A stretch of 64,000 nt of DNA. It comes from Macrostomum lignano. Lineage: Eukaryota. Within the stretch, counting starts at the first letter, position 1, and the number at the start of each line of letters is the position of its first letter. This document shows positions 1 through 64,000 of the stretch, one piece after another. The notes beneath the pieces were generated by a model that searched no databases, had not been told where the DNA came from, and saw only the letters and a list, made by a program, of their open reading frames with translations. The position numbers and the translations under genes are program-made. The stretch spans positions 62,001 to 126,000 of the forward strand of contig NIVC01002068.1 in the NCBI GenBank assembly GCA_002269645.1, in the 5' to 3' direction.

Positions 1-3000
1 CTGCATTCCTTTGGATGCTCAGTTACCTCTGCATTCCTATGGGTGCTCAGATACCTCTGCATTCCTTTGGATGCTCAGATACCTCTGCATTCCTATGGGT
101 GCTCAGTTACCTCTGCATTCCTATGGGTGCTCAGTTACCTCTGCATTCCTATGGGTGCTCAGATACCTCTGCATTCCTATGGGTGCTCAGTTACCTCTGC
201 ATTTCTATGGGTGCTCAGTTACCTCTGCATTCCTTTGGATGCTCAGATACCTCTGCATTCCTATGGGTGCTCAGATACCTCTGCATTCCTATGGGTGCTC
301 AGATACCTCTGCATTCCTATGGGTGCTCAGAAATCTTTTCATTCCAATGGGTGCTCAGATACCTCTGCATTCCTATGGGTGCTCAGAAATCTTTTCATTC
401 CAATGGGTGCTCAGATACCTCTGCATTCCTATGGGTGCTCAGTTACCTCTGCATTTCTATGGGTGCTCAGTTACCTCTGCATTCCTATGGGTGCTCAGAA
501 ATCTTTTCATTCCAATGGGTGCTCAGATACCTCTGCATTCCTATGGGTGCTCAGTTACCTCTGCATTCCTTTGGATGCTCAGATACCTCTGCATTCCTAT
601 GGGTGCTCAGATACCTCTGCATTCCTATGGGTGCTCAGATACCTCTGCATTCCTATGGGTGCTCAGAAATCTTTTCATTCCAATGGGTGCTCAGATACCT
701 CTGCATTCCTATGGGTGCTCAGAAATCTTTTCATTCCAATGGGTGCTCAGATACCTCTGCATTCCTATGGGTGCTCAGTTACCTCTGCATTTCTATGGGT
801 GCTCAGTTACCTCTGCATTCCTTTGGATGCTCAGATACCTCTGCATTCCTATGGGTGCTCAGATACCTCTGCATTCCTATGGGTGCTCAGTTACCTCTGC
901 ATTCCTATGGGTGCTCAGAAATCTTTTCATTCCAATGGGTGCTCAGATACCTCTGCATTCCTATGGGTGCTCAGAAATCTTTTCATTCCAATGGGTGCTC
1001 AGATATCTTTTCATTCCAATGGGTGCTCAGATATCTTTTCATTCCAATGGGTGCTCAGAAATCTTTTCATTCCTATGGGTGCTCAGAAATCTTTTCATTC
1101 CAATGGGTGCTCAGATACCTCTGCATTCCTATGGGTGCTCAGTTACCTCTGCATTCCTTTGGATGCTCAGATACCTCTGCATTCCTATGGGTGCTCAGTT
1201 ACCTCTGCATTCCTATGGGTGCTCAGTTACCTCTGCATTCCTATGGGTGCTCAGATACCTCTGCATTCCTATGGGTGCTCAGTTACCTCTGCATTTCTAT
1301 GGGTGCTCAGTTACCTCTGCATTCCTTTGGATGCTCAGATACCTCTGCATTCCTATGGGTGCTCAGATACCTCTGCATTCCTATGGGTGCTCAGTTACCT
1401 CTGCATTCCTATGGGTGCTCAGATACCTCTGCATTCCTATGGGTGCTCAGATACCTCTGCATTCCTATGGGTGCTCAGATACCTCTGCATTCCTATGGGT
1501 GCTCAGATACCTCTGCATTCCTATGGGTGCTCAGATACCTCTGCATTCCTATGGGTGCTCAGATACCTCTGCATTCCTATGGGTGCTCAGTTACCTCTGC
1601 ATTCCTATGGGTGCTCAGATACCTCTGCATTCCTATGGGTGCTCAGAAATCTCTGCATTCCTATGGGTGCTCAGTTACCTCTGCATTCCTATGGGTGCTC
1701 AGTTACCTCTGCATTCCTATGGGTGCTCAGATATCTTTTCATTCCAATGGGTGCTCAGATACCTCTGCATTCCTATGGGTGCTCAGTTACCTCTGCATTC
1801 CTATGGGTGCTCAGTTACCTCTGCATTCCTATGGGTGCTCAGTTACCTCTGCATTCCTATGGGTGCTCAGAAATCTCTGCATTCCTATGGGTGCTCAGTT
1901 ACCTCTGCATTTCTATGGGTGCTCAGTTACCTCTGCATTCCTATGGGTGCTCAGAAATCTCTGCATTCCTATGGGTACTCAGTTACCTCTGCATTCCTAT
2001 GGGTGCTCAGTTACCTCTGCATTCCTATGGGTGCTCAGTTACCTCTGCATTCCTATGGGTGCTCAGATATCTTTTCATTCCAATGGGTGCTCAGATACCT
2101 CTGCATTCCTATGGGTGCTCAGTTACCTCTGCATTTCTATGGGTGCTCAGTTACCTCTGCATTCCTTTGGGTGCTCAGTTACCTCTGCATTCCTATGGGT
2201 GCTCAGTTACCTCTGCATTCCTATGGGTGCTCAGATATCTTTTCATTCCAATGGGTGCTCAGATATATCTGCATTCCTATGGGTGCTCAGTTACCTCTGC
2301 ATTTCTATGGGTGCTCAGTTACCTCTGCATTCCTTTGGATGCTCAGATACCTCTGCATTCCTATGGGTGCTCAGATACCTCTGCATTCCTATGGGTGCTC
2401 AGTTACCTCTGCATTCCTTTGGATGCTCAGATACCTCTGCATTCCTATGGGTGCTCAGATACCTCTGCATTCCTATGGGTGCTCAGATACCTCTGCATTC
2501 CTATGGGTGCTCAGATACCTCTGCATTCCTATGGGTGCTCAGTTACCTCTGCATTCCTATGGGTGCTCAGATACCTCTGCATTCCTATGGGTGCTCAGAA
2601 ATCTCTGCATTCCTATGGGTGCTCAGTTACCTCTGCATTCCTATGGGTGCTCAGTTACCTCTGCATTCCTATGGGTGCTCAGATATCTTTTCATTCCAAT
2701 GGGTGCTCAGATACCTCTGCATTCCTATGGGTGCTCAGTTACCTCTGCATTCCTATGGGTGCTCAGTTACCTCTGCATTCCTATGGGTGCTCAGTTACCT
2801 CTGCATTCCTATGGGTGCTCAGAAATCTCTGCATTCCTATGGGTGCTCAGTTACCTCTGCATTTCTATGGGTGCTCAGTTACCTCTGCATTCCTATGGGT
2901 GCTCAGAAATCTCTGCATTCCTATGGGTACTCAGTTACCTCTGCATTCCTATGGGTGCTCAGTTACCTCTGCATTCCTATGGGTGCTCAGTTACCTCTGC

Positions 3001-6000
3001 ATTCCTATGGGTGCTCAGATATCTTTTCATTCCAATGGGTGCTCAGATACCTCTGCATTCCTATGGGTGCTCAGTTACCTCTGCATTTCTATGGGTGCTC
3101 AGTTACCTCTGCATTCCTTTGGGTGCTCAGTTACCTCTGCATTCCTATGGGTGCTCAGTTACCTCTGCATTCCTATGGGTGCTCAGATATCTTTTCATTC
3201 CAATGGGTGCTCAGATATATCTGCATTCCTATGGGTGCTCAGTTACCTCTGCATTTCTATGGGTGCTCAGTTACCTCTGCATTCCTTTGGATGCTCAGAT
3301 ACCTCTGCATTCCTATGGGTGCTCAGATACCTCTGCATTCCTATGGGTGCTCAGTTACCTCTGCATTCCTTTGGATGCTCAGATACCTCTGCATTCCTAT
3401 GGGTGCTCAGATACCTCTGCATTCCTATGGGTGCTCAGAAATCTTTTCATTCTAATGGGTGCTCAGATACCTCTGCATTTCTATGGGTGCTCAGTTACCT
3501 CTGCATTCCTTTGGATGCTCAGTTACCTCTGCATTCCTATGGGTGCTCAGATACCTCTGCATTCCTTTGGATGCTCAGATACCTCTGCATTCCTATGGGT
3601 GCTCAGTTACCTCTGCATTCCTATGGGTGCTCAGTTACCTCTGCATTCCTATGGGTGCTCAGATACCTCTGCATTCCTATGGGTGCTCAGTTACCTCTGC
3701 ATTTCTATGGGTGCTCAGTTACCTCTGCATTCCTTTGGATGCTCAGATACCTCTGCATTCCTATGGGTGCTCAGATACCTCTGCATTCCTATGGGTGCTC
3801 AGATACCTCTGCATTCCTATGGGTGCTCAGAAATCTTTTCATTCCAATGGGTGCTCAGATACCTCTGCATTCCTATGGGTGCTCAGAAATCTTTTCATTC
3901 CAATGGGTGCTCAGATACCTCTGCATTCCTATGGGTGCTCAGTTACCTCTGCATTTCTATGGGTGCTCAGTTACCTCTGCATTCCTATGGGTGCTCAGAA
4001 ATCTTTTCATTCCAATGGGTGCTCAGATACCTCTGCATTCCTATGGGTGCTCAGTTACCTCTGCATTCCTTTGGATGCTCAGATACCTCTGCATTCCTAT
4101 GGGTGCTCAGATACCTCTGCATTCCTATGGGTGCTCAGATACCTCTGCATTCCTATGGGTGCTCAGTTACCTCTGCATTCCTTTGGATGCTCAGATACCT
4201 CTGCATTCCTATGGGTGCTCAGATACCTCTGCATTCCTATGGGTGCTCAGAAATCTTTTCATTCCAATGGGTGCTCAGATACCTCTGCATTCCTATGGGT
4301 GCTCAGAAATCTTTTCATTCCAATGGGTGCTCAGATATCTTTTCATTCCAATGGGTGCTCAGATATCTTTTCATTCCAATGGGTGCTCAGAAATCTTTTC
4401 ATTCCTATGGGTGCTCAGAAATCTTTTCATTCCAATGGGTGCTCAGATACCTCTGCATTCCTATGGGTGCTCAGTTACCTCTGCATTCCTTTGGATGCTC
4501 AGATACCTCTGCATTCCTGTGGGTGCTCAGTTACCTCTGCATTCCTATGGGTGCTCAGTTACCTCTGCATTCCTATGGGTGCTCAGATACCTCTGCATTC
4601 CTATGGGTGCTCAGTTACCTCTGCATTCTATGGGTGCTCAGTTACCTCTGCATTCCTTTGGATGCTCAGATACCTCTGCATTCCTATGGGTGCTCAGTTA
4701 CCTCTGCATTCCTATGGGTGCTCAGTTACCTCTGCATTCCTATGGGTGCTCAGATACCTCTGCATTCCTATGGGTGCTCAGTTACCTCTGCATTTCTATG
4801 GGTGCTCAGTTACCTCTGCATTCCTTTGGATGCTCAGATACCTCTGCATTCCTATGGGTGCTCAGATACCTCTGCATTCCTATGGGTGCTCAGTTACCTC
4901 TGCATTCCTATGGGTGCTCAGATACCTCTGCATTCCTATGGGTGCTCAGATACCTCTGCATTCCTATGGGTGCTCAGATACCTCTGCATTCCTATGGGTG
5001 CTCAGATACCTCTGCATTCCTATGGGTGCTCAGATACCTCTGCATTCCTATGGGTGCTCAGATACCTCTGCATTCCTATGGGTGCTCAGATACCTCTGCA
5101 TTCCTATGGGTGCTCAGTTACCTCTGCATTCCTATGGGTGCTCAGATACCTCTGCATTCCTATGGGTGCTCAGAAATCTCTGCATTCCTATGGGTGCTCA
5201 GATACCTCTGCATTCCTATGGGTGCTCAGTTACCTCTGCATTCCTATGGGTGCTCAGATATCTTTTCATTCCAATGGGTGCTCAGATACCTCTGCATTCC
5301 TATGGGTGCTCAGTTACCTCTGCATTCCTATGGGTGCTCAGTTACCTCTGCATTCCTATGGGTGCTCAGTTACCTCTGCATTCCTATGGGTGCTCAGATA
5401 CCTCTGCATTCCTATGGGTGCTCAGTTACCTCTGCATTTCTATGGGTGCTCAGTTACCTCTGCATTCCTATGGGTGCTCAGAAATCTCTGCATTCCTATG
5501 GGTACTCAGTTACCTCTGCATTCCTATGGGTGCTCAGTTACCTCTGCATTCCTATGGGTGCTCAGTTACCTCTGCATTCCTATGGGTGCTCAGATATCTT
5601 TTCATTCCAATGGGTGCTCAGATACCTCTGCATTCCTATGGGTGCTCAGTTACCTCTGCATTTCTATGGGTGCTCAGTTACCTCTGCATTCCTTTGGGTG
5701 CTCAGTTACCTCTGCATTCCTATGGGTGCTCAGTTACCTCTGCATTCCTATGGGTGCTCAGATATCTTTTCATTCCAATGGGTGCTCAGATATCTCTGCA
5801 TTCCTATGGGTGCTCAGTTACCTCTGCATTTCTATGGGTGCTCAGTTACCTCTGCATTCCTTTGGATGCTCAGATACCTCTGCATTCCTATGGGTGCTCA
5901 GATACCTCTGCATTCCTATGGGTGCTCAGTTACCTCTGCATTCCTTTGGATGCTCAGATACCTCTGCATTCCTATGGGTGCTCAGATACCTCTGCATTCC

Positions 6001-7476
6001 TATGGGTGCTCAGAAATCTTTTCATTCTAATGGGTGCTCAGATACCTCTGCATTTCTATGGGTGCTCAGTTACCTCTGCATTCCTTTGGATGCTCAGTTA
6101 CCTCTGCATTCCTATGGGTGCTCAGTTACCTCTGCATTCCTTTGGATGCTCAGATACCTCTGCATTCCTATGGGTGCTCAGTTACCTCTGCATTCCTATG
6201 GGTGCTCAGTTACCTCTGCATTCCTATGGGTGCTCAGATACCTCTGCATTCCTATGGGTGCTCAGTTACCTCTGCATTTCTATGGGTGCTCAGTTACCTC
6301 TGCATTCCTTTGGATGCTCAGATACCTCTGCATTCCTATGGGTGCTCAGATACCTCTGCATTCCTATGGGTGCTCAGATACCTCTGCATTCCTATGGGTG
6401 CTCAGAAATCTTTTCATTCCAATGGGTGCTCAGATACCTCTGCATTCCTATGGGTGCTCAGAAATCTTTTCATTCCAATGGGTGCTCAGATACCTCTGCA
6501 TTCCTATGGGTGCTCAGTTACCTCTGCATTTCTATGGGTGCTCAGTTACCTCTGCATTCCTATGGGTGCTCAGAAATCTTTTCATTCCAATGGGTGCTCA
6601 GATACCTCTGCATTCCTATGGGTGCTCAGTTACCTCTGCATTCCTTTGGATGCTCAGATACCTCTGCATTCCTATGGGTGCTCAGATACCTCTGCATTCC
6701 TATGGGTGCTCAGATACCTCTGCATTCCTATGGGTGCTCAGTTACCTCTGCATTCCTTTGGATGCTCAGATACCTCTGCATTCCTATGGGTGCTCAGATA
6801 CCTCTGCATTCCTATGGGTGCTCAGAAATCTTTTCATTCCAATGGGTGCTCAGATACCTCTGCATTCCTATGGGTGCTCAGAAATCTTTTCATTCCAATG
6901 GGTGCTCAGATATCTTTTCATTCCAATGGGTGCTCAGATATCTTTTCATTCCAATGGGTGCTCAGAAATCTTTTCATTCCTATGGGTGCTCAGAAATCTT
7001 TTCATTCCAATGGGTGCTCAGATACCTCTGCATTCCTATGGGTGCTCAGTTACCTCTGCATTCCTTTGGATGCTCAGATACCTCTGCATTCCTGTGGGTG
7101 CTCAGTTACCTCTGCATTCCTATGGGTGCTCAGTTACCTCTGCATTCCTATGGGTGCTCAGATACCTCTGCATTCCTATGGGTGCTCAGTTACCTCTGCA
7201 TTTCTATGGGTGCTCAGTTACCTCTGCATTCCTTTGGATGCTCAGATACCTCTGCATTCCTATGGGTGCTCAGATACCTCTGCATTCCTATGGGTGCTCA
7301 GTTACCTCTGCATTCCTATGGGTGCTCAGATACCTCTGCATTCCTATGGGTGCTCAGATACCTCTGCATTCCTATGGGTGCTCAGATACCTCTGCATTCC
7401 TATGGGTGCTCAGATACCTCTGCATTCCTATGGGTGCTCAGATATCTTTTCATTCCAATGGGTGCTCAGATATCTT
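1..7476. repeat. 28-bp satellite array (~265 monomers, runs off the left edge) with higher-order repeats
   Basis: Consensus CTGCATTCCTATGGGTGCTCAG(A/T)TACCT, with recurrent variants (TTTGGA, TTTCATTCCAATGGG, GAAATCT). Rare variants recur at 952 bp (34 monomers) and 2575 bp (92 monomers minus 1 nt). The array ends abruptly at ~7476. Confidence 0.98.
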
Positions 7477-8120
7477 AATCCATAAAAAATGCGTACTTAA
7501 TCCTTACGATTATTCATTGACAATCTTAATTTAAAACACTGACTAATCCCAAGCATTCATTTAGGGCCTTAAACTGTCTTTAGCATTTCAATTAATGAAC
7601 CTTAATGCATATTTAGTTAGTTTTTAGACACCAAAAATGAGAGAAACGAAAGGAAAATGTAAAGTACCTTTTAATAAAGAAAGTTTTTGGGTATTAAAAT
7701 ATATATTGTTTCTAAACAAACAGAAGCGTATGGCAATGAAAGATGCATGGGTGAAGTAAAAGAATGAAAAAATATCTAAATATTTCTCATACTATCTATA
7801 TCTACCTTAAAATAGCTATGTACACAACTATTAAATTGTTTAACAATGTTGCAATAAGAGTGTTAAACACAAAAGGTCAAGATGGAAGTTGCCACTTTGG
7901 AGGAAAAGGGTGCACGAAGAAGCAATAATCGTAGCAATAATTTTTACTATATAATTACAATACAATACAATCTATATATTATACGATATAATGTATGTCA
8001 TGCCATGTACGTCATGATCATTATATGACGATGAACAAAAGCGCTAATGAGTTCGAGCTGACGCGTGTCGCAGCTGACGGGTGTCCGAGATGACGTGTTG
8101 ACATGTTGACAGAGCGGCAC

Positions 8121-10064
8121 TCAGTCAGGCTGACACAAAAGAGGAAGTTTTAGTCAAATATTATACAAATCCTATTTGGATGCAATATTTTTATATGCCA
8201 ATATAAATTTACCTCAAGCTTCACAGCACTTGACCCACCGGAACGGTCAGCATCAGGCATACTGACATCTCTCGATATAGGACTGCGAGACTGCAAAAAA
8301 TCGAAAGAATAAAATTGAAAGAAGAAACATAAATTTCTTTTTTTTTAAATTAAACCTCAACCCAATGAAAACGGAACCCAGGCTAACAAGCGTTCTAGAG
8401 GGTCACTTGCATCGTTTCAGAGTCCTTGCAGGTAACGCAGGTAAATAGAAAAGAAATGACACTAGATGACTCCAAAAAGGACGACATGTCACGGCACAAT
8501 TCACCAAAGAGTCAATTTGAGGCGTTTTATTGTCTGAGACTCTGGGGCGCTTTTATAACGACTCTGGGGCCGCAGAGTCGTATCTGAGGCGTACTAGAGT
8601 CGCTGTAGAATCACCGAGTTGCGTCTGAAGCGCATCTGCGACACTTGATGAATTATAATTGCATTCCGCATTTATAACGGCTCTATTTAGTCTACTTGAA
8701 GTAGTAGAAAGATAAGCGCCTAAGCACAACGACTCTTGGATGACTTTTTTGCCATTTTTCCCGATTCTGCAACTTCCGTGATGCGCCCGTGACTCAACAT
8801 TTGCCTCTGCGTTTGCCAGTCGTTTGAGTCGTTAAAAAGTCAGACACGCCCCAGAGCAGCTGGGGTCACCAATCACATTGCTTAACTGATTCTACGTGTT
8901 ACTAAATATAAAAAACAGAAGAGCTCACCCGAGCTTTGCATTTTATTCCGCACTGCGAACTGTGCTTACGTGAGCTTCTCGTCTTCAACATGCACTGCAA
9001 GTTCGGCAGTTGGGCCTGGGAATGAGGGGCGGTTAGGACTCAGAAGAGCTGCAGGAGAGCATTGCACAGAATGGCTACAAGAACTCACGCTATTCTTAAC
9101 CGACTGTTTAACGGTCGATGGGCCATTGTTTCTGAAAACCTCCAAATTTGGCAATGATTTGGCCCCAGAATTAGGGTTAATAGAAATGCTTTGATAATTA
9201 TTTGTCGAATGGGAGCTATGGAAGTGCTCATGCTCAGCCTTTGTAGATAGAGAGCAAGCCAAAGGCGACACTGTGACAGTGGCAAGCTGCTGCAAAGATG
9301 GTGTTGGCTTGCCACTGAAGATAGACAGAGCAGGTATTGAGTTCGGCGGGACAGCAACCTCTGGCCGTGGCTCCAAGCTTGTCGCAGATGAAGGATCAGG
9401 CAGCTGCTGCTGGTCGTCACCATCAGCAATGTCCGGCTGCAAAGAGATAGAAATCAAGAATGCTATATAAAGTACACCTGTGCGTTCGTCAAACATAGAC
9501 GCAGCAGCTCTCCTTCATAGGATCAGAACGGGAATCCGGCCCGCTCCATTTTTTGTCTGTTCTTAGCTCTATTCTCTCTCCCTTTCTCTCCCTCCTTTCC
9601 CCTTGCAGGAGGCAAGATTCAGGTGGGATTAATCGGTAAACTACTACTCGGATGCCACAAGCTAATGCAGATTTGTCCACAAAAATGACTTACTATCTGG
9701 ACTGCTCCATCACAATTCCCATCGTGATTGTCAAAGGCGTACGCCACACAATTTGTTGTCTTGGTAATCGCAGTCTGGCCCGGGAGCTTTTCCTTGTCAA
9801 TCGCGGATCGGTCCGCGATAGTAGCTTTGGAAGAGTCTGCATGTCCAAAGAAGGAAAGCTTCGGAAGCGGCTCTGAAGCCTACGGTAAAATAATTGTGAA
9901 GTTCGTGGCAAGAAGTAAAATACTACTTATCAATTGTGTATGAATACTGGCAATGCTAAAATATACATACCAAATTCAAAGGAGGATTAGGCACGTCATG
10001 CGTCTTACGATCACAGTCAGTGGATTCTGTACCGTTGACCGCGGTGTTCGCCATTTATTTGAAG
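8121..10064 (-). CDS. Partial multi-exon gene, uncharacterised Ser/Pro-rich protein (5' exon(s) not found)
   Basis: Candidate exons 10064-10009, 9879-9694, 9436-8970, 8282-8213 and 8129-8121 are joined by GT-AG introns (donors GTAAGA, GTAAGT, GTAAGC, GTAAAT) with compatible phases. This gives one open frame: ...ASEPLPKLSFFG...GAVQI|PDIADGDD...EKLT|PISRDVS...VKLE|PD*. No recognisable domain. Confidence 0.5.
8540..8856. mobile_element. Possible degenerate MITE inside an intron
   Basis: Inverted CTCTGGGGCG / CGCCCCAGAG plus a second inverted motif TAACGACTC / GAGTCGTTA. No TSD found. Confidence 0.3.
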
Positions 10065-10176
10065 CTGAAAATGAAAACTTTAGCGTTTAAAACTGACTGT
10101 CTGATGATAGGACTAACCACAGGATGTCTCCATCTACAAATAAAACTCCCTAAACCTAATTCCAGCTCTGCCACCC

Positions 10177-10831
10177 TGATCTCCAGGCTGCTCTGCATAC
10201 TGAAAGAGAACATGATCTGTGAGTCTCTAGGCTGCTCTGTATACTGAAAGAGAACATGATCTGTGAGTCTCTAGGCTGCTCTGTATACTGAAAGAGAACA
10301 TGATCTGTGAGTCTCCAGGCTGCTCTGCATACTGAAAGAGAACATGATCTGTGAGTCTCTAGGCTGCTCTGTATACTGAAAGAGAACATGATCTGTGAGT
10401 CTCTAGGCTGCTCTGTATACTGAAAGAGAACATGATCTGTGAGTCTCTAGGCTGCTCTGTATACTGAAAGAGAACATGATCTGTGAGTCTCTAGGCTGCT
10501 CTGTATACTGAAAGAGAACATGATCTGTGAGTCTCTAGGCTGCTCTGCATACTGTAAGAGAACATGATCTGTGAGTCTCTAGGCTGCTCTGTATACTGAA
10601 AGAGAACATGATCTGTGAGTCTCCAGGCTGCTCTGCATACTGAAAGAGAACATGATCTGTGAGTCTCCAGGCTGCTCTGCATACTGAAAGAGAACATGAT
10701 CTGTGAGTCTCTAGGCTGCTCTGCATACTGAAAGAGAACATGATCTGTGAGTCTCTAGGCTGCTCTGCATACTGAAAGAGAACATGATCTGTGAGTCTCT
10801 AGGCTGCTCTGCATACTGAAAAAGAACATGA
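10177..10831. repeat. 44-bp minisatellite (~15 copies)
   Basis: Unit CTC(T/C)AGGCTGCTCTG(T/C)ATACTGAAAGAGAACATGATCTGTGAGT. Period checked at 10181/10225. Confidence 0.97.
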
Positions 10832-11654
10832 AAGAAGGCTAAGGCAAGGACACTTTGATCACAACAGACTGGAAACAAAACAAAAAAATCTTCAATTCAA
10901 ATTTTTTTACTACAAACAAGCGCATTGTCGCTGCGCTACCAGCCAATCTGCAACCCAGGGCCCAGACAGAACAACTCACACATATAATAAACGCTCAATA
11001 AATAAACATCAATAAACAAAGGAAACAGAATAATATAATGTCAGAGCAAGTCAAGATTAAAAGATTTATATGGATACAGTTAGCGCATTAACCCAACACA
11101 TTACACCATGAGGTGCTAGGTGTGTAGACCAGGGAGTGGATCGCATGATTTCACTAAACGCAAAAGCTGAATCAATCAATCAATCACAGTCTGCGCATCA
11201 GACTTGACAGCGACTGAGCAGACAAAAAAGATGCGACTGGTTTCATAGAAACGCGGGATTAGTGCAGATTGCGGAGACAAAACGGGTAAGCAGAATATTA
11301 ATGCACAGTGCACACTTATATATCATATTTAAACCGTAACCAATTGAGATGAGCCCCGCACCGACCGTGAAATATAAGAGCATTGATGACATTTAGCCAC
11401 AACAATTAAAGTCATCAATCCGTTGCGATTGAGTAATCACAGCTCTCTGTGATAACACAAAATAATGAGGAATAATGGAAGATTTGTATAACATAGCCTT
11501 TCATCTTTATATAATGCTCTGATAGTTGCTGAAGCTAAATCACAAAAATAAAAACTATTGACAACGTAGAACCACTCTTGGCTGCTCGACATAAAAAGAA
11601 TTAAGCTGGCGTGAATGCTTCGATGTGAAAAATAATGTCAATCATGTGTGCTAC

Positions 11655-11892
11655 GTACATTGGGGGATGGACTGGTCGGGACTACACATTTTGGTGAGGG
11701 GGCTGGGAGGGAGTGTACACTGGGGTAAGGGAGCCGGTCAGGAGTGTACATTGGGGTTAAGGGAGCGGGTCGGGAGTGTACATTGGGGTAAGGGAGCTAG
11801 CTGGTCGGGAGTGTACATTTGGGTAAGGGAGCTAGCTGGTCGGGAGTGTACATTGGGGTAAGAGGGCTGGTGAGGAGAGTGTACATTGGGGT
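11655..11892 (+). repeat. Degenerate G-rich repeat with G-quadruplex potential
   Basis: Repeated GGGAGTGTACA(T/C)TGGGGTAAGGGAG motifs with closely spaced GGG/GGGG runs. Confidence 0.7.
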
Positions 11893-12477
11893 GCATTTAC
11901 CCTAGCAGCTAGTGTCAGCGATTAAAAAGTAATTAAGTAATAAAGTAATTCTTTGGAAATAATTAAGTTTCCAAAGAAATTTAACCGTCCTCATTTCATC
12001 ACCTTCTTCTACTTGAAGTCGTGGCCAACAGAAAGAAGATTAAAGCAACACACAAGACAAGCAAAAAAATGGCAGAGCGCAAAAGTAACGATCACCAAAG
12101 ATTCGATACAGAGTTAGCAAACAGATTAATTCACGAGTGTACATAAATATTTTTGGCGAATAAAGATCGGGCATTGATTTTAACCAAAACACAGACACAC
12201 ACAACAATATAGAACAGCAATATAGGACAATTCAATGCAGAATGTAATAATAAATACCCAAATCAATTTTTGCAGTGCAAGCTCGTTAAGAATCCGAGCT
12301 ATTTGCATAACGAATGAATTAAAAGTAAGTCAGTTAGAAACTAAAAAGCAAATTCTCATAACTATTATCAATTCCCATAGATAATAATTTTATTATCTTT
12401 TTGAATTTACGCAAACATTTTTCCTTACTTTCAGTAGCGCAGTTGGGACATGCCTAACTTAATGTATCCAAAAAAAT

Positions 12478-15400
12478 TCAACGCAGCAGAGTGTTGACAA
12501 CGGCGCTAGCGCTCAGAGCCTTCAGATCCGTGTAGGTCTGTCCGGTGCCCACAAACACGATAGGCTGTCCGGTGATGTACGTCATGCTAATAGCCGCACC
12601 AACCTGATCATCAACTGTGTCGAATTTTGTCAGCACAATGCCGTCAATGGTGTGCGGCTGTTCAGACTGGCTCATGTCAGCCAGGGACTGGTTGAACTTC
12701 ACCAGCTGGTCGACGGCTTCGTTGCCAACGAGAGCTTCGCCGACAAAGAGCACCAGGTCCGGCTCGTTAACGCTGACCAGCTTAGCCAAGGCGCGCATCA
12801 GCGGCTCATTGTCCTGCATCCGGCCGGCCGTGTCAATCAAGCACACGTTGAATCGTTTAGTAGACGCGTACCTGAGCGCTTCCATGGCAACCCCGGCCGG
12901 ATCTTTGCCGTAGCCTTTCTCGTATAGTTCCACGTAGCTGGACCCGTCCGACTCTGGCGAGTAGTATCATGCGGATGTTTATGAAGTTTTGAAATGTATG
13001 AATACTTAGATTATTAAGTACTGCTTTCAAGTTTATGAAGCTATGAGTTTATCAAGATTTGAGTTAGTTTATGAAGCTTTGAGTTTATCAAGATTTGAGT
13101 GAGTTTATGAAGCTTTGAGTTTATCAAGATTTGAGTGAGCTTATGAAGCTTTGAGTTTATCAAGATTTGAGTGAGTTTATGAAGCTTTGAGTTTATCAAG
13201 ATTTGAGTGAGTTTATGAAGCTTTGAGTTTATCAAGATTTGAGTGAGCTTATGAAGCTTTGAGTTTATCAAGACCTGAGTGAGCTTATGAAGCTTTGAGT
13301 TTATCAAGATTTGAGTGAGTTTATGAAGTTTTGAGTTTATTAAGATTTGAGTACATCAAGCTTAGGGTTTATGAAGCTTAATTTGAGTTTATCAAGATTT
13401 GAGTTTACCAAGATTTGGGTTTATGAAGCATTGTTTGTCAAGAAGGTTTTTCAAGCATTGCCTTCGAGTTTATGAAGTTTTGTGTTTAGGGGGGTTTGAG
13501 TTTCATAATTTTCAACTTTTTGAAGCCTCGAGCTTTCGAATTTTCGGGATTGTGAAATGCCAAATACAGAATTAAAAAACGCAGACCAGTACTGCTTCTC
13601 GAATCGTTTTTTATCGAAACTCTAATGCTGTCAACCGAACTTATTTGGCTGACAAATGTAAGCAACCCCCTGTGCCGATAAGAAAGAATCCAAACGTTAT
13701 TGAATTAATAATCAGACTTACTAATCAACTATGGTGCCGTAATGTAATGTACTCGTAATGTCTAACTACCTAAATACCTACTACACAACTACATACCTGC
13801 CTACACAACTACATACGTGCCTACACAACTACATACCTACCTACACAACTACATACCTGCCTACACAACTACATACCTACCTACACAACTACATACCTAC
13901 CTACACAACTACATACCTACCTACACAACTACCTACCTACCTACACAACTACATACCTACCTACACAACTACATACCTACCTACACAACTACATACCTAC
14001 CTACACAATTACATACCTACCTACACAATTACATACCTACCTATACAACTACATACCTACCTACACAACTACATACCTACCTACACAACTACATACCTAC
14101 CTACACAATTACATACCTACCTACACAACTACATACCTACCTACACAACTACATACCTACCTACACAATTACATACCTACCTACACAATTACATACCTAC
14201 CTATACAACTACATACCTACCTGCCTGCCTACACAGCTACACAGCTACCTGTAGACACATCTACCTGTTACATCTATATAACAACGTACACACCTAAACA
14301 CCTATTTACCTAACTACCCTTCTGTATTATTTGAGCTAAACTCATCAGTGATAACCTAATTCCTGAATCTCAGTGCTAGTAGAATCAGTGTGACATGTCT
14401 TTCAGTGTGCAACCTTTTTGTCATTTTTGACTAGTACATACAAACACGTCAATACTCTTGATAATAATTTATCACACCGTCCTTACCAGGCGGATACGCG
14501 GCAGCCAGACGCCGCACGTGAGTTCGCAGCTGTTCAACAGCGCCAGACCGGAACGTGTCGCAGGCGGCGATCAGCACGCGGCAGCCATTGGCGATGAGCC
14601 AGAAGGCGATCTTAGCCAAATTAGTACTCTTGCCCACACCATTGACGCCGCACATCACTATGCTGTAGGGCCGGCCGCGCGCCTTGGCGTCCAAAGCGTC
14701 GCGCAGGATGTCAACCCGACGGCGAGGACTCAGAATCTGCAGGCAGGCGTCCGTCATCGCCGAGCGGACGGTGGAGGCCACGGTGGAGAAGGCGCCAACT
14801 GTGCGGCCCTCCAGCCTGGCGGCCACCGAGTCGCAAAGCTTGCCGGCAATCTCAGCGGCAACATTCTTAGCCACCAGATGGTCGCGCATCTTGTCTAGCA
14901 CCGGCGCCAGATCCTCCCGGTTCAAAGTCTTCGAGCCAACCAGACCGCGGAACATGCCGAATAGGCCGCCGCCGCCGCTTTTGCCACCAGCCGCAGGCGC
15001 GGCGTTGCCAGCGTCAGCAGCCCCGTCGCTGTCGCTGTCATCGTCACCGGCGTCGGCCGAATCGACTGGCTGGACGCTGAGTTCCTTCAGGTCGCCAATC
15101 ATGTCGCGTTTCTGCTTTATCAGCGCCGGATCAGCGGCGGCCACAGCGGCAGCTTCGCCGGCGTCGCTGGCGCCATTCGGGCCTGTCGGCTTATCGTCGC
15201 TGCGGTCCAGCGCCTCCATCTCGGCTCTGGACAGCTTGCTGCCCGCCCAGACAGTCTTCTGCTTCACCCGCTTGCCTGACCCGGTCTCCGAGCCCGTGCT
15301 CGGAACAGCTGTGGGCGACGGCTGCTTGCTGGCTTTGCCACCGAGCTTCTTAGCGGCCAGCCGCTCCAGATTGCGCAGCCGGGTCTCCTCATCCAGCTGG

Positions 15401-16032
15401 CCGTTGCTCCCGGCCGCTGCTGGTGGCGCCTCCGTCGGCTTCTTTGACTCGGCAGCTGGCGCCGCCGGCTTGGCCTTGGCCGGAGCCTTGGCGCTGGCGC
15501 CATTTTTAGCGGACTTGGCGCCGGGCGCCGATTTGGTAGCAGAGGAGGCGGCGGCGGGCTGCTCAGCTCCGACAATCATTGAGCTGACAGTTTTCTTGGA
15601 CTTCTCGGATTCAACGTAGGTGCGCATCTCCTTGGGCCGCTTGGCGTTGGCCCGGGCGGCGGACTCGCTGGCCTGCAGCACCCGGGCGTAGACGGACTGG
15701 AAGTCGTCAAATCCGGCAGCGAACTGGCCGCTGGTCAGCTCGTTTTTGTACTTGTCGCGGAATTCCCGATGAATGTCGTCAAGGAACTTGTCAACATAGT
15801 TGAGCTGCAGCACCTTCTGGTAGCAGACAACGAACACCAGCTCGTATTCGTTGTCTAGCCGGTGCCGCAGCGCCAGAGACTCGTGACAGAACGCATCACC
15901 GCCGCCGCCTCGTTCCTGTAGAAGCACGGAGCGAATCAGCGCATTCACAGAGCTGGTGAACAGAGTGCTGGTAGATGGGAAGCACCAGAGCACCAGGCCG
16001 CCCCGGCTGAATATGGTGAAGAAGTCTAGCAT
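12478..16032 (-). CDS. SRPRA: Signal recognition particle receptor subunit alpha (two exons, 16032-14487 and 12953-12478; 673 aa)
   Basis: N-terminal SRX/longin domain ([16 protein letters not shown]) and NG GTPase motifs [47 protein letters not shown] phase-1 GT-AG intron (GTAAGG...CGCCAG) restores [21 protein letters not shown]. Confidence 0.97.
13030..13420. repeat. 36-bp minisatellite in the SRPRA intron
   Basis: Unit TTTGAGTTTATCAAGATTTGAGTGAG(T/C)TTATGAAGC, degenerating toward both ends. Confidence 0.95.
13775..14230. repeat. 20-bp minisatellite in the SRPRA intron
   Basis: Unit CTACACAA(C/T)TACATACCTAC. Confidence 0.96.
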
Positions 16033-16230
16033 GATTGGATAGTGGCGGTGCTGACTGATCTATGCTGGCTGGTTGATGCTAATTGGGTGGGCGCGAGAGG
16101 CGCTGCGTTCTGGAAGATTTTATTCAATCCAATGTTTATTTAGAGTTCAGTAAAATAAATAATCATAGTATTTTTATATATTGCATAATTTCCTAAAGCA
16201 AAAATTTCTACAAGGACAACTCTTAGAAAA

Positions 16231-16529
16231 CATACATGCGCAACAGTCGGCCGAGTCGGCCGATCCGGCCGACCGATTTGGCGGCCAACCAAAGAAGTCG
16301 CAAAAATGCCCACCCGAAAAAACACCCAAGCAGTAGTACTAAGTAGCTGACGAGGCATTTTAGCTTAATAAGACAGTCATAGTTACTCCTGCCGTTTACC
16401 CAAAGTTGCGGTAATTTTGCTTTAGGGTTTTTTTACATGTAAGTCGCATTTTTAGCCAAAAACTACGTCGCATTTTTTGTTAAAACTAAGTCGCACGGCC
16501 GACCGAATTTTGGAGGTTGCGCATGTATG
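16231..16529. mobile_element. 299-bp MITE with 14-bp TIRs and 8-bp TSD (hAT- or P-superfamily type)
   Basis: TIRs CATACATGCGCAAC (16231-16244) and GTTGCGCATGTATG (16516-16529). Identical TTAGAAAA flanks at 16223-16230 and 16530-16537. Subterminal GGCCGA and GTCGCA repeats. Confidence 0.92.
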
Positions 16530-16581
16530 TTAGAAAAAGTTAAGGAGGCTGGTTTTCGTTTTTGTTTCGTTTCGTTTTTAT

Positions 16582-16887
16582 ATTCATAAAGCTTTTTGTT
16601 CAGAAAGTTAGGATTCTATGTCAATTTTTTTTTTATTTTATGTATATTTCATGTACCTAAAAGTCATAAAAATGTATGGCATGGCTCGAATCTTTGGTTT
16701 TTTTGAATCTATCATCTCTGTTATACATATTCTTACACAGTCAGCTAAGAATGATAAAATAGATTCATAAAACCAATGAGCCAAGCTGTGCCATCTTAAT
16801 GGTCTTCAGGCACAAGACATGTGCAATTGTATGTAGAAAAAAAATTAATATAGAATCCTAATTTTCAGAACAAAAGGCTTTATGAAT
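16582..16887. mobile_element. Diverged fold-back (palindromic) MITE-like element
   Basis: ATTCATAAAGCTTTTTGTTCAGAAAGTTAGGATTCTAT is mirrored by ATAGAATCCTAATTTTCAGAACAAAAGGCTTTATGAAT, and inner segments also pair imperfectly. No TSD found. Confidence 0.65.
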
Positions 16888-17050
16888 CTCAATAGAGCTA
16901 TAAGAAAGGCACATGTACATTCAGCCCTATTGCCTAACCCTTGGACTGGCTCCAGGAGAATGAGTGAGTAAGTGGCACAAACAACAGAAGAAGCAGACAA
17001 ACTTCACATGCTTACAGTTTCTGTTCTGATTGACTTATAGAGTTGAAACT

Positions 17051-18379
17051 ATGTGAGGGTTCCCCAACAGATATTCCTGACACATATTTTCTCCTTCGAA
17101 CGGATAATTCAAACAAAAAATGAATTTATGTTTCGGGATGCATTACTTACTCTGACACCGTATTCAGCTTTAAAATTTTGTAGACAAAAATTTTATGTCT
17201 TAAAGAAATAATTGGTACAAATACAAAGTGTGTCAAAACAAATTTTATCACACATTCCTTACAAAAAAATTATCATGCCAAAGAACTTATGAAGTAATGG
17301 AAGCAATGAATTTTTTGTCAGTTTCTGATGCATGTCTCAGCTTTGTAATGACACCTTAGACACATGTCTGACTTTTGTATTTCCTGGATATCTGCTTCCA
17401 AATTGTGCATTCTGTGGGTTATGTCTATATATCTCTCACTGTGTCTTTTGCTTAAGCATACTACGAGACATGCAATCAAACACATGATTGGTTTGCATAT
17501 TTTTCGAGATATTTTTTGAGCTCTTTGGTTTCAAAATGACACCTTAAGATAAGCCAGCTAGCTTTTGTGTTATTCCTGAACAATGTCTGTTTCTTGGCAA
17601 ATCTGGTGGCAAAAAGTATATTGTCGACATAAGTTTTTTGTAAAGTATTACAAGCAGTTTCTCGAAACAAATAATAATAACTCATTAAGAACAACTGTAT
17701 TCGTGTAAATGTCTTCTTGTACTATGTATAGATTATTGCAGTTACTATCGTAGTTGAGGGGAAAGAACAAATGGTTGTATGAATAAAGTGAGTAGTTGCT
17801 CAAACTCAGTAGTTGCTTGATTGGAATCCCGTCAAATCTAATTCCACATAAGCAATTGATTGCAAACTGTGTTGCGTAGACTGAGTCTTGCTGACAAGAA
17901 TAAAAAAATTGCTTCTGGCAAGCGATAGTCTGTTGGAATGCCATGTTTGATATGGAGCGATAAGTCAAAGTTTTGGTTGGTCCTGGTACGGATGATGAAT
18001 GACTCACGGAAAGCACACTTTGGAAGCAGATATCCTGGGAAATACAAAAGTCAGACATGTGTCTAAGGTGTCATTACAAAGCTGAGACATGCGTCAGAAA
18101 CTGACAAAAAATCCATTGCTTCCATTATTTCATAAGTTTTTTGGCGTGAGAATTTTTTTGTAAGGAATGTGTGATAAAATTTGTTTTGACACACTTTGTA
18201 TTTGTACCAATATTTTTTTTCTTTAAGACATAAAATTTTTGTCTAAAAAATTTAAAGCTGAATATGGCATCAGAGTAAGTAATGCATCCCGAAACATAAT
18301 TCATTTTTTGTTTGAATTATCTGTTCGAAGGAGAAAATATTTGTCGGGAATAGGCCTATCTATTGGGGAACCCTCACAT
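17051..18379. mobile_element. Non-autonomous Mutator-like (MULE) element with ~370-bp TIRs and 9-bp TSD
   Basis: Long, similar inverted arms (~17051-17420 and ~18005-18379) with ATGTGAGGG...CCCTCACAT termini. Exact GTTGAAACT duplication at 17042-17050 and 18380-18388. The superfamily is inferred from the long TIRs plus 9-bp TSD. Confidence 0.88.
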
Positions 18380-19418
18380 GTTGAAACTTTATATTTAGAC
18401 AGAGAAAGAGTCAATGAAGAATTGTGTCAAGTTTGAAGTCAATTGCTTTATGTGGAGCAAACTTATAGTAGCCAAAAGTTAGTTAATTTTGAAACCTATT
18501 TTTTCCACATCTTGCCAGACTAGGGAAACACATATACAGTTTTGATTTTTACAAGTAGAAGTTTTCTCTTATAAGTTTTGATGCTGACTTTCTAGTAGTC
18601 TAGATGTTCAATTGCAACATATACACACACATATAGACAGACAAACATTGTCACTTTTAGTATATATAGAGACTAGCAATCAATGTAATATTGTATACTC
18701 AAACCAACAGCAAAAATGGCAAATCATCTATAGTGATTATTACTGAATACAGGCCAGATGAGTATTCAACTCACCAAGTTTCAAATTGAGTACTTGAGGC
18801 CTTTTGTGAAAAACTTGACTGCCAACAGCCAAGTTGGAAAAAAGTAGTATTGGCCCTTATAGAAAAAGTTTTTAGATATGTCTAGCTCACATTTTTGTAA
18901 TTTTATTTTAGGTTAGTGCAGCATGGAGCAATGTAACAATGCAGTGCAGCAGGAGATGACAGAATATTTAAATAGATAATAAGTCATAATTGAAGACTCT
19001 AGAATTAAACATAATTTTTTATATTTATTATAACAAATTTTAATATGATTGATAGTTTGCAATGAATTAAAAAACACTTATGCTACACTACTAGGTTATA
19101 TAGCTGTTAGTTGACCTTGGTGCAGTCAGCATTACTTGGTCTCATTTAGCTCAACTTGCCAATGTATAGGGGCCTAGGCCTAGCCTAGTCATGTCTGAAC
19201 TAAACTATCCTGCAATCCTGCATTATATATTTTTTATGTGAAATAGAGTTATACACGATGGTACGATTGCTACTTAGGAAGATACATTGCAATTACTACA
19301 TGTCAATTTGATTTCCAAACAATAGGCAATAGCTGGCTGGCTAGCCCCCCATCGCCCACGCCCATCCTAGGGGGGGGGGCTACTAAAACCAAACCAAAAG
19401 ACTGACATCATAGACAAT

Positions 19419-20183
19419 CAGTAGCGCAACCAGAAATTTTTCAAGGGGGGGGCGGATTCTGAGGGTAAAGTCCCGGGAGGGGGGGGGGCGGCGGAGGGGT
19501 GGCTCTGTTTTTGGCGAAAATTCGCTTGGTCCCCCCTTTGATTTTTTTTCGGTCCCCCGCCTAAGGGGGGCCACAGCCAGGAAGACGGTAGAATCCTCGG
19601 AATTTTCCGGCGCAAATCAGCAATTTGCCGGCGCACGGCGCACACTTCACTGCGCCGCGCGCATGGGCTCGGCGCATCGGCGCATGGCTCGGTGCATCGG
19701 TGCATGGCTCGGCGCATGGCGCACAAGGTACGTCAGTGTACGTGACAATATAATAATGAATAATAAAAAAACGTATATTAAATGTCAATCAATCAATAAA
19801 ATAAACGATAGTCGATACGATAGTCGTTATTTCCAATGTTGTTTCTATTTCAAATTTCATTAATCGACTTAACAAACTTAACAAATTTGCGCCTTTCGCG
19901 GCTTTTGTTGCATCTTTTTGCTTATATTTTGCAAATAAAAGCCATGATTGAACTGCTTGAACTTCCATTGGTATTGATTCAATTTAGATACTTAATACTT
20001 GATGGTGCTTTTTCAAGTGTATTTTTCTCGGCGCATGGCGCACAAGTAATTTTTTTTTCTCGGCGCACGCGGCGCACAACAAAAATTTTGATGGATGTTA
20101 TTCCGGCGCACACGCTGCACCTTCCTGACCATGGGGGGGGGGCGCCCCCCCCCCCCCCCCCCCCCCCCCTGGTTGCGCCACTG
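19419..20183. mobile_element. 765-bp non-autonomous hAT-like element
   Basis: TIRs CAGTAGCGCAACCAG / CTGGTTGCGCCACTG. 8-bp TSD TAGACAAT at 19411-19418 and 20184-20191. Clustered subterminal GGCGCA(C/T) motifs and poly-G/poly-C runs. Confidence 0.93.
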
Positions 20184-22720
20184 TAGACAATGACTCAATG
20201 TCAATGAATAACAACTTGTTTTTATTTTTTTATTATTTTAATGATATTACTACTTAATAATTACTTTTCACAAACCATAAAATCTTGATTCCTCATGCCA
20301 ATGTCAAACTAGAGCTTAAAAAAAATTGACGAAATAAAAAGATCCGTGCCGGAATTTTTTCCTTGACTGAGATTGCAACACTCATCCTAGTAGAAGTAAT
20401 GCATGGCTATGAAAATCTCAAAAACCCTTTAAACGTAAATAAATAACTTTAAAAAGAAATGAAATAATTCTTGAAAACAGTTTCTTAATTAAAATTTGTT
20501 TTAATCGAATTCTATACTATTTTTAGAATCAGGTCCTAGTCGACGTAAATTAGCGGCTTAGAAAGGAAGAATGAATGAACCCTACTATTATGAATGTACA
20601 GTGCCTTCAAAAACTCAACATAATCAAAGCTAGCTACTTTTTGGTACAGTATTAGTTTTCTATTTCTATCTAATTATCTGCATTTTAAACTTTCCTCAGC
20701 TCCTTGCCTGCGTACTATTGAAACGCACAACGTATAGTTTAGACCATGTCGAAGTTACACATGCGCATATATGTGGGATACCTAGTAATAGCCAGCCAGC
20801 ACGCCATCGGCCCACGTGCCCCGCATATACAGTATTTTGCTTAAGCGTCATTCAGAAAGTATATGTAAGTCACATGGTACATGACATGTGCATGTGCATG
20901 AATTTAGAGTATTGAAATGTATACTTAATGTACCAATGAATAGGGAGAATGGGATGCTTATTGTTAGTTGGCAAATCTCTGGCATGGCAAACGACGGCTG
21001 ACAAAGACATGAATAGGCTGGCAAAAATTCGGCATGAACATGCATATTGGAGTTGTACTGAAGTTGCATCTGTATGATCCAGTGGCCCTGTAGCGGTACG
21101 TGCTACAAATAAAGGAAGGCTTAGTCGTCGATATCTCGTCGTATTGCAGGAACAAACGTGAGGAGATGAAAGAAGCGGGCGTAAAACTAATTGTTCAAGC
21201 TTTAGGATCGGGGCATACTTGTAAATTCGAGATTAGTTACATTTGAAAACTCGAATTGAGTTCCTGTACTGCTATAATTTATACTCGTAATGAGAGACGC
21301 TATAACAAGAATATTTTCGGGCTCGAATTTCAGAAGTTTCTGCTACAAGAAGTCTTTGCTGTAAATGCTCCTTGCGGCATAATGTTTTTGCTTATGTTGC
21401 CCCCAATACTAATCCAGTATAGATTGTACGCGTGGATTTAATGGTATAATAATGATATTCGGAAGAGGGTTGTGGGTCACACTGGCGTAACGCCTTTGGC
21501 GACATGGTCCCACAAGCATGCAGCGCTGAGGCAATTCTGCTCATTCCTGAGCTCATACCGGGCTCTTACAAGTGCGTCAATACTGTACGCAGACACACTC
21601 GAACACACGCTGACAGGGTGCACAGCGAGGGGCTCATCGACCCTAAATTGTAAAGCATGTACACTCTCTGTCTGTGCCTTGGTTGGTCCTCATGGCTGTG
21701 AAACGCACCACCACTAAGCCACACTACGTAATCAGCCTCTTTCTTTCAGTAAAGAGATATCGGGTCAAACGCTCTTCTTACCATTTTTACTTAGTAGTAA
21801 GGGAGCCGAATGACAGATTAATTACTGCGATTTGAATTGAATGTCTATAAGTACATAGTATAGAAATACATGTATCTAAAGGCAACCGCCATGGCAACCG
21901 ACCGACGCTATCTTGTTGTCGGAAATGCTAAAAAATCCTAAAGGCTCTTAAGAGGCCACCCTTACTGGAATTTTCCGGCTGCCAGCAGCTCTCCAGACAG
22001 TTGTGTGGGCGATTGTAGCGCAAGCTGATGCTGCTTGGCGTCTAGTTGTTGCCATGCCAGCAGCGGAGGACCGCACGCAGCTGCACTGATCTGTCTTGCT
22101 GTGCTGTAATTAGAAAAAAAAGTGGAAAATTGCCTTCCACCCCTATTTGGAAGTTGCGGCCGCGTGTGCAAACTCAGGCATTCCAGCCCACTGAGTCATC
22201 CCCTCCTGAGCCATGTTTAATCGATGCTCACAGAGGTATGGGCTCGCTCTCGTTTTGAACTGCTTGCTCTCAATCAATGTGAGGAGGCTGAAGTGGGCTG
22301 CGCATTGGCGGGGGAAATCTCTATTCAACCCCGCATCCTCAAATCCCTATAGGTGCTGCTTGAACCTTTTTTGGCTAATTTGATGCTCAATGCAAAGTTT
22401 GGATTGGGTGCAGCAGGGTTGCCTCGCGCCGCCCTGCCTGAGCTGACTCCCTTCTCCCTCCTCCTGCTCAGGTAGACGCTGAGTACCAAAGTATGAGAAG
22501 GAGATGAGGGGAAGGAAGGAATTGAGAGTAAAAATATGGAGAGGCGAGGCAGGGAAAATTACTTTTTAAGGCATGCCTTGTGCGCTTGCTAACAATTGAG
22601 GGGGTAAGGAAGGCTGGAGAGTGGGGAACAGCGACGGAGCTTTCACAATTACTACTGTAATGACGCGGAGCGATGGTGACTCACTAGTAGGGAGCTAGGA
22701 GGATAAAATTAGCAACTGAA

Positions 22721-22744
22721 TTCCGCCCTTCTCAGTCTATATAA
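22721..22744 (+). promoter_or_regulatory. Candidate core promoter (GC box + TATA box) of the 190-aa gene
   Basis: TTCCGCCC at 22721-22728 and TATATAA at 22738-22744, about 100 bp upstream of the ATG at 22844. Confidence 0.6.
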
Positions 22745-22843
22745 GCGAGCAGCGCGATCGAGGTAGACGCTTCAAGCTTAGGCTACGAAGCAACTTCACC
22801 AAGCACAAACGCGGCTCTATCGACACTTTGACTAGCGCACGAA

Positions 22844-23416
22844 ATGAAGAACGTGACTCTATCGGCTCTCGGCAAGAAGGCCCGCGATGGATTCTGCCGC
22901 TGCGGCAGCGGTGCCTCCTCCGGAGCTGCCTCCAGTTCCTCTGGCCGCGGCAGCTACGACGAATGCGTCAGCGGCCTTGACCAGTTAGCCGCGGCAAAGA
23001 TAGCCAGCGTCAACAAGCTCGCCCGATTGCTTGGCGAGGAGGTCAAGTCGGACGACAAGGTGCTCTTCGATCACTGCCCGGTGGGTCGCAGCCGGCGCAA
23101 CGCCTTCGCTAACATCTTCTGCGGCCTACCGAGCCGGGGCCTCCGCCGCCTTTTCGCCGTCTACGGCATCGACGAAGTTCAAACAAAAGCGCCTTACGAG
23201 TCGCTGGATCTCGACGAAGAGGCCCGTCGGGAGCGTCGGCATCGGCGGGAGCTTCAAGCCGCAGCCGATGCCAGCCGCTCAAGCCGTGGCCAGCGACAGC
23301 AGCGGAAGCACAGGGCACACAGTGCCATGGACCCCAGCAGGCGGCGTCTACTGCCCGCTTTCGCCTCGGCCGATAATCGCAAACAGGCACCAGCGACTGA
23401 CTGCGGGCGTCACTGA
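22844..23416 (+). CDS. Intronless 190-aa protein of unknown family, containing an R-S-R-R-N-A-F motif
   Basis: GC-rich ORF with an ATG in GAAATG context, an upstream TATA box and coding-like codon usage. No family recognised. Confidence 0.7.
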   Translation: MKNVTLSALGKKARDGFCRCGSGASSGAASSSSGRGSYDECVSGLDQLAAAKIASVNKLARLLGEEVKSDDKVLFDHCPVGRSRRNAFANIFCGLPSRGLRRLFAVYGIDEVQTKAPYESLDLDEEARRERRHRRELQAAADASRSSRGQRQQRKHRAHSAMDPSRRRLLPAFASADNRKQAPATDCGRH

Positions 23417-23756
23417 GTGCGACCGATCGGCCTCTGTATACATAACTACATAATACAAAACCTAAATGGACACACGCCATGATCATCAGACAGCTGGGCT
23501 GTCATTTTTCACCTTGAAAACAGACCGACACCCTAGTGGCGCCTTTTTTGCTGCCTTGCTTTAGTATCTCTGATGACTTCTCCCAAGTGTCTTGCTCATG
23601 TGTGTTTAACTGAACATGTATGCGTGTAGTATGTCCCAAAACTAACTATCTGCATCCTGCAGTCCATTAATGCAGCTGTTAGCTAAACCCTAAGAACTTC
23701 CATGCTCGAAGAACTTGTCTTCTACATTTTGTAACAGCAAATTACAGTTGATTATT

Positions 23757-23885
23757 GCTACAATTATGTGCTACATAGCACATTATGTGCTACATAGCAC
23801 ATTGTAGCACATTATGTGCTACATTATGTGCTACAATTGTGCTACAATTATGTGCTACATATGTCTATATGTAGCACATAATTCT
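23757..23885. repeat. Short direct/inverted repeat cluster (ATTATGTGCTAC / GTAGCACATAAT)
   Basis: Several copies of CACATTATGTGCTACA in both orientations, forming small hairpins. Confidence 0.75.
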
Positions 23886-24754
23886 ATATTACTACTGATC
23901 CTAATTGCATGTGAATCTGCTCAATCAAACTTTTTCCGTGTACTAAGCGTGCTACCATAAAGGCATGTACTTCCCGCATGGTGACACAAAATCAAAAAGT
24001 GACACACTGCACGAAAATTGTTGAGTCCGTGTTAAATCAAAATAAAATTTTTGCGTTGTACATTTCGCTGATCCGGTTCATTAAAAAACTTTGATATAAT
24101 GACTAAAACAGTTTACTGGCTTTAGCATGACTGAATCATGGACCACTAGGAACACTTCGTTTAGTCTAGTAGTAGTCTTTGGACTGAATCAGAATTCGGA
24201 TACCAAACACTTTGATGGCTTAATTTACGTAAATCAGCTTACATGCACAGTAAAATGTACATATTTCACGACTAATATATATACTAAAGAAGAGCCCAGC
24301 TCGGCTTGAAGTTCTGACGGGCACCCTCATACAGCTACTCAAGTAGGTCAGTCTGCCGCTCGGTTTACGGTCTCACAATGCGCAAGCATTGTCCGATGCC
24401 GTTTGCAGATCTCGCTGATGACGCACTCGAGAATAAGCTAGATGAGGATGTCGAGCAGTTGAGGCTTGCCCACTGTCGAGGCTTGATCAGCGCATCAGAG
24501 AAATTCAAAATGGGGGCATCTATAATCGCCTGGTGCCATCTGCTGAAGGTGCCGACGCCGTCAGAACGATGACTAATTGTTCCCCCATGTTAAGAAAAAA
24601 TCGATGAAATTTCATTTATTTGTTTAATTTTCTCAAGCTATTAAACGTTTTTCTTACGCTCGTACCGCTCAAAGTAAGAATTAAAGTAATAAAGAGTAAA
24701 AATGTCTGTATGCATGAGACACTTGTTTTGTACATGTTCTAGTATCCTTTGAGA

Positions 24755-25227
24755 CAACAACAACAAAATACGCAGGGTCACAGCTAGAGCAGGGCGCGTC
24801 AGATGGCGCGCCGCAGAGCCTGAGAGCCCCGTTGGCAGTGTCGGGCGCCCTAGCGTAGCAAAGCAGGCAAGTCCAAGTATCGACGGGTTTGGGCCTGACC
24901 CCACCTGAACGGGCCCTGCAAGGTTAGCAGCAGGACGTCCTGAACAGGTTAGGGGCAGTAGCCCTCGGCTCGGATCACGTGGCCCACCAGTTGAAGTCGC
25001 CGCCGGCGCAGGATGGTGGACGGGAGCTGCGTTGGCCCGATCGTACAGGGTCTCGGTCCCGACGCTCTCGTCAGCTCGAAAAGCCGCACTAAGCAGCCCT
25101 GAGTGCGCCAAGTCCAGTCGTCAGCGTCCACGTCTCGGTGTTGTAGAGTAGGACGGTTTCGATTACCGCCTGCCACAGCTGAGCCCTCTGGCGGTCGTGC
25201 AGCGCTTCGAACTGGAGGACGGCTCGG
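24755..25227 (-). mobile_element. 5'-truncated RTE-type LINE remnant
   Basis: Frameshifted minus-strand peptides VIETVLLYNTETWTLT and LRRRRLQLVGHVIR resemble post-RT motifs of RTE-like LINEs. There is a (TTG)n 3' tail and a near-perfect 11-bp TSD ATCCT(T/C)TGAGA at 24744-24754 and 25228-25238. Confidence 0.85.
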
Positions 25228-25509
25228 ATCCTCTGAGAAGATTTTTTGGATCTTCCTAAATGAAATACTCAATGGTTAAATTCTCTCATGCGGTCCAGTC
25301 TACTTAAAGTAATACTATTAGAAAATTAAGCAGAGCCGCATTTGGGGAACTTATATGCCAAAAATTTTATTTGGCAGAAACAATTAACCAATAAACGATC
25401 GTCCCCGGCTCAAGCAGTAGAGAAACAGAAGATTTAACTTAGTTCCCCAGCTTTTTTGACAATTTTAACCCAAAAATATACCGAAACCAATTAAGGCCCC
25501 CACTTCTGT

Positions 25510-26507
25510 ATGCGTGCTATGCAGACGCTTTATGCTCATGTGCTGCTGTTCTGCAGCGTTTCTGTCCTGATCAGCGCTGATAAAACTTTCACCAGCGTCC
25601 ACGAAGATCTCGATGAATACCTACTAATCAAAGCTGACTCCGTCCCAAGCCGGTCCGCCTGCATTGTTGAGGCCCAGCGAAACGACGAGGTGTCTGCAGT
25701 CGCCTACTCCGAAACCGACCGGTCCTGCCGACAGTTCAAGTGCAAGCTCGGACGTTCTGGCTGCAGGAAGTGTAGGAATCACCGAAACAGCTCATTGCCA
25801 ACCGTTTGGGTGAGTCTTTGTCTCTGAACAGCAGTCCTTACTGAACTTTACTGCAAGATTACACGTCCGATCAGATAGGAACTCTTATTTCATTGCAGAC
25901 TAGACAGATACCAGAGATCAAAGACTGTTGGACCACGTTCCAGCACAGAGTTGATGCATCAGGGCAATTTTCCCGAGGGTGGAACGAGTACCTGGACGAG
26001 TTCGGACAGGGAGAGAATGCAAACTTCTGGATCGGACTGGAAAAGCTGCACCAGCTCACAAGAAACGGTAATTACAGAGTTCGATGGGAGTTCAGCGACT
26101 GGAACGGGACCTGGTACTGGGCTGAGAACACCCACTTCTCAGTGTCGGACGCATCTGACAAGTTCAGGGTGAGTATGGGCCCTCTGGACACCGCCCGATC
26201 GAATGTCGGTCAGGTTCCACTCGATGACGGTCGGTCGATGGACGGAATGAGGTTCTCCACTATCGACTCGGACAATGACCTGAACATCGCCTCGTGTGCT
26301 GGGATGTACAACAGCGCCTGGTGGTACCGATCGTGTGTCAGCTTCGATCCGAACCGTGTTTATTTTTATCCACCGGAAGCCCTGAATCTGACGGCCTCAG
26401 GCCAGGAGTGGAAAGGTCTGGTCTACGTGTACGCCGGGTCAGCGTACCCGTTGAGTCCTGACTACTCGATGCAGACGTTTGAGTGCCTGCTGACGCCAGC
26501 TTGTTGA
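25510..26507 (+). CDS. Secreted PAN/apple-like + fibrinogen C-terminal (FReD) domain protein (exons 25510-25809 and 25899-26507; 302 aa)
   Basis: Hydrophobic signal peptide, then a PAN-like segment (C...SAVAYSETDRSC). A phase-0 intron (GTGAGT...TTGCAG) is followed by FReD motifs WTTFQHRVDAS, FSRGWNEY, FWIGLEKLHQLT, FSTIDSDND, C...AWWY..C. Confidence 0.9.
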
Positions 26508-27212
26508 TACTGATCAAAGAAAAAATCACTCGATCGATATCCAAATTTCTATCATACGAGGATACTTTTCAAAAGGGAAGAATTGCATGCCTATCTGCTA
26601 AAACTGGTCTATCGTTTTGTGCTGTTTCCTTAAATCGAATGTTATTCAACATCCAATATATCGTGCATACTTTTTTCTCCGAAGTTTAACTTTCCTGCTT
26701 GTTTAAAAATAGAGCTAAAAATAGCACTACAATGTCTTTATTGTGTAGCTAATCATATATATTCTCCTACCGTTATACCGCTTTCTAGACGTACAGCTTT
26801 TCCCTCGGCTGCACGGACTCTTCTGAAAGCAATACGCGTAGGATAATTTTCTTACTCAAAATAATCGTACAGTGATTTTGTCACGCTGTAGTGTTCAATA
26901 ATGCCTTTTAGTAACTGTCGAGTGTGGGGTCAGACATGGTTAACCGTAGTTTCTATCAATACAATTCAGTAATTGAATCTTTTTTGGTGTCTTACTGTCT
27001 TTACTATCTATCTATCTTATCACGAGCTAATTTTAATCATTTTCATTAACGTACCACTCGTAGTAGCACATGCAAAGTGACTCAGCCTTACTCTTTAACA
27101 ATAGCAGCAATACTAACAAAAAAATTGGGCAAAATTGTTAATTGAAGGCCACACCGTCCACAAAATTAGGCGCCGGCGTCAGCTAGAGGGCAGTCGGCGT
27201 AACGCCCAATGT

Positions 27213-27819
27213 GCGCCTGTCCTCTCCTGTAGGGCGCCTGTCCTCTCCTGTAGGGCGACTGCTGCAGGGCGACTGTCTTCTCCTGTAGGGCGACTGTCTT
27301 CTCCTGTAGGGCGCCTGTCTTCTCCTGTAGGGCGCCTGTCCTCTCCTGTAGGGCGCCTGTCCTCTCCTGTAGGGCGACTGCTGCAGGGCGACTGTCTTCT
27401 CCTGTAGGGCGACTGTCTTCTCCTGTAGGGCGCCTGTCCTCTCCTGTAGGGCGCCTGTCCTCTCCTGTAGGGCGACTGCTGCAGGGCGACTGTCTTCTCC
27501 TGTAGGGCGCCTGTCCTCTCCTGTAGGGCGCCTGTCCTCTCCTGTAGGGCGACTGCTGCAGGGCGACTGTCTTCTCCTGTAGGGCGACTGTCTTCTCCTG
27601 TAGGGCGACTGTCTTCTCCTGTAGGGCGCCTATCTTCTCCTGTAGGGCGCCTGTCTTCTCCTGTAGGGCGCCTGTCCTCTCCTGTAGGGCGCCTGTCCTC
27701 TCCTGTAGGGCGACTGCTGCAGGGCGACTGTCTTCTCCTGTAGGGCGACTGTCTTCTCCTGTAGGGCGCCTATCTTCTCCTGTAGGGCGCCTATCTTCTC
27801 CTGTAGGGCGCCTGTCCTC
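27213..27819. repeat. 20-bp minisatellite with interspersed shorter variant units
   Basis: Unit CTGTC(T/C)TCTCCTGTAGGGCG(A/C), interrupted by CTGCTGCAGGGCGA. Confidence 0.96.
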
Positions 27820-28424
27820 ACATCGCCTGTACGAGTAGTACCAGCTATAAAAGCAGCAAAATGACCATTCAATACCCCCTTCAATATTTTCATTCCATTC
27901 CTGTTTTTCTTTTGCAGAAACGAAACACTGGTATAAATGTTGCGTCTACATAGACCAGTTATAAGCTCCAATAAAAAGCACTTCACCCATTCATCAAGGA
28001 AGAGGTTTCTTTTCTTCTACCTTTCCTTTCCCCACTTTTCAAGTATGCATAAGTCCATTGCCAACAACAGAGCTCCTTTGTTTTACTGGCAGGAATTTTT
28101 CGTTGCTTATCGCTTCGCCTTTCTCAGAGACGCATCAAGTCAGAAAACTAGATAGGAAACGGAATTTTTAGTGGAATTGCCACAAAAAACTATTATTTTC
28201 TAGCCTCAGGGGTTCTCTCACCTGCCATCATCTCAAGCCGCGCTAAGGAGAACTCTTCTTCTATTCAATTTGAAAGTGAAACAGAGGGTCTTGGCATTCT
28301 CACATTGTCAATTGAGGCTCATTTGCGATTTACAATGGAAGTCTATTGTGCTTTAAAATTCCTTTTGTGTTTCATTAGTAAAACGCCACGAAAGCTTGTT
28401 AACTGGAGTCGCACAAGCTTCGAC

Positions 28425-29408
<984 letters not shown>

Positions 29409-29994
29409 CATGTATCAAACAATGCAAGAGCAAGTTTTAGAAGTGGATGAAAAAGTCACTTTCATATTCAACCGTAAACACAGGCTTGGGCAAGAACTGT
29501 ACACATAAGTCAAACCCGAGGAGTGGAAAATCAGGGCGGGAGCTAACTAATGGGCTGACGGACAGTCGCACGTGCGTGCCGGATTAACAGCTGCAGTCGA
29601 TTTTCTCTCTGACTGATGTAGTGATCGATTGGAAATTTATTGGACAAATTTGCGCGGTTCGGCGGCCAACGCGCTTACATCTGTCGCTCCCTGAGCCCCC
29701 CGCCTTCGCCGTTGATAAGACCCGGGCCGATCGCTCGTCGCTGTTGTGTTTGCTCGGCAAAAAGCCCAGGCTAACAAGCGGCCTCCCCAATCCTCTCCCC
29801 AAGCAAGTCCCAGTCGTGTTTGCTCATATCGCTGTCTCCTCCTTTCTGAATCCGTATAAAAAATGACATCCTGCATCCTGCTTCCTCCTACGAATTTCTG
29901 TGTTTTGTGTATCTTCTTATCTTATATACGGTCGTAGGCAGCTTGCAGCCGGCTTAAGAAACCGGTCGAATCCGGTAAACTCAACGCCAGGCAA

Positions 29995-31271
29995 ATGTCA
30001 GACTTCGGAGCGATTCTGTTCGAAACTGCGACAGGAAACTGCAGCCGAGCCCGGCTGAGAAGCCAGTGCTACGGCTGCTCGAGCAGGCCGGACTACCAGC
30101 TTGAGTACGCCTGCGCTGCCGTGCTCGCCCTGCTTGGCGTCTGTCTCAACGCAGCCGCTCTAACTGTCTTCCCTGATATGCGCGGTCACAACCGCTCTCT
30201 CTGGTTGAACCTCGGCTGGCTGTGCATCGGCGAGATCATCTGCAACTCTGGCTACCTCCTACTGGCTGCCATTCACCTGCCGACAGATTGCATGTTTGCC
30301 GCTCCCGTGCCTCGACCGGGACTCTGCCTGCCGCTGCTGCGTTTGGCCACCATTGGTGCCACTCTCAATAATCTAGGACTGCGCCTGCGCAACTGGCAGA
30401 TCGTCCTGCTGTCCGCCGCCCGTCTAGAGACGCTGCTGTGCTCGCCGTCTGGCCGATGGCGCGTGCTCCGCCGGCCACTGGTAAATCGCTGGGCAATCGG
30501 CATTCTGGCGGTGCTATCGTTGGCTGATTCTACCGGCAGCTTCTTTATGAACCGCTTCGTTCAGTGCGGCAGAGATGAGGTTTACCTGGTTCCGAATAAC
30601 GGATTACCTGCTGCGCTACTGGCGCACTTGCGCCTCGGTAATATATTTCTTTTGTACATGCAGCGACATGTAGAAAATTTTCTTATTCAAATAATTATTT
30701 CCAGAAGATGGAAATCTGCCTAAATTAAAATGAACCTCAATGCCCTCAATGATTAGGTCGTTTCATCTTCTCACGTGCCCTCCCAGTGGCTCTTGTGGGC
30801 GTCAGCTCTGTTGGTGTAATTGCTATCACCTTCGCAAAGCGGCGCTCCTCGTCAGTATCGGCCTACCTGTGCATGCGCGCTACAAGAATAGTACTGCCGC
30901 TGTCGCTGGTTTTTATATCGCTTAACTGTCCAACATTTGTGTGTGCCCTACTTCGATTTATAAAAAATCGACGCTGCAACACTCGCATACTGAACCTTCT
31001 AATGCTGGTGGACAGTTTAGTTAACTTTGTCGTCTATTGCGGCTCTAGTGCAGAATTTCGTGTGAGACTTCGACTTCGCTTACGCCGCTGCTGGCTAAAC
31101 ATTGCACCTTGTTTTGGTGCGCACGTAACAGAAGCTAGGAACGGAGGTGCCGGTGGCACCGACCGAGCTGCTGGGGTGCGTCTGTTTCGTGGCCAGCCAA
31201 GGTGGAGAACGGATCACCTGCAGCAAAACAAACGTCCACATATGGTTATGCAGTGCTACTACCATGCATAA
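29995..31271 (+). CDS. Divergent class-A (rhodopsin-type, peptide-receptor-like) GPCR (exons 29995-30637 and 30757-31271; 385 aa)
   Basis: Seven hydrophobic segments. TM1 GVCLN, TM3 end LLSAARL, ECL2 Cys and TM7 DSLVNFVVYCGSSAEFR (NxxxY plus helix-8 FR). A phase-1 GT-AG intron joins the two ORFs in frame. Confidence 0.85.
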
Positions 31272-33052
31272 CGGAACAGCAGTTGGATTCATGACTGTCT
31301 GCTCTGGAGTCTGGTTGATTTGTGCATTATTTAGTACATATGTAGATCGGGGTGTTTCTTGAAACAAACTAATTCTACCTAGAATCTACCAAAAAGAATT
31401 GAGACGACGGCTGTGAAAGAACTTCTAAAACAGGGATTAAAATGTTAAATTTGAGAGTCTTGTAACTGTTTAAGCTTGTTAGAACTTCCCAAGCATTCTT
31501 ATTTTCACTATGTATCGATAGTCTTGGTTCGTTTGCAGTTATGAATTCAAAATATTGGGTAAAACAGCTAGAATTGGTTCTCGCGGTTTCCGAAGTAAAG
31601 CCTACATAAATTACTAGAAACTTCCAGAAGGTACATAAATGCAATTGAATGACGCAGAGCAACCCAAATTCAAGTTTCAGCTACAGTACTACAGTATCAT
31701 GACATGTACTTGAAGTATTTCATAGAAGGCTTCACAAACCACGAGAACTTTCTGTTTTTCCTAATATAACAAAAACTTTTTAATAGTATTTGTTGTGATG
31801 CTGGTATTACAAGCAAAAAGTAACTTACTATAAAAAAATATTTTACATGCATCTGCGCCTAGTTTTAGCGTCGATTGATGTAAAACTGTATTTTTTTAAT
31901 ACATTTAATTTTCGCGCAATCGTGCCGGCTGTGCATGGGTAAATATTTAAAACTTTTTCAACGCGCTTTGGCTAGACCTCGATATATTGACGATTGTGTG
32001 TTAATTATATTTATATACGATCAGTGTGTTCTCACGAGAATAATTTTTTGTGTTGAAACACCCCTATATTGGTTATAAAAATTTGACGTCCTTAAGGAAA
32101 AAATTCTTCAAACTATACTTTATTATGTTTTAAAAATTTAAACTTTTTTAGAAGAAAATTACGTTGAACTGAAGGACTTCTAGCTTAGAATACAGAAGAA
32201 AAATAGCTAAAATGATACTTGACTAGTTTTTACTTTTACTTTTTATTTTTCGTATCTAATGCTTAGTATGGTTTATTACTTATTTCTCTTTGTCTCGTCT
32301 TTTATTTGTTCATTTTACTAAACATTAGATACGAAAAATAAAATTGAATGCTCATATGTAAATTATACTTTTATCTGTTAAATGAAAGATAAATGAATTC
32401 AAGATTTATTTTTTAGGACTCATTTTTTTTATCACTTTATCTAATTTATTAATCAGTAATTATTCACTTAGTAACATAATTTTTTGGCTATATAAATAGT
32501 TATATAGCATTTTAAATAAGTTTAGTATTAGAACAGTAATCATATTGGTTTCATAATTATGAATAAATTTTGAATCATGGAACATTTATACAATTTATAA
32601 ACGTATTATACATGTACCTACTAAATAATATAGACTTAAGCAAAAATTTTATAGTTATCTGTTTTTCAACTTACTGATGGGCCAATGATTATGAGATGAT
32701 GAGCATAATTATAGTGTCATGATTTGCTTAATTTAATGACATTTTATTTAGTATTGCAGAATCTAATGATTTTAAATAGTATAGGGGTGCTAATTAAATC
32801 GATAAGTATAGATTAAAAAACTAGCTGGGAGGCAAGTACAAGTTCTAAAATATTGGATACCTTATAAATGCTCTTCTCTAGAAATTCTTGGAGATTTTGG
32901 CGTCTGAAGTTCCTTGCACCCATGCTTACTCTGTGAGACACAAGGAATGACTATGTATTAAATTATTTAATTATTGTTAAATTTAATATTTTAAAATCCC
33001 CCTGATTCAACCAACATTAAAGTAAGCCGACCCGCTGAAGAACCAGGCAGCC

Positions 33053-33805
33053 ATGGCCGACAAGCAAGGAGGGGGGCGGGTCCACTTCAATCCCGACCAT
33101 CTGCTCAACCACACGGATGACATCACGATCGAGCGGGGCACAGACGGCGAGTCAATTGACATTCAGCTGGGATTTTTGCAAGTCGGCCATGTTTACGAAA
33201 TCATGCTACCAGCGCTGCGCCACCAGCTGGGACAGAATCCAGTCTCGAACTCGCGGTCCCAGGTTAAACTGCTGAGCTGCTGCAATGGCTCTGACGGCGA
33301 TCAATTTGTGTTTCAACTGTTCGCCCAAACTGAAGGCCTCATGCTTGCCACTGTGCTTCTGAAGAGTAGCACTACGGATCAGATGCTCATTGTTCGCTTC
33401 CACGGTAGAGTACTCGGTGAGGCTTCTGCCGCGTGTGGGATCAGTTTTCCTCAGGGATGTGGAACTGACGCAGTACACAATCGGATGCAGGCAGATATCG
33501 CACTGGAGAAAGCATGAGGGACAATTAAAATTGATCACGTATTGTCTACCTTCGTTTTAAACTTTCTGGTTTCGAACTATCTAACTCTTATTTAGCCGGG
33601 GCGCTGCCTGTAAGCTTTAACTTTGGAGGACTAACGTTAGAATAGAGAAATATGATTTCTGGAGCAAAATTAAAGTTCATAAGGCCCTACAAACTCAACT
33701 GCAGGTAAGCTGATGGGCACACCTGGATTGAAGAATGGCGTCAGGTCTGTTGCCATTCGAGAGCCGGATGCGGCTGTTGAAGAAGCTTCAGACTCCGAAC
33801 TTTGA
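33053..33805 (+). CDS. ADISSP: UPF0687 / C20orf27 (ADISSP) homologue (exons 33053-33416 and 33705-33805; 154 aa)
   Basis: Motifs RVHF, LGFLQVGHVYEI, KLLS, EGL, GRVLG|KLMGTPGLKNGV...DSE parallel, from recall, human C20orf27 (HVHF, VGFLKILHRYEI, KEGVL, HGTPMLLDGV). A phase-1 intron restores the conserved C-terminus. Confidence 0.75.
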
Positions 33806-34816
33806 GGTTGATTTTACTATCTGCTTAACTTGCTCTCTGTAATCCAGACATGAGCATTCGACTTCATGCGATCTACCGTATAATATCACCACGATACGCT
33901 CTGTAAGTTACGTTTGCTTACTTATGTAACTGTTATTCATTTTCATGCCAAATAGTCTTATTATTAAAGTCTAAACTGAGGTGCCTAGTTTGTTTTCGCG
34001 CTTTCATTTCTTTAAATACCAACATTTACTTTTACTCTAATCACTTCTTGTTCGCTATTATTTTGCCTAGTACTGCATAGCAGTTTGGAATTTTCAAAAA
34101 GAAATAAATTTCATTGCCCATCGAGGGTACTTCGGTTTGAAATACGCGTAGTACAGCAAGCAAGAACTATTAAGAGTTTAATTCATTAAAATAAGTATCC
34201 CTCAGCGCTAGTTACGATTTCTCTTATTACTTATGCTGCAACTTGCTTTGTGTGTGTGGAAGCAAAAATTTCGTGACTTCATTGACCTCAGTTTCAGTCA
34301 CTGTTAAATGATTACGAGTATTGCGTTACAAGTTGCGCGCTTCCTTCTGAAAGTAACGCTGTGGCTACGAAAATGCGAAAAACTCGTAGCGATGTCCATA
34401 GAGCGGATCGTGGGAAGTCGTATGTCGTTGCTTCAAGTTACAAGCCATGAAACAGCAAAATGCCTTGCTCTGGCGCCATTCGTTCTCAAACTTAAAAGGT
34501 TTATTGACGTGCCATTCAAGCTGTTGTTCTCAAGCTTTAAATGAGACGTTTCCCACGAAAATATTTATGTTGATTTATTTTTTTCGCACTGTATATAACC
34601 TATTAAACTAGCGGCGATGCAGGGTGTCGATACCAAGTAGACCATTAAAGTGCATTAATTGTAGCTCTACGCGCGATCTCAAGATTGCTTAGTTGCATGG
34701 CATCTTAAATCGGTACGGCGGTATGCCCATGCCGAGGATTACACTAAAGCACAATTCTGCTGCGTGACAGCGATTGAAAACTTCCAAATACTACGAGTAC
34801 TGAACGAAATCGCATC

Positions 34817-37800
34817 ATGGTAGGTAATTGTTTGTGCAGATTTAATTATGTCAATCTAAACAATCACAAAATCGAACCAGTAATCTTCACATGGTTAGTA
34901 TATCGAAATGATATAGCTGCAAAGTGTGCATACATGTATAACTACCAAAATAATCCCCCACTCTAGACAGCCAGCCCAATAGATGCCATTGTGCTGTCTG
35001 ATACCAGCTCTTCAACAAGTGCATCTTCAGATTCATCATCTAGTACAAGTAAATCGTCACGCACATCGAAAGGTTCTGAAATTGTATGTTCAGAGGCTTC
35101 GAAAAAAGGAAAATGGCTTTTAAAACCATTTCATTCGGCCAAAGAAAAACAAGTTGGTAAACAAGGACCATCTAGCTCTATTCTGTACCGACATGTTCTG
35201 AAAGGCCGTCTGGACGACCTGCCGATCATGAACAGCCGCGTCGTGCGCATCTTCCTGTCGTCCACCTTCTCGGACATGGGAACGGAGCGCAACTACCTCA
35301 TGCAGCACGTCAATCCAAGGCTGAAAAAGTTCTGCCGTGACTCCTTCGGACTCGAGTTTCAAACCATCGACATGCGATGGGGAGTCGGTGACGAGGTACA
35401 GCTCGACCACCAGGGTCCGTACATGTGCTACCAAGAGATCGACAACTCGCTCATCATGTCAGCCGGCCCCTACTTCATCTGTCTGCTGGGTCAGCGCTAT
35501 GGCAACCAGCCGCCTGCAGCCCTTGTCGAGGTCGACGTTTTCAACAACATCGTGGAAGCGTTGAAAGAGGACGGACGCGACGTCTCGTGTCTACACGAGT
35601 GGTACACGATCGACGAGAACAACAAGCCACCAATCTGTGTCCTGAGACCGATTGCAACTCTAGCAGAGGCGGTAAGTGTGGTTTTTTACGATTATTGCAG
35701 CGCTTGTTTTTCAGAGTTTGCAACAGGATAAATTTAATAACCTCTAATCTCGTAATTCATTGTTCTAGGCGGACAAGGAGCTCTTGAAAGCTGCTCGACA
35801 GCGGTGGGAAGCTGTCCAAGACTCCATCATCGGACTCATGAAGAGAGGTGCCGAGTTGTGTCTTCAAAAGACTTTGATCTCGCACGCGACAATGAAGAAG
35901 TTCACGGCCTCTGTCACCGAGATTGAGGTGATCAGCGGAATATTGTCAAAACCTCCGCAAAAGTTGGCTCAGGCTCTCGCATTCGTGAGAGAGTTCTCTG
36001 ATCTGGAGTCTCAGCGCGACTTCTCTCGAGGAAAGATGTTCAAGTTCATCGACCTGACCGACTCTGTGAACGAAGATGGCGAGGCAGTAAAGGTTCTTGA
36101 TGAAGCTGTGAACGCGATGGTCAAGGAGTTGAACAGACACGTTCTGACTCGAATGGCGGAATCCAATTCCTTCACTTACTCACTAAAATGGACCAATGAC
36201 GCTGAGGGTGTGGGCATGAGTAGCCACAAAGACTATCTGGAAAAGTTCGGCAGCGACTACTGCGATAATGTGAAGCGCCTCGTGGCCGAATCCGTGCGGG
36301 AGAGCATGCGGCTCCGATCGGACGACCTCTACTCGGAGGTGCTGCAGCACTCGACTGCATGCGTCAACTACGTGAAGAAGTTCCAGGGTCGGCAAGAGAT
36401 CATCGACAAGGTGAAGGCTTATGTGCAAGCGAGCAACACAACGGAGCCTCTGGTGGTGTACGGCGACTCGGGCAGCGGCAAGACATCTCTACTTGGCAAG
36501 GCCGCCAGTCTGGTGCGAAGCTGGTTGCCAGAGTCCGATTCCAAAGATGCCATCGTGCTGCTGCGATTCCTCGGCACCAGTCCCGGTACGTCGAGCATTC
36601 GACAGACACTCAAGTACCTGTGCCGTCAGCTCGCTGTGTTCGGCAACGAGGACGACCAGGAAAAGTGCGAGTCACTCGACGACTTCAAGGAGATCTTGAA
36701 CACCTTCTACTCCATGCTCGAACGCATGGGCCAGTTCAGGAGAATCTTGGTGTTCCTTGACAGTGTTGATCAGCTGGACAGCTCTGACGGTGCGTACCAT
36801 CTGACGTGGGTGCGGACGCCATTGCCTGCCAACGTGAAGATGGTTGTGTCCACTCTGCCCAACATGTTCGACTTGCTGAAGACATTCAAAGGGAAGCTGC
36901 CTAACCCAGACATCTACGTGGAGGTGACGCCACTGGAGACCAGTCTGTGCACCAGCATTTTGTCGGCTCTGCTCAGCGAACAAGGTCGCACTCTGAACGA
37001 GCAGCAATGGGCTCTGGTCGAGCAGGCATTCTCCAAGTGCTCACTGCCAATCTATGTTCACCTGCTGTACCACGAGGTTCTGAGATGGCGCTCTTACCAA
37101 CAGGTGGATGAGTCGTCTCTGCGCTACACCGTTCGTCAGGCAATATTTCAGCTGTTCGAGAAACTCGAGTTGAAGCACGGCAGGCTTTTTGTAAGTACTT
37201 CGTGTTAGTTACATTAGCCCAGGCTAGTGAGAATAACCCAGAACTATCCGCCACTTATCTCTCTCTGTCAGAATGGCTCTTTCTGCTCATTTGCTTTTCC
37301 AGACCTCTCACGCCCTGGCATTCATCACTGCATCGAGAAACGGACTGTCAGAGTCGGAGCTGGAGGATCTGCTCAGTCTGGATGACGCCGTCCTCATTGA
37401 CGTGTTTCAGCATCACCTGCCGCCCTTCATCCGCATCCCGCCGATCTGCTGGGCTCGACTGCGTCACGACATTGGCTCTTACCTGGTCGAGAGAGAGGCG
37501 GACAACATCCGGGTAGTGTTCTGGTACCACCGACAGTTCATCGAGGTGGCTCAGGAGTACTTCTTGTCGGACGAAAAGACCAGACGGGACATTCACTCCA
37601 TCATGGCAGACTACTTTTGGGTCTGTGGAGCGGCAGGAGAAAGAAGTTCGTGTACCCAGCCTATCTGCGCAAGAAGCTCGTAAGTGATGAGCACTGAAAT
37701 TGATCTGTTCTCTGAACCGACTTACTGAGCCGTTTATGCATTCGTTCTCACTCCAGAACCTGCCCGAGTTCTCAATGGAGGACCGAGCCGTTCCCGAGCA

Positions 37801-40800
37801 GCCATTCGTGCTCCGCAAAGATGAGGACGGCACTGCTCAGTACAACCTGCGAAAGCTGAACGAGCTGCCGTGGCACCTCATCAAGTCCGGTCGAGTGAAC
37901 GAGTTCTACGACTACATTGTGTTTGACTACGACTTCATGTTCAACAAGCTGAAGGGCACGTCTCGGTACCTGCTGCTAAGAGACCTCGACCTCCCGCAGA
38001 AGCTCGGTGTCGAGTATATCAAAGAGGCCGAGCTCGTGTACAATGCAATCCGACTCTCCGCTCAGAGTCTCGTATACGACCCTGTCAATCTGAGCGTTGA
38101 TCTCATCGGTCGGCTCATCATGTACGAGAAGGACTGTCCTCGAGTGAAGCTGCTGCTCAACCAGTGTCGCCAGTCGAAACAGGCTCTCAGCAACTGCTGC
38201 CTCATCCCGAAGGTGCAGTGCTTCGACTCCGGGTCTGGAGTTCTCTACTCCAGCTTTGATCTCGGACTCGGAATGGGACTGGTCATGCCCAACGGTCAGC
38301 TGGTGTCCTTCTCACTCATCAACAACGAAGTCACCTGGTACGACATCGAGGGAAATGAGATCAAACGGTTCAGCTCCGACTACAACCTGTTCCTCAGCAT
38401 GAAGTACATGTCGACTGGATACATCCCAGACGACTGCGTAATGCACGTGCTATCGATGCGCTCGAAGAATGCCGGTGTCACCGAGGACGACAGACAAGCG
38501 CTTGTCCTTAACATGGGTCGGAAGAAGATCCAAGAGGAGATCGAAGAATACGAAGCGTGCAACAAGGATGTGCCGCAAGAGCTGCGAGACATGATGGAAT
38601 CGCTCAACGCTGGAGAGATTCCAGACAGCATCATGGAGAAGCTGGACGTAGACGGGATGATGAAGAAGATGATGTCTGGAGAGGAAGAGGCGCAGAAGTC
38701 GCAAGATCTCGTTCGAGTCGACTTCATGAACGGCAGGGTGACGAAACTGATGACTCTGGACCCATCATGGAGTGTGTCATCTGATGACGTAGAATATGTG
38801 ACAAAGGACTATGTGCTTTGTTGCAAGGGAAAGAGTGACTCAACGGGAACAAGCACTCTTAGACTGCTGTCAATCGGAGAGAAGAAGTTCGTTACTCTTT
38901 ATGACGAAGAGACAAGTGGAACTTCAAATATTGGCACCCAAAACCTCGACGGCAAAAGCAATCTGTTGTGCTTCTGTTTGGACATAAATGATAAGGCGTC
39001 TTCATTGTTGGTGGTTATGAATTTGGTGACTAGAGTGACTTCTCGGTTATATTTTTCTGAAAATTTCCAGTCCATGGACAAAGCTGATCTTAAACGTATG
39101 TGGCGCATGGACTCATGGTCAAGCTCTGCAAAAGCTGTGTCGGACAACTCGAGCTCTTTAAATCTACTATTAAGTGCCGAAAAAATTCGAGCAAATGCTT
39201 GCCTTTTTGGCCCCAAAGGAGATATTGTCGCAATGATAACTGCCACTGGAGAGACTAATAATAGAGATGTTGAGTCGCGAACGTTTTTCGTCGTTTTTTG
39301 TACTTGTGGGTCTCTCAAACCTGTTCACATAATAGATTTGAATACTGTTCTCGAAGTGAAATATTCGCAAAACTTTGCAAGCGCCTCCAGAGAGAGGTTA
39401 GCCTTTCTTTTGAAAAAGCGAGCCAAATTGACTGACGCGCAACAGGAACCAATTCGGGGAGTCATATTCGATGTTGCAGCGCGAAAGGCGACTCCACTGA
39501 GGATTACTCAGGCAAACAGCGAGTTTAAATCTGCAGTTTCGGCATTTGGTGACGGAACTCAAGCAAAATTTACGGAAGATGAAAAGCTCCTATTTACTTC
39601 TGGCACTAAAGTTCTGCTTCTAGTTTGGTCAGTTGAATCAGGTGAACTCATCAGAGGCATTCGAATGGGATCGGCTGAGAGTTTTTTATCCGGTCAGCCA
39701 AGGGGTACCGATTTTTTTACCATCTGCCATTTTCCCGATGAGTCGGCCGGTGACACTGACGAGCGAATGTACATCATGGCTAAGGTGTACAATACCAAGT
39801 CATTTCACGATGCGTCAATTAGAGAGGAGTCTGCCGTCATGCTTCCAAAATTTACCCAGAGAAGGCAAGCACGTTGCGCTGTATCGCTAACTAACAAATA
39901 CGAAGTCGATATCATAGGTAAGGAGACAATTAGTATAAACATTCGCGAAAAGTCTTCGAATACGCTTGATCAAGATGAAGAAAAGTGCGTCCTTTCCACT
40001 AAGCCCCAAATTGAAGTTCGTTGCCGACCCGGACAAAGAGAGGTCACGACGATTGTTATACGCGATTCTGATCTGATTGAGTCGTTATTCGGTGCCAATG
40101 ACGAACAACCGAAGTCTAAGAATGAGAGCAAAGATGTATTTGGAGTTCGATTTACTGTTGCTTCAGAGCATCCCAATGAGGATCCCACAAGGGAACAGCA
40201 ACGCTGCGCCCTTCAGACGACAGCAAAAGCTAATATGATGAATACCAAGTTCCTTCAATCGCCGATTTTGTCTGAAGACAACATACTAGACATTGTCTTT
40301 ATAAACGAAGCGAAGAAGTTGCTAATTACAATTAGGCTTACACTGCAGGACATTAAAGAGAGCTATTTATCAGTCATCAGACTCACAACTCTCAGAGGGT
40401 GCAGGTACAATCTTTCCGATTTGAGCGACCAATTTGGACTAAGTGCTGACTCTTTTGACAAAGTACTATCAAAAAGCTTCATGAAAAAATTTAACCACAT
40501 AATATTTCCATCTGAAGCTACCATTCGTGCCGATGAAGCAGAGGATGAAAATTTGGAAACGCGGCAGGACTTTACAAGTCAAAACCGACAAGAAATGATA
40601 GCGGACTTCATTAACAAGCGGATGTCAAAAAGAAACGACCTTGTCGACATTCAGTTCCTGCCAGAGAAGTGTACACTCAACCTGGCCTTCAGCCAACACC
40701 TCAAAGCGTCCGAGGAGATTCGCGTCGGCGTCGGAGTTCCTCCGATTTGGCTCGGCGCGGTTGTGCGCCTCGACTACAGCGACGTGGAGAAAGGAACTCC

Positions 40801-41477
40801 GACCAGCGAGATGCAGTTCCAGCACTCCATCGGCAAAGTGTTCGACATGGGACCCGCAGTGGCCTTCCTCCACGACAACCAGCACCTGGTCAACTACAAG
40901 CTTCAGATTGTGGACTACATGAAAGGCGAAGTGATCCGCTGTCTCAGTCAGGACGAGGACTTGTACTTTGTTAGATTGCAGGCCACGCCAGACTGCAGCC
41001 TGCTTGTTGGCCAGGTGTACTTTCCCGCCTACGAGGTGGAGTTCGCCGTATTCGATGACGAATCCATGAACAATTCGGACATGTTCGCAATTGTTCCACC
41101 TCGAGGCTTGCAGGTAAGATTTAGTAAATTTGTTGTTTTTACTACTTATAATTCCGGATACTGGTGTAGAGTTCGGATCTTCACAGTTTTGCACCTCATT
41201 GCCCGATCTTGCTCAGGTGTACCGTATATCAGACGGTTGTCGCGTTGCTAACTACCTGTTTGAGTCAGACCCCGTTGGCTTCTGCCTGATCGGTGAGGCC
41301 GGGCGGGACCTTCTGGTTCTCACGCACAATGCGCCCATTATGCTGTTTGAGCTGCTTGACCCAACTGAATCAAACTCTCCCGGCTCAACCTCATCTAAGC
41401 TGTCGACCCCTGATTCGTCAAAAACTGAGTCCCATGCGACGGAATCGCAACCCCGCCGATGCTGTACCTGCCTCTGA
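34817..41477 (+). CDS. NWD1/NWD2-type STAND protein: DUF4062-like + NACHT + degenerate beta-propeller (~2,040 aa). One apparent 1-nt frameshift at 37615-37618.
   Basis: Exons 34817-34819, 34967-35671, 35769-37190, 37303-37679, 37757-41113 and 41217-41477, all with GT-AG boundaries. N-domain [18 protein letters not shown]...DMRWGV; Walker [10 protein letters not shown]; Walker [11 protein letters not shown]; winged-helix [21 protein letters not shown]; [13 protein letters not shown]; WD-like [13 protein letters not shown]. Confidence 0.88.
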
Positions 41478-42354
41478 CATGAATTGCTTTGTTTAAACAA
41501 TTTCAAACTTTTCGTAAATGCAATCGTTTTGGCAGAAAAATTAGTTTGATTATTTTTATCCAACCATTTATTATATTTACGAGCGTAGTTTTTTGTCTTG
41601 CCTCTTCAGGACCTTCTTCATGACTATCTTAATCGGTTTGTTCAATGCTTGAAACATAATGATTTTTCGGCAGTACTATTAGTAGATAACTTTGCGCATA
41701 AAAAAGCCATGTTTCGCCTCGGATTCTTGGCGCCGAAAGGGCTTCAGATTTTATTTCAGCTGACAGAGCCGACAGGCCAATAATACCTGTAAAAAGCCTG
41801 AGCAAACACAGCCATGGGAGCCGTGATTCCGACGTTGCAGAGGCTGCCCTCTGCCTTGTTGCCGCTTACTTAGCTTGGATCTAACGCTACTTAGATGCCA
41901 GAGACACTCGGCGATGTCTTGCTTGTTTAGATCATAGCCAATGCCTTCTTTTACCTAGTACTTCCCTCACCCTGCGCGTGCCTGCTTGTGTTTGTATATT
42001 CTCTCTGTCTCAGTCAATAAGCCTCCCAACCCAAAGATTGCAGGCCTTGCACTGTCAACGGTCCCTTCCATAAGCTTGGCGCGTCCATTTAGCCTTATAG
42101 AACACACTGTAGCGATGTTCATGAAAGACTGGCTTTGCAATCTGCATCCTAATCTCAGTTTCGACCTAATTGTGATTATCTGGATATTTTAACTATTATC
42201 ATCGACCATGAGCCATGTACGAGGCTAATAGTCATATCATGGGCACAGATCACTTACCATAGACGACAGACCAACAGAACATTTCATCATTGACCAGTAG
42301 ATCACAGACCATGGACTATGGACTAAGGAACATAGACAGAGTCCAGTGGGCCAT

Positions 42355-43140
42355 AGACCATGGAACAGAGACCGTAGCTCATGGACCTTGAACCATGGAA
42401 CACAGGCCCTAGCTCATGGACCTTGAACCATGGAACACAGGCCCTAGCTCATGGACCTTGAACCATGGAACACAGGCCGTAGCTCATGGACCTTGAACCA
42501 TGGAACACAGGCCGTAGCTCATGGACCTTGAACCATGGAACACAGGCCGTAGCTCATGGACCTTGAACCATGGAACACAGGCCGTAGCTCATGGACCTTA
42601 AACCTTGGAACACAGACCCTAGCTCATGGACCTTGAACCATGGAACACAGGCCGTAGCTCATGGACCTTAAACCATGGAACACAGGCCGTAGCTCATGGA
42701 ACTTGAACCATGGAAAACAGGCCGTAGCTCATGGACCTTGAACCATGGAACACAGAACCTAGCTCATGGACCTTGAACCATGGAACACAGGCCGTAGCTC
42801 ATGGACCTTAAACCATGGAACACAGGCCGTAGCTCATGGAACTTGAACCATGGAAAACAGGCCGTAGCTCATGGACCTTGAACCATGGAACACAGGCCGT
42901 AGCTCATGGAACTTGAACCATGGAAAACAGGCCGTAGCTCATGGACCTTAAACCTTGGAACATAGACCGTAGCTTATAGACCTTGGACCAAGGACCATAG
43001 ACCGTAGCTTATAGACCTTGAACCATAGAACATAGACCGTAGCTTATAGACCTTGAACCATGGAACATAGACCGTAGCTCATGGACCTTGAACCGGTGGG
43101 GGAACATATAGACCGTAGCCTATAGACCCTGGACCATAGA
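42355..43140. repeat. 35-bp minisatellite
   Basis: Unit CCTTGAACCATGGAACACAGGCCGTAGCTCATGGA (period checked at 42421/42456), degenerate at the ends. Confidence 0.96.
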
Positions 43141-43984
43141 GCACAGGTTGTAGACCATAAATAGACATTGAAGCAAGGAACATACATGTAGACAATGGCC
43201 AATAGATCTTGGCTCATTCGATAGACTCTGGCCTGACCTGTCCAAGCGACCTGTTGCACTGTCTGCAAGACCCCAGTTGGCAGGACACTTCATATGCGCA
43301 GAACAAAGCCGCATTACTATCAAACTACTAAATTACTAAATTGCTAAATTACTATCGAAGAACATCAGAATTACTCGCTTTTAAATGTCTGCTTGGTACG
43401 TAAGCATTTATATTTATCATTAATTGCAAAAATACAGCAAAAATGGAGAGGTCTCAAAGCATACAGATAGTACAAAATCACAGCAAACGGAGACAAAGAG
43501 AAGAATGGATTACAGTAGCAGTATAGTAAAACTTGCCGCCAAAGTCAGGAAACAGGATCTGAGAGGGAAGACATCTAGGCAGTACATGTTGGAGTTGGCA
43601 GGTATCCCAGAGTAAGATAAATTGACATTTTCTATATGGATATCAATGAATATCTTCCTATCGACAGAGTATAGATAGAAAAGTAGGCGTGCCCAGCAAT
43701 ATACTAGCTCTATTCTAATGATAGTTTTAAATAGCTTCAAAAGTTCAATAAAGCATTGCCTTAAATATTGGAATATGCGCGCAAAAGATGTAGTAAATAT
43801 TCAAGTAAACTGCTTTAAAAATATTAGATATGAGTGTCTTAATATCAAGTGTAATTTATCCACAATCTGCGGCACGACTGATTCCAATAGCCAGGATCAT
43901 GCAGGATGTACACATCTTAAGTAGTACGCAAATGTATTTTATTGTCTAAAAGCTATTTACTACCGTCATCGAAGTAGGCATCCC

Positions 43985-45148
43985 TAATCGGTAGTCTACC
44001 CTAGTATTTGGTATTCTACACTAGCTAGTCGGTAGTTTACCCTAGTATTTGGTATTTAACACTAGCTAGTCGGTAGTTTACCCTAGTATTTGGTATTCTA
44101 CACTATAGCTAGTCGGTAGTTTACCCTAGTATTTGGTATTTTACACTAGCTAGTCGGTAGTTTACCCTAGTATTTGGTATTCTACACTAGCTAGTCGGTA
44201 GTTTACCCTAGTATTTGGTATTCTACACTAGCTAATCGGTAGTTTACCCTAGTATTTGGTATTCTACACTAGCTAATCGGTAGTTTACCCTAGTATTTGG
44301 TATTCTACACTAGCTAATCGGTAGTTTAACCTAGTATTTGGTATTCTACTCTAGCTAATCGGTAGTTTACCCTAGTATTTGGTATTCTACTAGCTAATCG
44401 GTAGTTTACCCTAGTATTTGGTATTCTACACTAGCTAATCGGTAGTTTACCCTAGTATTTGGTATTCTACACTAGCTAATCGGTAGTTTACCCTAGTATT
44501 TGGTATTCTACACTAGCTAGTCGGTAGTTTACCCTAGTATTTGGTATTCTACACTAGCTAGTCGGTAGTTTACCCTAGTATTTGGTATTTTACACTAGCT
44601 AGTCGGTAGTTTACCCTAGTATTTGGTATTCTACACTAGCTAGTCGGTAGTTTACCCTAGTATTTGGTATTTTACACTAGCTAGTCGGTAGTTTACCCTA
44701 GTATTTGGTATTTAACACTAGCTAGTCGGTAGTTTACCCTAGTATTTGGTATTCTACACTAGCTAGTCGGTAGTTTACCCTAGTATTTGGTATTTAACAC
44801 TAGCTAGTCGGTAGTTTACCCTAGTATTTGGTATTCTACACTAGCTAGTCGGTAGTTTACCCTAGTATTTGGTATTTTACACTAGCTAGTCGGTAGTTTA
44901 CCCTAGTATTTGGTATTCTACACTAGCTAGTCGGTAGTTTACCCTAGTATTTGGTATTTTACACTAGCTAGTCGGTAGTTTACCCTAGTATTTGGTATTC
45001 TACACTAGCTAGTCGGTAGTTTACCCTAGTATTTGGTATTCTACACTAGCTAGTCGGTAGTTTACCCTAGTATTTGGTATTCTACTAGCTAATCGGTAGT
45101 TTACCCTAGTATTTGGTATTCTACACTAGCTAGTCGGTAGTTTACACT
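43985..45148. repeat. 41-bp minisatellite (~28 copies)
   Basis: Unit CTAGCTAGTCGGTAGTTTACCCTAGTATTTGGTATTCTACA. Confidence 0.97.
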
Positions 45149-45181
45149 GCAGCAAATCTCACACGCGGTGCAGTCTAAGCT

Positions 45182-45583
45182 TCATCCGTTTCCGTGCCCA
45201 CCTGCCCGCCTGAAGTTGGACAGCACCAGGTTGAGTCCGGCCGGTTTCAACCGCTCCGGACTTCGCTGGGCCTGGAAACCGCTCGGCCCGGCGCCGCCAA
45301 AGTTGGAACAGTCGCGGTCCATCTCTTCCACTATGGCGCCGAGGCGAACTGGCGCCTGCTGCCTCTGCTGCTGCTGCAGCCGCGCGCCCGCGGCGAAGGC
45401 GCTTCCGGCCTGGGCCATCCGTTTGAGCAGAATCTGCCTGTGCAGCGCCCTGGCCAGTTTGCTGTCCTCCTGGCGTTTCCTCTGCTGCCGGCGCTTCCAG
45501 TGAAACCTGGCGAACGAGGCCACCAGCAGTGCGATGAAAACCACCGCAAGGGTCAGGTGGGCGATCCACACCAGCTCGGACAT
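45182..45583 (-). CDS. Small single-pass membrane protein (133 aa), unknown family
   Basis: N-terminal TM helix LVWIAHLTLAVVFIALLVASF followed by the basic stop-transfer RFHWKRRQQRKR. GC-rich coding-like island between two AT-richer repeat arrays. Confidence 0.7.
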   Translation of the reverse strand: MSELVWIAHLTLAVVFIALLVASFARFHWKRRQQRKRQEDSKLARALHRQILLKRMAQAGSAFAAGARLQQQQRQQAPVRLGAIVEEMDRDCSNFGGAGPSGFQAQRSPERLKPAGLNLVLSNFRRAGGHGNG

Positions 45584-46156
45584 GTTCCTCTGCTTCAGAC
45601 AACTCTTGTTGCCTAGGTCTCAGGTAGAAATCGCTGCTTTAATACGCTTAGCCGCGGACTGACTGCTGCATCTCTATCCCCCTTCCAACCCCAGCCATCG
45701 CCCGCCCCGGTTTCCGCCCCTCTGTCCAGAGCCACGGGATGCTGGACCCTCTCCATCGATCCAAAAGCGACGCAAATTGCAGCTTAAATTTTTTAGAATT
45801 GGACCGGCTGCAGAAGTATTGCAGATTAGACAATCGCATTGCTCTGAGTTTTTTTCTAATAGTGGAGAGAGAGAGAGAGAGAGACAGAGCCTGCCCTGAG
45901 CGTTTTTGATCTGATGCCTAATTTAGAGCCAGCTGCAGTTCATTCTGCCCATATGATCTCTGTTGCTCTCGGTGCTGAGATGGGATCAGAATTGTCCCCT
46001 GGCCTGCTCTGCTGGTCTCCAACACTTCTTGCCTTTCGTATTGCAATCTTCATTGAGAACACTGTGGGCCTGCTGCTCAACAAGTGTCGCTGTTTGTTTG
46101 ACTTTTCATCGAATCAGAACAGTTTCATCTGATATTTTTCGAGTTGAGTATCAAAC

Positions 46157-47365
46157 AGAGTGACTCAAGGGAGTGAAACAGAGTGACTGAGAGAGTGAAA
46201 CAGAGTGATTGAGAAAAGTGAAACTGTGTGACTGAGAGAGTGAAGCAGAGTGACTGAGAGAGTCATACAGAGTGACTGAGAAAAGTGAAACTGTGTGACT
46301 GAGAGAGTCATACAGAGTGACTGAGAGAGTCATACAGAGTGACTGAGAAAGTGAAACTGTGTGACTGAGAGAGTCATAGAGAGTGACTGAGAGAGTCATA
46401 CAGAGTGACTGAGAGAGTCATACAGAGTGACTGAGAGAGTGAAACTGTGTAACTGAGAGAGTCATACAGAGTGACTGAGAGAGTCATACAGAGTGACTGA
46501 GAGAGTCATACAGAGTGACTGAGAGAGTCATACAGAGTGACTGAGAGAGTCATACAGAGTGACTGAGAGAGTCATACAGAGTGACTGAGAGAGTCATACA
46601 GAGTGACTGAGAGAGTCATACAGAGTGACTGAGAGAGTCATACAGAGTGACTGAGAGAGCCATACAGAGTGACTGAGAGAGCCATACAGAGTGACTGAGA
46701 GAGTCATACAGAATGACTGAGAGAGCCATACAGAGTGACTGAGAGAGTCATACAGAGTGACTGAGAGAGCCATACAGAGTGACTGAGAGAGCCATACAGA
46801 GTGACTGAGAGAGTCATACAGAATGACTGAGAGAGCCATACAGAGTGACTGAGAGAGTCATACAGAGTGACTGAGAGAGCCATACAGAGTGACTGAGAGA
46901 GTCATACAGAGTGACTGAGAGTGACTGAGAGAGTCATACAGAGTGACTGAGAGAGCCATACAGAGTGACTGAGAGAGTCATACAGAGTGACCAAGTGAGT
47001 CATGCATACAGAGTGACTGAGAGTGACTGAGGAGTCATACAGAGTGACTGAGAGTGACTGAGGAGTCATACAGAGTGACTGAGAGTGACTGAGGAGTCAT
47101 ACAGAGTGACTGAGAGTGACTGAGAGAGTCATACAGAGTGACTGAGAGAGCCATACAGAGTGACTGAGAGAGTCATACAGAGTGACCAAGTGAGTCATGC
47201 ATACAGAGTGACTGAGGAGTCATACAGAGTGACTGAGAGTGACTGAGGAGTCATACAGAGTGACTGAGAGTGACTGAGAGAGTCATACAGAGTGACTGAG
47301 AGAGCCATACAGAGTGACTGAGAGAGTCATACAGAGTGACCAAGTGAGTCATGCATACAGAGTGA
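46157..47365. repeat. 22-bp minisatellite
   Basis: Unit GAGTGACTGAGAGAG(T/C)CATACA, with a more complex higher-order pattern after ~46900. Confidence 0.96.
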
Positions 47366-47836
47366 TGCTTAGGAGTCTGACAGAGAAATATACGCCAAAA
47401 TATTAAATCAATCTTACTTTATAGAAAACCCTTATGAACTATATTTGGCTGCTGAAAAACGTCAATAACATCAACTATAAAAAACGAAGTTCGCGAGAGT
47501 AAAGCATGAAAGTGAACAGCACCACAGGTGCTTGCTAAGCGGTGCACAATTGTAACGCGTGAATGCACATGACAGCTATCTAGAAGACGGTGCCCCCATT
47601 CCCGGACAAGCTCCGACCCAGCGGACTTGTTTCAAAGCTACTACTGGCTACAGTAGAATGTTCTGCGCGTAAATGACGAAAAAAATTAAAGCGAACTTAA
47701 AGTTTTATGAAGTTAATTTTCGAAATTCGATAGATAGAAACTTTTTGCTACGAATAGACGGTCTCTGAAGATTTCTAGCCTTTTTAACCCCTGCGCCTAA
47801 TTATCCATATATCCACCGATGAAGGAACAATGAAGG

Positions 47837-50800
47837 TCAGCTGGCCCCCTGCTGGCTCAGGTACTTCGTCACCAACGAGTCGGCGTACTTTCTAGCGCTG
47901 GCGGTCAGCTCCCGAGCCTCGGCGTAGTCGCGAAGATGATTCCAGCGGGTGTCACTTCTGCGAGCAGTGACAGATCATTGGAGTGACAGATCATTAGAGT
48001 GACAGATCATTGGAGTGACAGATCATTGGAGTGACAGATCATTGGAGTGACAGATCATTGGAGTGACAGATCATTGGAGTGACAGATCATTGGAGTGACA
48101 GATCATTGGAGTGACAGATCATTGGAGTGACAGATCATTGGAGTGACAGATCATTAGAGTGACAGATCATTGGAGTGACAGATCATTGGAGTGACAGATC
48201 ATTGGAGTGACAGATCATTGGAGTGACAGATCATTGGAGTGACAGATCATTGGAGTGACAGATCATTGGAGTGACAGATCATTGGAGTGACAGATCATTG
48301 GAGTGACAGATCATTGGAGTGACAGATCATTGGAGTGACAGATCATTGGAGTGACAGATCATTGGAGTGACAGATCATTGGAGTGACAGATCATTGGAGT
48401 GACGGATCATTGGAGTGACAGAATACTAGAGTGAAAGATCATTGGAGTGACAGATTACCTGAGTGACAGGTGACAGATATCAGAGGGACAGATTATTAGA
48501 GTGACAGATGGCTGGCTAACGCAGCGGCCTCACCTCCCAGTCTCGCCGCCAGCCCCCGACTCCAGAGACAGTCTAGGGACGGCGCTCGATGTCGCGCTCC
48601 CGACGGCAGCGCCGGCGCCGCTGCGGAACGAGTTCATGGCCTCGAGACCTTGCAGGATGTTCGTCATGGACGAGGCTGCGCTGCGCCTTGGCTGCTGCAG
48701 CTGCTGAGCTGCCGGCGGCCGCCACGAGGGCTGCGGATTTTGTGGCGCCGCGGTTGACGAAGCCATCGCCGGCACCGACGGCGACGCAGCTGTCGACGCG
48801 GCGGCGAGTCGCTTAATTTCCGACGAATGAGCGTCGCGAAATTCGGCCCGAAGTCGTTCGACAATGCTGCCGCCACTGCCGCCGGCTCCAAAACTTCCGG
48901 TTCGAATTGGTCGGCGAATCTGCGGCTGTTGTCGACTTTGAAAAACCGACTGTTGTGTCTGCTGCTGCTGCTGCTTCTGCTGCTGCAATTGCTGAAGCCG
49001 CTGAATTGGCACCGGCCGCAGTTGCCGCCGGCGGGACTCCGACATCGGCTGCTGTTGCTGCTGCTGCTGCTGCGGTTTTGGCGTTGCTGGCGGCGTCTGC
49101 ATCCGCGTCAGGAAGCCGCGCACCCTGTCGGAGATTTGCTCGTCCTCGGCGCTGCGCTGCAGCCGGGGCGCCGGAGGCGGCGTTGTGGGCTGCGGCTGCT
49201 GCTTCTGACGCGGCGGTGGCGGCGGTGGCTGTGTCGCAGGGGGCGCCGGTTCATAGGCCGCAGTCGATGGCTTCGCCGAGGTTCCGGTAATGCTCATCTA
49301 AAATTGCGTAGCTCCGACATTATTTGAAACAATTAGTAATATGTTTTTAATAAGATTCAACTTAAATCAGCTGCCAAATGGTAGCATTGTTAAAAAATGT
49401 TAGATAAATAGGACTTGAACCTGTTACAGAAAATCAAAATGTGTAAGACATGTTAGACAGTATCTTAACACTGTTAGACAGAGTCGGGAACTGTCAGACA
49501 GAATCGGCAACTGTTAGACAGGATAGGCAACTGTTAGACAATATCTGTAACTGTTAGACAGGATAGGCAACTGTTAGATAGTATCTGTAACTGTTAGACA
49601 GGATCTGTAACTGTTAGACAGGATAGGCAACTGTTAGACAGTATCTGTAACTGTTAGACAGGATCTGTAACTGTTAGACAGGGTCAGAAAAGTTCCCCAG
49701 CAAGTTATTAAAAGCAGAAATTCAACACATTCTCAAACCTCCAGCGCCCGCTGCAGCCTGCTCGGCCCCGCAGTGGTTCTGCATGCTGGCTGCTCAACCG
49801 CGGCCACTCTTGGCGTCGTCATTGTCGATGCGGTCGCCGTGGTCGTCGGCAGCTTCGTGGGCGCGGCGAAATTGACGGCGGCGGCAGCGACGGCCGCTGC
49901 CTGCTGACTGCCGACCAGATGCTGATTGGCCACCTCCCTGCGGAGCCGCATCAGCTCGGTCTCCAGCGCCACCAGCTGCTGTCCCAACCGTCCAGCCTCC
50001 TGACGCTCCATCGCGCCGGCCTGAACGCTGAGCGACGTCTCCCGCATCTGCTGAGCGAGGCGACCGTTCTCCGACTGCATCGACTGCAGCTGCCGCTCCA
50101 GGCCGGCCAGGCGGCCCTCCAGGCCGCGCATCTCCAGCTCGTCGCATTCGATCTTGGATTTGAGCTCCAGGTTCTCCCGGCGGGTGGCCTCGAGCACCTG
50201 CCGGTCCTCCTCCATCACCAGCTTCAGCTCGCTCGCCTGAAATAAAGAATTTGGCGGATTTTCGTTGCGCGGCTTTGAAAAATTGATTTTGTGAAATCTT
50301 GTGACACTTTGATCTTGTGACACTTTGATCTTGTGACACTTTGATCTTGTGACACTTTGATCTTGTGACACTTTGATCTTGTGACACTTTGATCTTGTGA
50401 CACTTTGATCTTGTGACACTTTGATCTTGTGACACTTTGATCTTGTGACACTTTGATCTTGTGACACTTTGATCTTGTGACACTTTGATCTTGTGACACT
50501 TTGATCTTGTGACACTTTGATCTTGTGACACTTTGATCTTGTGACACTTTGATCTTGTGACACTTTGATCTTGTGACACTTTGATCTTGTGACACTTTGA
50601 TCTTGTGACACTTTGATCTTGTGACACTTTGATCTTGTGACACTTTGATCTTGTGACACTTTGACACTTTGATCTTGTGACACTTTGATCTTGTGACACT
50701 TTGATCTTGTGACACTTTGATCTTGTGACACTTTGATCTTGTGACACTTTGATCTTGTGACACTTTGATCTTGTGACACTTTGATCTTGTGACACTTTGA

Positions 50801-53012
50801 TCGTGTGAACCTTTGAACCGGGGATTTTCGAATGGTGGCTACTGCCTGCTTTTAAATCAAAGCCCTCAAAGCTGCATATGTAAAAGCGCAAGCAGACTCA
50901 GACCCTACCTGAAAGTCGCCTTTCTCCACGGCAACCATAAGGTCGCTCTTGGTTTGCTCGTTTAGACGCCTCAGCAAGTCGAGCTGGTCGGCCATGGCCT
51001 GCACCTCTCGCTGCTTCTCGTACAGCTGGAAATGGGATTTGGGATCAGTACTGAGATTGGGATTTGGGATTAGGGATCAGAACTGAGATCGGGATTTGGG
51101 ATCAGAACTGACATTGGGATTTAGGATTTAGGATCAGTACTGGAATTGGGATTGGAATCGGGATTGGGATCAAGGTATAGAATTATGACATTGGACTCGG
51201 CATACATGTTAACTATTAAAACTTGAGTATTGAGAACCTGCAGCGCGTGACCCAGCTGGAACTCCAGTCGCTTGTCGCTTGATTAGTGTGAACTCATTTT
51301 TAAAGCTACCCCTCACTCCTGGTCTCACTAGGTGCTCACATTTTCATTGAGTTGTCGGCACTCCTCTCTCAGTTGAGTCTCCAGCTGCCGCTGGTTCGAC
51401 ATCTCCTTGAGCCGTTCGACCTCTTCCTCGCGCTGTGCCGCCCAGCGGGCCCGGACCTCTCGCAGCATGGAGCCCGGCTGCTGCTGCCGGCGCTGCAAGC
51501 CGACATCATCGAAGTCGTCCTGGGATCCGACGCCCGGATCGTAGCACGGATCGTCCTCGAAGAAGATTCCGCCGTCTCTGAGGACTGCCTCATCATTGAA
51601 GCCGTTGCTGCCGTCCCCGCCGCGATAATCGTAGGCGGCGTCGTCTGCAGGATAAGCGGACACCGGGGCGGAGGCCGCCGCCTCTCGGTAATAGTAGCGA
51701 TTGTAGTCATCCACGTCATTCTCGACAGCGGCTGGTGGCGGAGGTGCTGCAGTCTGCGGAGCGGACAGGGATCTTATTTGCGGCAGTGGCTATTTTAAGC
51801 CTGTTATTTCGATTTATAGATCTGTTAACAATAGATGCTCGAATAATATACATTTCTTTTATCCGTAAAGTTTTGATTCTATAGGAGTCAAAAAAGTCCT
51901 CAAAAAGTTGTAAAATCTTTGCGTAAGCAAAAAAGGAAAAAATGCAATCTCCGCCGTGCTTTTGCTCCAGAAAACTGTGGAGAAGGTTTCCTTGAAGTAG
52001 AGTAAAGCTTTTCGGGTAGGAGAGTAGATTTCGATCGCTTTCGAGGAAATATGAAAGGTTTCCAGGAAACAGAATAGGTTTTCCGGAAAGAGAATAGATT
52101 TCCTGGAAACAATAATAGGTTTCCAGGAAATGGAATAGGTTTCCAGGAAATGGAATAGGTTTCCAGGAAATGGAATAGGTTTCCAGGAAATGGAATAGGT
52201 TTCCAGGAAATGGAATAGGTTTCCAGGAAATGGAATAGGTTTCCAGGAAATGGAATAGGTTTCCAGGAAATAGAATAGGTTTCCAGGAAATGGAATAGGT
52301 TTCCAGGAAATAGAATAGGTTTCCAGGAAATGGAACAGGTTTCCAGGAAATGGAATAGGTTCCTAAATTAATTTCTAGAAAATGAAATAGATTACTAGGA
52401 AATTAATCAGGTTTCCAAGAAATGGAATAGTTTTCCTGGAAAAGGAATAGTTTTCCAGGAAATAGAGTACGTTTCTATGAAACGGTATCGGCTTCCAGGC
52501 CTATATTATGCGGATTGGATGGCTACAAAGAACGGTGAGACAGCATCAGCAGGTACCTGATAAGTCGTCAAGCTGCTCCGCACTCTGGCGATCAGGTCAA
52601 GCGTTGACGGCTGTCGCTGATCTTCGTCGCCAATCGCCGACGACGCAACTGAAGCTTTGCCTGTCGCCTTCTCGACTGGCGCTGCAGCCGCCGCCGCCGC
52701 CGGCAGCTTTTCGATCGAGCCGCCGCTGGCAGTTGGCCGCTTCTGCCGGCTGCCGCCGAAAGCAATGCGGCGCAGCTGTTCCTGAAACGACAGCTCAGCC
52801 GTTGGTGCGTCAGGTTTCTTTGTTGCAGACTGCGACTGCGCTGGCGGCGGCGGCTGCTGCTCCGCTCTGGTTGGCCTCGGCGGAGGCGGTGGCGTCGGCG
52901 GCTGCTGCTGCGGGAACTCCAAGCAGCCGCTGTCGTCCGGCTCATCCTGATCGACTTCGTCCGCTGGCTCGGAGTCCAGTCGCAGGCGCAGCTCGCTGAC
53001 TCTGGACGCCAT
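47837..53012 (-). CDS. Six-exon, 789-aa low-complexity / coiled-coil protein of unknown family
   Basis: Exons 53012-52557, 51753-51340, 51025-50909, 50236-49739, 49297-48534 and 47957-47837. All introns are GT-AG with consistent phases (0,0,0,0,2). Central heptad-rich coil (EEEVERLKEM...LETELMRLRREV); C-terminus WNHLRDYAEARELTASARKYADSLVTKYLSQQGAS*. Confidence 0.85.
47967..48450. repeat. 16-bp minisatellite in intron 5 of the coiled-coil gene
   Basis: Unit GTGACAGATCATTGGA. Confidence 0.97.
49460..49682. repeat. 20-bp minisatellite in intron 4
   Basis: Units AACTGTTAGACAGGATAGGC / AACTGTTAGACAGTATCTGT. Confidence 0.9.
50296..50802. repeat. 16-bp minisatellite in intron 3
   Basis: Unit GATCTTGTGACACTTT. 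Confidence 0.97.
51033..51172. repeat. Degenerate GGGATT-based repeat in intron 2
   Basis: Repeated GGGATTTGGGATCAG(T/A)ACTGAGAT motifs. Confidence 0.75.
52055..52470. repeat. 20-bp minisatellite in intron 1
   Basis: Unit GGAATAGGTTTCCAGGAAAT. Confidence 0.95.
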
Positions 53013-54369
53013 TTTGCTGATTTCGGTTGTTCTGAGAGTTCAAATTTTGTTTGAGAGGCCGCCGGTTCTTAATGCGAGAGTTGGGGCTCTAATTTACAGA
53101 CTAGTTTAGCGACGAGATGGCCAGCCAAGCTCTAAATGCTCATTTTTTAAAGTTGCCCCGCTTCTACCTGTCAGAAATTCTCTCTCTCCCCCTCTCGTGC
53201 AAAGCTTTGAAAACTTAGTCTTGAGCCAAAGGAAGAGCTTAGAGGAGGCGTATCAAAAGGAGGCGAGCGGCGATGGCGCTGGTCTCGCTGCTTTGCCTGA
53301 GTCTCTCTCGCTCTCTTGACAATGGAGGCTGAGCAGAGTACTCAGGCCACGGCGGTAGCAGCAATATAGCAGAGCAGAGACCTCTAGTAGCCCACTGTAA
53401 TATCAAGCCTTTGATACTTTTTAACTGGTTGTGAGAAAAGGCTGAATAGACGAATGACGGTGCTTTGCAAGTAGCCTCTGGTAATTTTCTGTGCCAGAAA
53501 GCAAAGGAACTACTCACGGACTACTTAAGTAGAAGGACGCGACACGCGCAAAACGTGCAAATTTTATTGGAGGCTGAATATTCAATTTTATGTAGCTCGA
53601 CTCCAGAAACTCGCCGAAGTGTAGTTTTTTCACATGATACAAATAATTTAGTCCTTGTTCATGTAACATATGTAATGCATGATTAAAACGATGCAGAAAC
53701 CTTAGAAATTAGTTTCAAGCGACGAAAACTAACTTTCTCTGGTGAGTTTCGAGTCTCGACGTGCGGCATTTGTAGCACAAAATATAGCTCTTCATTTTGA
53801 TATAGCACTTATTTTAAACGATTCTTTTAGCTGTTCATTGTTACTGTGAAGCGGACCTTTTTGACCTGGTCATAAGAAAACCTATCGCAAGATGTACAGA
53901 CATAAAACAGATACCACTGATTCTGCGCCAATCGTATCGGATAAATAGAGTCAAGACGAACTAAGACGAAAGATTTTAAGAACACGAATTTTGAGTCTTA
54001 GTAGCCATTCAATATTTTTATGCCATATTAATATTATTGGCCTTTTTAAAATGTATGCAAAAGTATATATCAAAGTGGTATAAGATAGCTAGCAGGTTTC
54101 TTGTATAAAGCAAATGCGAAAACATGCAGTTTAAACAGTATCAACAAAAGCGTACAACGAAATATTTTACAACAAAATGATCTATTGTATCAGGACAACT
54201 TGCTATAACATTGCATCAAAAAAACTTTGATTGCATCAAAGACAATTAAGTAGTCCGTGGAACTACTGTTAGCAATAAATACTGACCAAACTTCTAACAG
54301 TTCTGAAGAAAAAATATATTCAAAGGGTAAAATTGCTGCAAAATTTTATACAAACTAAAAAACAGAAAC

Positions 54370-54782
54370 AACCTAAAAACAGACTTTCTAATTCCTAGAA
54401 ACAGACTTTCTAATTCCTAGAAACAGCCTTTCTGATTCCTAGAAACAGTCTTTCTGATTCCTAAAAACAGACTTTCTAATTCCTAGAAACAGCCTTTCTG
54501 ATTCCTAGAAACAGACTTTCTGATTCCTAAAAACAGACTTTCTGATTCCTAGAAACAGTCTTTCTGATTCCTAGAAACAGACTTTCTGATTCCTAAAAAC
54601 AGACTTTCTGATTCCTAGAAACAGTCTTTCTGATTCCTAGAAACAGACTTTCTGATTCCTAGAAACAGACTTTAGGATTCCTAGAAACAGACTTTCTGAT
54701 TCCTAGAAACAGTCTTTCTGATTCCTAGAAACAGACTTTCTGATTCCTAGAAACAGATTTTCTAAATCTATTCCTAGAAACT
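54370..54782. repeat. 22-bp minisatellite
   Basis: Unit TTCCTAGAAACAGACTTTCTGA (period checked at 54481/54503). Confidence 0.95.
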
Positions 54783-55234
54783 GACAAGCACTGAAGAAAA
54801 ATACCTTTTTGTGCGAGATGTTCAACACAGCAATTGGTATGTATGCAATTCACGCCCATTAGGGCCAACCCCTTTATAACACAGAGAGTGTACATGCCTT
54901 GCGAATAGAAAAGTCAGGAACGCTGGAAACCCTGTTTGTGTGCCCCTGAGTACGTATAAACTGCGTGAATGTGTGTGCTCAAGTTTAGCAAAATTATAAA
55001 ATATAAAAAGGAAAGCGAGTAACTGGCTTAAGTCTGTGGCTAGGCTTCCCTATGTCGGGATCTGGTTGCTGTATGCTGTATAGTCTATGGCTTTTGCTTG
55101 GCTTGGCCAGGCTTATTCAGTCAGCCAAGCTGAGAGCGCAGCAGCAGTGCAGCGATCAACCAAGCTCGCTCAAGGCCTCACCGCACCGCTAGACTACTGA
55201 CTTAGGTAACACTGACAGCTTAACCAAAGCCGGC

Positions 55235-56821
55235 ATGCAGGAGATTATCACCATCCACATTGGTCAGTGCGGCGTCTGCGTCGGGCTCAAGTACTGGGAG
55301 AGCCTGGCCGACGAGCACGGCCTGGACTGTCAGGGCCGGTTTGTTGGCTCCAGCCCGTTGCAGCTTGAAAAGATCGGCGTGAACTTTGCGGAGTCGCAGT
55401 CGGGCCGGCACTCGCCCAGAGCTGTGTTCGCCGATCTGGACTCCACCAGCGTGGCCGCCCTGTCCGCCAGCTCCTGCACCGGCCTGTTCCGGCCGGACAG
55501 CCTCATTGAAGGCACCGGGGAGGCCGCCAGCACATACGGGCGCGGCTACGACTCACCCGGAGCCAAGGCGATGGCCGAGTCAATTCTGACCTCCGTTCAG
55601 CGACAGCTCGAGCTGAGCGATCGAGTCCGCGCGGTTCACATCGTCCACAGCCTGGGCGGCGGCACCGGCTCCGGCCTGACCAGCCGCCTGCTCCAGCAGG
55701 GACTGTCCGGCGTCCCTGTGCACACCTTCAGCCTGTTCCCCGGCCAGCCGGCCATCATCGAGGCTTACAACGCCACCCTGTGCGCGCCGCACCTGGCCAG
55801 CAGTGCCGAGATCACCTACTGCTGGGACTTGGCCGGCCTGCGCGCGGCCAGCGAACGTCCAAAGCCGGACATTGAAGACGTGAACCGGACAGCGGCCAAC
55901 ATGATGCTGGGCCTGACTGCCTGCGTCCGGTTTCCTGGACAGCTAAACCTCAGTCCGGGCAAACTGGCCAGCGCGCTGGTGCCCCTGCCCAGGTGAGAAC
56001 TCGTTTGAGAGAAATTTGAGTTCAGAATGGAGACTCAATATTAGCATTGGCTGGCATTGTAGTTAAGATTGTATAGGTGTAATTCGAACTCCTTAAAGGT
56101 AAGGATTGGTTTCTGAATCCACGCTTGTACGCTTCGTCAGCTCTTCTCCCCCTCGGTTTTACGCTCGAAGTTTCACTTAGCTCCAATAAAGAAATTCTCT
56201 CCGCGTTCGTCTCTCGCTAATCTAAGTATTGAATATATTAGACATCGAAAGCTGAAATTCTACAGGTTACTAAAGATTAAGGTGCTTTCAAGGTGCTCAA
56301 AGGCTGATTAACAGTGTCGGACTCGTTTCCGCAGGCTGCACTTCCTGTTGTCCTCGCTGGGCTGGGGCTCCACGCACGGCAACTCGGTCCGTGAGCTCTC
56401 TGCTCGGATGCTGAGCCCGGAGGCGCAGCTGGCGGCCTGCGACCCCTCGGCGGGCCGCATCCTCTCAGCGGCCGGCATCTTCCGCGGCCGGGTGCCAATC
56501 CAGGCGCTGGACTCAGCGCTCACCGACCTTCGGGCGCGTCGCGAGGCCGTCTTTCCCAATTGGCTGACTCACGCCTTCTCAACCGGCGTCTGCGACATTC
56601 CGCCGCGCGGCGAGACCGTCTCGGCGGCTTTCTTTGTCAACTCGAGCTCCACAGCTAACCTGGTTGAGCAGCAAGCTACCCAGGTGCGCAAACTGTTTGC
56701 CAGCGGGAGGGCCTTCTTCCACCTGTACCAGCAGGAGGGCATCACCGAGGGCGACATGAGCGAAGCTCTGGACGAGTGCGACCGGCTGTGCAGTCTCTAC
56801 CGCGAGACCGCGACTGCCTGA
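55235..56821 (+). CDS. Highly divergent beta-type tubulin lacking the acidic C-terminal tail (exons 55235-55992 and 56335-56821; 414 aa)
   Basis: Tubulin signature HSLGGGTGSG plus GQCG, DEHG, PRAV, FRPD, YNATL, RFPGQLN, VPLPR|LHF, AACDP, FRGR and the beta-specific CDIPPRG. Phase-2 GT-AG intron. The protein ends at YRETATA*. Confidence 0.9.
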
Positions 56822-57162
56822 GCCGCGCACCCAGCGCATAATTTTGTTTAAAACAGGGTATGAAAACTAAAAAAGTCTGGCTGAGTTGGGTAAATTTGGA
56901 TGCAAAGCGTCATCTGGAGTAAAACAATAGACGGCTCAAAGCAGAGAGCGAAACGCTCCATTCGTTTCTTTTTCAATTTTCAAACTGTTTTCTCCGCGTT
57001 TAGTCTTTTATTTGACAATACTGGTGGTCTTGCCAGGAAAAGAGCTGCTGAATAACGTGAACTTGTCTAATGACTTGTCCAATGGGCACTTAAGGAGCAT
57101 CTTTACCAATGGGGAGAACTATCAACAGAACCAAAGACATCTTTATGAGTGAGAGGACATTT

Positions 57163-57641
57163 CCAACAGTTTGGGAACATGTCTAACAGCAGTTTGGGAA
57201 CATGTCCAACAGTTGGAGAGCATGTCTAACAGTTTGGGGACATGTCTAACAGTTTGGGAACACGTACAACAGTTCAGGAACATGTCTAACAGTTTAGGAA
57301 CATGTCTAACAGTTTGGGAACATGTCTAACAGCTGGCGAACATTTACAACAATTTGGGGATATCTTCAAAAGTTTGGGAACATGTCCAACAGTTTGGGAA
57401 CATGTCTAACAGTTTGGGAACATGTCTAACAGTTTGGGAACATGTCTAACAGTTTGGGAACATGTCTAACAGTTTGGGAACATGTCTAACAGTTTGGGAA
57501 CATGTCCAACAGTTTGGGAACATGTCTAACAGTTTGGGAACATGTCTAACAGTTTGGGAACATGTCTAACAGTTTGGGAACATGTCCAACAGTTTTGGAA
57601 CATGTCCAACAGTTTTGGAACATGTCCAACAGTTTGGGAAC
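57163..57641. repeat. 20-bp minisatellite
   Basis: Unit AACAGTTTGGGAACATGTC(T/C). Confidence 0.95.
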
Positions 57642-58449
57642 TGTTATTAGGACGTTAAATTATTCTGAATGACACCTTAGTATACACGACAAACAAGCAG
57701 TTTCTCAGGATTGGTGATTGTCAGGTTAATATTTGATTTCTTATAAAATTAAGAAAGTATAAGCCAGTTAACTAAAGTGGATCACCTTTTATTTTAACAA
57801 AAATTGTATTAGGGCAGTCTCTCTGACTGTATTAATTTGAGTAGATAATGGAAGCACAGATAAAACAGGACAGATCGGGTGCCAGCAGTGATCAAATTAT
57901 CGCAAATCAAAGAATTCTTGAACTATCAAAAACTAATCACTCTGATTTTACTATTAAAAAAGACAAACTTATATATAAAAGATTCATTCAGTAATAGCTG
58001 AAAGTAAAAATGCGATAAAAATCGTGTAAGAATTTCTTTAGTCTATCTGCTGAATTGGTTGCTAGGTAGAGAATTTTGTTTCAATAATCTCTAATCTAAG
58101 GTTAGGCCATAAAAATAGCACAAAAAATAGGCGCAGTGATGTCACCTTAATGCTTGATACAGAAATGGACTGAAAAAATATCTGGGCATTTCTTTTGTGC
58201 TTCTTAGTAAAAAGAGGTAAAATTAGCGACTCCGATTGAAAGTAATTTGAAGGGCAAGCGGCCAGTGAAGGTCAAGCAGTTTTTTCCTATTCATAGCTCG
58301 TATTTGTAATCTTCTTTAGCGTACTGTGAATTCTTCAAATGAATTTAATCAAATGACAGCTTGACCAACTTAACCAGAGTGCAATTAATAAGGCAAGGCG
58401 CACGGTCAGTAAGCTTCAAGACAGCGAGTCACATCAAGGAAATTCAGCT

Positions 58450-61400
58450 TCAGATATCTGGCTGCTGGCTGTCGCACTGCGCCTTGTAGCGCAGCAGGCA
58501 CTGCGCCAGGAACTCGATCGGGTCCACGGGCCTCGCGTTCGCTACCTCGGCCATTGAGCTGGCCAGTGCTGGCTCTGGAATGAGAAAATGGGGGGATTTT
58601 GTAGTGCTCAACGTGTTCCATAGGGTAAAGACTCTCAAGACACCGCTCTCTGAGGAGGCTGGAAACACCGCCTTCTGAGCAGGACTCTGAAGACAATACT
58701 CTGGGAGAAGGACCCAGAAGACACCACTGTGGGAAGGACTTTGGGGACACCAATGTGGGAAGGACCCTGAAGACACCACTCTCTGGGAAGGAATGAAGGA
58801 ATCTGAAGGCACAATGTATGATTATCAAGAGGTCACGATTCACACACAACTGCCATAGCGTCGAGGCCGGTAGGCCGAGACGCGGTAAGGCAGTTGTGTG
58901 TGAAGCGTGAACTCTCGATAGTGGAATTGTGTCTAGTTTCGTCCAAAAACCAATTCAAAATGGCTAGGACACAACTTCCCAGACGGGAATTGTTCACTGA
59001 GTGATTCTAGGGATTTGTGTCATAGGCATTTTCCACTTGGCGCAAGCCAGATGATGGCCATAGACTAATCGTCTGGAACGAAAAGTTAAGCGGAACAGTC
59101 TGAAATTACCATAGACGAAACATGTTAAATGAAGTTGTGGTCTTATAAGCTGGAACCAGGGACAACTAAAACCCTCGGGACGCGAAACGAGCCAATTCAT
59201 GGCAAAAAATCTGAGGGGCTCGCTTAAAAGTATTGTTCTATGGCTTTTTCAAGTCTTCTCTGCTATCAGGCAAATTAAAATTGCTTTAGCTGCGGCCAGC
59301 AGTGAAGCTAAGCTGAACTATATCAAGAGAAGCATTTTTTATTCACTTGATGAAATGCCAAGAAAGTGCAGCGTATTTCCGTGCTCGTCAAATTACAACT
59401 CTGAAGCCGTTCGAACACGGACATTTGCGTTTCCCAGAGATCCACAGGAGCGAGAGCGATGGAGAAAGGCGCTGCCAAATATTCTCCAGGTAAGAAACCA
59501 GATCATTTGCTGTCATTACTGCTGCATAATTCCGCTTCAATTCTGCATGCCAGTCTCGTCCAAACAACTTGAAACCCAAAATTTATTATTTTAGAGAGTG
59601 ACTGACAATATGGGCGTGTGCGTAAAGCATTGGCCAAGCGATGCTCCAATGTTCAAGAAAAACTCTACCAAAAGGCCAATTAATCCTCCTTCTGTTTTTA
59701 ATGGAGTTCCTAGCTCGTGTTTTGTTCAGAACCAAGGTACGTAACTTAAAGATTGCTCAACACTTAGCGTCTATATCGATTTTGCCGCTCACAATTATCT
59801 TACTTTTATTTTTACTCTTATTTTAGACCAGGACCGACAGGCCGAAAAGCGCGGTGTTCTTTCTGACGCGAGGTGCAGCGACATCGATGAGATGGACGCT
59901 TTTCAGCTGCTTGATTTTTTGCCGGCATGGGAAAGTTTTCGAGCTGAGGTGAAAAAATTCGGATGTCGTATCTCGACATGCACTGAATACAGCTATTCTG
60001 AACGAAGATGTTTACTTGTTTACGTTAGATAAAGATGGAGACCTGTCTGTTCGAATTTTTGTCTCACCTAACTTTCTGATTCGTGCATTCAAACTGCATA
60101 CACCGATTTCGGTTCGAGACTTGTTGGGATTTCAACCGACACTCAAGCGCTCGTCAAAAAAAAATCCCACCAATACCGACGACATCCCATGATAGAAAGC
60201 TTCGGAAGTTAGATTTCCGAAGAACTTTCGAAGCTTTCTATCATGGGATGTCGTCGGTATTGGTGGGATTTTTGACGAGCGTCTTACTAGTCCTTTGAAA
60301 AAAACGTTGGCTAGCCGACGGGACACACTGTCCATGCTGAACGCTGGCTGGAATGCTCGTCTCTGATATCAAATCTGTTCCTTTGATGCCTGCCTTCTTT
60401 AGTCGCTGTATAACCTGTCAATTTCCAATAAAGCACGGTTTGAATTGTTTTTATGAGATTGTGTAAAACCTCGTGAATTAAATTTTAATTAATATCCAGC
60501 TTACCTGCGATATAGTAGAGCGAAGCCATCTCCGAAATGGAAAGCTCCTCTGATTTAGCAGCACAATTATCAATGGTCGCCAGTTCAATTTCATTCAGCT
60601 GTTCATTGCAACATTTGCTCCGATCGTGCTTGTAGTCTGCTAATTCAAGGGATGCCAATAATTTCATTCGTCGGAGTCGAGCACTGAGCAGCACTTGCTC
60701 CACAGATACATAGTAGTTGCCGCCGCTCATTTGGCGATATACGCCAGCCAGCCAGCCAGAACGTAGCTGATTCGTGGGTCGGACAAAAGAACCTCACACA
60801 TCTCACAGGCTCCGCGCAGTGAGTTTACTAGCGCTGACTTGGTCTCGGGCGTCAATGAATGATGGCGAGCTCGGCCTTTTCCACAATGTGTCGAATCAAA
60901 CGAATCCGCGAGCGCGCTAAGAAATTGTATGCTTTCATCTTGAACGGAATAGACTGGTCGCCTGTCCGGATCCCGTAGTCGTGCGTGTAGATCAGGATTT
61001 TTACAATTGACAATTTTCCAGAATCTCACTATGGTTTTGATAAATTCCGCAGTGTCTGAGTATCCATCACACTTCAATGCAGCGGCAACCCTTTCATCGA
61101 GAACTTGAAGAGCGAGACTGACTTTAGTTTTCTGAGTGCTTGTGGGATAACAGGCCTCATGAGTTAGACATGTGCGCTTGACTACGTGGTCTTTCTCCAT
61201 TTGGTACAGGCGTACCACGTCTGACCATTTAGCGGATATCTGTCTGTCAGCGCCAGGAGGTTGAATGCTTAGAATTCCATTCGCTTCCATTTGCCAATTG
61301 TTGCGAATGCATTTGATAATGTGAACGAAATCGAACAGCATGAAGAATTCCGACTCCTGTGCAGCATCCGTTCCAATCCATGGCTTCTCTCTTCCATCGC

Positions 61401-64000
61401 TAAATAAAGCAAAACACTTGCGGTTGGTAGGTTGATTGTCGCTGACGAGAGCAACGACACGGCCACCGTTGTTGTTAATTGCTTTAATACATTGGCTGAC
61501 GCATTTTCGCAGAAACTCCGCAGACAAAATGTATGTCGGCAATAGTCGGACTACAAACGGTTTTCCACCAAGTAATGGCTTTACCATTATGGCCAAAATT
61601 GTCCTAGCAACCTGGTCCGGATCGTCGACGGCTCGACCCAGGTGACGGCATCGATATCGAACGGACGGTTGTATGTACATTTCGTCAAACATATTACGCA
61701 GTTTCGCTGAGCTCCTGATAGACTAGCAAAAACTGACTGGATCACATCGACTGCGTCGGTTTCTGTGCCAACTTCTCCTGTACCTGCTAGTTGCAGCTGC
61801 AGCGTTCGGGGATGAGGCAATGGCAATAGCTTCCGTAGGTAAGAGTAAGCCGAACTACTGATCAAGTAGAGCAATGCTGACTGTCGCACTAGTGAAATGT
61901 CATAGCGGCGATTGTTCCGATTTACTAATGTAAGGCTAAGTTGTCGAATCAAAAACTGAAGCGACCGATCCAAATCAGAGTCAGAATCTATATCATCACT
62001 GATTCTACTAACAAACGCTTCGACTTCACGTTGGGGATTGGCGTCGGAATTTTTGCACCGCACGACAACAGCATCCAGTTGCGACCAGCGCTTGAGTGTC
62101 GGTTGAAATCCCAACAAGTCTCGAACCGAAATCGGTGTATGCAGTTTGAATGCACGAATCAGAAAGTTAGGTGAGACAAAAATTCGAACAGACAGGTCTC
62201 CATCTTTATCTAACGTAAACAAGTAAACATCTTCGTTCAGAATAGCTGTATTCAGTGCATGTCGAGATACGACATCCGAATTTTTTCACCTCAGCTCGAA
62301 AACTTTCCCATGCCGGCAAAAAATCAAGCAGCTGAAAAGCGTCCATCTCATCGATGTCGCTGCACCTCGCGTCAGAAAGAACACCGCGCTTTTCGGCCTG
62401 TCGGTCCTGGTCTAAAATAAGAGTAAAAATAAAAGTAAGATAATTGTGAGCGGCAAAATCGATATAGACGCTAAGTGTTGAGCAATCTTTAAGTTACGTA
62501 CCTTGGTTCTGAACAAAACACGAGCTAGGAACTCCATTAAAAACAGAAGGAGGATTAATTGGCCTTTTGGTAGAGTTTTTCTTGAACATTGGAGCATCGC
62601 TTGGCCAATGCTTTACGCACACGCCCATATTGTCAGTCACTCTCTAAAATAATAAATTTTGGGTTTCAAGTTGTTTGGACGAGACTGGCATGCAGAATTG
62701 AAGCGGAATTATGCAGCAGTAATGACAGCAAATGATCTGGTTTCTTACCTGGAGAATATTTGGCAGCGCCTTTCTCCATCGCTCTCGCTCCTGTGGATCT
62801 CTGGGAAACGCAAATGTCCGTGTTCGAACGGCTTCAGAGTTGTAATTTGACGAGCACGGAAATACGCTGCACTTTCTTGGCATTTCATCAAGTGAATAAA
62901 AAATGCTTCTCTTGATATAGTTCAGCTTAGCTTCACTGCTGGCCGCAGCTAAAGCAATTTTAATTTGCCTGATAGCAGAGAAGACTTGAAAAAGCCATAG
63001 AACAATACTTTTAAGCGAGCCCCTCAGATTTTTTGCCATGAATTGGCTCGTTTCGCGTCCCGAGGGTTTTAGTTGTCCCTGGTTGTATTGAATAAAAAAT
63101 ATCCTCACAAACGCATTGATACAGGAATATACAGATTGCTTTTCTGCAAATGGGTATATCCAAATATAACCCGTTGGGAATATCCAAAGATGGGGGGCGG
63201 CTTGACCATGGACTATTCGCAGATAAGCAATCCCTGTTTCGATGCCTGAAAGGCGCGCAAAAATTTACTTAGTTCACAATTTCCGTCGACGCAATCGTTT
63301 GTGGCCCAAACGAAACTAGACACAATACTGAGGATTCTGAAAATCCCACTGGGATGAAATATTAAAATAAAATCAGTAATTTCCCTCAGCGAAGAATCCC
63401 AACTTCAATTAAGCCTTCCGGAATACATCTAGGGCAATAACGCTTATTAACTACCACGTATTAAGATGTAATCAACAACCCCTTGAATCTCACTCAGCAT
63501 GTCCAGGTATTCCGGTCTTGGACCAGGTGCTTTCGCCGGCGAACCTACACTCGAGTCTACATTCGCCGTTGCATCGATCGCCTTCATCGAGTGCATCTGG
63601 GCAGCTCCATCAGCAGCAACTAGCGGTTGCGGGTCGTGAAGCTCAAACAGCATGATTGGTGCGTTATGCGTCAGCACCAGCAGGTCCCGACCATCTTCCC
63701 CAACCAAGCAGAGTCCGAAAGGATCCGACTCAAACAGGTAGTTTGCAACGCGGCGTCCATCACTGATTACATAGACCTGGAGTGCAGAAATTAAACGCAG
63801 TCATTGAGAAAAGGCATCTTTAGATCGGATTCTTATAAGCGTAAGCATTAAAAGATTTGCCATTCCCTATAACAATCGTTGCTAATCTTACCTGCAAGCC
63901 TCGAGGTGGAACAATTGCGAACAGGTCCGAACTGTTCATGGATTCGTCATCGAATACGGCGAACTCCACCTCGTAGGCGGGAAAGTACACCTGGCCAACA
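58450..64000 (-). CDS. 3' part of a second NWD-type STAND paralogue (exons >64000-63892 and 63776-63494, plus predicted last exon 58574-58450 encoding a Dpy-30-like motif)
   Basis: 64000-63892 matches 41005-41113 with 2 mismatches in 109 nt, and the next exon is homologous to exon 6 of copy 1. Phase-1 donor GTGAGA at 63493 and phase-1 acceptor TTCCAG at 58575 give EYLDMLKPALASSMAEVANARPVDPIEFLAQCLLRY. The last-exon link is a prediction. Confidence 0.75.
58821..58922. other. ~100-nt long-stem hairpin (tiny MITE or pre-miRNA-like)
   Basis: 34-bp arms with 4 mismatches (core TTCACACACAACTGCC / GGCAGTTGTGTGTGAA) and an inner GCGTC-GGCC stem. Confidence 0.55.
59154..60151 (+). repeat. Inverted copy of the transposon 5' kilobase (upstream region, THAP exons, start of exon 3)
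   Basis: Reverse complement of 62087-63084, both 998 bp. THAP ATG at 59355 mirrors 62883. Confidence 0.95.
60148..60281. repeat. Near-perfect palindrome at the junction of the inverted duplication
   Basis: CGCTCGTCAAAAA..ATCCCACCAATACCGACGACATCCCATGATAGAAAGCTTCG and its reverse complement flank a ~24-nt loop. The arms differ only in A/T-run length. Confidence 0.93.
60290..62883 (-). pseudogene. THAP + P-element (THAP9-like) transposase pseudogene
   Basis: THAP C2CH finger (MPRKCSVFPC...W...CVKHW...PSVF) split by GT-AG introns. Core motifs AYSYLRKLLPLPHPRTL, FDEM, DNQPTN, FDFVHIIKCIRNNW, KVSLALQV, YRQMSGGNYY, YYIAG|Y. Frameshifts near 62283, 61688 and 60745; 3' end truncated at the 60148-60281 hairpin. 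Confidence 0.9.

Follow-up and report, generated by a model that had tools for sequence, protein, structure and literature searches.

The window analysed here, 64,000 nt of the forward strand of Macrostomum lignano contig NIVC01002068.1 (positions 62001-126000), holds two related NWD2-like genes that point at each other and are almost identical over some tracts and strongly diverged over others, which raises the question of how such a mosaic arises. We consider it likely that the two are old NWD2-like paralogues in which recurrent interlocus conversion homogenises two tracts, the other parts staying anciently diverged.

Layout of the locus and gene models

Copy 1 (34817-41477, +) and copy 2 (58450 to beyond 64000, -) lie convergent, tail to tail, with 17.0 kb from copy 1 to the last exon of copy 2 and 22.0 kb to its penultimate exon. 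Copy 2 aligns to copy 1 through its introns, and the shared exon structure and the spacing of about 17-22 kb given by the first-pass annotation are thus confirmed. The sequence of copy 2 beyond position 64000 was taken from the same contig; a third NWD2-like copy (copy 3) lies on the far side of the window edge, giving a three-gene cluster. Copy 3 has a frame-breaking indel in the assembly, and copy 3 and L005a represent near-duplicate contigs that are 0.05% different. The genes between copy 1 and copy 2 were called on L002, which is 100% identical to window positions 48450-64000. The features of the locus are the following:

34817..41477 (+): copy 1, NWD2-like gene; six model exons, every junction GT-AG
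34817-34819 (+): copy 1 exon 1, ATG only (3 nt), speculative, a guess
34967-35671, 35769-37190, 37303-37679, 37757-41113, 41217-41477 (+): copy 1 exons 2-6
37616 (+): frame-breaking 1-bp deletion in exon 4 of copy 1, from comparison with copies 2, 3, 1' and L001
48530..56821 (both strands): unrelated genes between copy 1 and copy 2, gene calls on L002
53012 down past 48530 (-): Gln-rich/coiled-coil gene, gene calls on L002
55235-55996 + 56348-56821 (+): divergent tubulin-like gene; Pfam Tubulin 1e-32, Tubulin_C 1.2e-16
58450..58574 (-): copy 2, last exon; rest of the Dpy-30 dimerisation/docking motif and stop codon
58816..63317 (no strand assigned): P-element/THAP9-like transposon in the last intron of copy 2 (58575-63493), absent from L001
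63494..63776 (-): copy 2, penultimate exon; spliced translation is the C-terminus of P0123
63892..64000 (-): copy 2, 3' end of the big exon (109 nt); rest of the exon past the window on the same contig

The deletion at 37616, the third copy, the intervening genes and the transposon were absent from the first-pass annotation.

Annotation at copy 1 is limited to one partial protein model of 510 aa (P0124). In our model the product has 2041 aa after repair of the 1-bp deletion, and residues 74-1208 of the repaired translation are 99.5% identical to the M. lignano protein P0001. At site 37616 copy 1 reads TTT-TGG, an extra C is present in copy 2, copy 3 and L001, and copy 1', the version of copy 1 on a second contig, reads TTCTTGG; the broken frame of copy 1 closes at the stop codon 37681-37683, and restoring one base yields a 25-residue stretch identical to P0001-P0003. 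The frame of copy 1' is broken by a perfect 23-bp tandem duplication. Because both assembled versions are frame-broken, the protein described here may no longer be made, and in the sequenced line copy 1 is probably undergoing decay or segregating null alleles.

The transposon gives Pfam matches to THAP, Tnp_P_element, TNP-like GBD and RNaseH_N, and 1002 nt of it are perfectly duplicated in inverted orientation (59154-60155 and 62083-63084). The L001 locus lacks the insertion and is otherwise collinear with copy 2; ATTGTGYC is found at both transposon junctions, consistent with an 8-bp target-site duplication.

Family membership, domains and C-terminal tails

The best database matches are M. 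lignano NACHT proteins, Schistosoma orthologues (one for each species among the matches) and mollusc 'NWD2-like' proteins, the identity to NWD2-like proteins being 36-38% over the N-terminal half. Several more distant NWD2-like paralogues are found in M. lignano (P0004-P0007), and proteins of this kind from this species, including Dpy-30-tailed ones, are already in UniProt/NCBI. Copy 1 yields Pfam matches to DUF4062 (E 1.5e-9), NACHT (2.8e-10) and HTH_NWD1 (2.1e-8), and the product of copy 2 (P0123, 2025 aa) to DUF4062, NACHT, WHD_NWD1 and Dpy-30. With DUF4062, NACHT and an NWD1-type winged helix in both copies, their description as NLR-like STAND genes holds, but they are members of the metazoan NWD1/NWD2 family and not the possibly undescribed invertebrate receptor family that had been suggested.

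The N-terminal DUF4062 of NWD1/NWD2 corresponds to a TeTIR NADase-like domain (10.64898/2026.09.21.753143; 10.64898/2026.05.01.722283). Here an alignment of the N-terminal domain with the solved TeTIR of TEP1 (11gz_A) reaches an E of 2e-10, and the positions of TEP1 S905, R914 and R942-W-G (the RWG loop; residues according to 10.64898/2026.09.21.753143) are conserved in the significant stretch; that of the catalytic E1008 is conserved as well, but it falls in a second stretch of the alignment (SVTEIEV), which does not reach significance. Little or no NADase activity was seen for human NWD2 in vitro (10.64898/2026.09.21.753143; 10.64898/2026.05.01.722283), which leaves the effector step uncertain.

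No Pfam model matches the 1119-aa exon of copy 1, even with the threshold relaxed to E<=10, and neither the WD40 nor the NWD2-propeller Pfam models match the propeller region. The AlphaFold2 model of this exon is beta-rich, and its best 50 Foldseek matches against the PDB are mostly WD40-type propellers and Apaf-1 (best E 5e-11), with low TM-scores and much of the model at low confidence. From these predictions the earlier label of 'degenerate propeller', following the DUF4062-like and NACHT parts recovered by Pfam, is therefore a fair one.

The two copies do end in CaaX and Dpy-30 modules, respectively, as first proposed. In the last exon of copy 1 (block D below), homology to copy 2 covers the first ~50 aa (86% aa) and gives way to an unrelated Ser/Thr-rich tail with the C-terminus RRCCTCL-stop, in which the CaaX box (CTCL) occupies codons 41463-41474. 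Of 115 homologues retrieved as proteins, 36 have a C-x-x-x C-terminus, and these include NWD1/NWD2 of molluscs, echinoderms and amphibians; the middle residues of the copy-1 box (T, C) are non-canonical. Our literature search found no paper linking NWD1/NWD2 with CaaX or prenylation. The penultimate exon of copy 2 closes with ...GPRPEYLDML and supplies the front part of the Dpy-30 motif; the tail of copy 2 matches Pfam Dpy-30 (E 1.2e-7; 31.7 bits, cut-off 22) and, once spliced, aligns to human DPY30 (3g36) across the splice junction (E 6e-6). Dpy-30-type C-termini occur in copies 2 and 3 and in other Macrostomum paralogues, and more weakly in the Schistosoma orthologues. The CTCL box of copy 1 is predicted to be geranylgeranylated and would anchor the protein to a membrane, and the Dpy-30 helix pair of copies 2 and 3 would dock on the amphipathic helix of a partner.

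A mosaic of near-identical and diverged tracts

When copy 1 is compared with copy 2 of its own contig, it falls into blocks with sharp boundaries:

35199..38973 (+): block A, shared (putatively converted) tract of copy 1; 72 differences in 3775 sites, 98.09% identity
38974..40633 (+): block B, anciently diverged, AT-richer, in-frame propeller segment of copy 1; 50.5% nt identity
40634..41121 (+): block C, second shared (putatively converted) tract of copy 1; 98.36% identity, dS 0.04
41217..41477 (+): block D, last exon of copy 1, from comparison with copy 2; 53.8% identity

Block A runs from the start of TeTIR/DUF4062 through the NACHT, winged helix and helical domain to the first propeller part and includes three introns that are 97-99% identical to copy 2, one indel-rich stretch excepted, and as similar as the exons; dS in its exon-5 part is 0.07. 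Copy-1-private differences accumulate from 38873 on, the identity decaying gradually over 38873-38973. Block C (488 nt) closes exon 5 and reaches 8 nt into the intron that follows. Most of this tract pairs with copy-2 sequence beyond the window; the part that can be compared inside the window (41005-41121 against 64000-63884) has 2 mismatched positions out of 117 nt and the exon after it is 78% identical between the copies, in line with the near-identical tract beside an old diverged exon noticed earlier. The copy-1 intron after block C could not be aligned to copy 2, and the flanks, 5' coding end and last intron of copy 1 are unrelated to copy 2.

Block B corresponds to exon-5 residues 407-960 and contains the beta-strands that are modelled best; its frame is open across 553 codons. 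It shows 41% aa identity to copy 2, with saturated synonymous sites and a dN of 0.63; a conserved core (39542-39781) has 80% protein identity despite saturated dS. The compositional distinctness reported for this segment is real (GC 0.43 and GC3 0.42 vs. 0.52-0.55 and 0.70-0.74 in the flanks), and the higher GC3 of the converted tracts is a possible footprint of GC-biased conversion. Among copy-2-type genes the dN/dS of block B is ~0.25, with no aggregate sign of diversifying selection, and the repeat segment is under purifying selection. The 50% identity in block B and the unrelated flanks rule out that copy 1 and copy 2 are haplotypes or an assembly duplication; copy 2 has its NACHT, and the divergence is not uniform.

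The second contig, L004, shows the same mosaic with the same boundaries (97.4% over 9.6 kb). At synonymous sites copy 1 and copy 1' diverge by 0.031 (A) and 0.087 (C) in the shared tracts, against no more than 0.008 (B) and 0 (D) in the private ones, so the shared tracts differ 4-10 times more; in sub-windows either version is nearer to copy 2/3 than to its counterpart, and block A alleles are common in patches to copy 1, copy 2, copy 3 and L001. Because the two versions differ more in the shared than in the private tracts, this pattern indicates that interlocus gene conversion would be recurrent between copy 1 and copy 2/3, with events after the split of the two versions. The exchange of sequence read from the earlier inspection thus agrees with the abrupt mosaic boundaries and with shared tracts that take in introns and synonymous sites, although paralogue cross-talk in consensus or polishing could exaggerate the identity of A and C.

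One or two ectopic recombination events would also yield a two-tract mosaic without ongoing exchange, either in a recent copy-2/3-type duplicate whose propeller segment and tail were replaced once from a divergent third paralogue, for which distant paralogues such as P0004-P0007 exist, or in an old gene given one large patch. Such a single chimeric origin appears unlikely: the unrelated flanks, 5' coding end and last intron of copy 1 point to an old locus and not to a recent segmental copy, the nearest relative of copy-1 block B among the proteins retrieved is block B of copy 2/3, and the excess of synonymous differences and the patchy alleles in A and C argue against it. An assembly or polishing artefact, in which mixed paralogue reads produced either the entire mosaic or just the close match in A and C, is improbable too. 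The long-read assembly is of a neopolyploid genome that is hard to assemble (PMC10733133), and the perfectly identical inverted duplication in the transposon, the frame-breaking indels in copies 1, 1' and 3 and the near-duplicate contigs are all of a kind that an artefact would leave; however, the boundaries recur on two separate contigs, the reading frame is continuous through both of them, each copy has private variants inside A and C, and the identity decays gradually over 38873-38973 with no switch at a read end.

A co-operating sensor/helper receptor pair in immunity or allorecognition, like the paired NLRs of plants, is a very doubtful reading of the two genes. The common NLR-like architecture with a TIR-like effector domain, the physical linkage and the differing repeat segments and tails would suit this proposal, but the genes are convergent, not head to head, and 17 kb apart with tubulin-like and coiled-coil genes between them, a third copy lies beyond, and copy 1 is frame-broken in both assembled versions. 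The single orthologue per Schistosoma species among the matches, the dN/dS of 0.25 in block B and the roles of studied relatives in neurons and metabolism (qui-1, PMC8871372; Nwd1, PMC7186558) also speak against it. Selection alone, with A and C strongly constrained and B and D fast-evolving, can practically be dismissed: A does encode the conserved enzymatic core and B includes low-confidence, probably loop-rich model parts, but constraint on the protein sequence is no explanation since the introns and the synonymous sites (dS 0.04-0.07 in A and C vs. saturation in B) are near-identical too.

Recurrent conversion between old paralogues would thus keep near-identical a 3.8-kb tract that holds the complete TeTIR-NACHT-WHD chassis together with three introns and the first propeller part, and a 0.49-kb tract at the end of the propeller region; outside its reach, the propeller segment of 1.66 kb, the final intron and exon, and all flanks would retain their ancient divergence. 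The proposal that the genes shuffle their sensor propellers is thereby reversed: chassis and one C-terminal tract are homogenised, propeller segment and tail are old. The outcome would be one common signalling core with two repeat segments and two C-terminal address tags, in a STAND ATPase of the NWD1/NWD2/TEP1 kind with TeTIR effector, NACHT NTPase, winged helix, helical domain and WD40-like propellers. If activation is analogous to that of Apaf-1 and TEP1, contact with the propellers would keep NACHT autoinhibited as long as no ligand or partner is bound; once released, the protein would oligomerise and bring the TeTIR domains together.

Comparison with known systems

The closest known system is the NWD1/NWD2 family itself (NWD2 = KIAA1239; including C. 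elegans QUI-1, T05C3.2), with which the copies share DUF4062/TeTIR, NACHT, NWD1-type winged helix, helical domain and propellers, the C-terminal CaaX of copy 1 being common in the family; they differ in a propeller region too diverged for the WD40 and NWD2-propeller Pfam models and in the Dpy-30-type motif that replaces the CaaX in copies 2 and 3. With TEP1 (vault/telomerase protein 1, whose TeTIR is an active NADase) they share the N-terminal TeTIR domain, but not the TROVE/VWA extension, and NWD2 is the closer relative. In its predicted fold, with propeller-like beta-sheets after a helical domain, the 1119-aa exon matches Apaf-1 of the apoptosome at full length, which suggests the same logic of autoinhibition by the propeller, although Apaf-1 combines NB-ARC with CARD and the present proteins NACHT with TeTIR. 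Plant sensor/helper NLR pairs are typically arranged head to head with a shared promoter, one partner carrying an integrated decoy. Linkage of NLR-type genes with differing C-terminal parts is common to both systems, whereas here the genes are convergent, with other genes between them, in three copies and with no decoy domain. In the fungal HNWD genes the WD repeats are reportedly the part that is exchanged and diversified, whereas here the effector-NACHT chassis is homogenised and the repeat segment left alone. What the present locus has in common with fungal NACHT-WD40 HNWD/het genes and with the zebrafish NLR family (10.1101/027151) is that linked NLR-type paralogues exchange sequence, the resulting mosaics combining homogenised modules with others that remain distinct.

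Family assignment and domain organization of the copies

The convergent pair of NLR-like STAND genes described by the first-pass annotation, copy 1 on the forward and copy 2 on the reverse strand, is confirmed in the sequence. The family is already known, both genes being NWD1/NWD2-type STAND ATPases, and the suggestion of an undescribed receptor family is abandoned for that reason. Copy 1 was modelled as six exons with GT-AG junctions, the first of which is a guess:

34817–34819, + strand, copy 1 exon 1 (ATG only, speculative)
34967–35671, + strand, copy 1 exon 2
35769–37190, + strand, copy 1 exon 3
37303–37679, + strand, copy 1 exon 4
37757–41113, + strand, copy 1 exon 5
41217–41477, + strand, copy 1 exon 6

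Used as a query, the spliced model retrieves M. lignano proteins first (78–82% overall identity), followed by Schistosoma orthologues named 'NACHT domain- and WD repeat-containing protein 1', and then by mollusc, hemichordate, echinoderm and amphibian proteins named NWD2-like or NWD1; the mollusc 'NWD2-like' matches have E-values of 1e-190 and below, and vertebrate NWD1 is matched as well. The nearest relatives of copy 1 are annotated NWD1/NWD2 proteins across Metazoa, and the M. lignano proteins of this family were in the databases beforehand. The idea that the protein database holds no protein of the copy 1 type was rejected, since the search displays cluster representatives only and the partial copy 1 model P0124 falls within the cluster of P0003.

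The N-terminal domain of copy 1 matches DUF4062 (Pfam E 1.5e-9), which two 2026 preprints equate with a TIR-like NADase domain (TeTIR); they find activity for the TEP1 domain and little to none for that of human NWD2 (10.64898/2026.09.21.753143, 10.64898/2026.05.01.722283). It also matches the solved human TEP1 TeTIR structure 11gz_A (phmmer E 2e-10), with SST, ER and RWG falling in the significant part of the alignment, so that the functional Ser, Arg and RWG-loop positions identified in TEP1 (10.64898/2026.09.21.753143) are all conserved. The position of the catalytic glutamate, TEP1 E1008, is kept in a second stretch, non-significant by itself (SVTEIEV in copy 1, SVTEMEV in TEP1), and its column is almost invariant in an alignment of 29 sequences. 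A P-loop NTPase follows (Pfam NACHT E 2.8e-10, AAA_16 E 6.1e-12), in whose translation the Walker A (GDSGSGKTS) and Walker B motifs are both legible, and after it an NWD1-like winged helix-turn-helix (PF25469, E 2.1e-8).

Copy 2 could be read beyond position 64000 after placement of a fetched locus that is 100% identical to window positions 48450–64000 over 15,551 nt and puts the window at NIVC01002068.1:62001–126000 of GCA_002269645.1. Its annotated protein, P0123, with matches to DUF4062, NACHT, WHD_NWD1 and Dpy-30, completes the gene that had been seen only as it entered the window, where the following parts lie:

63892–64000, − strand, 3' 109 nt of the copy 2 big exon
63494–63776, − strand, copy 2 penultimate exon (spliced translation matches the C-terminus of P0123)
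58450–58574, − strand, copy 2 last exon (spliced translation matches the C-terminus of P0123)

Exon 5 of copy 1 (1119 aa) gives no Pfam match even at E<=10, WD40 and NWD2-propeller families included. In an AlphaFold2 model for which 29 homologues were used (mean pLDDT 55.6), a helical domain precedes an extended β-rich region at 163–680, with block means of pLDDT from about 38 to 86. The top 50 Foldseek matches of this model in the PDB are mostly WD40-type propellers, together with full-length Apaf-1, with E-values down to 5e-11 and low TM-scores. On the basis of the model and these matches, the label 'degenerate propeller' given in the first reading appears fair, with moderate confidence.

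Mosaic identity and sequence exchange

Comparison of copy 1 with copy 2 of the same contig divides the gene into four blocks:

35199–38973, + strand, block A, 98.09% identity to copy 2
38974–40633, + strand, block B (propeller segment), 50.5% identity to copy 2
40634–41121, + strand, block C, 98.36% identity to copy 2
41122–41480, + strand, block D (last-exon part), 53.8% identity to copy 2

Upstream of 35199, copy 1 is unrelated to copy 2. Identity switches abruptly at the block limits, introns and synonymous sites included: the three introns within block A match as well as the exons, the intron 3' of block C is unalignable, and dS is 0.07 in A, 0.04 in C and saturated in B. In block B, dN reaches 0.63, yet an 80-codon core is still 80% identical in protein. 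Protein constraint does not account for the identity of introns and synonymous sites; the common ancestry of blocks A and C must be very recent, that of B and D ancient. Copy 1 was also compared with L001, a locus on another contig collinear with the locus of copy 3 (the third gene, beyond the window); the true copy 2 gave the same result in the key comparisons.

Contig NIVC01002705.1 has the same arrangement and carries a second version of copy 1, copy 1', collinear with it across all blocks (97.4% over 9.6 kb). Synonymous-site differences (pS) between the two versions amount to 0.031 for block A and 0.087 for block C, against 0.008 for B and 0 for D; they are thus more divergent inside the shared tracts than outside. 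Moreover, in sub-windows of 400 columns one or the other version is nearer to copy 2 or copy 3 than to its counterpart, a patchwork of alleles shared with other loci; for instance, over 37584–37982 copy 1 differs from copy 2 at 3 positions and from copy 1' at 22. Block A of four sequences forms a star: copy 1 stands 1.8–1.9% away from each of copy 2, copy 3 and L001, which are 1.1–1.5% apart from one another. The greater divergence within the tracts, together with the patchy sharing, places conversion events after the split of the two copy 1 versions. A single chimeric origin of copy 1 is disfavoured, as the pattern between the versions needs events subsequent to their separation. The exchange of sequence proposed by the first-pass annotation is therefore real, and the best explanation for it is that interlocus gene conversion has recurred, leaving out the propeller segment and the tail.

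Block B also stands apart in composition: GC3 is 0.70–0.74 in A and C, and 0.42 (copy 1) or 0.50 (copy-2-type gene) in B. The higher values of the two converted tracts would be in keeping with GC-biased gene conversion. Positive selection was sought in block B among copy-2-type genes, which gave a dN/dS of 0.25 and no aggregate signal of diversifying selection. A similar mosaic is seen between P0005 and P0006, two M. lignano proteins from UniProt only: their N-terminal halves are 95–100% identical in patches and their propeller regions 24–56%, and identity reaches 96% in one window close to the C-terminus, before a diverged tail. No NWD gene was found within 10 kb of the locus of P0125, a P0005-type gene. 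This pair is a protein-level lead and hints that the mosaic could be a family-wide habit.

Both versions of copy 1 are broken, each differently, the remainder of the 2041 codons being open. Exon 4 of copy 1 is one base short at 37616 relative to every other copy, just after the winged-helix domain, and as a consequence of this 1-bp deletion the frame ends at 37681–37683 as assembled. Copy 1' is intact at the equivalent site; its frame is shifted in block C by a perfect 23-bp tandem duplication (TACTTTGTCAGACTACAGGCCAC x2), and its CaaX-encoding end is otherwise conserved:

15122–15167 of the fetched locus on NIVC01002705.1 (L004), 23-bp tandem duplication of copy 1'

In the line that was sequenced, the CaaX-tailed copy thus seems broken, and the interruptions are either assembly errors or the very recent onset of decay in a neopolyploid line (PMC10733133).

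Alternative C-terminal tails

The last exon of copy 2 by itself matches the Dpy-30 motif (PF05186, 31.7 bits, gathering cut-off 22). The last intron splits the motif, which is complete in the spliced tail; this tail aligns with residues 8–53 of human DPY30 (E 6e-6). By sequence the tail is a Dpy-30/RIIa-type dimerization-docking domain, for which dimer formation and binding of an amphipathic helix are predicted. Downstream of copy 1 (41.4–48.5 kb, both strands), no relic Dpy-30 exon was found.

The last intron of copy 2 is 4.9 kb long because a transposon sits inside it:

58816–63317, last intron of copy 2, P-element/THAP9-like transposon (THAP, Tnp_P_element, TNP-like GBD and RNaseH_N matches)

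The element is missing at the collinear L001, which represents the empty site, and ATTGTGYC at both junctions corresponds to an 8-bp target-site duplication; this duplication, the THAP domain and the P-element transposase domains place it in the P-element superfamily. Inspection of the insertion ends by eye revealed no terminal inverted repeats. Within the transposon there is a 1002-nt inverted duplication, 100% complementary (59154–60155 and 62083–63084), that repeats the transposase gene at its 5' end, where THAP is encoded, and may be either a real foldback structure or an artefact of long-read assembly.

The copy 1 protein ends in RRCCTCL, with a cysteine at −4 from the C-terminus as in a CaaX box, the middle residues T and C not being classic aliphatics. 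The leucine in the last position suggests prenylation by geranylgeranyltransferase I. Prenylation of CTCL is predicted from the motif, and the frame leading to it is broken upstream in both assembled versions. Of the 115 homologues retrieved, 36 share a C-x-x-x ending, including mollusc NWD2-like, echinoderm and amphibian NWD1 proteins as well as a further paralogue from M. lignano, so that CTCL in copy 1 fits a family habit. Among the Macrostomum paralogues, four lineages have Dpy-30-type tails; the Schistosoma orthologues have them too, less clearly. A literature search for NWD1/NWD2 tied to CaaX or prenylation returned no paper, and a CaaX ending widespread in the family, with Dpy-30 in its stead in flatworm NWD2-like proteins, was not found stated in the papers searched. 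This dichotomy of tails is the most original point of the analysis, and it makes the testable prediction that function depends on the site of anchoring.

Surroundings of the cluster and possible function

Copy 3 (protein P0121) has the orientation of copy 2 and lies about 25 kb beyond it (10001–16200 of L003, the fetched locus NIVC01002068.1:146588–172117), within a tandem duplication that takes in downstream sequence; a deletion and a frameshift in block B disrupt its big exon. Between copies 1 and 2 there are a Gln-rich/coiled-coil gene and a tubulin-like gene. The 17 kb separating them are unusually rich in minisatellites with periods of 16–44 nt, one of which (50296–50816) falls within an open reading frame of the coiled-coil gene. 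The DUF4517 gene just upstream of copy 1 is also found upstream of copy 1'. The (IYLS)n array accounts for the strong GC and AT skew of a 2-kb bin. Invertebrate proteins with fibrinogen C-terminal globular domains are often lectin-like.

Features surrounding the two copies
1–7534, 7.5-kb tandem satellite array, open in several frames, hence artefactual ORFs (as long as 2507 aa)
12478–16032, − strand, putative signal-recognition-particle receptor alpha subunit gene (from its ORF)
25893–26507, + strand, fibrinogen C-terminal globular domain exon (E 5e-36)
28305–29508, long microsatellite-like array translating as (IYLS)n
29995–31271, + strand, putative GPCR-like multi-pass membrane protein gene (from ORF content)
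33053–33517, + strand, DUF4517 gene (E 5.5e-14)
42357–43094, 43984–45145, 46151–47352, 47966–48455, 50296–50816, 52039–52499, 54372–54763 and 57157–57641, minisatellite arrays
55235–55996 and 56348–56821, + strand, divergent tubulin-like gene (Tubulin GTPase domain E 1e-32, Tubulin_C E 1.2e-16)

To our knowledge, NWD2 has no known function. NWD1, NWD2 and TEP1 have only recently been recognized as animal STAND proteins with a TIR-like effector. In C. elegans, chemosensation by ciliated neurons requires the NWD1 orthologue QUI-1 (PMC8871372), and mouse Nwd1 is reported to have neuronal and hepatic roles. The literature on QUI-1, Nwd1 and TeTIR neither supports nor excludes a reading as immune receptors. 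It appears rather unlikely, taken as a whole, that flatworm NWD2-type proteins swapped a CaaX anchor for Dpy-30 and that the Macrostomum cluster keeps both tags and differing propellers while conversion holds the TeTIR-NACHT core identical. If this were true, the cluster would be a small modular sensor set, in which one signalling engine is combined with alternative ligand-binding segments and cellular addresses. Linked paralogues whose effector-NTPase core is kept identical by conversion, the repeat segment and the address tag differing, were not found stated in the papers searched. We consider the importance of these observations moderate rather than high, because NLR-type paralogues are well known to undergo gene conversion, the databases already contain the proteins and the CaaX-tailed copy is apparently broken. 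M. lignano is a tractable regenerating flatworm in which RNAi and transgenesis are possible.

As to the sensor/helper unit that had been envisaged for copies 1 and 2, the arrangement of the genes lends it no support. Paired sensor/helper NLRs are adjacent and usually head-to-head, whereas copies 1 and 2 are convergent, lie 17 kb apart with the tubulin-like and coiled-coil genes between them, and are followed by a third copy.

Follow-up and report, generated by a model that had tools for sequence, protein, structure and literature searches.

The locus at positions 55235-56821 (+) of the window, by which we mean the whole 64,000-nucleotide stretch of Macrostomum lignano DNA analysed here, raises the question of how much a beta-tubulin can lose and still be a functional protein. 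Beta-tubulin is among the most conserved of eukaryotic proteins, and almost no change is deemed tolerable in its acidic tail, M-loop and E-site residues. The earlier note on this DNA described an intact but strongly remodelled beta-tubulin that stops before its tail. At issue are whether the gene is maintained, whether its product is a beta-tubulin, and what that product may do.

Gene structure, copies and selection

The gene has two exons and a single 342-nt GT..AG intron, and translation of the spliced ORF gives a 414-residue product. The spliced coding sequence of 1245 nt has no internal stop codon and ends in TGA, bearing out the claim of an intact frame with clean splicing; it is 66% GC with a GC3 of 84%, and the window is 45.6% GC. 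Exon 1 (55235..55992, +) contains codons 1-252 and the first two nucleotides of codon 253, and encodes the N-terminal nucleotide-binding domain up to T7/H8; it matches PAA61122.1 at 100% identity by tblastn, and its bounds are those of the GCA_002269645.1 annotation. The intron (55993..56334, +; GTGAGA...CCGCAG, 41% GC) lies in phase 2 and splits codon 253, the arginine at the junction of PLPR and LHF, a position that is uninterrupted in the orthologue transcripts L001 and L002. Exon 2 (56335..56821, +) holds codons 253-414 and the TGA stop at 56819-56821. Introns in the canonical M. lignano beta gene follow codons 19 and 174, at sites other than that of the query intron.

The exact protein is on record with identical bounds as PAA61122.1, gene Mlig034252.g1, in the Macrostomum lignano Mlig_3_7 assembly (GCA_002269645.1). 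This deposit, together with the derived features common to the orthologue described below, excludes a chance origin of those features. No publication about the deposited gene was found in the literature: a full-text search for the gene ID returned no mention, and the ID is absent from the M. lignano supplements PMC5816591 (for its main table, the part covered), PMC7336406, PMC12896417 and PMC5730564. The Mlig_3_7 gene set was derived from RNA-seq transcripts (PMC5730564), which indirectly implies transcription in M. lignano. In M. lignano the stop codon has neither AATAAA nor ATTAAA within 500 nt.

A single orthologue (P0002), 74% identical, is present on two independent intron-less transcript contigs with UTRs and an AATAAA signal, and is thus transcribed and spliced. 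It shares the missing tail, a MxEI start and all of the deletions, and of the 252 alignment columns with 90% or greater conservation in canonical beta, 98 hold one and the same derived residue in the two orthologues. Similarity between the 5'UTRs is marginal (score 28 versus at most 24 in shuffled sequence), and a search for conservation between the 3'UTRs of the M. lignano gene and the orthologue found none. Among 1.84 billion representative proteins there are no relatives of 37-74% identity from other organisms, and a profile search for more orthologues added none; so far the paralogue is known from M. lignano and a single relative. One candidate for a further orthologue (P0123, 83% identity) was rejected because it is a chimeric model, with a frameshift, of this very gene in M. 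lignano.

Comparison of the two orthologous sequences, a sample of two for which interface-specific conservation is below resolution, gives a dN of 0.19, a dS of 1.08 that is near saturation, and an omega of 0.18 (95% bootstrap interval 0.13-0.24), with omega below 0.36 in every 60-codon window. This ratio agrees with the functional constraint supposed in the earlier note, being far from the value near 1 that would speak against it, and the gene has been under purifying selection since the two species split and is not a pseudogene. A decaying duplicate, pseudogene or annotation artefact would account for the extreme divergence, and for the frameshifts seen in g2, one of three copies in M. lignano, and in the UniProt model A0A1I8JF64. 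However, g1, g3 and the orthologue all have an open frame (g1 and g3 differ at one residue), the gene has an intron, the orthologue transcripts are spliced, and omega has an upper bound of 0.24. The two frameshifts in g2 are moreover probably sequencing errors, because each is the loss of one base from a GGG run in a long-read assembly. We regard decay or artefact as very improbable and close to refuted.

Affiliation with the beta-tubulins

The product matches the Pfam families Tubulin (PF00091; 3.4e-32, 112.7 bits against a gathering cut-off of 33) and Tubulin_C (PF03953; 5.3e-17, 62.6 bits against 26.6). An AlphaFold2 (AF2) monomer model has a pLDDT of 80 and a pTM of 0.86, and the best Foldseek matches to this model in the PDB are all beta chains, with TM scores of 0.85-0.89; the top 60 PDB matches are likewise all beta chains, at ~1e-80. 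A best PDB match to beta is not discriminating alone, because an unvalidated epsilon reference also matches beta best (275 bits). The PDB contains no epsilon- or delta-tubulin, and NCBIfam has no tubulin sub-family models.

More telling are the relative scores, which are 260-280 bits for beta overall, 265-280 for beta and ~170 for alpha in a filter-free phmmer search of the 1.84 billion representative proteins, and 131 for gamma, 99 for epsilon (24% identity) and less than 50 for delta (~21%) by BLASTP, where the epsilon and delta references are unvalidated, and zeta is absent from the comparison. The phylogeny that the earlier note had suggested as a check, a neighbour-joining tree containing no zeta, joins the query with beta as a monophyletic group in 89.5% of 200 bootstraps; the query is basal within the beta clade and its branch is very long, and the unvalidated epsilon and delta references fall outside this clade. 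The beta origin claimed for this protein thus stands against delta, epsilon and gamma by scores and tree, subject to the unvalidated delta and epsilon references, while zeta is outside the comparison. One sequence tried as a gamma reference (P0156, starting MPRE) proved to be a divergent beta.

Motifs and residues were checked in a 77-sequence alignment. The tubulin signature GGGTGSG of the T4 phosphate-binding loop (55655..55675, +) is kept at seven of seven residues in both orthologues, and the beta-specific CDIPPRG of S9-S10 (56591..56611, +) is retained exactly and is present in the orthologue too. The T7/H8 segment (55937..55963, +) reads GQLNLSPGK where canonical beta has GQLNADLRK, with N247 and the beta-type K252 retained and D249 replaced by serine; position 252 in H8 (254 in 1JFF numbering) is lysine in both orthologues, not the catalytic glutamate of alpha. 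All three elements that had been read as kept, GGGTGSG, CDIPPRG and the lysine next to T7, are therefore present, as is the change of GQLNAD to GQLNLS. Placement in the delta, epsilon, zeta, gamma or alpha family could be argued from the low raw identity to beta, and from the EIITI start and PRLHFL, which resemble gamma as well; set against the bit scores, the 89.5% bootstrap grouping with its qualified references and the beta characters CDIPPRG and K252, it is extremely improbable.

Within the beta lineage the protein is nonetheless an outlier. Its identity to canonical beta is only 35-37%, under the 40% level between alpha and beta, which makes alpha-tubulin the nearer of the two to canonical beta. 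Of 33 residues that mark canonical M. lignano beta specifically, only 3 are present, a count that says little about origin, and no intron position is held in common with the canonical M. lignano beta gene. Together with the basal position in the tree, these observations would suit an ancient separate class of tubulin that split early from beta and was lost elsewhere, as opposed to a recent fast-evolving flatworm duplicate. We consider this improbable, given that neither the search of representatives nor the profile search recovered a relative of 37-74% identity, that a basal long branch beside unrelated long-branch beta-like sequences is the pattern of long-branch attraction, and that the exactly retained beta motifs fit a derived beta. 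An initial neighbour-joining tree grouped the query with two such sequences, P0202 from the protist Apiculatamorpha and P0148, a Logan sequence whose contigs are compact and gene-dense and come from unrelated runs; both were rejected as kin, the grouping being treated as long-branch attraction. Highly divergent beta-like tubulins are common in databases (5876 matches, many of them 30-45% identical to beta), so a divergent paralogue alone is no surprise.

Remodelled loops, nucleotide site and C-terminus

The strong remodelling that had been described was, if anything, understated, with identity to canonical beta at 35-37% and half of the E-site contacts changed. At the N-terminus (55235..55246, +) MQEI replaces MREI, as had been noted, and the orthologue has MHEI; MREI is the recognition motif of TTC5 (PMC10403363). 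The T3 loop (55517..55546, +) is rewritten in the manner claimed, GEAASTYGRG standing in place of SGAGNNWAKG, with GEAASNFGRG in the orthologue, and N99, a gamma-phosphate contact, becomes serine. The H4-S5 and T5 loops (55700..55765, +) have each lost three residues, with the same deletions in the orthologue, and in T5 PSPKVSDTVVE has become PG---QPAIIE. In T6/H6 and the H6-H7 loop (55826..55876, +) the reported change of DNEAL to DLAGL (N204L) is seen in the alignment together with a deletion of four residues and the replacement of Y222 by isoleucine, so that two guanine-base contacts, N204 and Y222, are gone. S7 and the M-loop (56348..56389, +) read LSSLGWGSTHGN------SV, six residues including the lateral contact Y281/R282 being absent from both orthologues. 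The supposed shortening of the M-loop and the H4-H5 region thus amounts to six residues in the former and three each in the H4-S5 and T5 loops. Changes beyond those in the earlier note are the four-residue deletion in H6/H6-H7, a one-residue insertion at the start of H3 and the nucleotide-contact replacements N14V, Q15C, N99S, D177P, N204L and Y222I.

The end of the chain is equally distinctive. The C-terminus (56798..56821, +) is YRETATA followed by the stop codon, and LYRETATA falls where canonical chains run on into the acidic tail, which is absent as originally proposed; in the AF2 model H12 (helix 391-413) extends to the last residues. The orthologue is also without a tail, its transcript ending in LYADTVKA and stop ahead of a 134-nt 3'UTR with AATAAA.

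These changes fall on several functional surfaces. Q11, C12, D67, S138, E181 and N226 are retained among the E-site contacts, and because half of the conserved contacts are changed, normal GTP binding, exchange or hydrolysis is in doubt and may be abnormal or absent. The least retained loops in the M. lignano protein are T3 and T5 of the plus-end longitudinal face, which keep 22% and 20% of conserved residues. Altered lattice contacts, as suggested in the earlier note, may reasonably be expected from the changes to the M-loop, T3 and T5. H10, on the intradimer face, keeps 17% of conserved residues, and in combination with D249S this means that pairing with canonical alpha is not assured.

Such a protein might be a non-polymerising tubulin-like regulator, acting as a plus-end cap, as a sink for alpha-tubulin or its cofactors, or as a scaffold unrelated to microtubules. 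The loss of the guanine contacts N204 and Y222, of N99 at the gamma-phosphate and of N14/Q15 would fit this explanation, as would the poor retention of the plus-end loops and the deletion of the lateral contact element in the M-loop. The altered loops are moreover alike in the two orthologues (T3 80%, H4-S5 100%), which speaks for constraint on some new function and not for decay. However, the T4 phosphate loop and the six contacts listed above are retained, as are the beta-specific CDIPPRG and K252, and constraint is similar along the whole chain, as expected of a subunit packed on all sides. A non-polymerising role is accordingly possible, if doubtful.

Proposed role and comparison with known tubulins

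On balance we favour a functional specialised beta subunit that would pair with alpha-tubulin and build or cap non-canonical polymers free of tail modification. Pairing with alpha would persist through the beta-type minus-end face, and the remodelling of its lateral contacts (M-loop) and of those at the plus end (T3, T5) would lead to a non-canonical polymer being formed, stiffened or capped, probably a stable one, unlike ordinary dynamic microtubules. Having no tail, the subunit could be neither glutamylated nor glycylated, and motors, MAPs and severing enzymes that rely on the tail would have little to grip. With Q or H at position 2, its mRNA may be exempt from MREI/TTC5 autoregulation. That it acts in the germline or in sperm, the latter proposed in the earlier note alongside other special structures, is a guess, made by likeness to the testis-restricted divergent beta-tubulins of other animals. 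A more specific version, which we think rather unlikely, is that a Macrostomum-private beta that is tail-less, exempt from autoregulation and degenerate in its GTP pocket assembles with canonical or co-diverged alpha into a modification-free non-canonical polymer, for which sperm cortical arrays or the bristle apparatus are candidate sites; Macrostomum sperm are not known to have an axoneme.

Selection maintains the protein in at least two species even though it has lost its tail, six residues of the M-loop and half of its conserved nucleotide contacts. If assembly persists, it shows which 'essential' features are dispensable and provides a naturally occurring tubulin without tail modifications, and should the modification-free polymer be real, it is a natural experiment on how much of the nucleotide site, the M-loop and the tail a beta-tubulin can do without and still assemble; if there is no assembly, the tubulin fold has been turned to a new use. 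RNAi and transgenesis are established in M. lignano (PMC7053086, PMC5730564), so the question is directly testable.

Canonical beta (TUBB; M. lignano Mlig024742 and Mlig011676; PDB 6tiu_B and 1jff_B) resembles the flatworm protein in its Pfam domains, in its fold (TM 0.85-0.89), in GGGTGSG, CDIPPRG, FPGQ.N and K252, and in being collinear with it over residues 1-410. The flatworm protein differs in its 35-37% identity, MQEI start, rewritten T3, intron position and lack of an acidic tail, in its deletions of 3 (H4-S5), 3 (T5), 4 (H6/H6-H7) and 6 (M-loop) residues, and in the replacement of N14, Q15, N99, D177, N204 and Y222. Drosophila betaTub65B (CG32396) is likewise a lineage-restricted, highly divergent extra beta paralogue without an assigned function. 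The identity between the query and P0257, a probable betaTub65B-type representative to judge by its N-terminus, is 36%, a value that does not exceed those of other betas, and there is no specific relationship. P0257 also ends in an extension of non-canonical sequence (...SPDDYEEKAATSGHCSFCTD); the flatworm chain, by contrast, does not continue past H12.

Haematopoietic and other divergent vertebrate isotypes are ~80% identical to other betas, with acidic tails and intact GTP-site residues, and they resemble canonical beta much more closely than the flatworm protein does; a fish beta-1 representative is 84% identical to insect beta-1, compared to 35% for the flatworm protein. Chicken c-beta-6, TUBB1 and class V beta have specialised polymer properties and still co-assemble with alpha (PMC2114845, PMC3069006). 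The acidic tail is likewise absent from subtilisin-cleaved tubulin. Its critical concentration is reduced by the cleavage, and motors, MAPs and severing enzymes that depend on the tail act more weakly on it. Subtilisin-cleaved tubulin is, however, made by proteolysis of canonical tubulin in vitro, whereas in the flatworm protein the absence of the tail is encoded by the gene and accompanied by many other changes.

Organization of the gene and its genomic copies

The divergent beta-tubulin gene lies at 55235-56821 on the forward strand and consists of two exons (55235-55992 and 56335-56821, the latter terminating in TGA) separated by a 342-nt intron at 55993-56334 (GTGAGA...CCGCAG, 41% GC). The spliced coding sequence of 1245 nt has no internal stops and encodes a 414-residue protein with matches to the Pfam domains Tubulin (3.4e-32) and Tubulin_C (5.3e-17). 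It is 66% GC, with 84% GC at third positions (GC3), and the window overall is 45.6% GC; the genome also contains a canonical beta-tubulin gene with a similar GC3 (79%), and the GC-rich third positions account for the many antisense ORFs over the tubulin gene. The GCA_002269645.1 annotation of NIVC01002068.1 gives the same bounds for this gene, Mlig034252.g1, and the identical protein is on deposit as PAA61122.1 ('hypothetical protein BOX15_Mlig034252g1 [Macrostomum lignano]'; UniRef name 'Tubulin beta chain'). A full-text search found no literature mention of Mlig034252.g1, and the gene is already in databases but unstudied. Neither AATAAA nor ATTAAA was found within 500 nt downstream of its stop codon.

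Homology search found no second tubulin copy within the 64-kb window, and there are two further, near-identical copies elsewhere in the genome. One substitution in the protein (A320V), plus an SNP and a 7-bp indel in the intron, separate copy g3, on NIVC01002707.1, from the window copy (g1). Copy g2, on NIVC01002705.1 (PAA55804.1, annotated as only 217 aa), is 99.8% identical to g1, with three substitutions and two single-base deletions in GGG runs (equivalent window positions 55296 and 56532) that break the frame; errors of the long-read assembly are a likelier cause of these deletions than decay of the copy. The presence of several near-identical copies is consistent with the chromosome duplication reported in the sequenced DV1 line (PMC5730564). 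An older M. lignano assembly also contributes P0123 (UniRef A0A1I8JF64), an 818-aa 'Tubulin domain-containing protein' with a chimeric model in which an unrelated N-terminus is followed by an antisense-strand translation of the tubulin gene and then a frameshifted forward copy; this model is apparently an artefact of assembly or annotation, although the older assembly may instead contain an inverted duplicate.

Leftwards-transcribed neighbours at 47837-53012 and from 58450 to beyond 64000 flank the gene, and both also flank copy g3. One product, of 789 aa, has no Pfam match, and the other, of 2025 aa, has NACHT, AAA_16 and WHD_NWD1 matches and a weak Dpy-30 motif and is an NWD1-like STAND NTPase as judged from its domains; neither has an evident link to the tubulin gene. 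Minisatellites crowd the window (1-7472, 28425-29408, 54372-54763, 57157-57641 and about 20 other arrays), including a 28-mer in ~267 copies at 1-7472 and ~1 kb of (ATCT)n at 28425-29408, and are responsible for its strong composition skews. Arrays of 22-mers and 20-mers closely border the tubulin gene on both sides.

Remodelling of a beta-type tubulin

The best 60 PDB sequence matches of PAA61122.1 are all beta chains (~1e-80), as are the best Foldseek matches (TM 0.85-0.89), although the PDB lacks epsilon-tubulin, and an unvalidated epsilon sequence likewise matches beta best. Because this ranking alone is not decisive, the protein was compared directly with references of other classes using BLASTP. 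Canonical beta-tubulins score 260-278 bits (35-37% identity), human gamma-tubulin 131 bits (27%; the reference was confirmed as 100% identical to PDB 7qj0_U), and unvalidated epsilon and delta sequences 99 bits (24%) and under 50 bits (about 21%) respectively. A filter-free phmmer search of 1.84 billion representatives gives 265-280 bits for beta-motif proteins and ~170 bits for alpha, and in a 30-taxon neighbour-joining tree the beta-tubulins and the query are monophyletic in 89.5% of 200 bootstraps, in agreement with the beta-type assignment of the earlier note. PAA61122.1 and its single orthologue, P0002, are joined on a very long branch that leaves close to the base of the beta clade, among other long-branch beta-likes, a position typical of long-branch attraction. 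In raw identity to insect beta-1 the query (35%) is more distant than fungal alpha-tubulins (40%), and these comparisons together mark the protein as a beta derivative of an extreme kind.

Aligned with 75 canonical beta-tubulins, the protein carries every substitution and motif change listed in the earlier note. MREI is replaced by MQEI, the T3 motif SGAGNNWAKG by GEAASTYGRG, DNEAL by DLAGL, and GQLNADLRK by GQLNLSPGK with K252 retained; the M-loop is six residues shorter, with Y281 and R282 among those missing, and three residues are gone from each of the H4-S5 and T5 loops. Both GGGTGSG and CDIPPRG are unchanged. The chain is indeed tail-less, ending at ...LYRETATA where canonical chains run on into the acidic tail; in an AlphaFold2 model (mean pLDDT 80, pTM 0.86) the last helix spans residues 391-413, leaving no disordered tail. 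Additional changes include a four-residue deletion in H6/H6-H7, a one-residue insertion at the start of H3, and substitutions at six conserved E-site contacts (N14V, Q15C, N99S, D177P, N204L and Y222I), with Q11, C12, D67, S138, T4, E181 and N226 retained. Nucleotide contacts and loops are assigned by the residue roles known in the 1JFF structure, with positions given in native beta numbering.

An orthologue under constraint

P0002 (415 aa; 74% protein and 73% nucleotide identity to Mlig034252.g1) is carried by two independent Logan contigs, from runs SRR30276812 and SRR30276804. Their coding sequences are identical, their 5' ends lie within 2 nt of each other, the ORF is uninterrupted across the M. 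lignano intron site, and a 134-nt 3'UTR ends in AATAAA, all of which indicate spliced transcripts of a related species. The 5'UTR of one contig (L002) is weakly similar to 55137-55182, ~55-100 nt upstream of the M. lignano ATG (score 28, compared with at most 24 in 100 shuffles). P0002 has the derived states MHEI, GEAASNFGRG (T3), CWDLNGL and GQQNLSPAK, all four deletions, and a tail-less end (...LYADTVKA*). Among 252 alignment columns at least 90% conserved in canonical betas, both orthologues retain the canonical residue in 107, share the same derived residue in 98, and have changed differently in 28, with the canonical residue in only one of them in the remaining 19.

The earlier note held that a dN/dS near 1 together with absent expression would refute its reading; the Nei-Gojobori estimate is 0.18 (dN 0.19, dS 1.08; bootstrap 95% interval 0.13-0.24), excluding a pseudogene. 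The ratio is below 0.36 in every 60-codon window, with similar constraint along the whole chain. With dS close to saturation and with biased codon usage, the true value is probably lower than 0.18; the maximum-likelihood estimate is 0.04. What the earlier note observed is borne out, and its interpretation holds in part: the protein is intact, remodelled, beta-derived and under purifying selection, with a specialised role as a proposal.

Representative-protein and profile searches of the libraries found no relatives at intermediate identity in other organisms, and on present evidence the lineage is confined to Macrostomum or close relatives. The gene may be an old duplicate or a recent one that evolved fast; the lack of intermediates elsewhere tips the balance towards duplication within this lineage, rapid divergence and subsequent constraint. 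Two short introns interrupt a canonical M. lignano beta gene, Mlig024742, following codons 19 and 174; Mlig034252.g1 lacks both and has its own single intron splitting codon 253, and PAA61122.1 shares 3 of 33 Mlig024742-specific residues.

Predicted properties and relation to other divergent tubulins

The fold, the phosphate loop and beta-type minus-end characters (N247, and K252 rather than a catalytic Glu) are retained, and the protein would still pair with alpha-tubulin as the 'beta' partner. Loss of the M-loop contact residues and rebuilding of T3 and T5 would make lateral and plus-end longitudinal contacts unlike those of the standard lattice, and from these we somewhat favour an alpha-pairing beta subunit that forms, stabilises or caps a non-canonical, probably non-dynamic, polymer. 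The guanine pocket is degenerate (N204L, Y222I) and the plus-end loops are poorly retained, in favour of the main rival, a non-polymerising protein serving as a cap, sink or scaffold, which we consider less likely; both readings draw on two orthologous sequences. An alpha-pairing subunit without a tail would carry neither polyglutamate nor polyglycine chains, and motors, MAPs and severing enzymes that depend on the tail would bind more weakly. TTC5 recognises MREI on the nascent chain (PMC10403363), and loss of Arg2 would free the mRNA from tubulin autoregulation if flatworms have that pathway.

The sperm site suggested in the earlier note is a proposal by analogy. Macrostomum sperm are not known to have an axoneme, and if they lack one a tubulin free of tail modifications may be more tolerable there. 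Reproduction-related genes are reported to evolve fast in Macrostomum (PMC7336406). In Drosophila, testis-specific expression marks the beta paralogues that have diverged most, and betaTub65B is an uncharacterised divergent testis paralogue (bioRxiv 10.1101/185827). These parallels are not evidence for Mlig034252.g1 itself; M. lignano permits a direct test of the gene's role.

For a beta-tubulin it is striking how much has been remodelled under selection. Divergent beta-likes are nonetheless common in sequence databases: the representative library contains 5876 tubulin-like proteins at an E-value of 0.001 or below, many of them full-length with just 30-45% identity to canonical beta; these are mostly unnamed, come from metagenomes or protist transcriptomes, and make up a large body of divergent tubulins still to be charted. 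Mlig034252.g1 is an extreme case of a lineage-specific divergent beta-tubulin paralogue.

Follow-up and report, generated by a model that had tools for sequence, protein, structure and literature searches.

Our study indicated that two exons (63776–63494 and 58574–58450) of the window, a 64 000 nt stretch of Macrostomum lignano DNA, are very probably the final two coding exons of a single M. lignano-type NWD1/NWD2-like STAND NTPase gene, here called copy 2, which ends in a Dpy-30 tail (Table 1). Both the splice and the NACHT/Dpy-30 domain fusion in copy 2 are supported. The window covers only the last three exons of copy 2, with the N-terminal exons lying beyond position 64000, and the STAND label therefore rests on a public counterpart of the protein. 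Of the STAND–Dpy-30 fusion predicted in a preliminary description, the tail and the join were borne out, whereas the STAND part was found in the counterpart A0A1I8JGR1 and not in the three copy 2 exons that the window covers. The domain order of copy 2 would be an N-terminal DUF4062/TIR-like domain, NACHT, an NWD1-type winged helix, a long propeller-like region and a C-terminal Dpy-30 dimerization/docking (D/D) module.

Table 1. Features of the window and introns at the homologous position in other loci (window numbering; a slash marks a splice boundary)
Feature	Position	Strand	Description
Paralogue copy 1	34991–41477	+	DUF4062 + NACHT + NWD1-type winged helix + 1138-aa exon
Terminal coding exon, copy 2	58450–58574	-	(K)PALASSMAEVANARPVDPIEFLAQCLLRYKAQCDSQQPDI, then stop; Dpy-30 helix 2-loop-helix 3
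Last intron, copy 2	58575–63493	-	4919 bp, phase 1; donor A/GTGAGA, acceptor TTCTCATTCCAG/A
Other repeats, non-transposon part of intron	58621–58920		26–28-nt tandem array 58621–58780; 38-nt inverted repeat 58823–58920
P-element/THAP9-like DNA transposon remnant	59154–63084	-	3931 bp; host-gene orientation; frame broken
Inverted copy of transposon's 5' 1002 nt	59154–60155		Stands in place of the 3' end
Palindrome, 51-nt arms	60160–60273		Inner junction of the inverted arm
Transposon 5' arm (gene orientation)	62083–63084		1002-nt inverted repeat partner
Penultimate exon, copy 2	63494–63776	-	94 codons + 1 nt; ends ...GPRPEYLDML
Antepenultimate coding exon, copy 2	63892–64000	-	Runs past window end; donor CAG/GTAAGA, phase 0
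L002 (M. lignano)			DYLRRL+A/GTGAGT...CAG/AC; intron 198 bp
L003 (M. lignano)			DYLSYV+C/GTGAGT...TAG/GC; intron ~298 bp
Schistosoma spindale			DYFEESGL+A/GTAAGT; intron 2164 bp
Calicophoron daubneyi			DYLEQSGL+A/GTAAGT; intron 2343 bp

The phase-1 join of the two exons reads ...GPRPEYLDML-K-PALASSMAEVANARPVDPIEFLAQCLLRYKAQCDSQQPDI and closes on a TGA stop codon (58452–58450, minus strand). The penultimate exon is preceded by the acceptor ...CACTCCAG; the GT of its donor occupies 63493–63492, and the acceptor CCCCCCATTTTCTCATTCCAG/A, which ends in CCAG, sets the start of the terminal exon at 58574. These coordinates and splice-site sequences agree with the earlier claim of a GTGAGA donor at 63493 in the required phase 1. 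As neither the splice sites nor the two reading frames are disrupted, normal cis-splicing should still give a Dpy-30-tailed protein. The antepenultimate exon shares 97 % nucleotide identity with copy 1 at 41006–41113, and the intron that follows it is present at the homologous position in paralogues.

The terminal exon, which the preliminary description had singled out as an orphan with a Dpy-30-type motif, scored 35.0 bits on its own against the Pfam Dpy-30 family (PF05186, gathering cut-off 22), and the joined peptide, for which a scan had been proposed, also exceeded the cut-off at 34.4 bits. The upstream exon adds nothing to the Pfam score because a residue is missing from the YLD...P spacing. 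This exon encodes the invariant tyrosine (Y16 in the tail alignment) and the first helix turn of the motif, and a phmmer search of the PDB aligned the joined peptide with human DPY30 across the junction (PrpeYLDm-lkPaL against PtraYLDqtvvPiL, E 5e-6). In a chance test with an HMM built solely from the paralogues, trematode homologues and DPY30, the true donor added 6.0 bits to the score of the terminal exon alone and ranked sixth of the 2312 phase-1 GT joins that the complete window allows (z ~ +4.3). The tail of the public protein P0182, which differs from that of the window at one residue, was modelled with AF2 (pLDDT 84.4), giving helices at 14–34 and 39–56. The top PDB matches of this model were 4RIQ, 6E2H and 3G36, with an rmsd of 1.5–1.6 Å and a TM(target) of 0.72–0.80 over 43 columns. 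After the DPY30 D/D structures, the next Foldseek matches were axonemal Dpy-30 proteins and PKA RIIα, and Pfam RIIa gave a weak, sub-threshold score of 14.3 bits on the tail.

A Dpy-30-tailed gene model is already known, as UniProt holds the spliced product. Two M. lignano entries, A0A1I8HEY0 (P0032, UniRef100_A0A1I8HEY0) and A0A1I8JGR1 (P0182), are both gene models from another assembly; their C-terminal region is matched by the penultimate exon, they contain the terminal junction EYLDML-K-PALASS (165/171 identical to the window), and the 41-residue tail of copy 2 is 100 % identical to theirs. The same junction, together with the DPY30 alignment that spans it, bears out the proposal that the penultimate exon supplies the first residues of the motif (EYLDML-K-PAL). 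The Pfam set of P0182 comprises DUF4062, NACHT, HTH_NWD1 and Dpy-30. At least three other groups of M. lignano paralogues (P0036, P0038/P0185 and P0041/P0191) have the same tail, with a Pfam-significant C-terminal Dpy-30 motif, and Dpy-30 scores were 32–36 bits in P0182, P0036 and P0038. The trematode homologues P0035 and P0037 gave weaker, sub-threshold scores (13.8 and 12.8 bits) at the right place, where Dpy-30 was the best or second-best Pfam match within the C-terminal 150 aa. The search for NACHT and Dpy-30 architectures elsewhere, suggested in the preliminary description, thus found them in M. lignano paralogues, with a weaker tail in two trematode homologues. Within a flatworm subfamily the Dpy-30 tail seems to be conserved, strongly in several Macrostomum paralogues and more weakly in trematodes. 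Dpy-30 was absent from all the non-flatworm NWD1/2-like homologues compared, roughly half of which have a CaaX box at the C-terminus.

The intron that divides the motif is shared as well. All four of the other loci examined have a phase-1 intron that interrupts the motif at this column (Y-L-x-x-L, then the split codon). In the window and in L002, L003, L004 and L005 it follows Y-L-x-x-L at the same alignment column and is accompanied, one exon upstream, by a phase-0 intron. L002 and L003 were annotated in GenBank on the basis of a genome-guided RNA-seq transcriptome (PMC5730564). The last intron of copy 2 is the homologue of the 198–298 bp introns of the M. lignano paralogues and of the trematode introns of ~2.2–2.3 kb. 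The motif is very probably divided by an ancient phase-1 intron just past the Y-L-x-x-L turn in its helix 1. In the window haplotype this intron would have expanded from a few hundred bp to its present 4919 bp, mostly through a decayed 3.9 kb P-element-like transposon that carries its 5' end a second time as a 1 kb inverted copy.

The description of the 4.9 kb intron as transposon-filled proved accurate, since 3931 of its 4919 bp (80 %) are a single decayed P-element-like element. Tnp_P_element (30.7 bits), TNP-like_RNaseH_N (27.9) and TNP-like_GBD (39.6) all passed their Pfam thresholds, and the THAP match (19.9 bits) lay under its cut-off of 23.9. The element resembles the P-element/THAP9 superfamily in having a THAP-like N-terminus, P-transposase HTH, RNase H-N and GTP-binding insertion in canonical order. 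It differs from the superfamily in lacking short terminal inverted repeats and an 8 bp duplication, in having a 1002 nt inverted copy of its 5' end as its 3' end, and in its broken frame. Its ORFs (61587–62222 and 60727–61692) overlap in different frames, and no target-site duplication of 2–10 bp was found in its flanks. In view of the missing duplication, the 1002 nt arms and the overlapping frames, we consider it a rearranged remnant rather than an autonomous element. The arms differ at one position, near the inner end, a GCGCT microhomology marks their junction, and the palindrome there looks like a rearrangement scar.

It is unlikely that the size and shape of the intron are partly an assembly artefact, in which the inverted arm would be a long-read foldback chimera and the gene structure would be unaffected. 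The near-perfect arms, the lack of a target-site duplication, the palindrome at the inner junction and a repeat-rich genome that is difficult to assemble (PMC5730564) are all consistent with such an artefact. However, the placement of the only mismatch close to the inner end and the junction microhomology argue against it. Template switching in gap repair is also known to leave such inverted rearrangements inside P-type and hAT-type elements, which counts against a foldback. Slightly less probable still, and in our view very unlikely, is that the transposon has crippled the last intron, so that copy 2 yields mostly a truncated, Dpy-30-less product and is becoming a pseudogene, either by read-through or by splicing into transposon exons. 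Read-through of the donor translates as ...EYLDMLSEIQGVVDYILIRGS followed by two stop codons, in agreement with the predicted ending DYILIRGS, and an intron-retention isoform of copy 2 without Dpy-30 is possible on paper. The 3.9 kb element lies in sense orientation with GT/AG sites of its own and could disturb splicing, the match of 1001/1002 nt between the arms implies a recent event, a 1 kb hairpin is expected in the pre-mRNA, and the neighbouring copy 1 is already without a Dpy-30 exon. Nevertheless, the donor, acceptor, polypyrimidine tract and both frames are intact, the tail keeps its complete identity to the public proteins, and annotated trematode genes splice out introns of 2.2–2.3 kb at the corresponding place. 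With a mean M. lignano intron of 1.1–1.4 kb (PMC5730564), an intron of 4.9 kb is on the long side without being exceptional, which also counts against a crippled intron.

Nor is the Dpy-30 exon likely to be a separate small gene whose fit to the STAND exon is coincidental, a reading to which we give almost no credence. Such a gene would need either spliced-leader (SL) trans-splicing at 58574 and use of an internal ATG (MAEVANARPVDPIEF...), or an upstream exon that has been lost. SL trans-splicing does affect 38.8 % of M. lignano genes and polycistronic units are known (PMC5730564), and the exon has an in-frame ATG after its first seven full codons. Against this, the 34-aa product would be without helix 1, the identical join is present in public proteins, intron position and phase are the same in four homologous genes, the upstream exon encodes the invariant tyrosine of the motif in every homologue, and the true donor ranked near the top of the chance test. 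The preliminary description had also allowed for splicing of the Dpy-30 exon to another upstream exon; a sequence scan of 64000–58575 gave no alternative phase-1 donor with a sensible coding exon upstream.

Copy 1, which lies tail to tail with copy 2, gave Pfam scores of 38.3 bits for DUF4062, 40.7 for NACHT and 34.5 for HTH_NWD1. No Dpy-30 exon follows its last exon (41217–41477), and its C-terminus reads ...RRCCTCL before the stop. The 1138-aa exon matched no Pfam family, including WD40/beta-propeller families, and its NWD1/2-like homology lies mainly in the first ~250 residues. Read from copy 1 and from the public counterpart of copy 2, the likeness to NWD1/NWD2 and to the DUF4062 (TeTIR/'NIR')–NACHT family (TEP1, NPHP3) consists of DUF4062, NACHT with the Walker A motif GDSGSGKTS in both, and the NWD1-type winged helix; the homology continues beyond the winged helix. 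The flatworm C-terminus is unlike that of NWD1/2-like homologues outside flatworms in being a Dpy-30 motif. The motif itself shares 49–51 % identity over 43 aligned columns with DPY30, the COMPASS/MLL subunit (3G36, 4RIQ and 6E2H), and the same helix-loop-helix with a conserved RP-x-DPIEFL core. However, DPY30 is a stand-alone protein of ~100 aa, whereas the flatworm motif is the tail of a STAND NTPase of ~1900–2000 aa and lacks one residue between YLD and the proline at the start of helix 2. The next-best sequence and fold matches were of the AK7, NME5, DYDC1/2 and Chlamydomonas RSP2 types, large axoneme-docking enzymes and structural proteins that likewise use a terminal Dpy-30 motif for docking, but none of these is a STAND/NACHT protein, and nothing in the present data marks the flatworm protein as ciliary. 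The PKA RIIα D/D, which binds AKAP helices, is of the same X-type bundle class and gave the weak Pfam RIIa and Foldseek matches, although the flatworm tail falls under the RIIa threshold and is a Dpy-30-type rather than an RIIa-type member.

By analogy with the Dpy-30/RIIa family, and with the sequence and a predicted fold as support, the tail may pre-dimerize the protein or dock it in an AKAP-like manner. Two tails would pair into an X-type four-helix bundle, which could keep the STAND protein dimeric at its C-terminus and present a groove to an amphipathic scaffold-protein helix. The tail might then act as an address tag at the position usually taken by a CaaX box in NWD1/2-like proteins outside flatworms. 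STAND/NLR-type switches are normally described as an effector domain, an NTPase and sensor repeats, and a far C-terminal RIIa-class helix pair is outside that picture; our literature search found no paper describing a NACHT protein with a Dpy-30 tail. DUF4062 has a TIR-like NADase fold, with activity in TEP1 but little or none detected in NWD1/2 (bioRxiv 10.64898/2026.05.01.722283 and 10.64898/2026.09.21.753143), and neither preprint mentions Dpy-30 or flatworms. As this fold was shown only in 2026, the localization and off-state of DUF4062 proteins is a live question, for which the Dpy-30 tail and the CaaX box of other phyla offer testable handles on localization.

In summary, the locus carries a lesson for annotation, in that one transposon inflated a conserved short intron ~20-fold and the exon was kept. 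A tentative and rather doubtful extension is that flatworm NWD-like TIR-like/NACHT STAND proteins swapped the C-terminal CaaX prenylation box, the address tag of the family in most other animals, for Dpy-30 and sit as dimers on an amphipathic-helix scaffold, not on a membrane. If so, the scaffold could be axonemal, COMPASS-like or other, the inverted gene pair described here would hold both tail types (the ...RRCCTCL end of copy 1 and the Dpy-30 motif of copy 2), and scaffold docking would give STAND oligomerization a second level of control.

The last two coding exons of copy 2, the minus-strand NWD1/NWD2-like NACHT gene of the window, are joined in phase 1 in our model, and translation of this 171-aa join gave ...EYLDML-K-PALASSMAEVANARPVDPIEFLAQCLLRYKAQCDSQQPDI followed by a stop codon, bearing out the GTGAGA donor and the Dpy-30 exon put forward in the preliminary description. 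Read-through of the donor translated to ...DYILIRGS and two stop codons, which is the intron-retention end that had also been proposed. Splicing of the Dpy-30 exon to a different upstream exon found no credible candidate, as no other phase-1 donor with a plausible coding exon was detected from 64000 to 58575. A second CAG was seen 6 nt inside the Dpy-30 exon (CAG/AGCCAG/CAC, 58567-58574, minus strand), which could act as an in-frame alternative acceptor, the product ...EYLDML-T-LASS... being shorter by two residues.

At the level of sequence, it is the comparative evidence that decides the splice question. An exhaustive HMMER search with the large exon of copy 1, the plus-strand paralogue lying tail to tail with copy 2, recovered P0032 (76 % identity). 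This protein and P0182, a member of the same cluster (UniRef100_A0A1I8HEY0 and A0A1I8JGR1, respectively), are both M. lignano proteins named 'NACHT domain-containing protein', and both end in ...GPRPEYLDMLKPALASSMAEVANARPVDPIEFLAQCLLRYKAQCDSQQPDI, which is the predicted junction; 165 of the 171 residues of the window join are identical in them, as is the whole 41-residue tail. The fusion of a STAND protein to Dpy-30 was likewise upheld in this public counterpart, since P0182 scored for DUF4062, NACHT, HTH_NWD1 and Dpy-30 in Pfam. The spliced protein is therefore already in UniProt as an unreviewed model, and the gene model is not new. A word-indexed protein search had returned no match for the join and no M. 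lignano protein for the NACHT exon; as the exhaustive representative search recovered M. lignano proteins, these results were read as index false negatives rather than as absence. Pfam-significant C-terminal Dpy-30 motifs were also found in further M. lignano paralogue groups (P0036; P0038 with P0185-P0189; P0041 with P0190 and P0191). The trematode proteins P0035 (Calicophoron daubneyi) and P0037 (Schistosoma spindale) carry a recognizable motif at the same place, which falls below the Pfam threshold and is thus claimed only as Dpy-30-like.

The intron itself is conserved. When the exons for the C-terminus were mapped in the genomic loci of four homologues (L002-L005, see table), their split codons lined up with the K of the window in the tail alignment, and the invariant Tyr of the motif was encoded by the upstream exon in all cases. 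The next intron upstream (...Q / [AV][YF]...DG) is likewise conserved. For the loci from M. lignano, GenBank annotation rests on a genome-guided RNA-seq transcriptome (PMC5730564), which gives the removal of this intron RNA support in the paralogues; the splicing of copy 2 in the window haplotype is predicted from its sequence and its homologues.

Features of the window and of the homologous loci (window positions; a slash marks an exon boundary)
Feature	Position	Strand	Description
28-bp satellite	1-7472		CTGCATTCCTATGGGTGCTCAGATACCT; about 267 copies, 91 % match
Minisatellite arrays and simple repeats	10180-10831, 13770-14222, 27213-27816, 42357-43094, 43984-45145, 46151-47352, 47966-48455, 50296-50816, 52039-52499, 54372-54763, 57157-57641		Sites among a dozen minisatellite arrays (16-44-bp units) and the (ATCT)n tract
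(ATCT)n	28425-29408		246 copies
Copy 1	about 34991-41477	+	DUF4062, NACHT (P-loop GDSGSGKTS), NWD1-type winged helix, then 1138-aa exon
Copy 1, last exon	41217-41477	+
Divergent beta-tubulin-like gene	55235-56821	+	Two or more exons; convergent with the Dpy-30 exon
Copy 2, Dpy-30 exon	58574 to TGA 58452-58450	-	Begins behind CCCCCCATTTTCTCATTCCAG
P-element/THAP9-like element	59154-63084	-	3931 bp; same orientation as the gene; Pfam domains
Copy 2, penultimate exon	63776-63494	-	After ...CACTCCAG; ends ...GPRPEYLDML plus one extra base; donor GTGAGA
L002, M. lignano			DADYLRRL + A/GTGAGT ... CTCCAG/AC; split codon N; intron 198 bp
L003, M. lignano			DYLSYV + C/GTGAGT ... TTTTAG/GC; split codon R; intron ~298 bp
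L004, S. spindale			DYFEESGL + A/GTAAGT ... ACAG/CT; split codon T; intron 2164 bp
L005, C. daubneyi			DYLEQSGL + A/GTAAGT ... ACAG/GA; split codon R; intron 2343 bp

The tail motif of copy 2 is a bona fide Dpy-30 sequence. Pfam Dpy-30 (PF05186), the family named in the preliminary description, matched the join at 34.4 bits and the exon alone at 35.0 bits (cut-off 22); the upstream exon brings no gain in this profile because the spacing from YLD to Pro is one residue short. By phmmer against PDB, the join matched human DPY30 through the junction (PrpeYLDm-lkPaL/PtraYLDqtvvPiL, E 5e-6). Chance was assessed with an HMM built from homologues only (three M. lignano paralogues, two trematode proteins and DPY30), which scored every phase-1 join from any GT of the window, on both strands and with an open upstream frame, to the Dpy-30 exon. 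The score with the actual donor of copy 2 was 6.0 bits above that of the exon alone; this donor ranked 6th of 2312 joins (z about +4.3), and it was the sole high scorer that lay upstream on the right strand with a consensus donor and a conserved coding exon end. An AF2 model of a near-identical public tail, which differs from the window by one residue, had a pLDDT of 84 and superposed on DPY30 D/D (dimerization/docking) crystal structures at 1.5 Å; the next-best fold matches were axonemal Dpy-30 proteins and PKA RIIα.

The last intron of copy 2 spans 4919 bp and, as first described, is filled by a transposon, one P-element/THAP9-like element accounting for 3931 bp of it. Its Pfam domains are the P-transposase HTH, RNase H-N and the GTP-binding insertion domain, together with a THAP-like domain under the cut-off (19.9 bits), and its frame is broken, as the ORFs overlap in different frames. 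In place of its 3' end, the element carries its first 1002 nt once more in inverted orientation; the arms differ at one mismatch (position 60152), a palindrome with 51-nt arms occupies the inner junction (60160-60273) and GCGCT microhomology is present at the inverted-arm junction. The inverted arm was either rearranged by template switching or is a foldback of the assembly. No target-site duplication of 2-10 bp flanked the element, and neither the transposon end nor the rest of the intron had further copies in the window or in L002 and L003. The remaining ~1 kb, which contains a tandem array of 26-28-nt units and an inverted repeat of 38 nt, is near the mean intron length of the species (1.1-1.4 kb; PMC5730564), and such a transposon-swollen intron is ordinary in the repeat-rich M. 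lignano genome.

The NACHT and winged-helix exons of copy 1 are 99-100 % identical to P0032/P0182, which assigns the window to M. lignano or to a very close relative; the 1138-aa exon of copy 1, a putative beta-propeller, had no Pfam match. Of copy 2, the window includes just the final three exons. When 40900-41480 (plus strand) was compared with 63490-64000 (minus strand), the antepenultimate exons of the two copies shared 97 % DNA identity, and the penultimate exons shared about 80 % up to LFEL(L/H)DP and were unrelated beyond it. This suggests that gene conversion acted on the two inverted paralogues upstream of an old breakpoint, which lies within the penultimate exon. Past LFEL(L/H)DP, copy 1 continues for 38 codons to a stop, and no second Dpy-30 exon was found for it in the window (tblastn, E 10). 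The end of copy 1 (CCTCL) resembles a CaaX box, a likeness that could be due to chance.

Elsewhere in the window, the 28-bp satellite is open in all three plus-strand frames, which accounts for spurious ORFs as long as 2507 aa, and the 16-bp array at 50296-50816 sits within an ORF of KCHKIKVSQDQSVTRS repeats. The (ATCT)n tract and the minisatellite arrays fit the unusually high simple-repeat content of M. lignano (PMC5730564). The beta-tubulin-like gene scored 114 bits for Pfam Tubulin and 61 bits for Tubulin_C, and in PDB it was best matched by beta-tubulins, with a score of only ~175 bits across 253 aa.

Our literature search found no paper that places NACHT or NWD1/2 together with Dpy-30, and the variant is therefore considered undescribed; nothing relevant was found for Macrostomum and NACHT, and no paper tied NWD1 to prenylation. 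DUF4062, which stands in the effector position of STAND proteins in this gene, has a TIR-like NADase fold; that of TEP1 is active, and in NWD1/2 activity is weak or undetectable (10.64898/2026.05.01.722283, 10.64898/2026.09.21.753143); neither of these two DUF4062/TeTIR preprints mentions Dpy-30 or flatworms. Half of the non-flatworm NWD1/2-like homologues of at least 1000 aa (51/102; P0047-P0197) end in a CaaX box (for example KSKTCSIM, CVVM, CLIQ and CHLL), among them proteins of nemerteans, annelids, molluscs, a brachiopod, a starfish and a nematode, and none of those ending in CaaX has a Dpy-30 motif. The C-terminal tip of the family therefore looks, from these sequences, like a localization tag. 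By analogy with the Dpy-30/RIIa family, two Dpy-30 tails would form a four-helix bundle, which would dimerize the STAND protein and bind the amphipathic helix of a partner; docking or localization is modestly favoured over mere pre-dimerization as the role of the tail.
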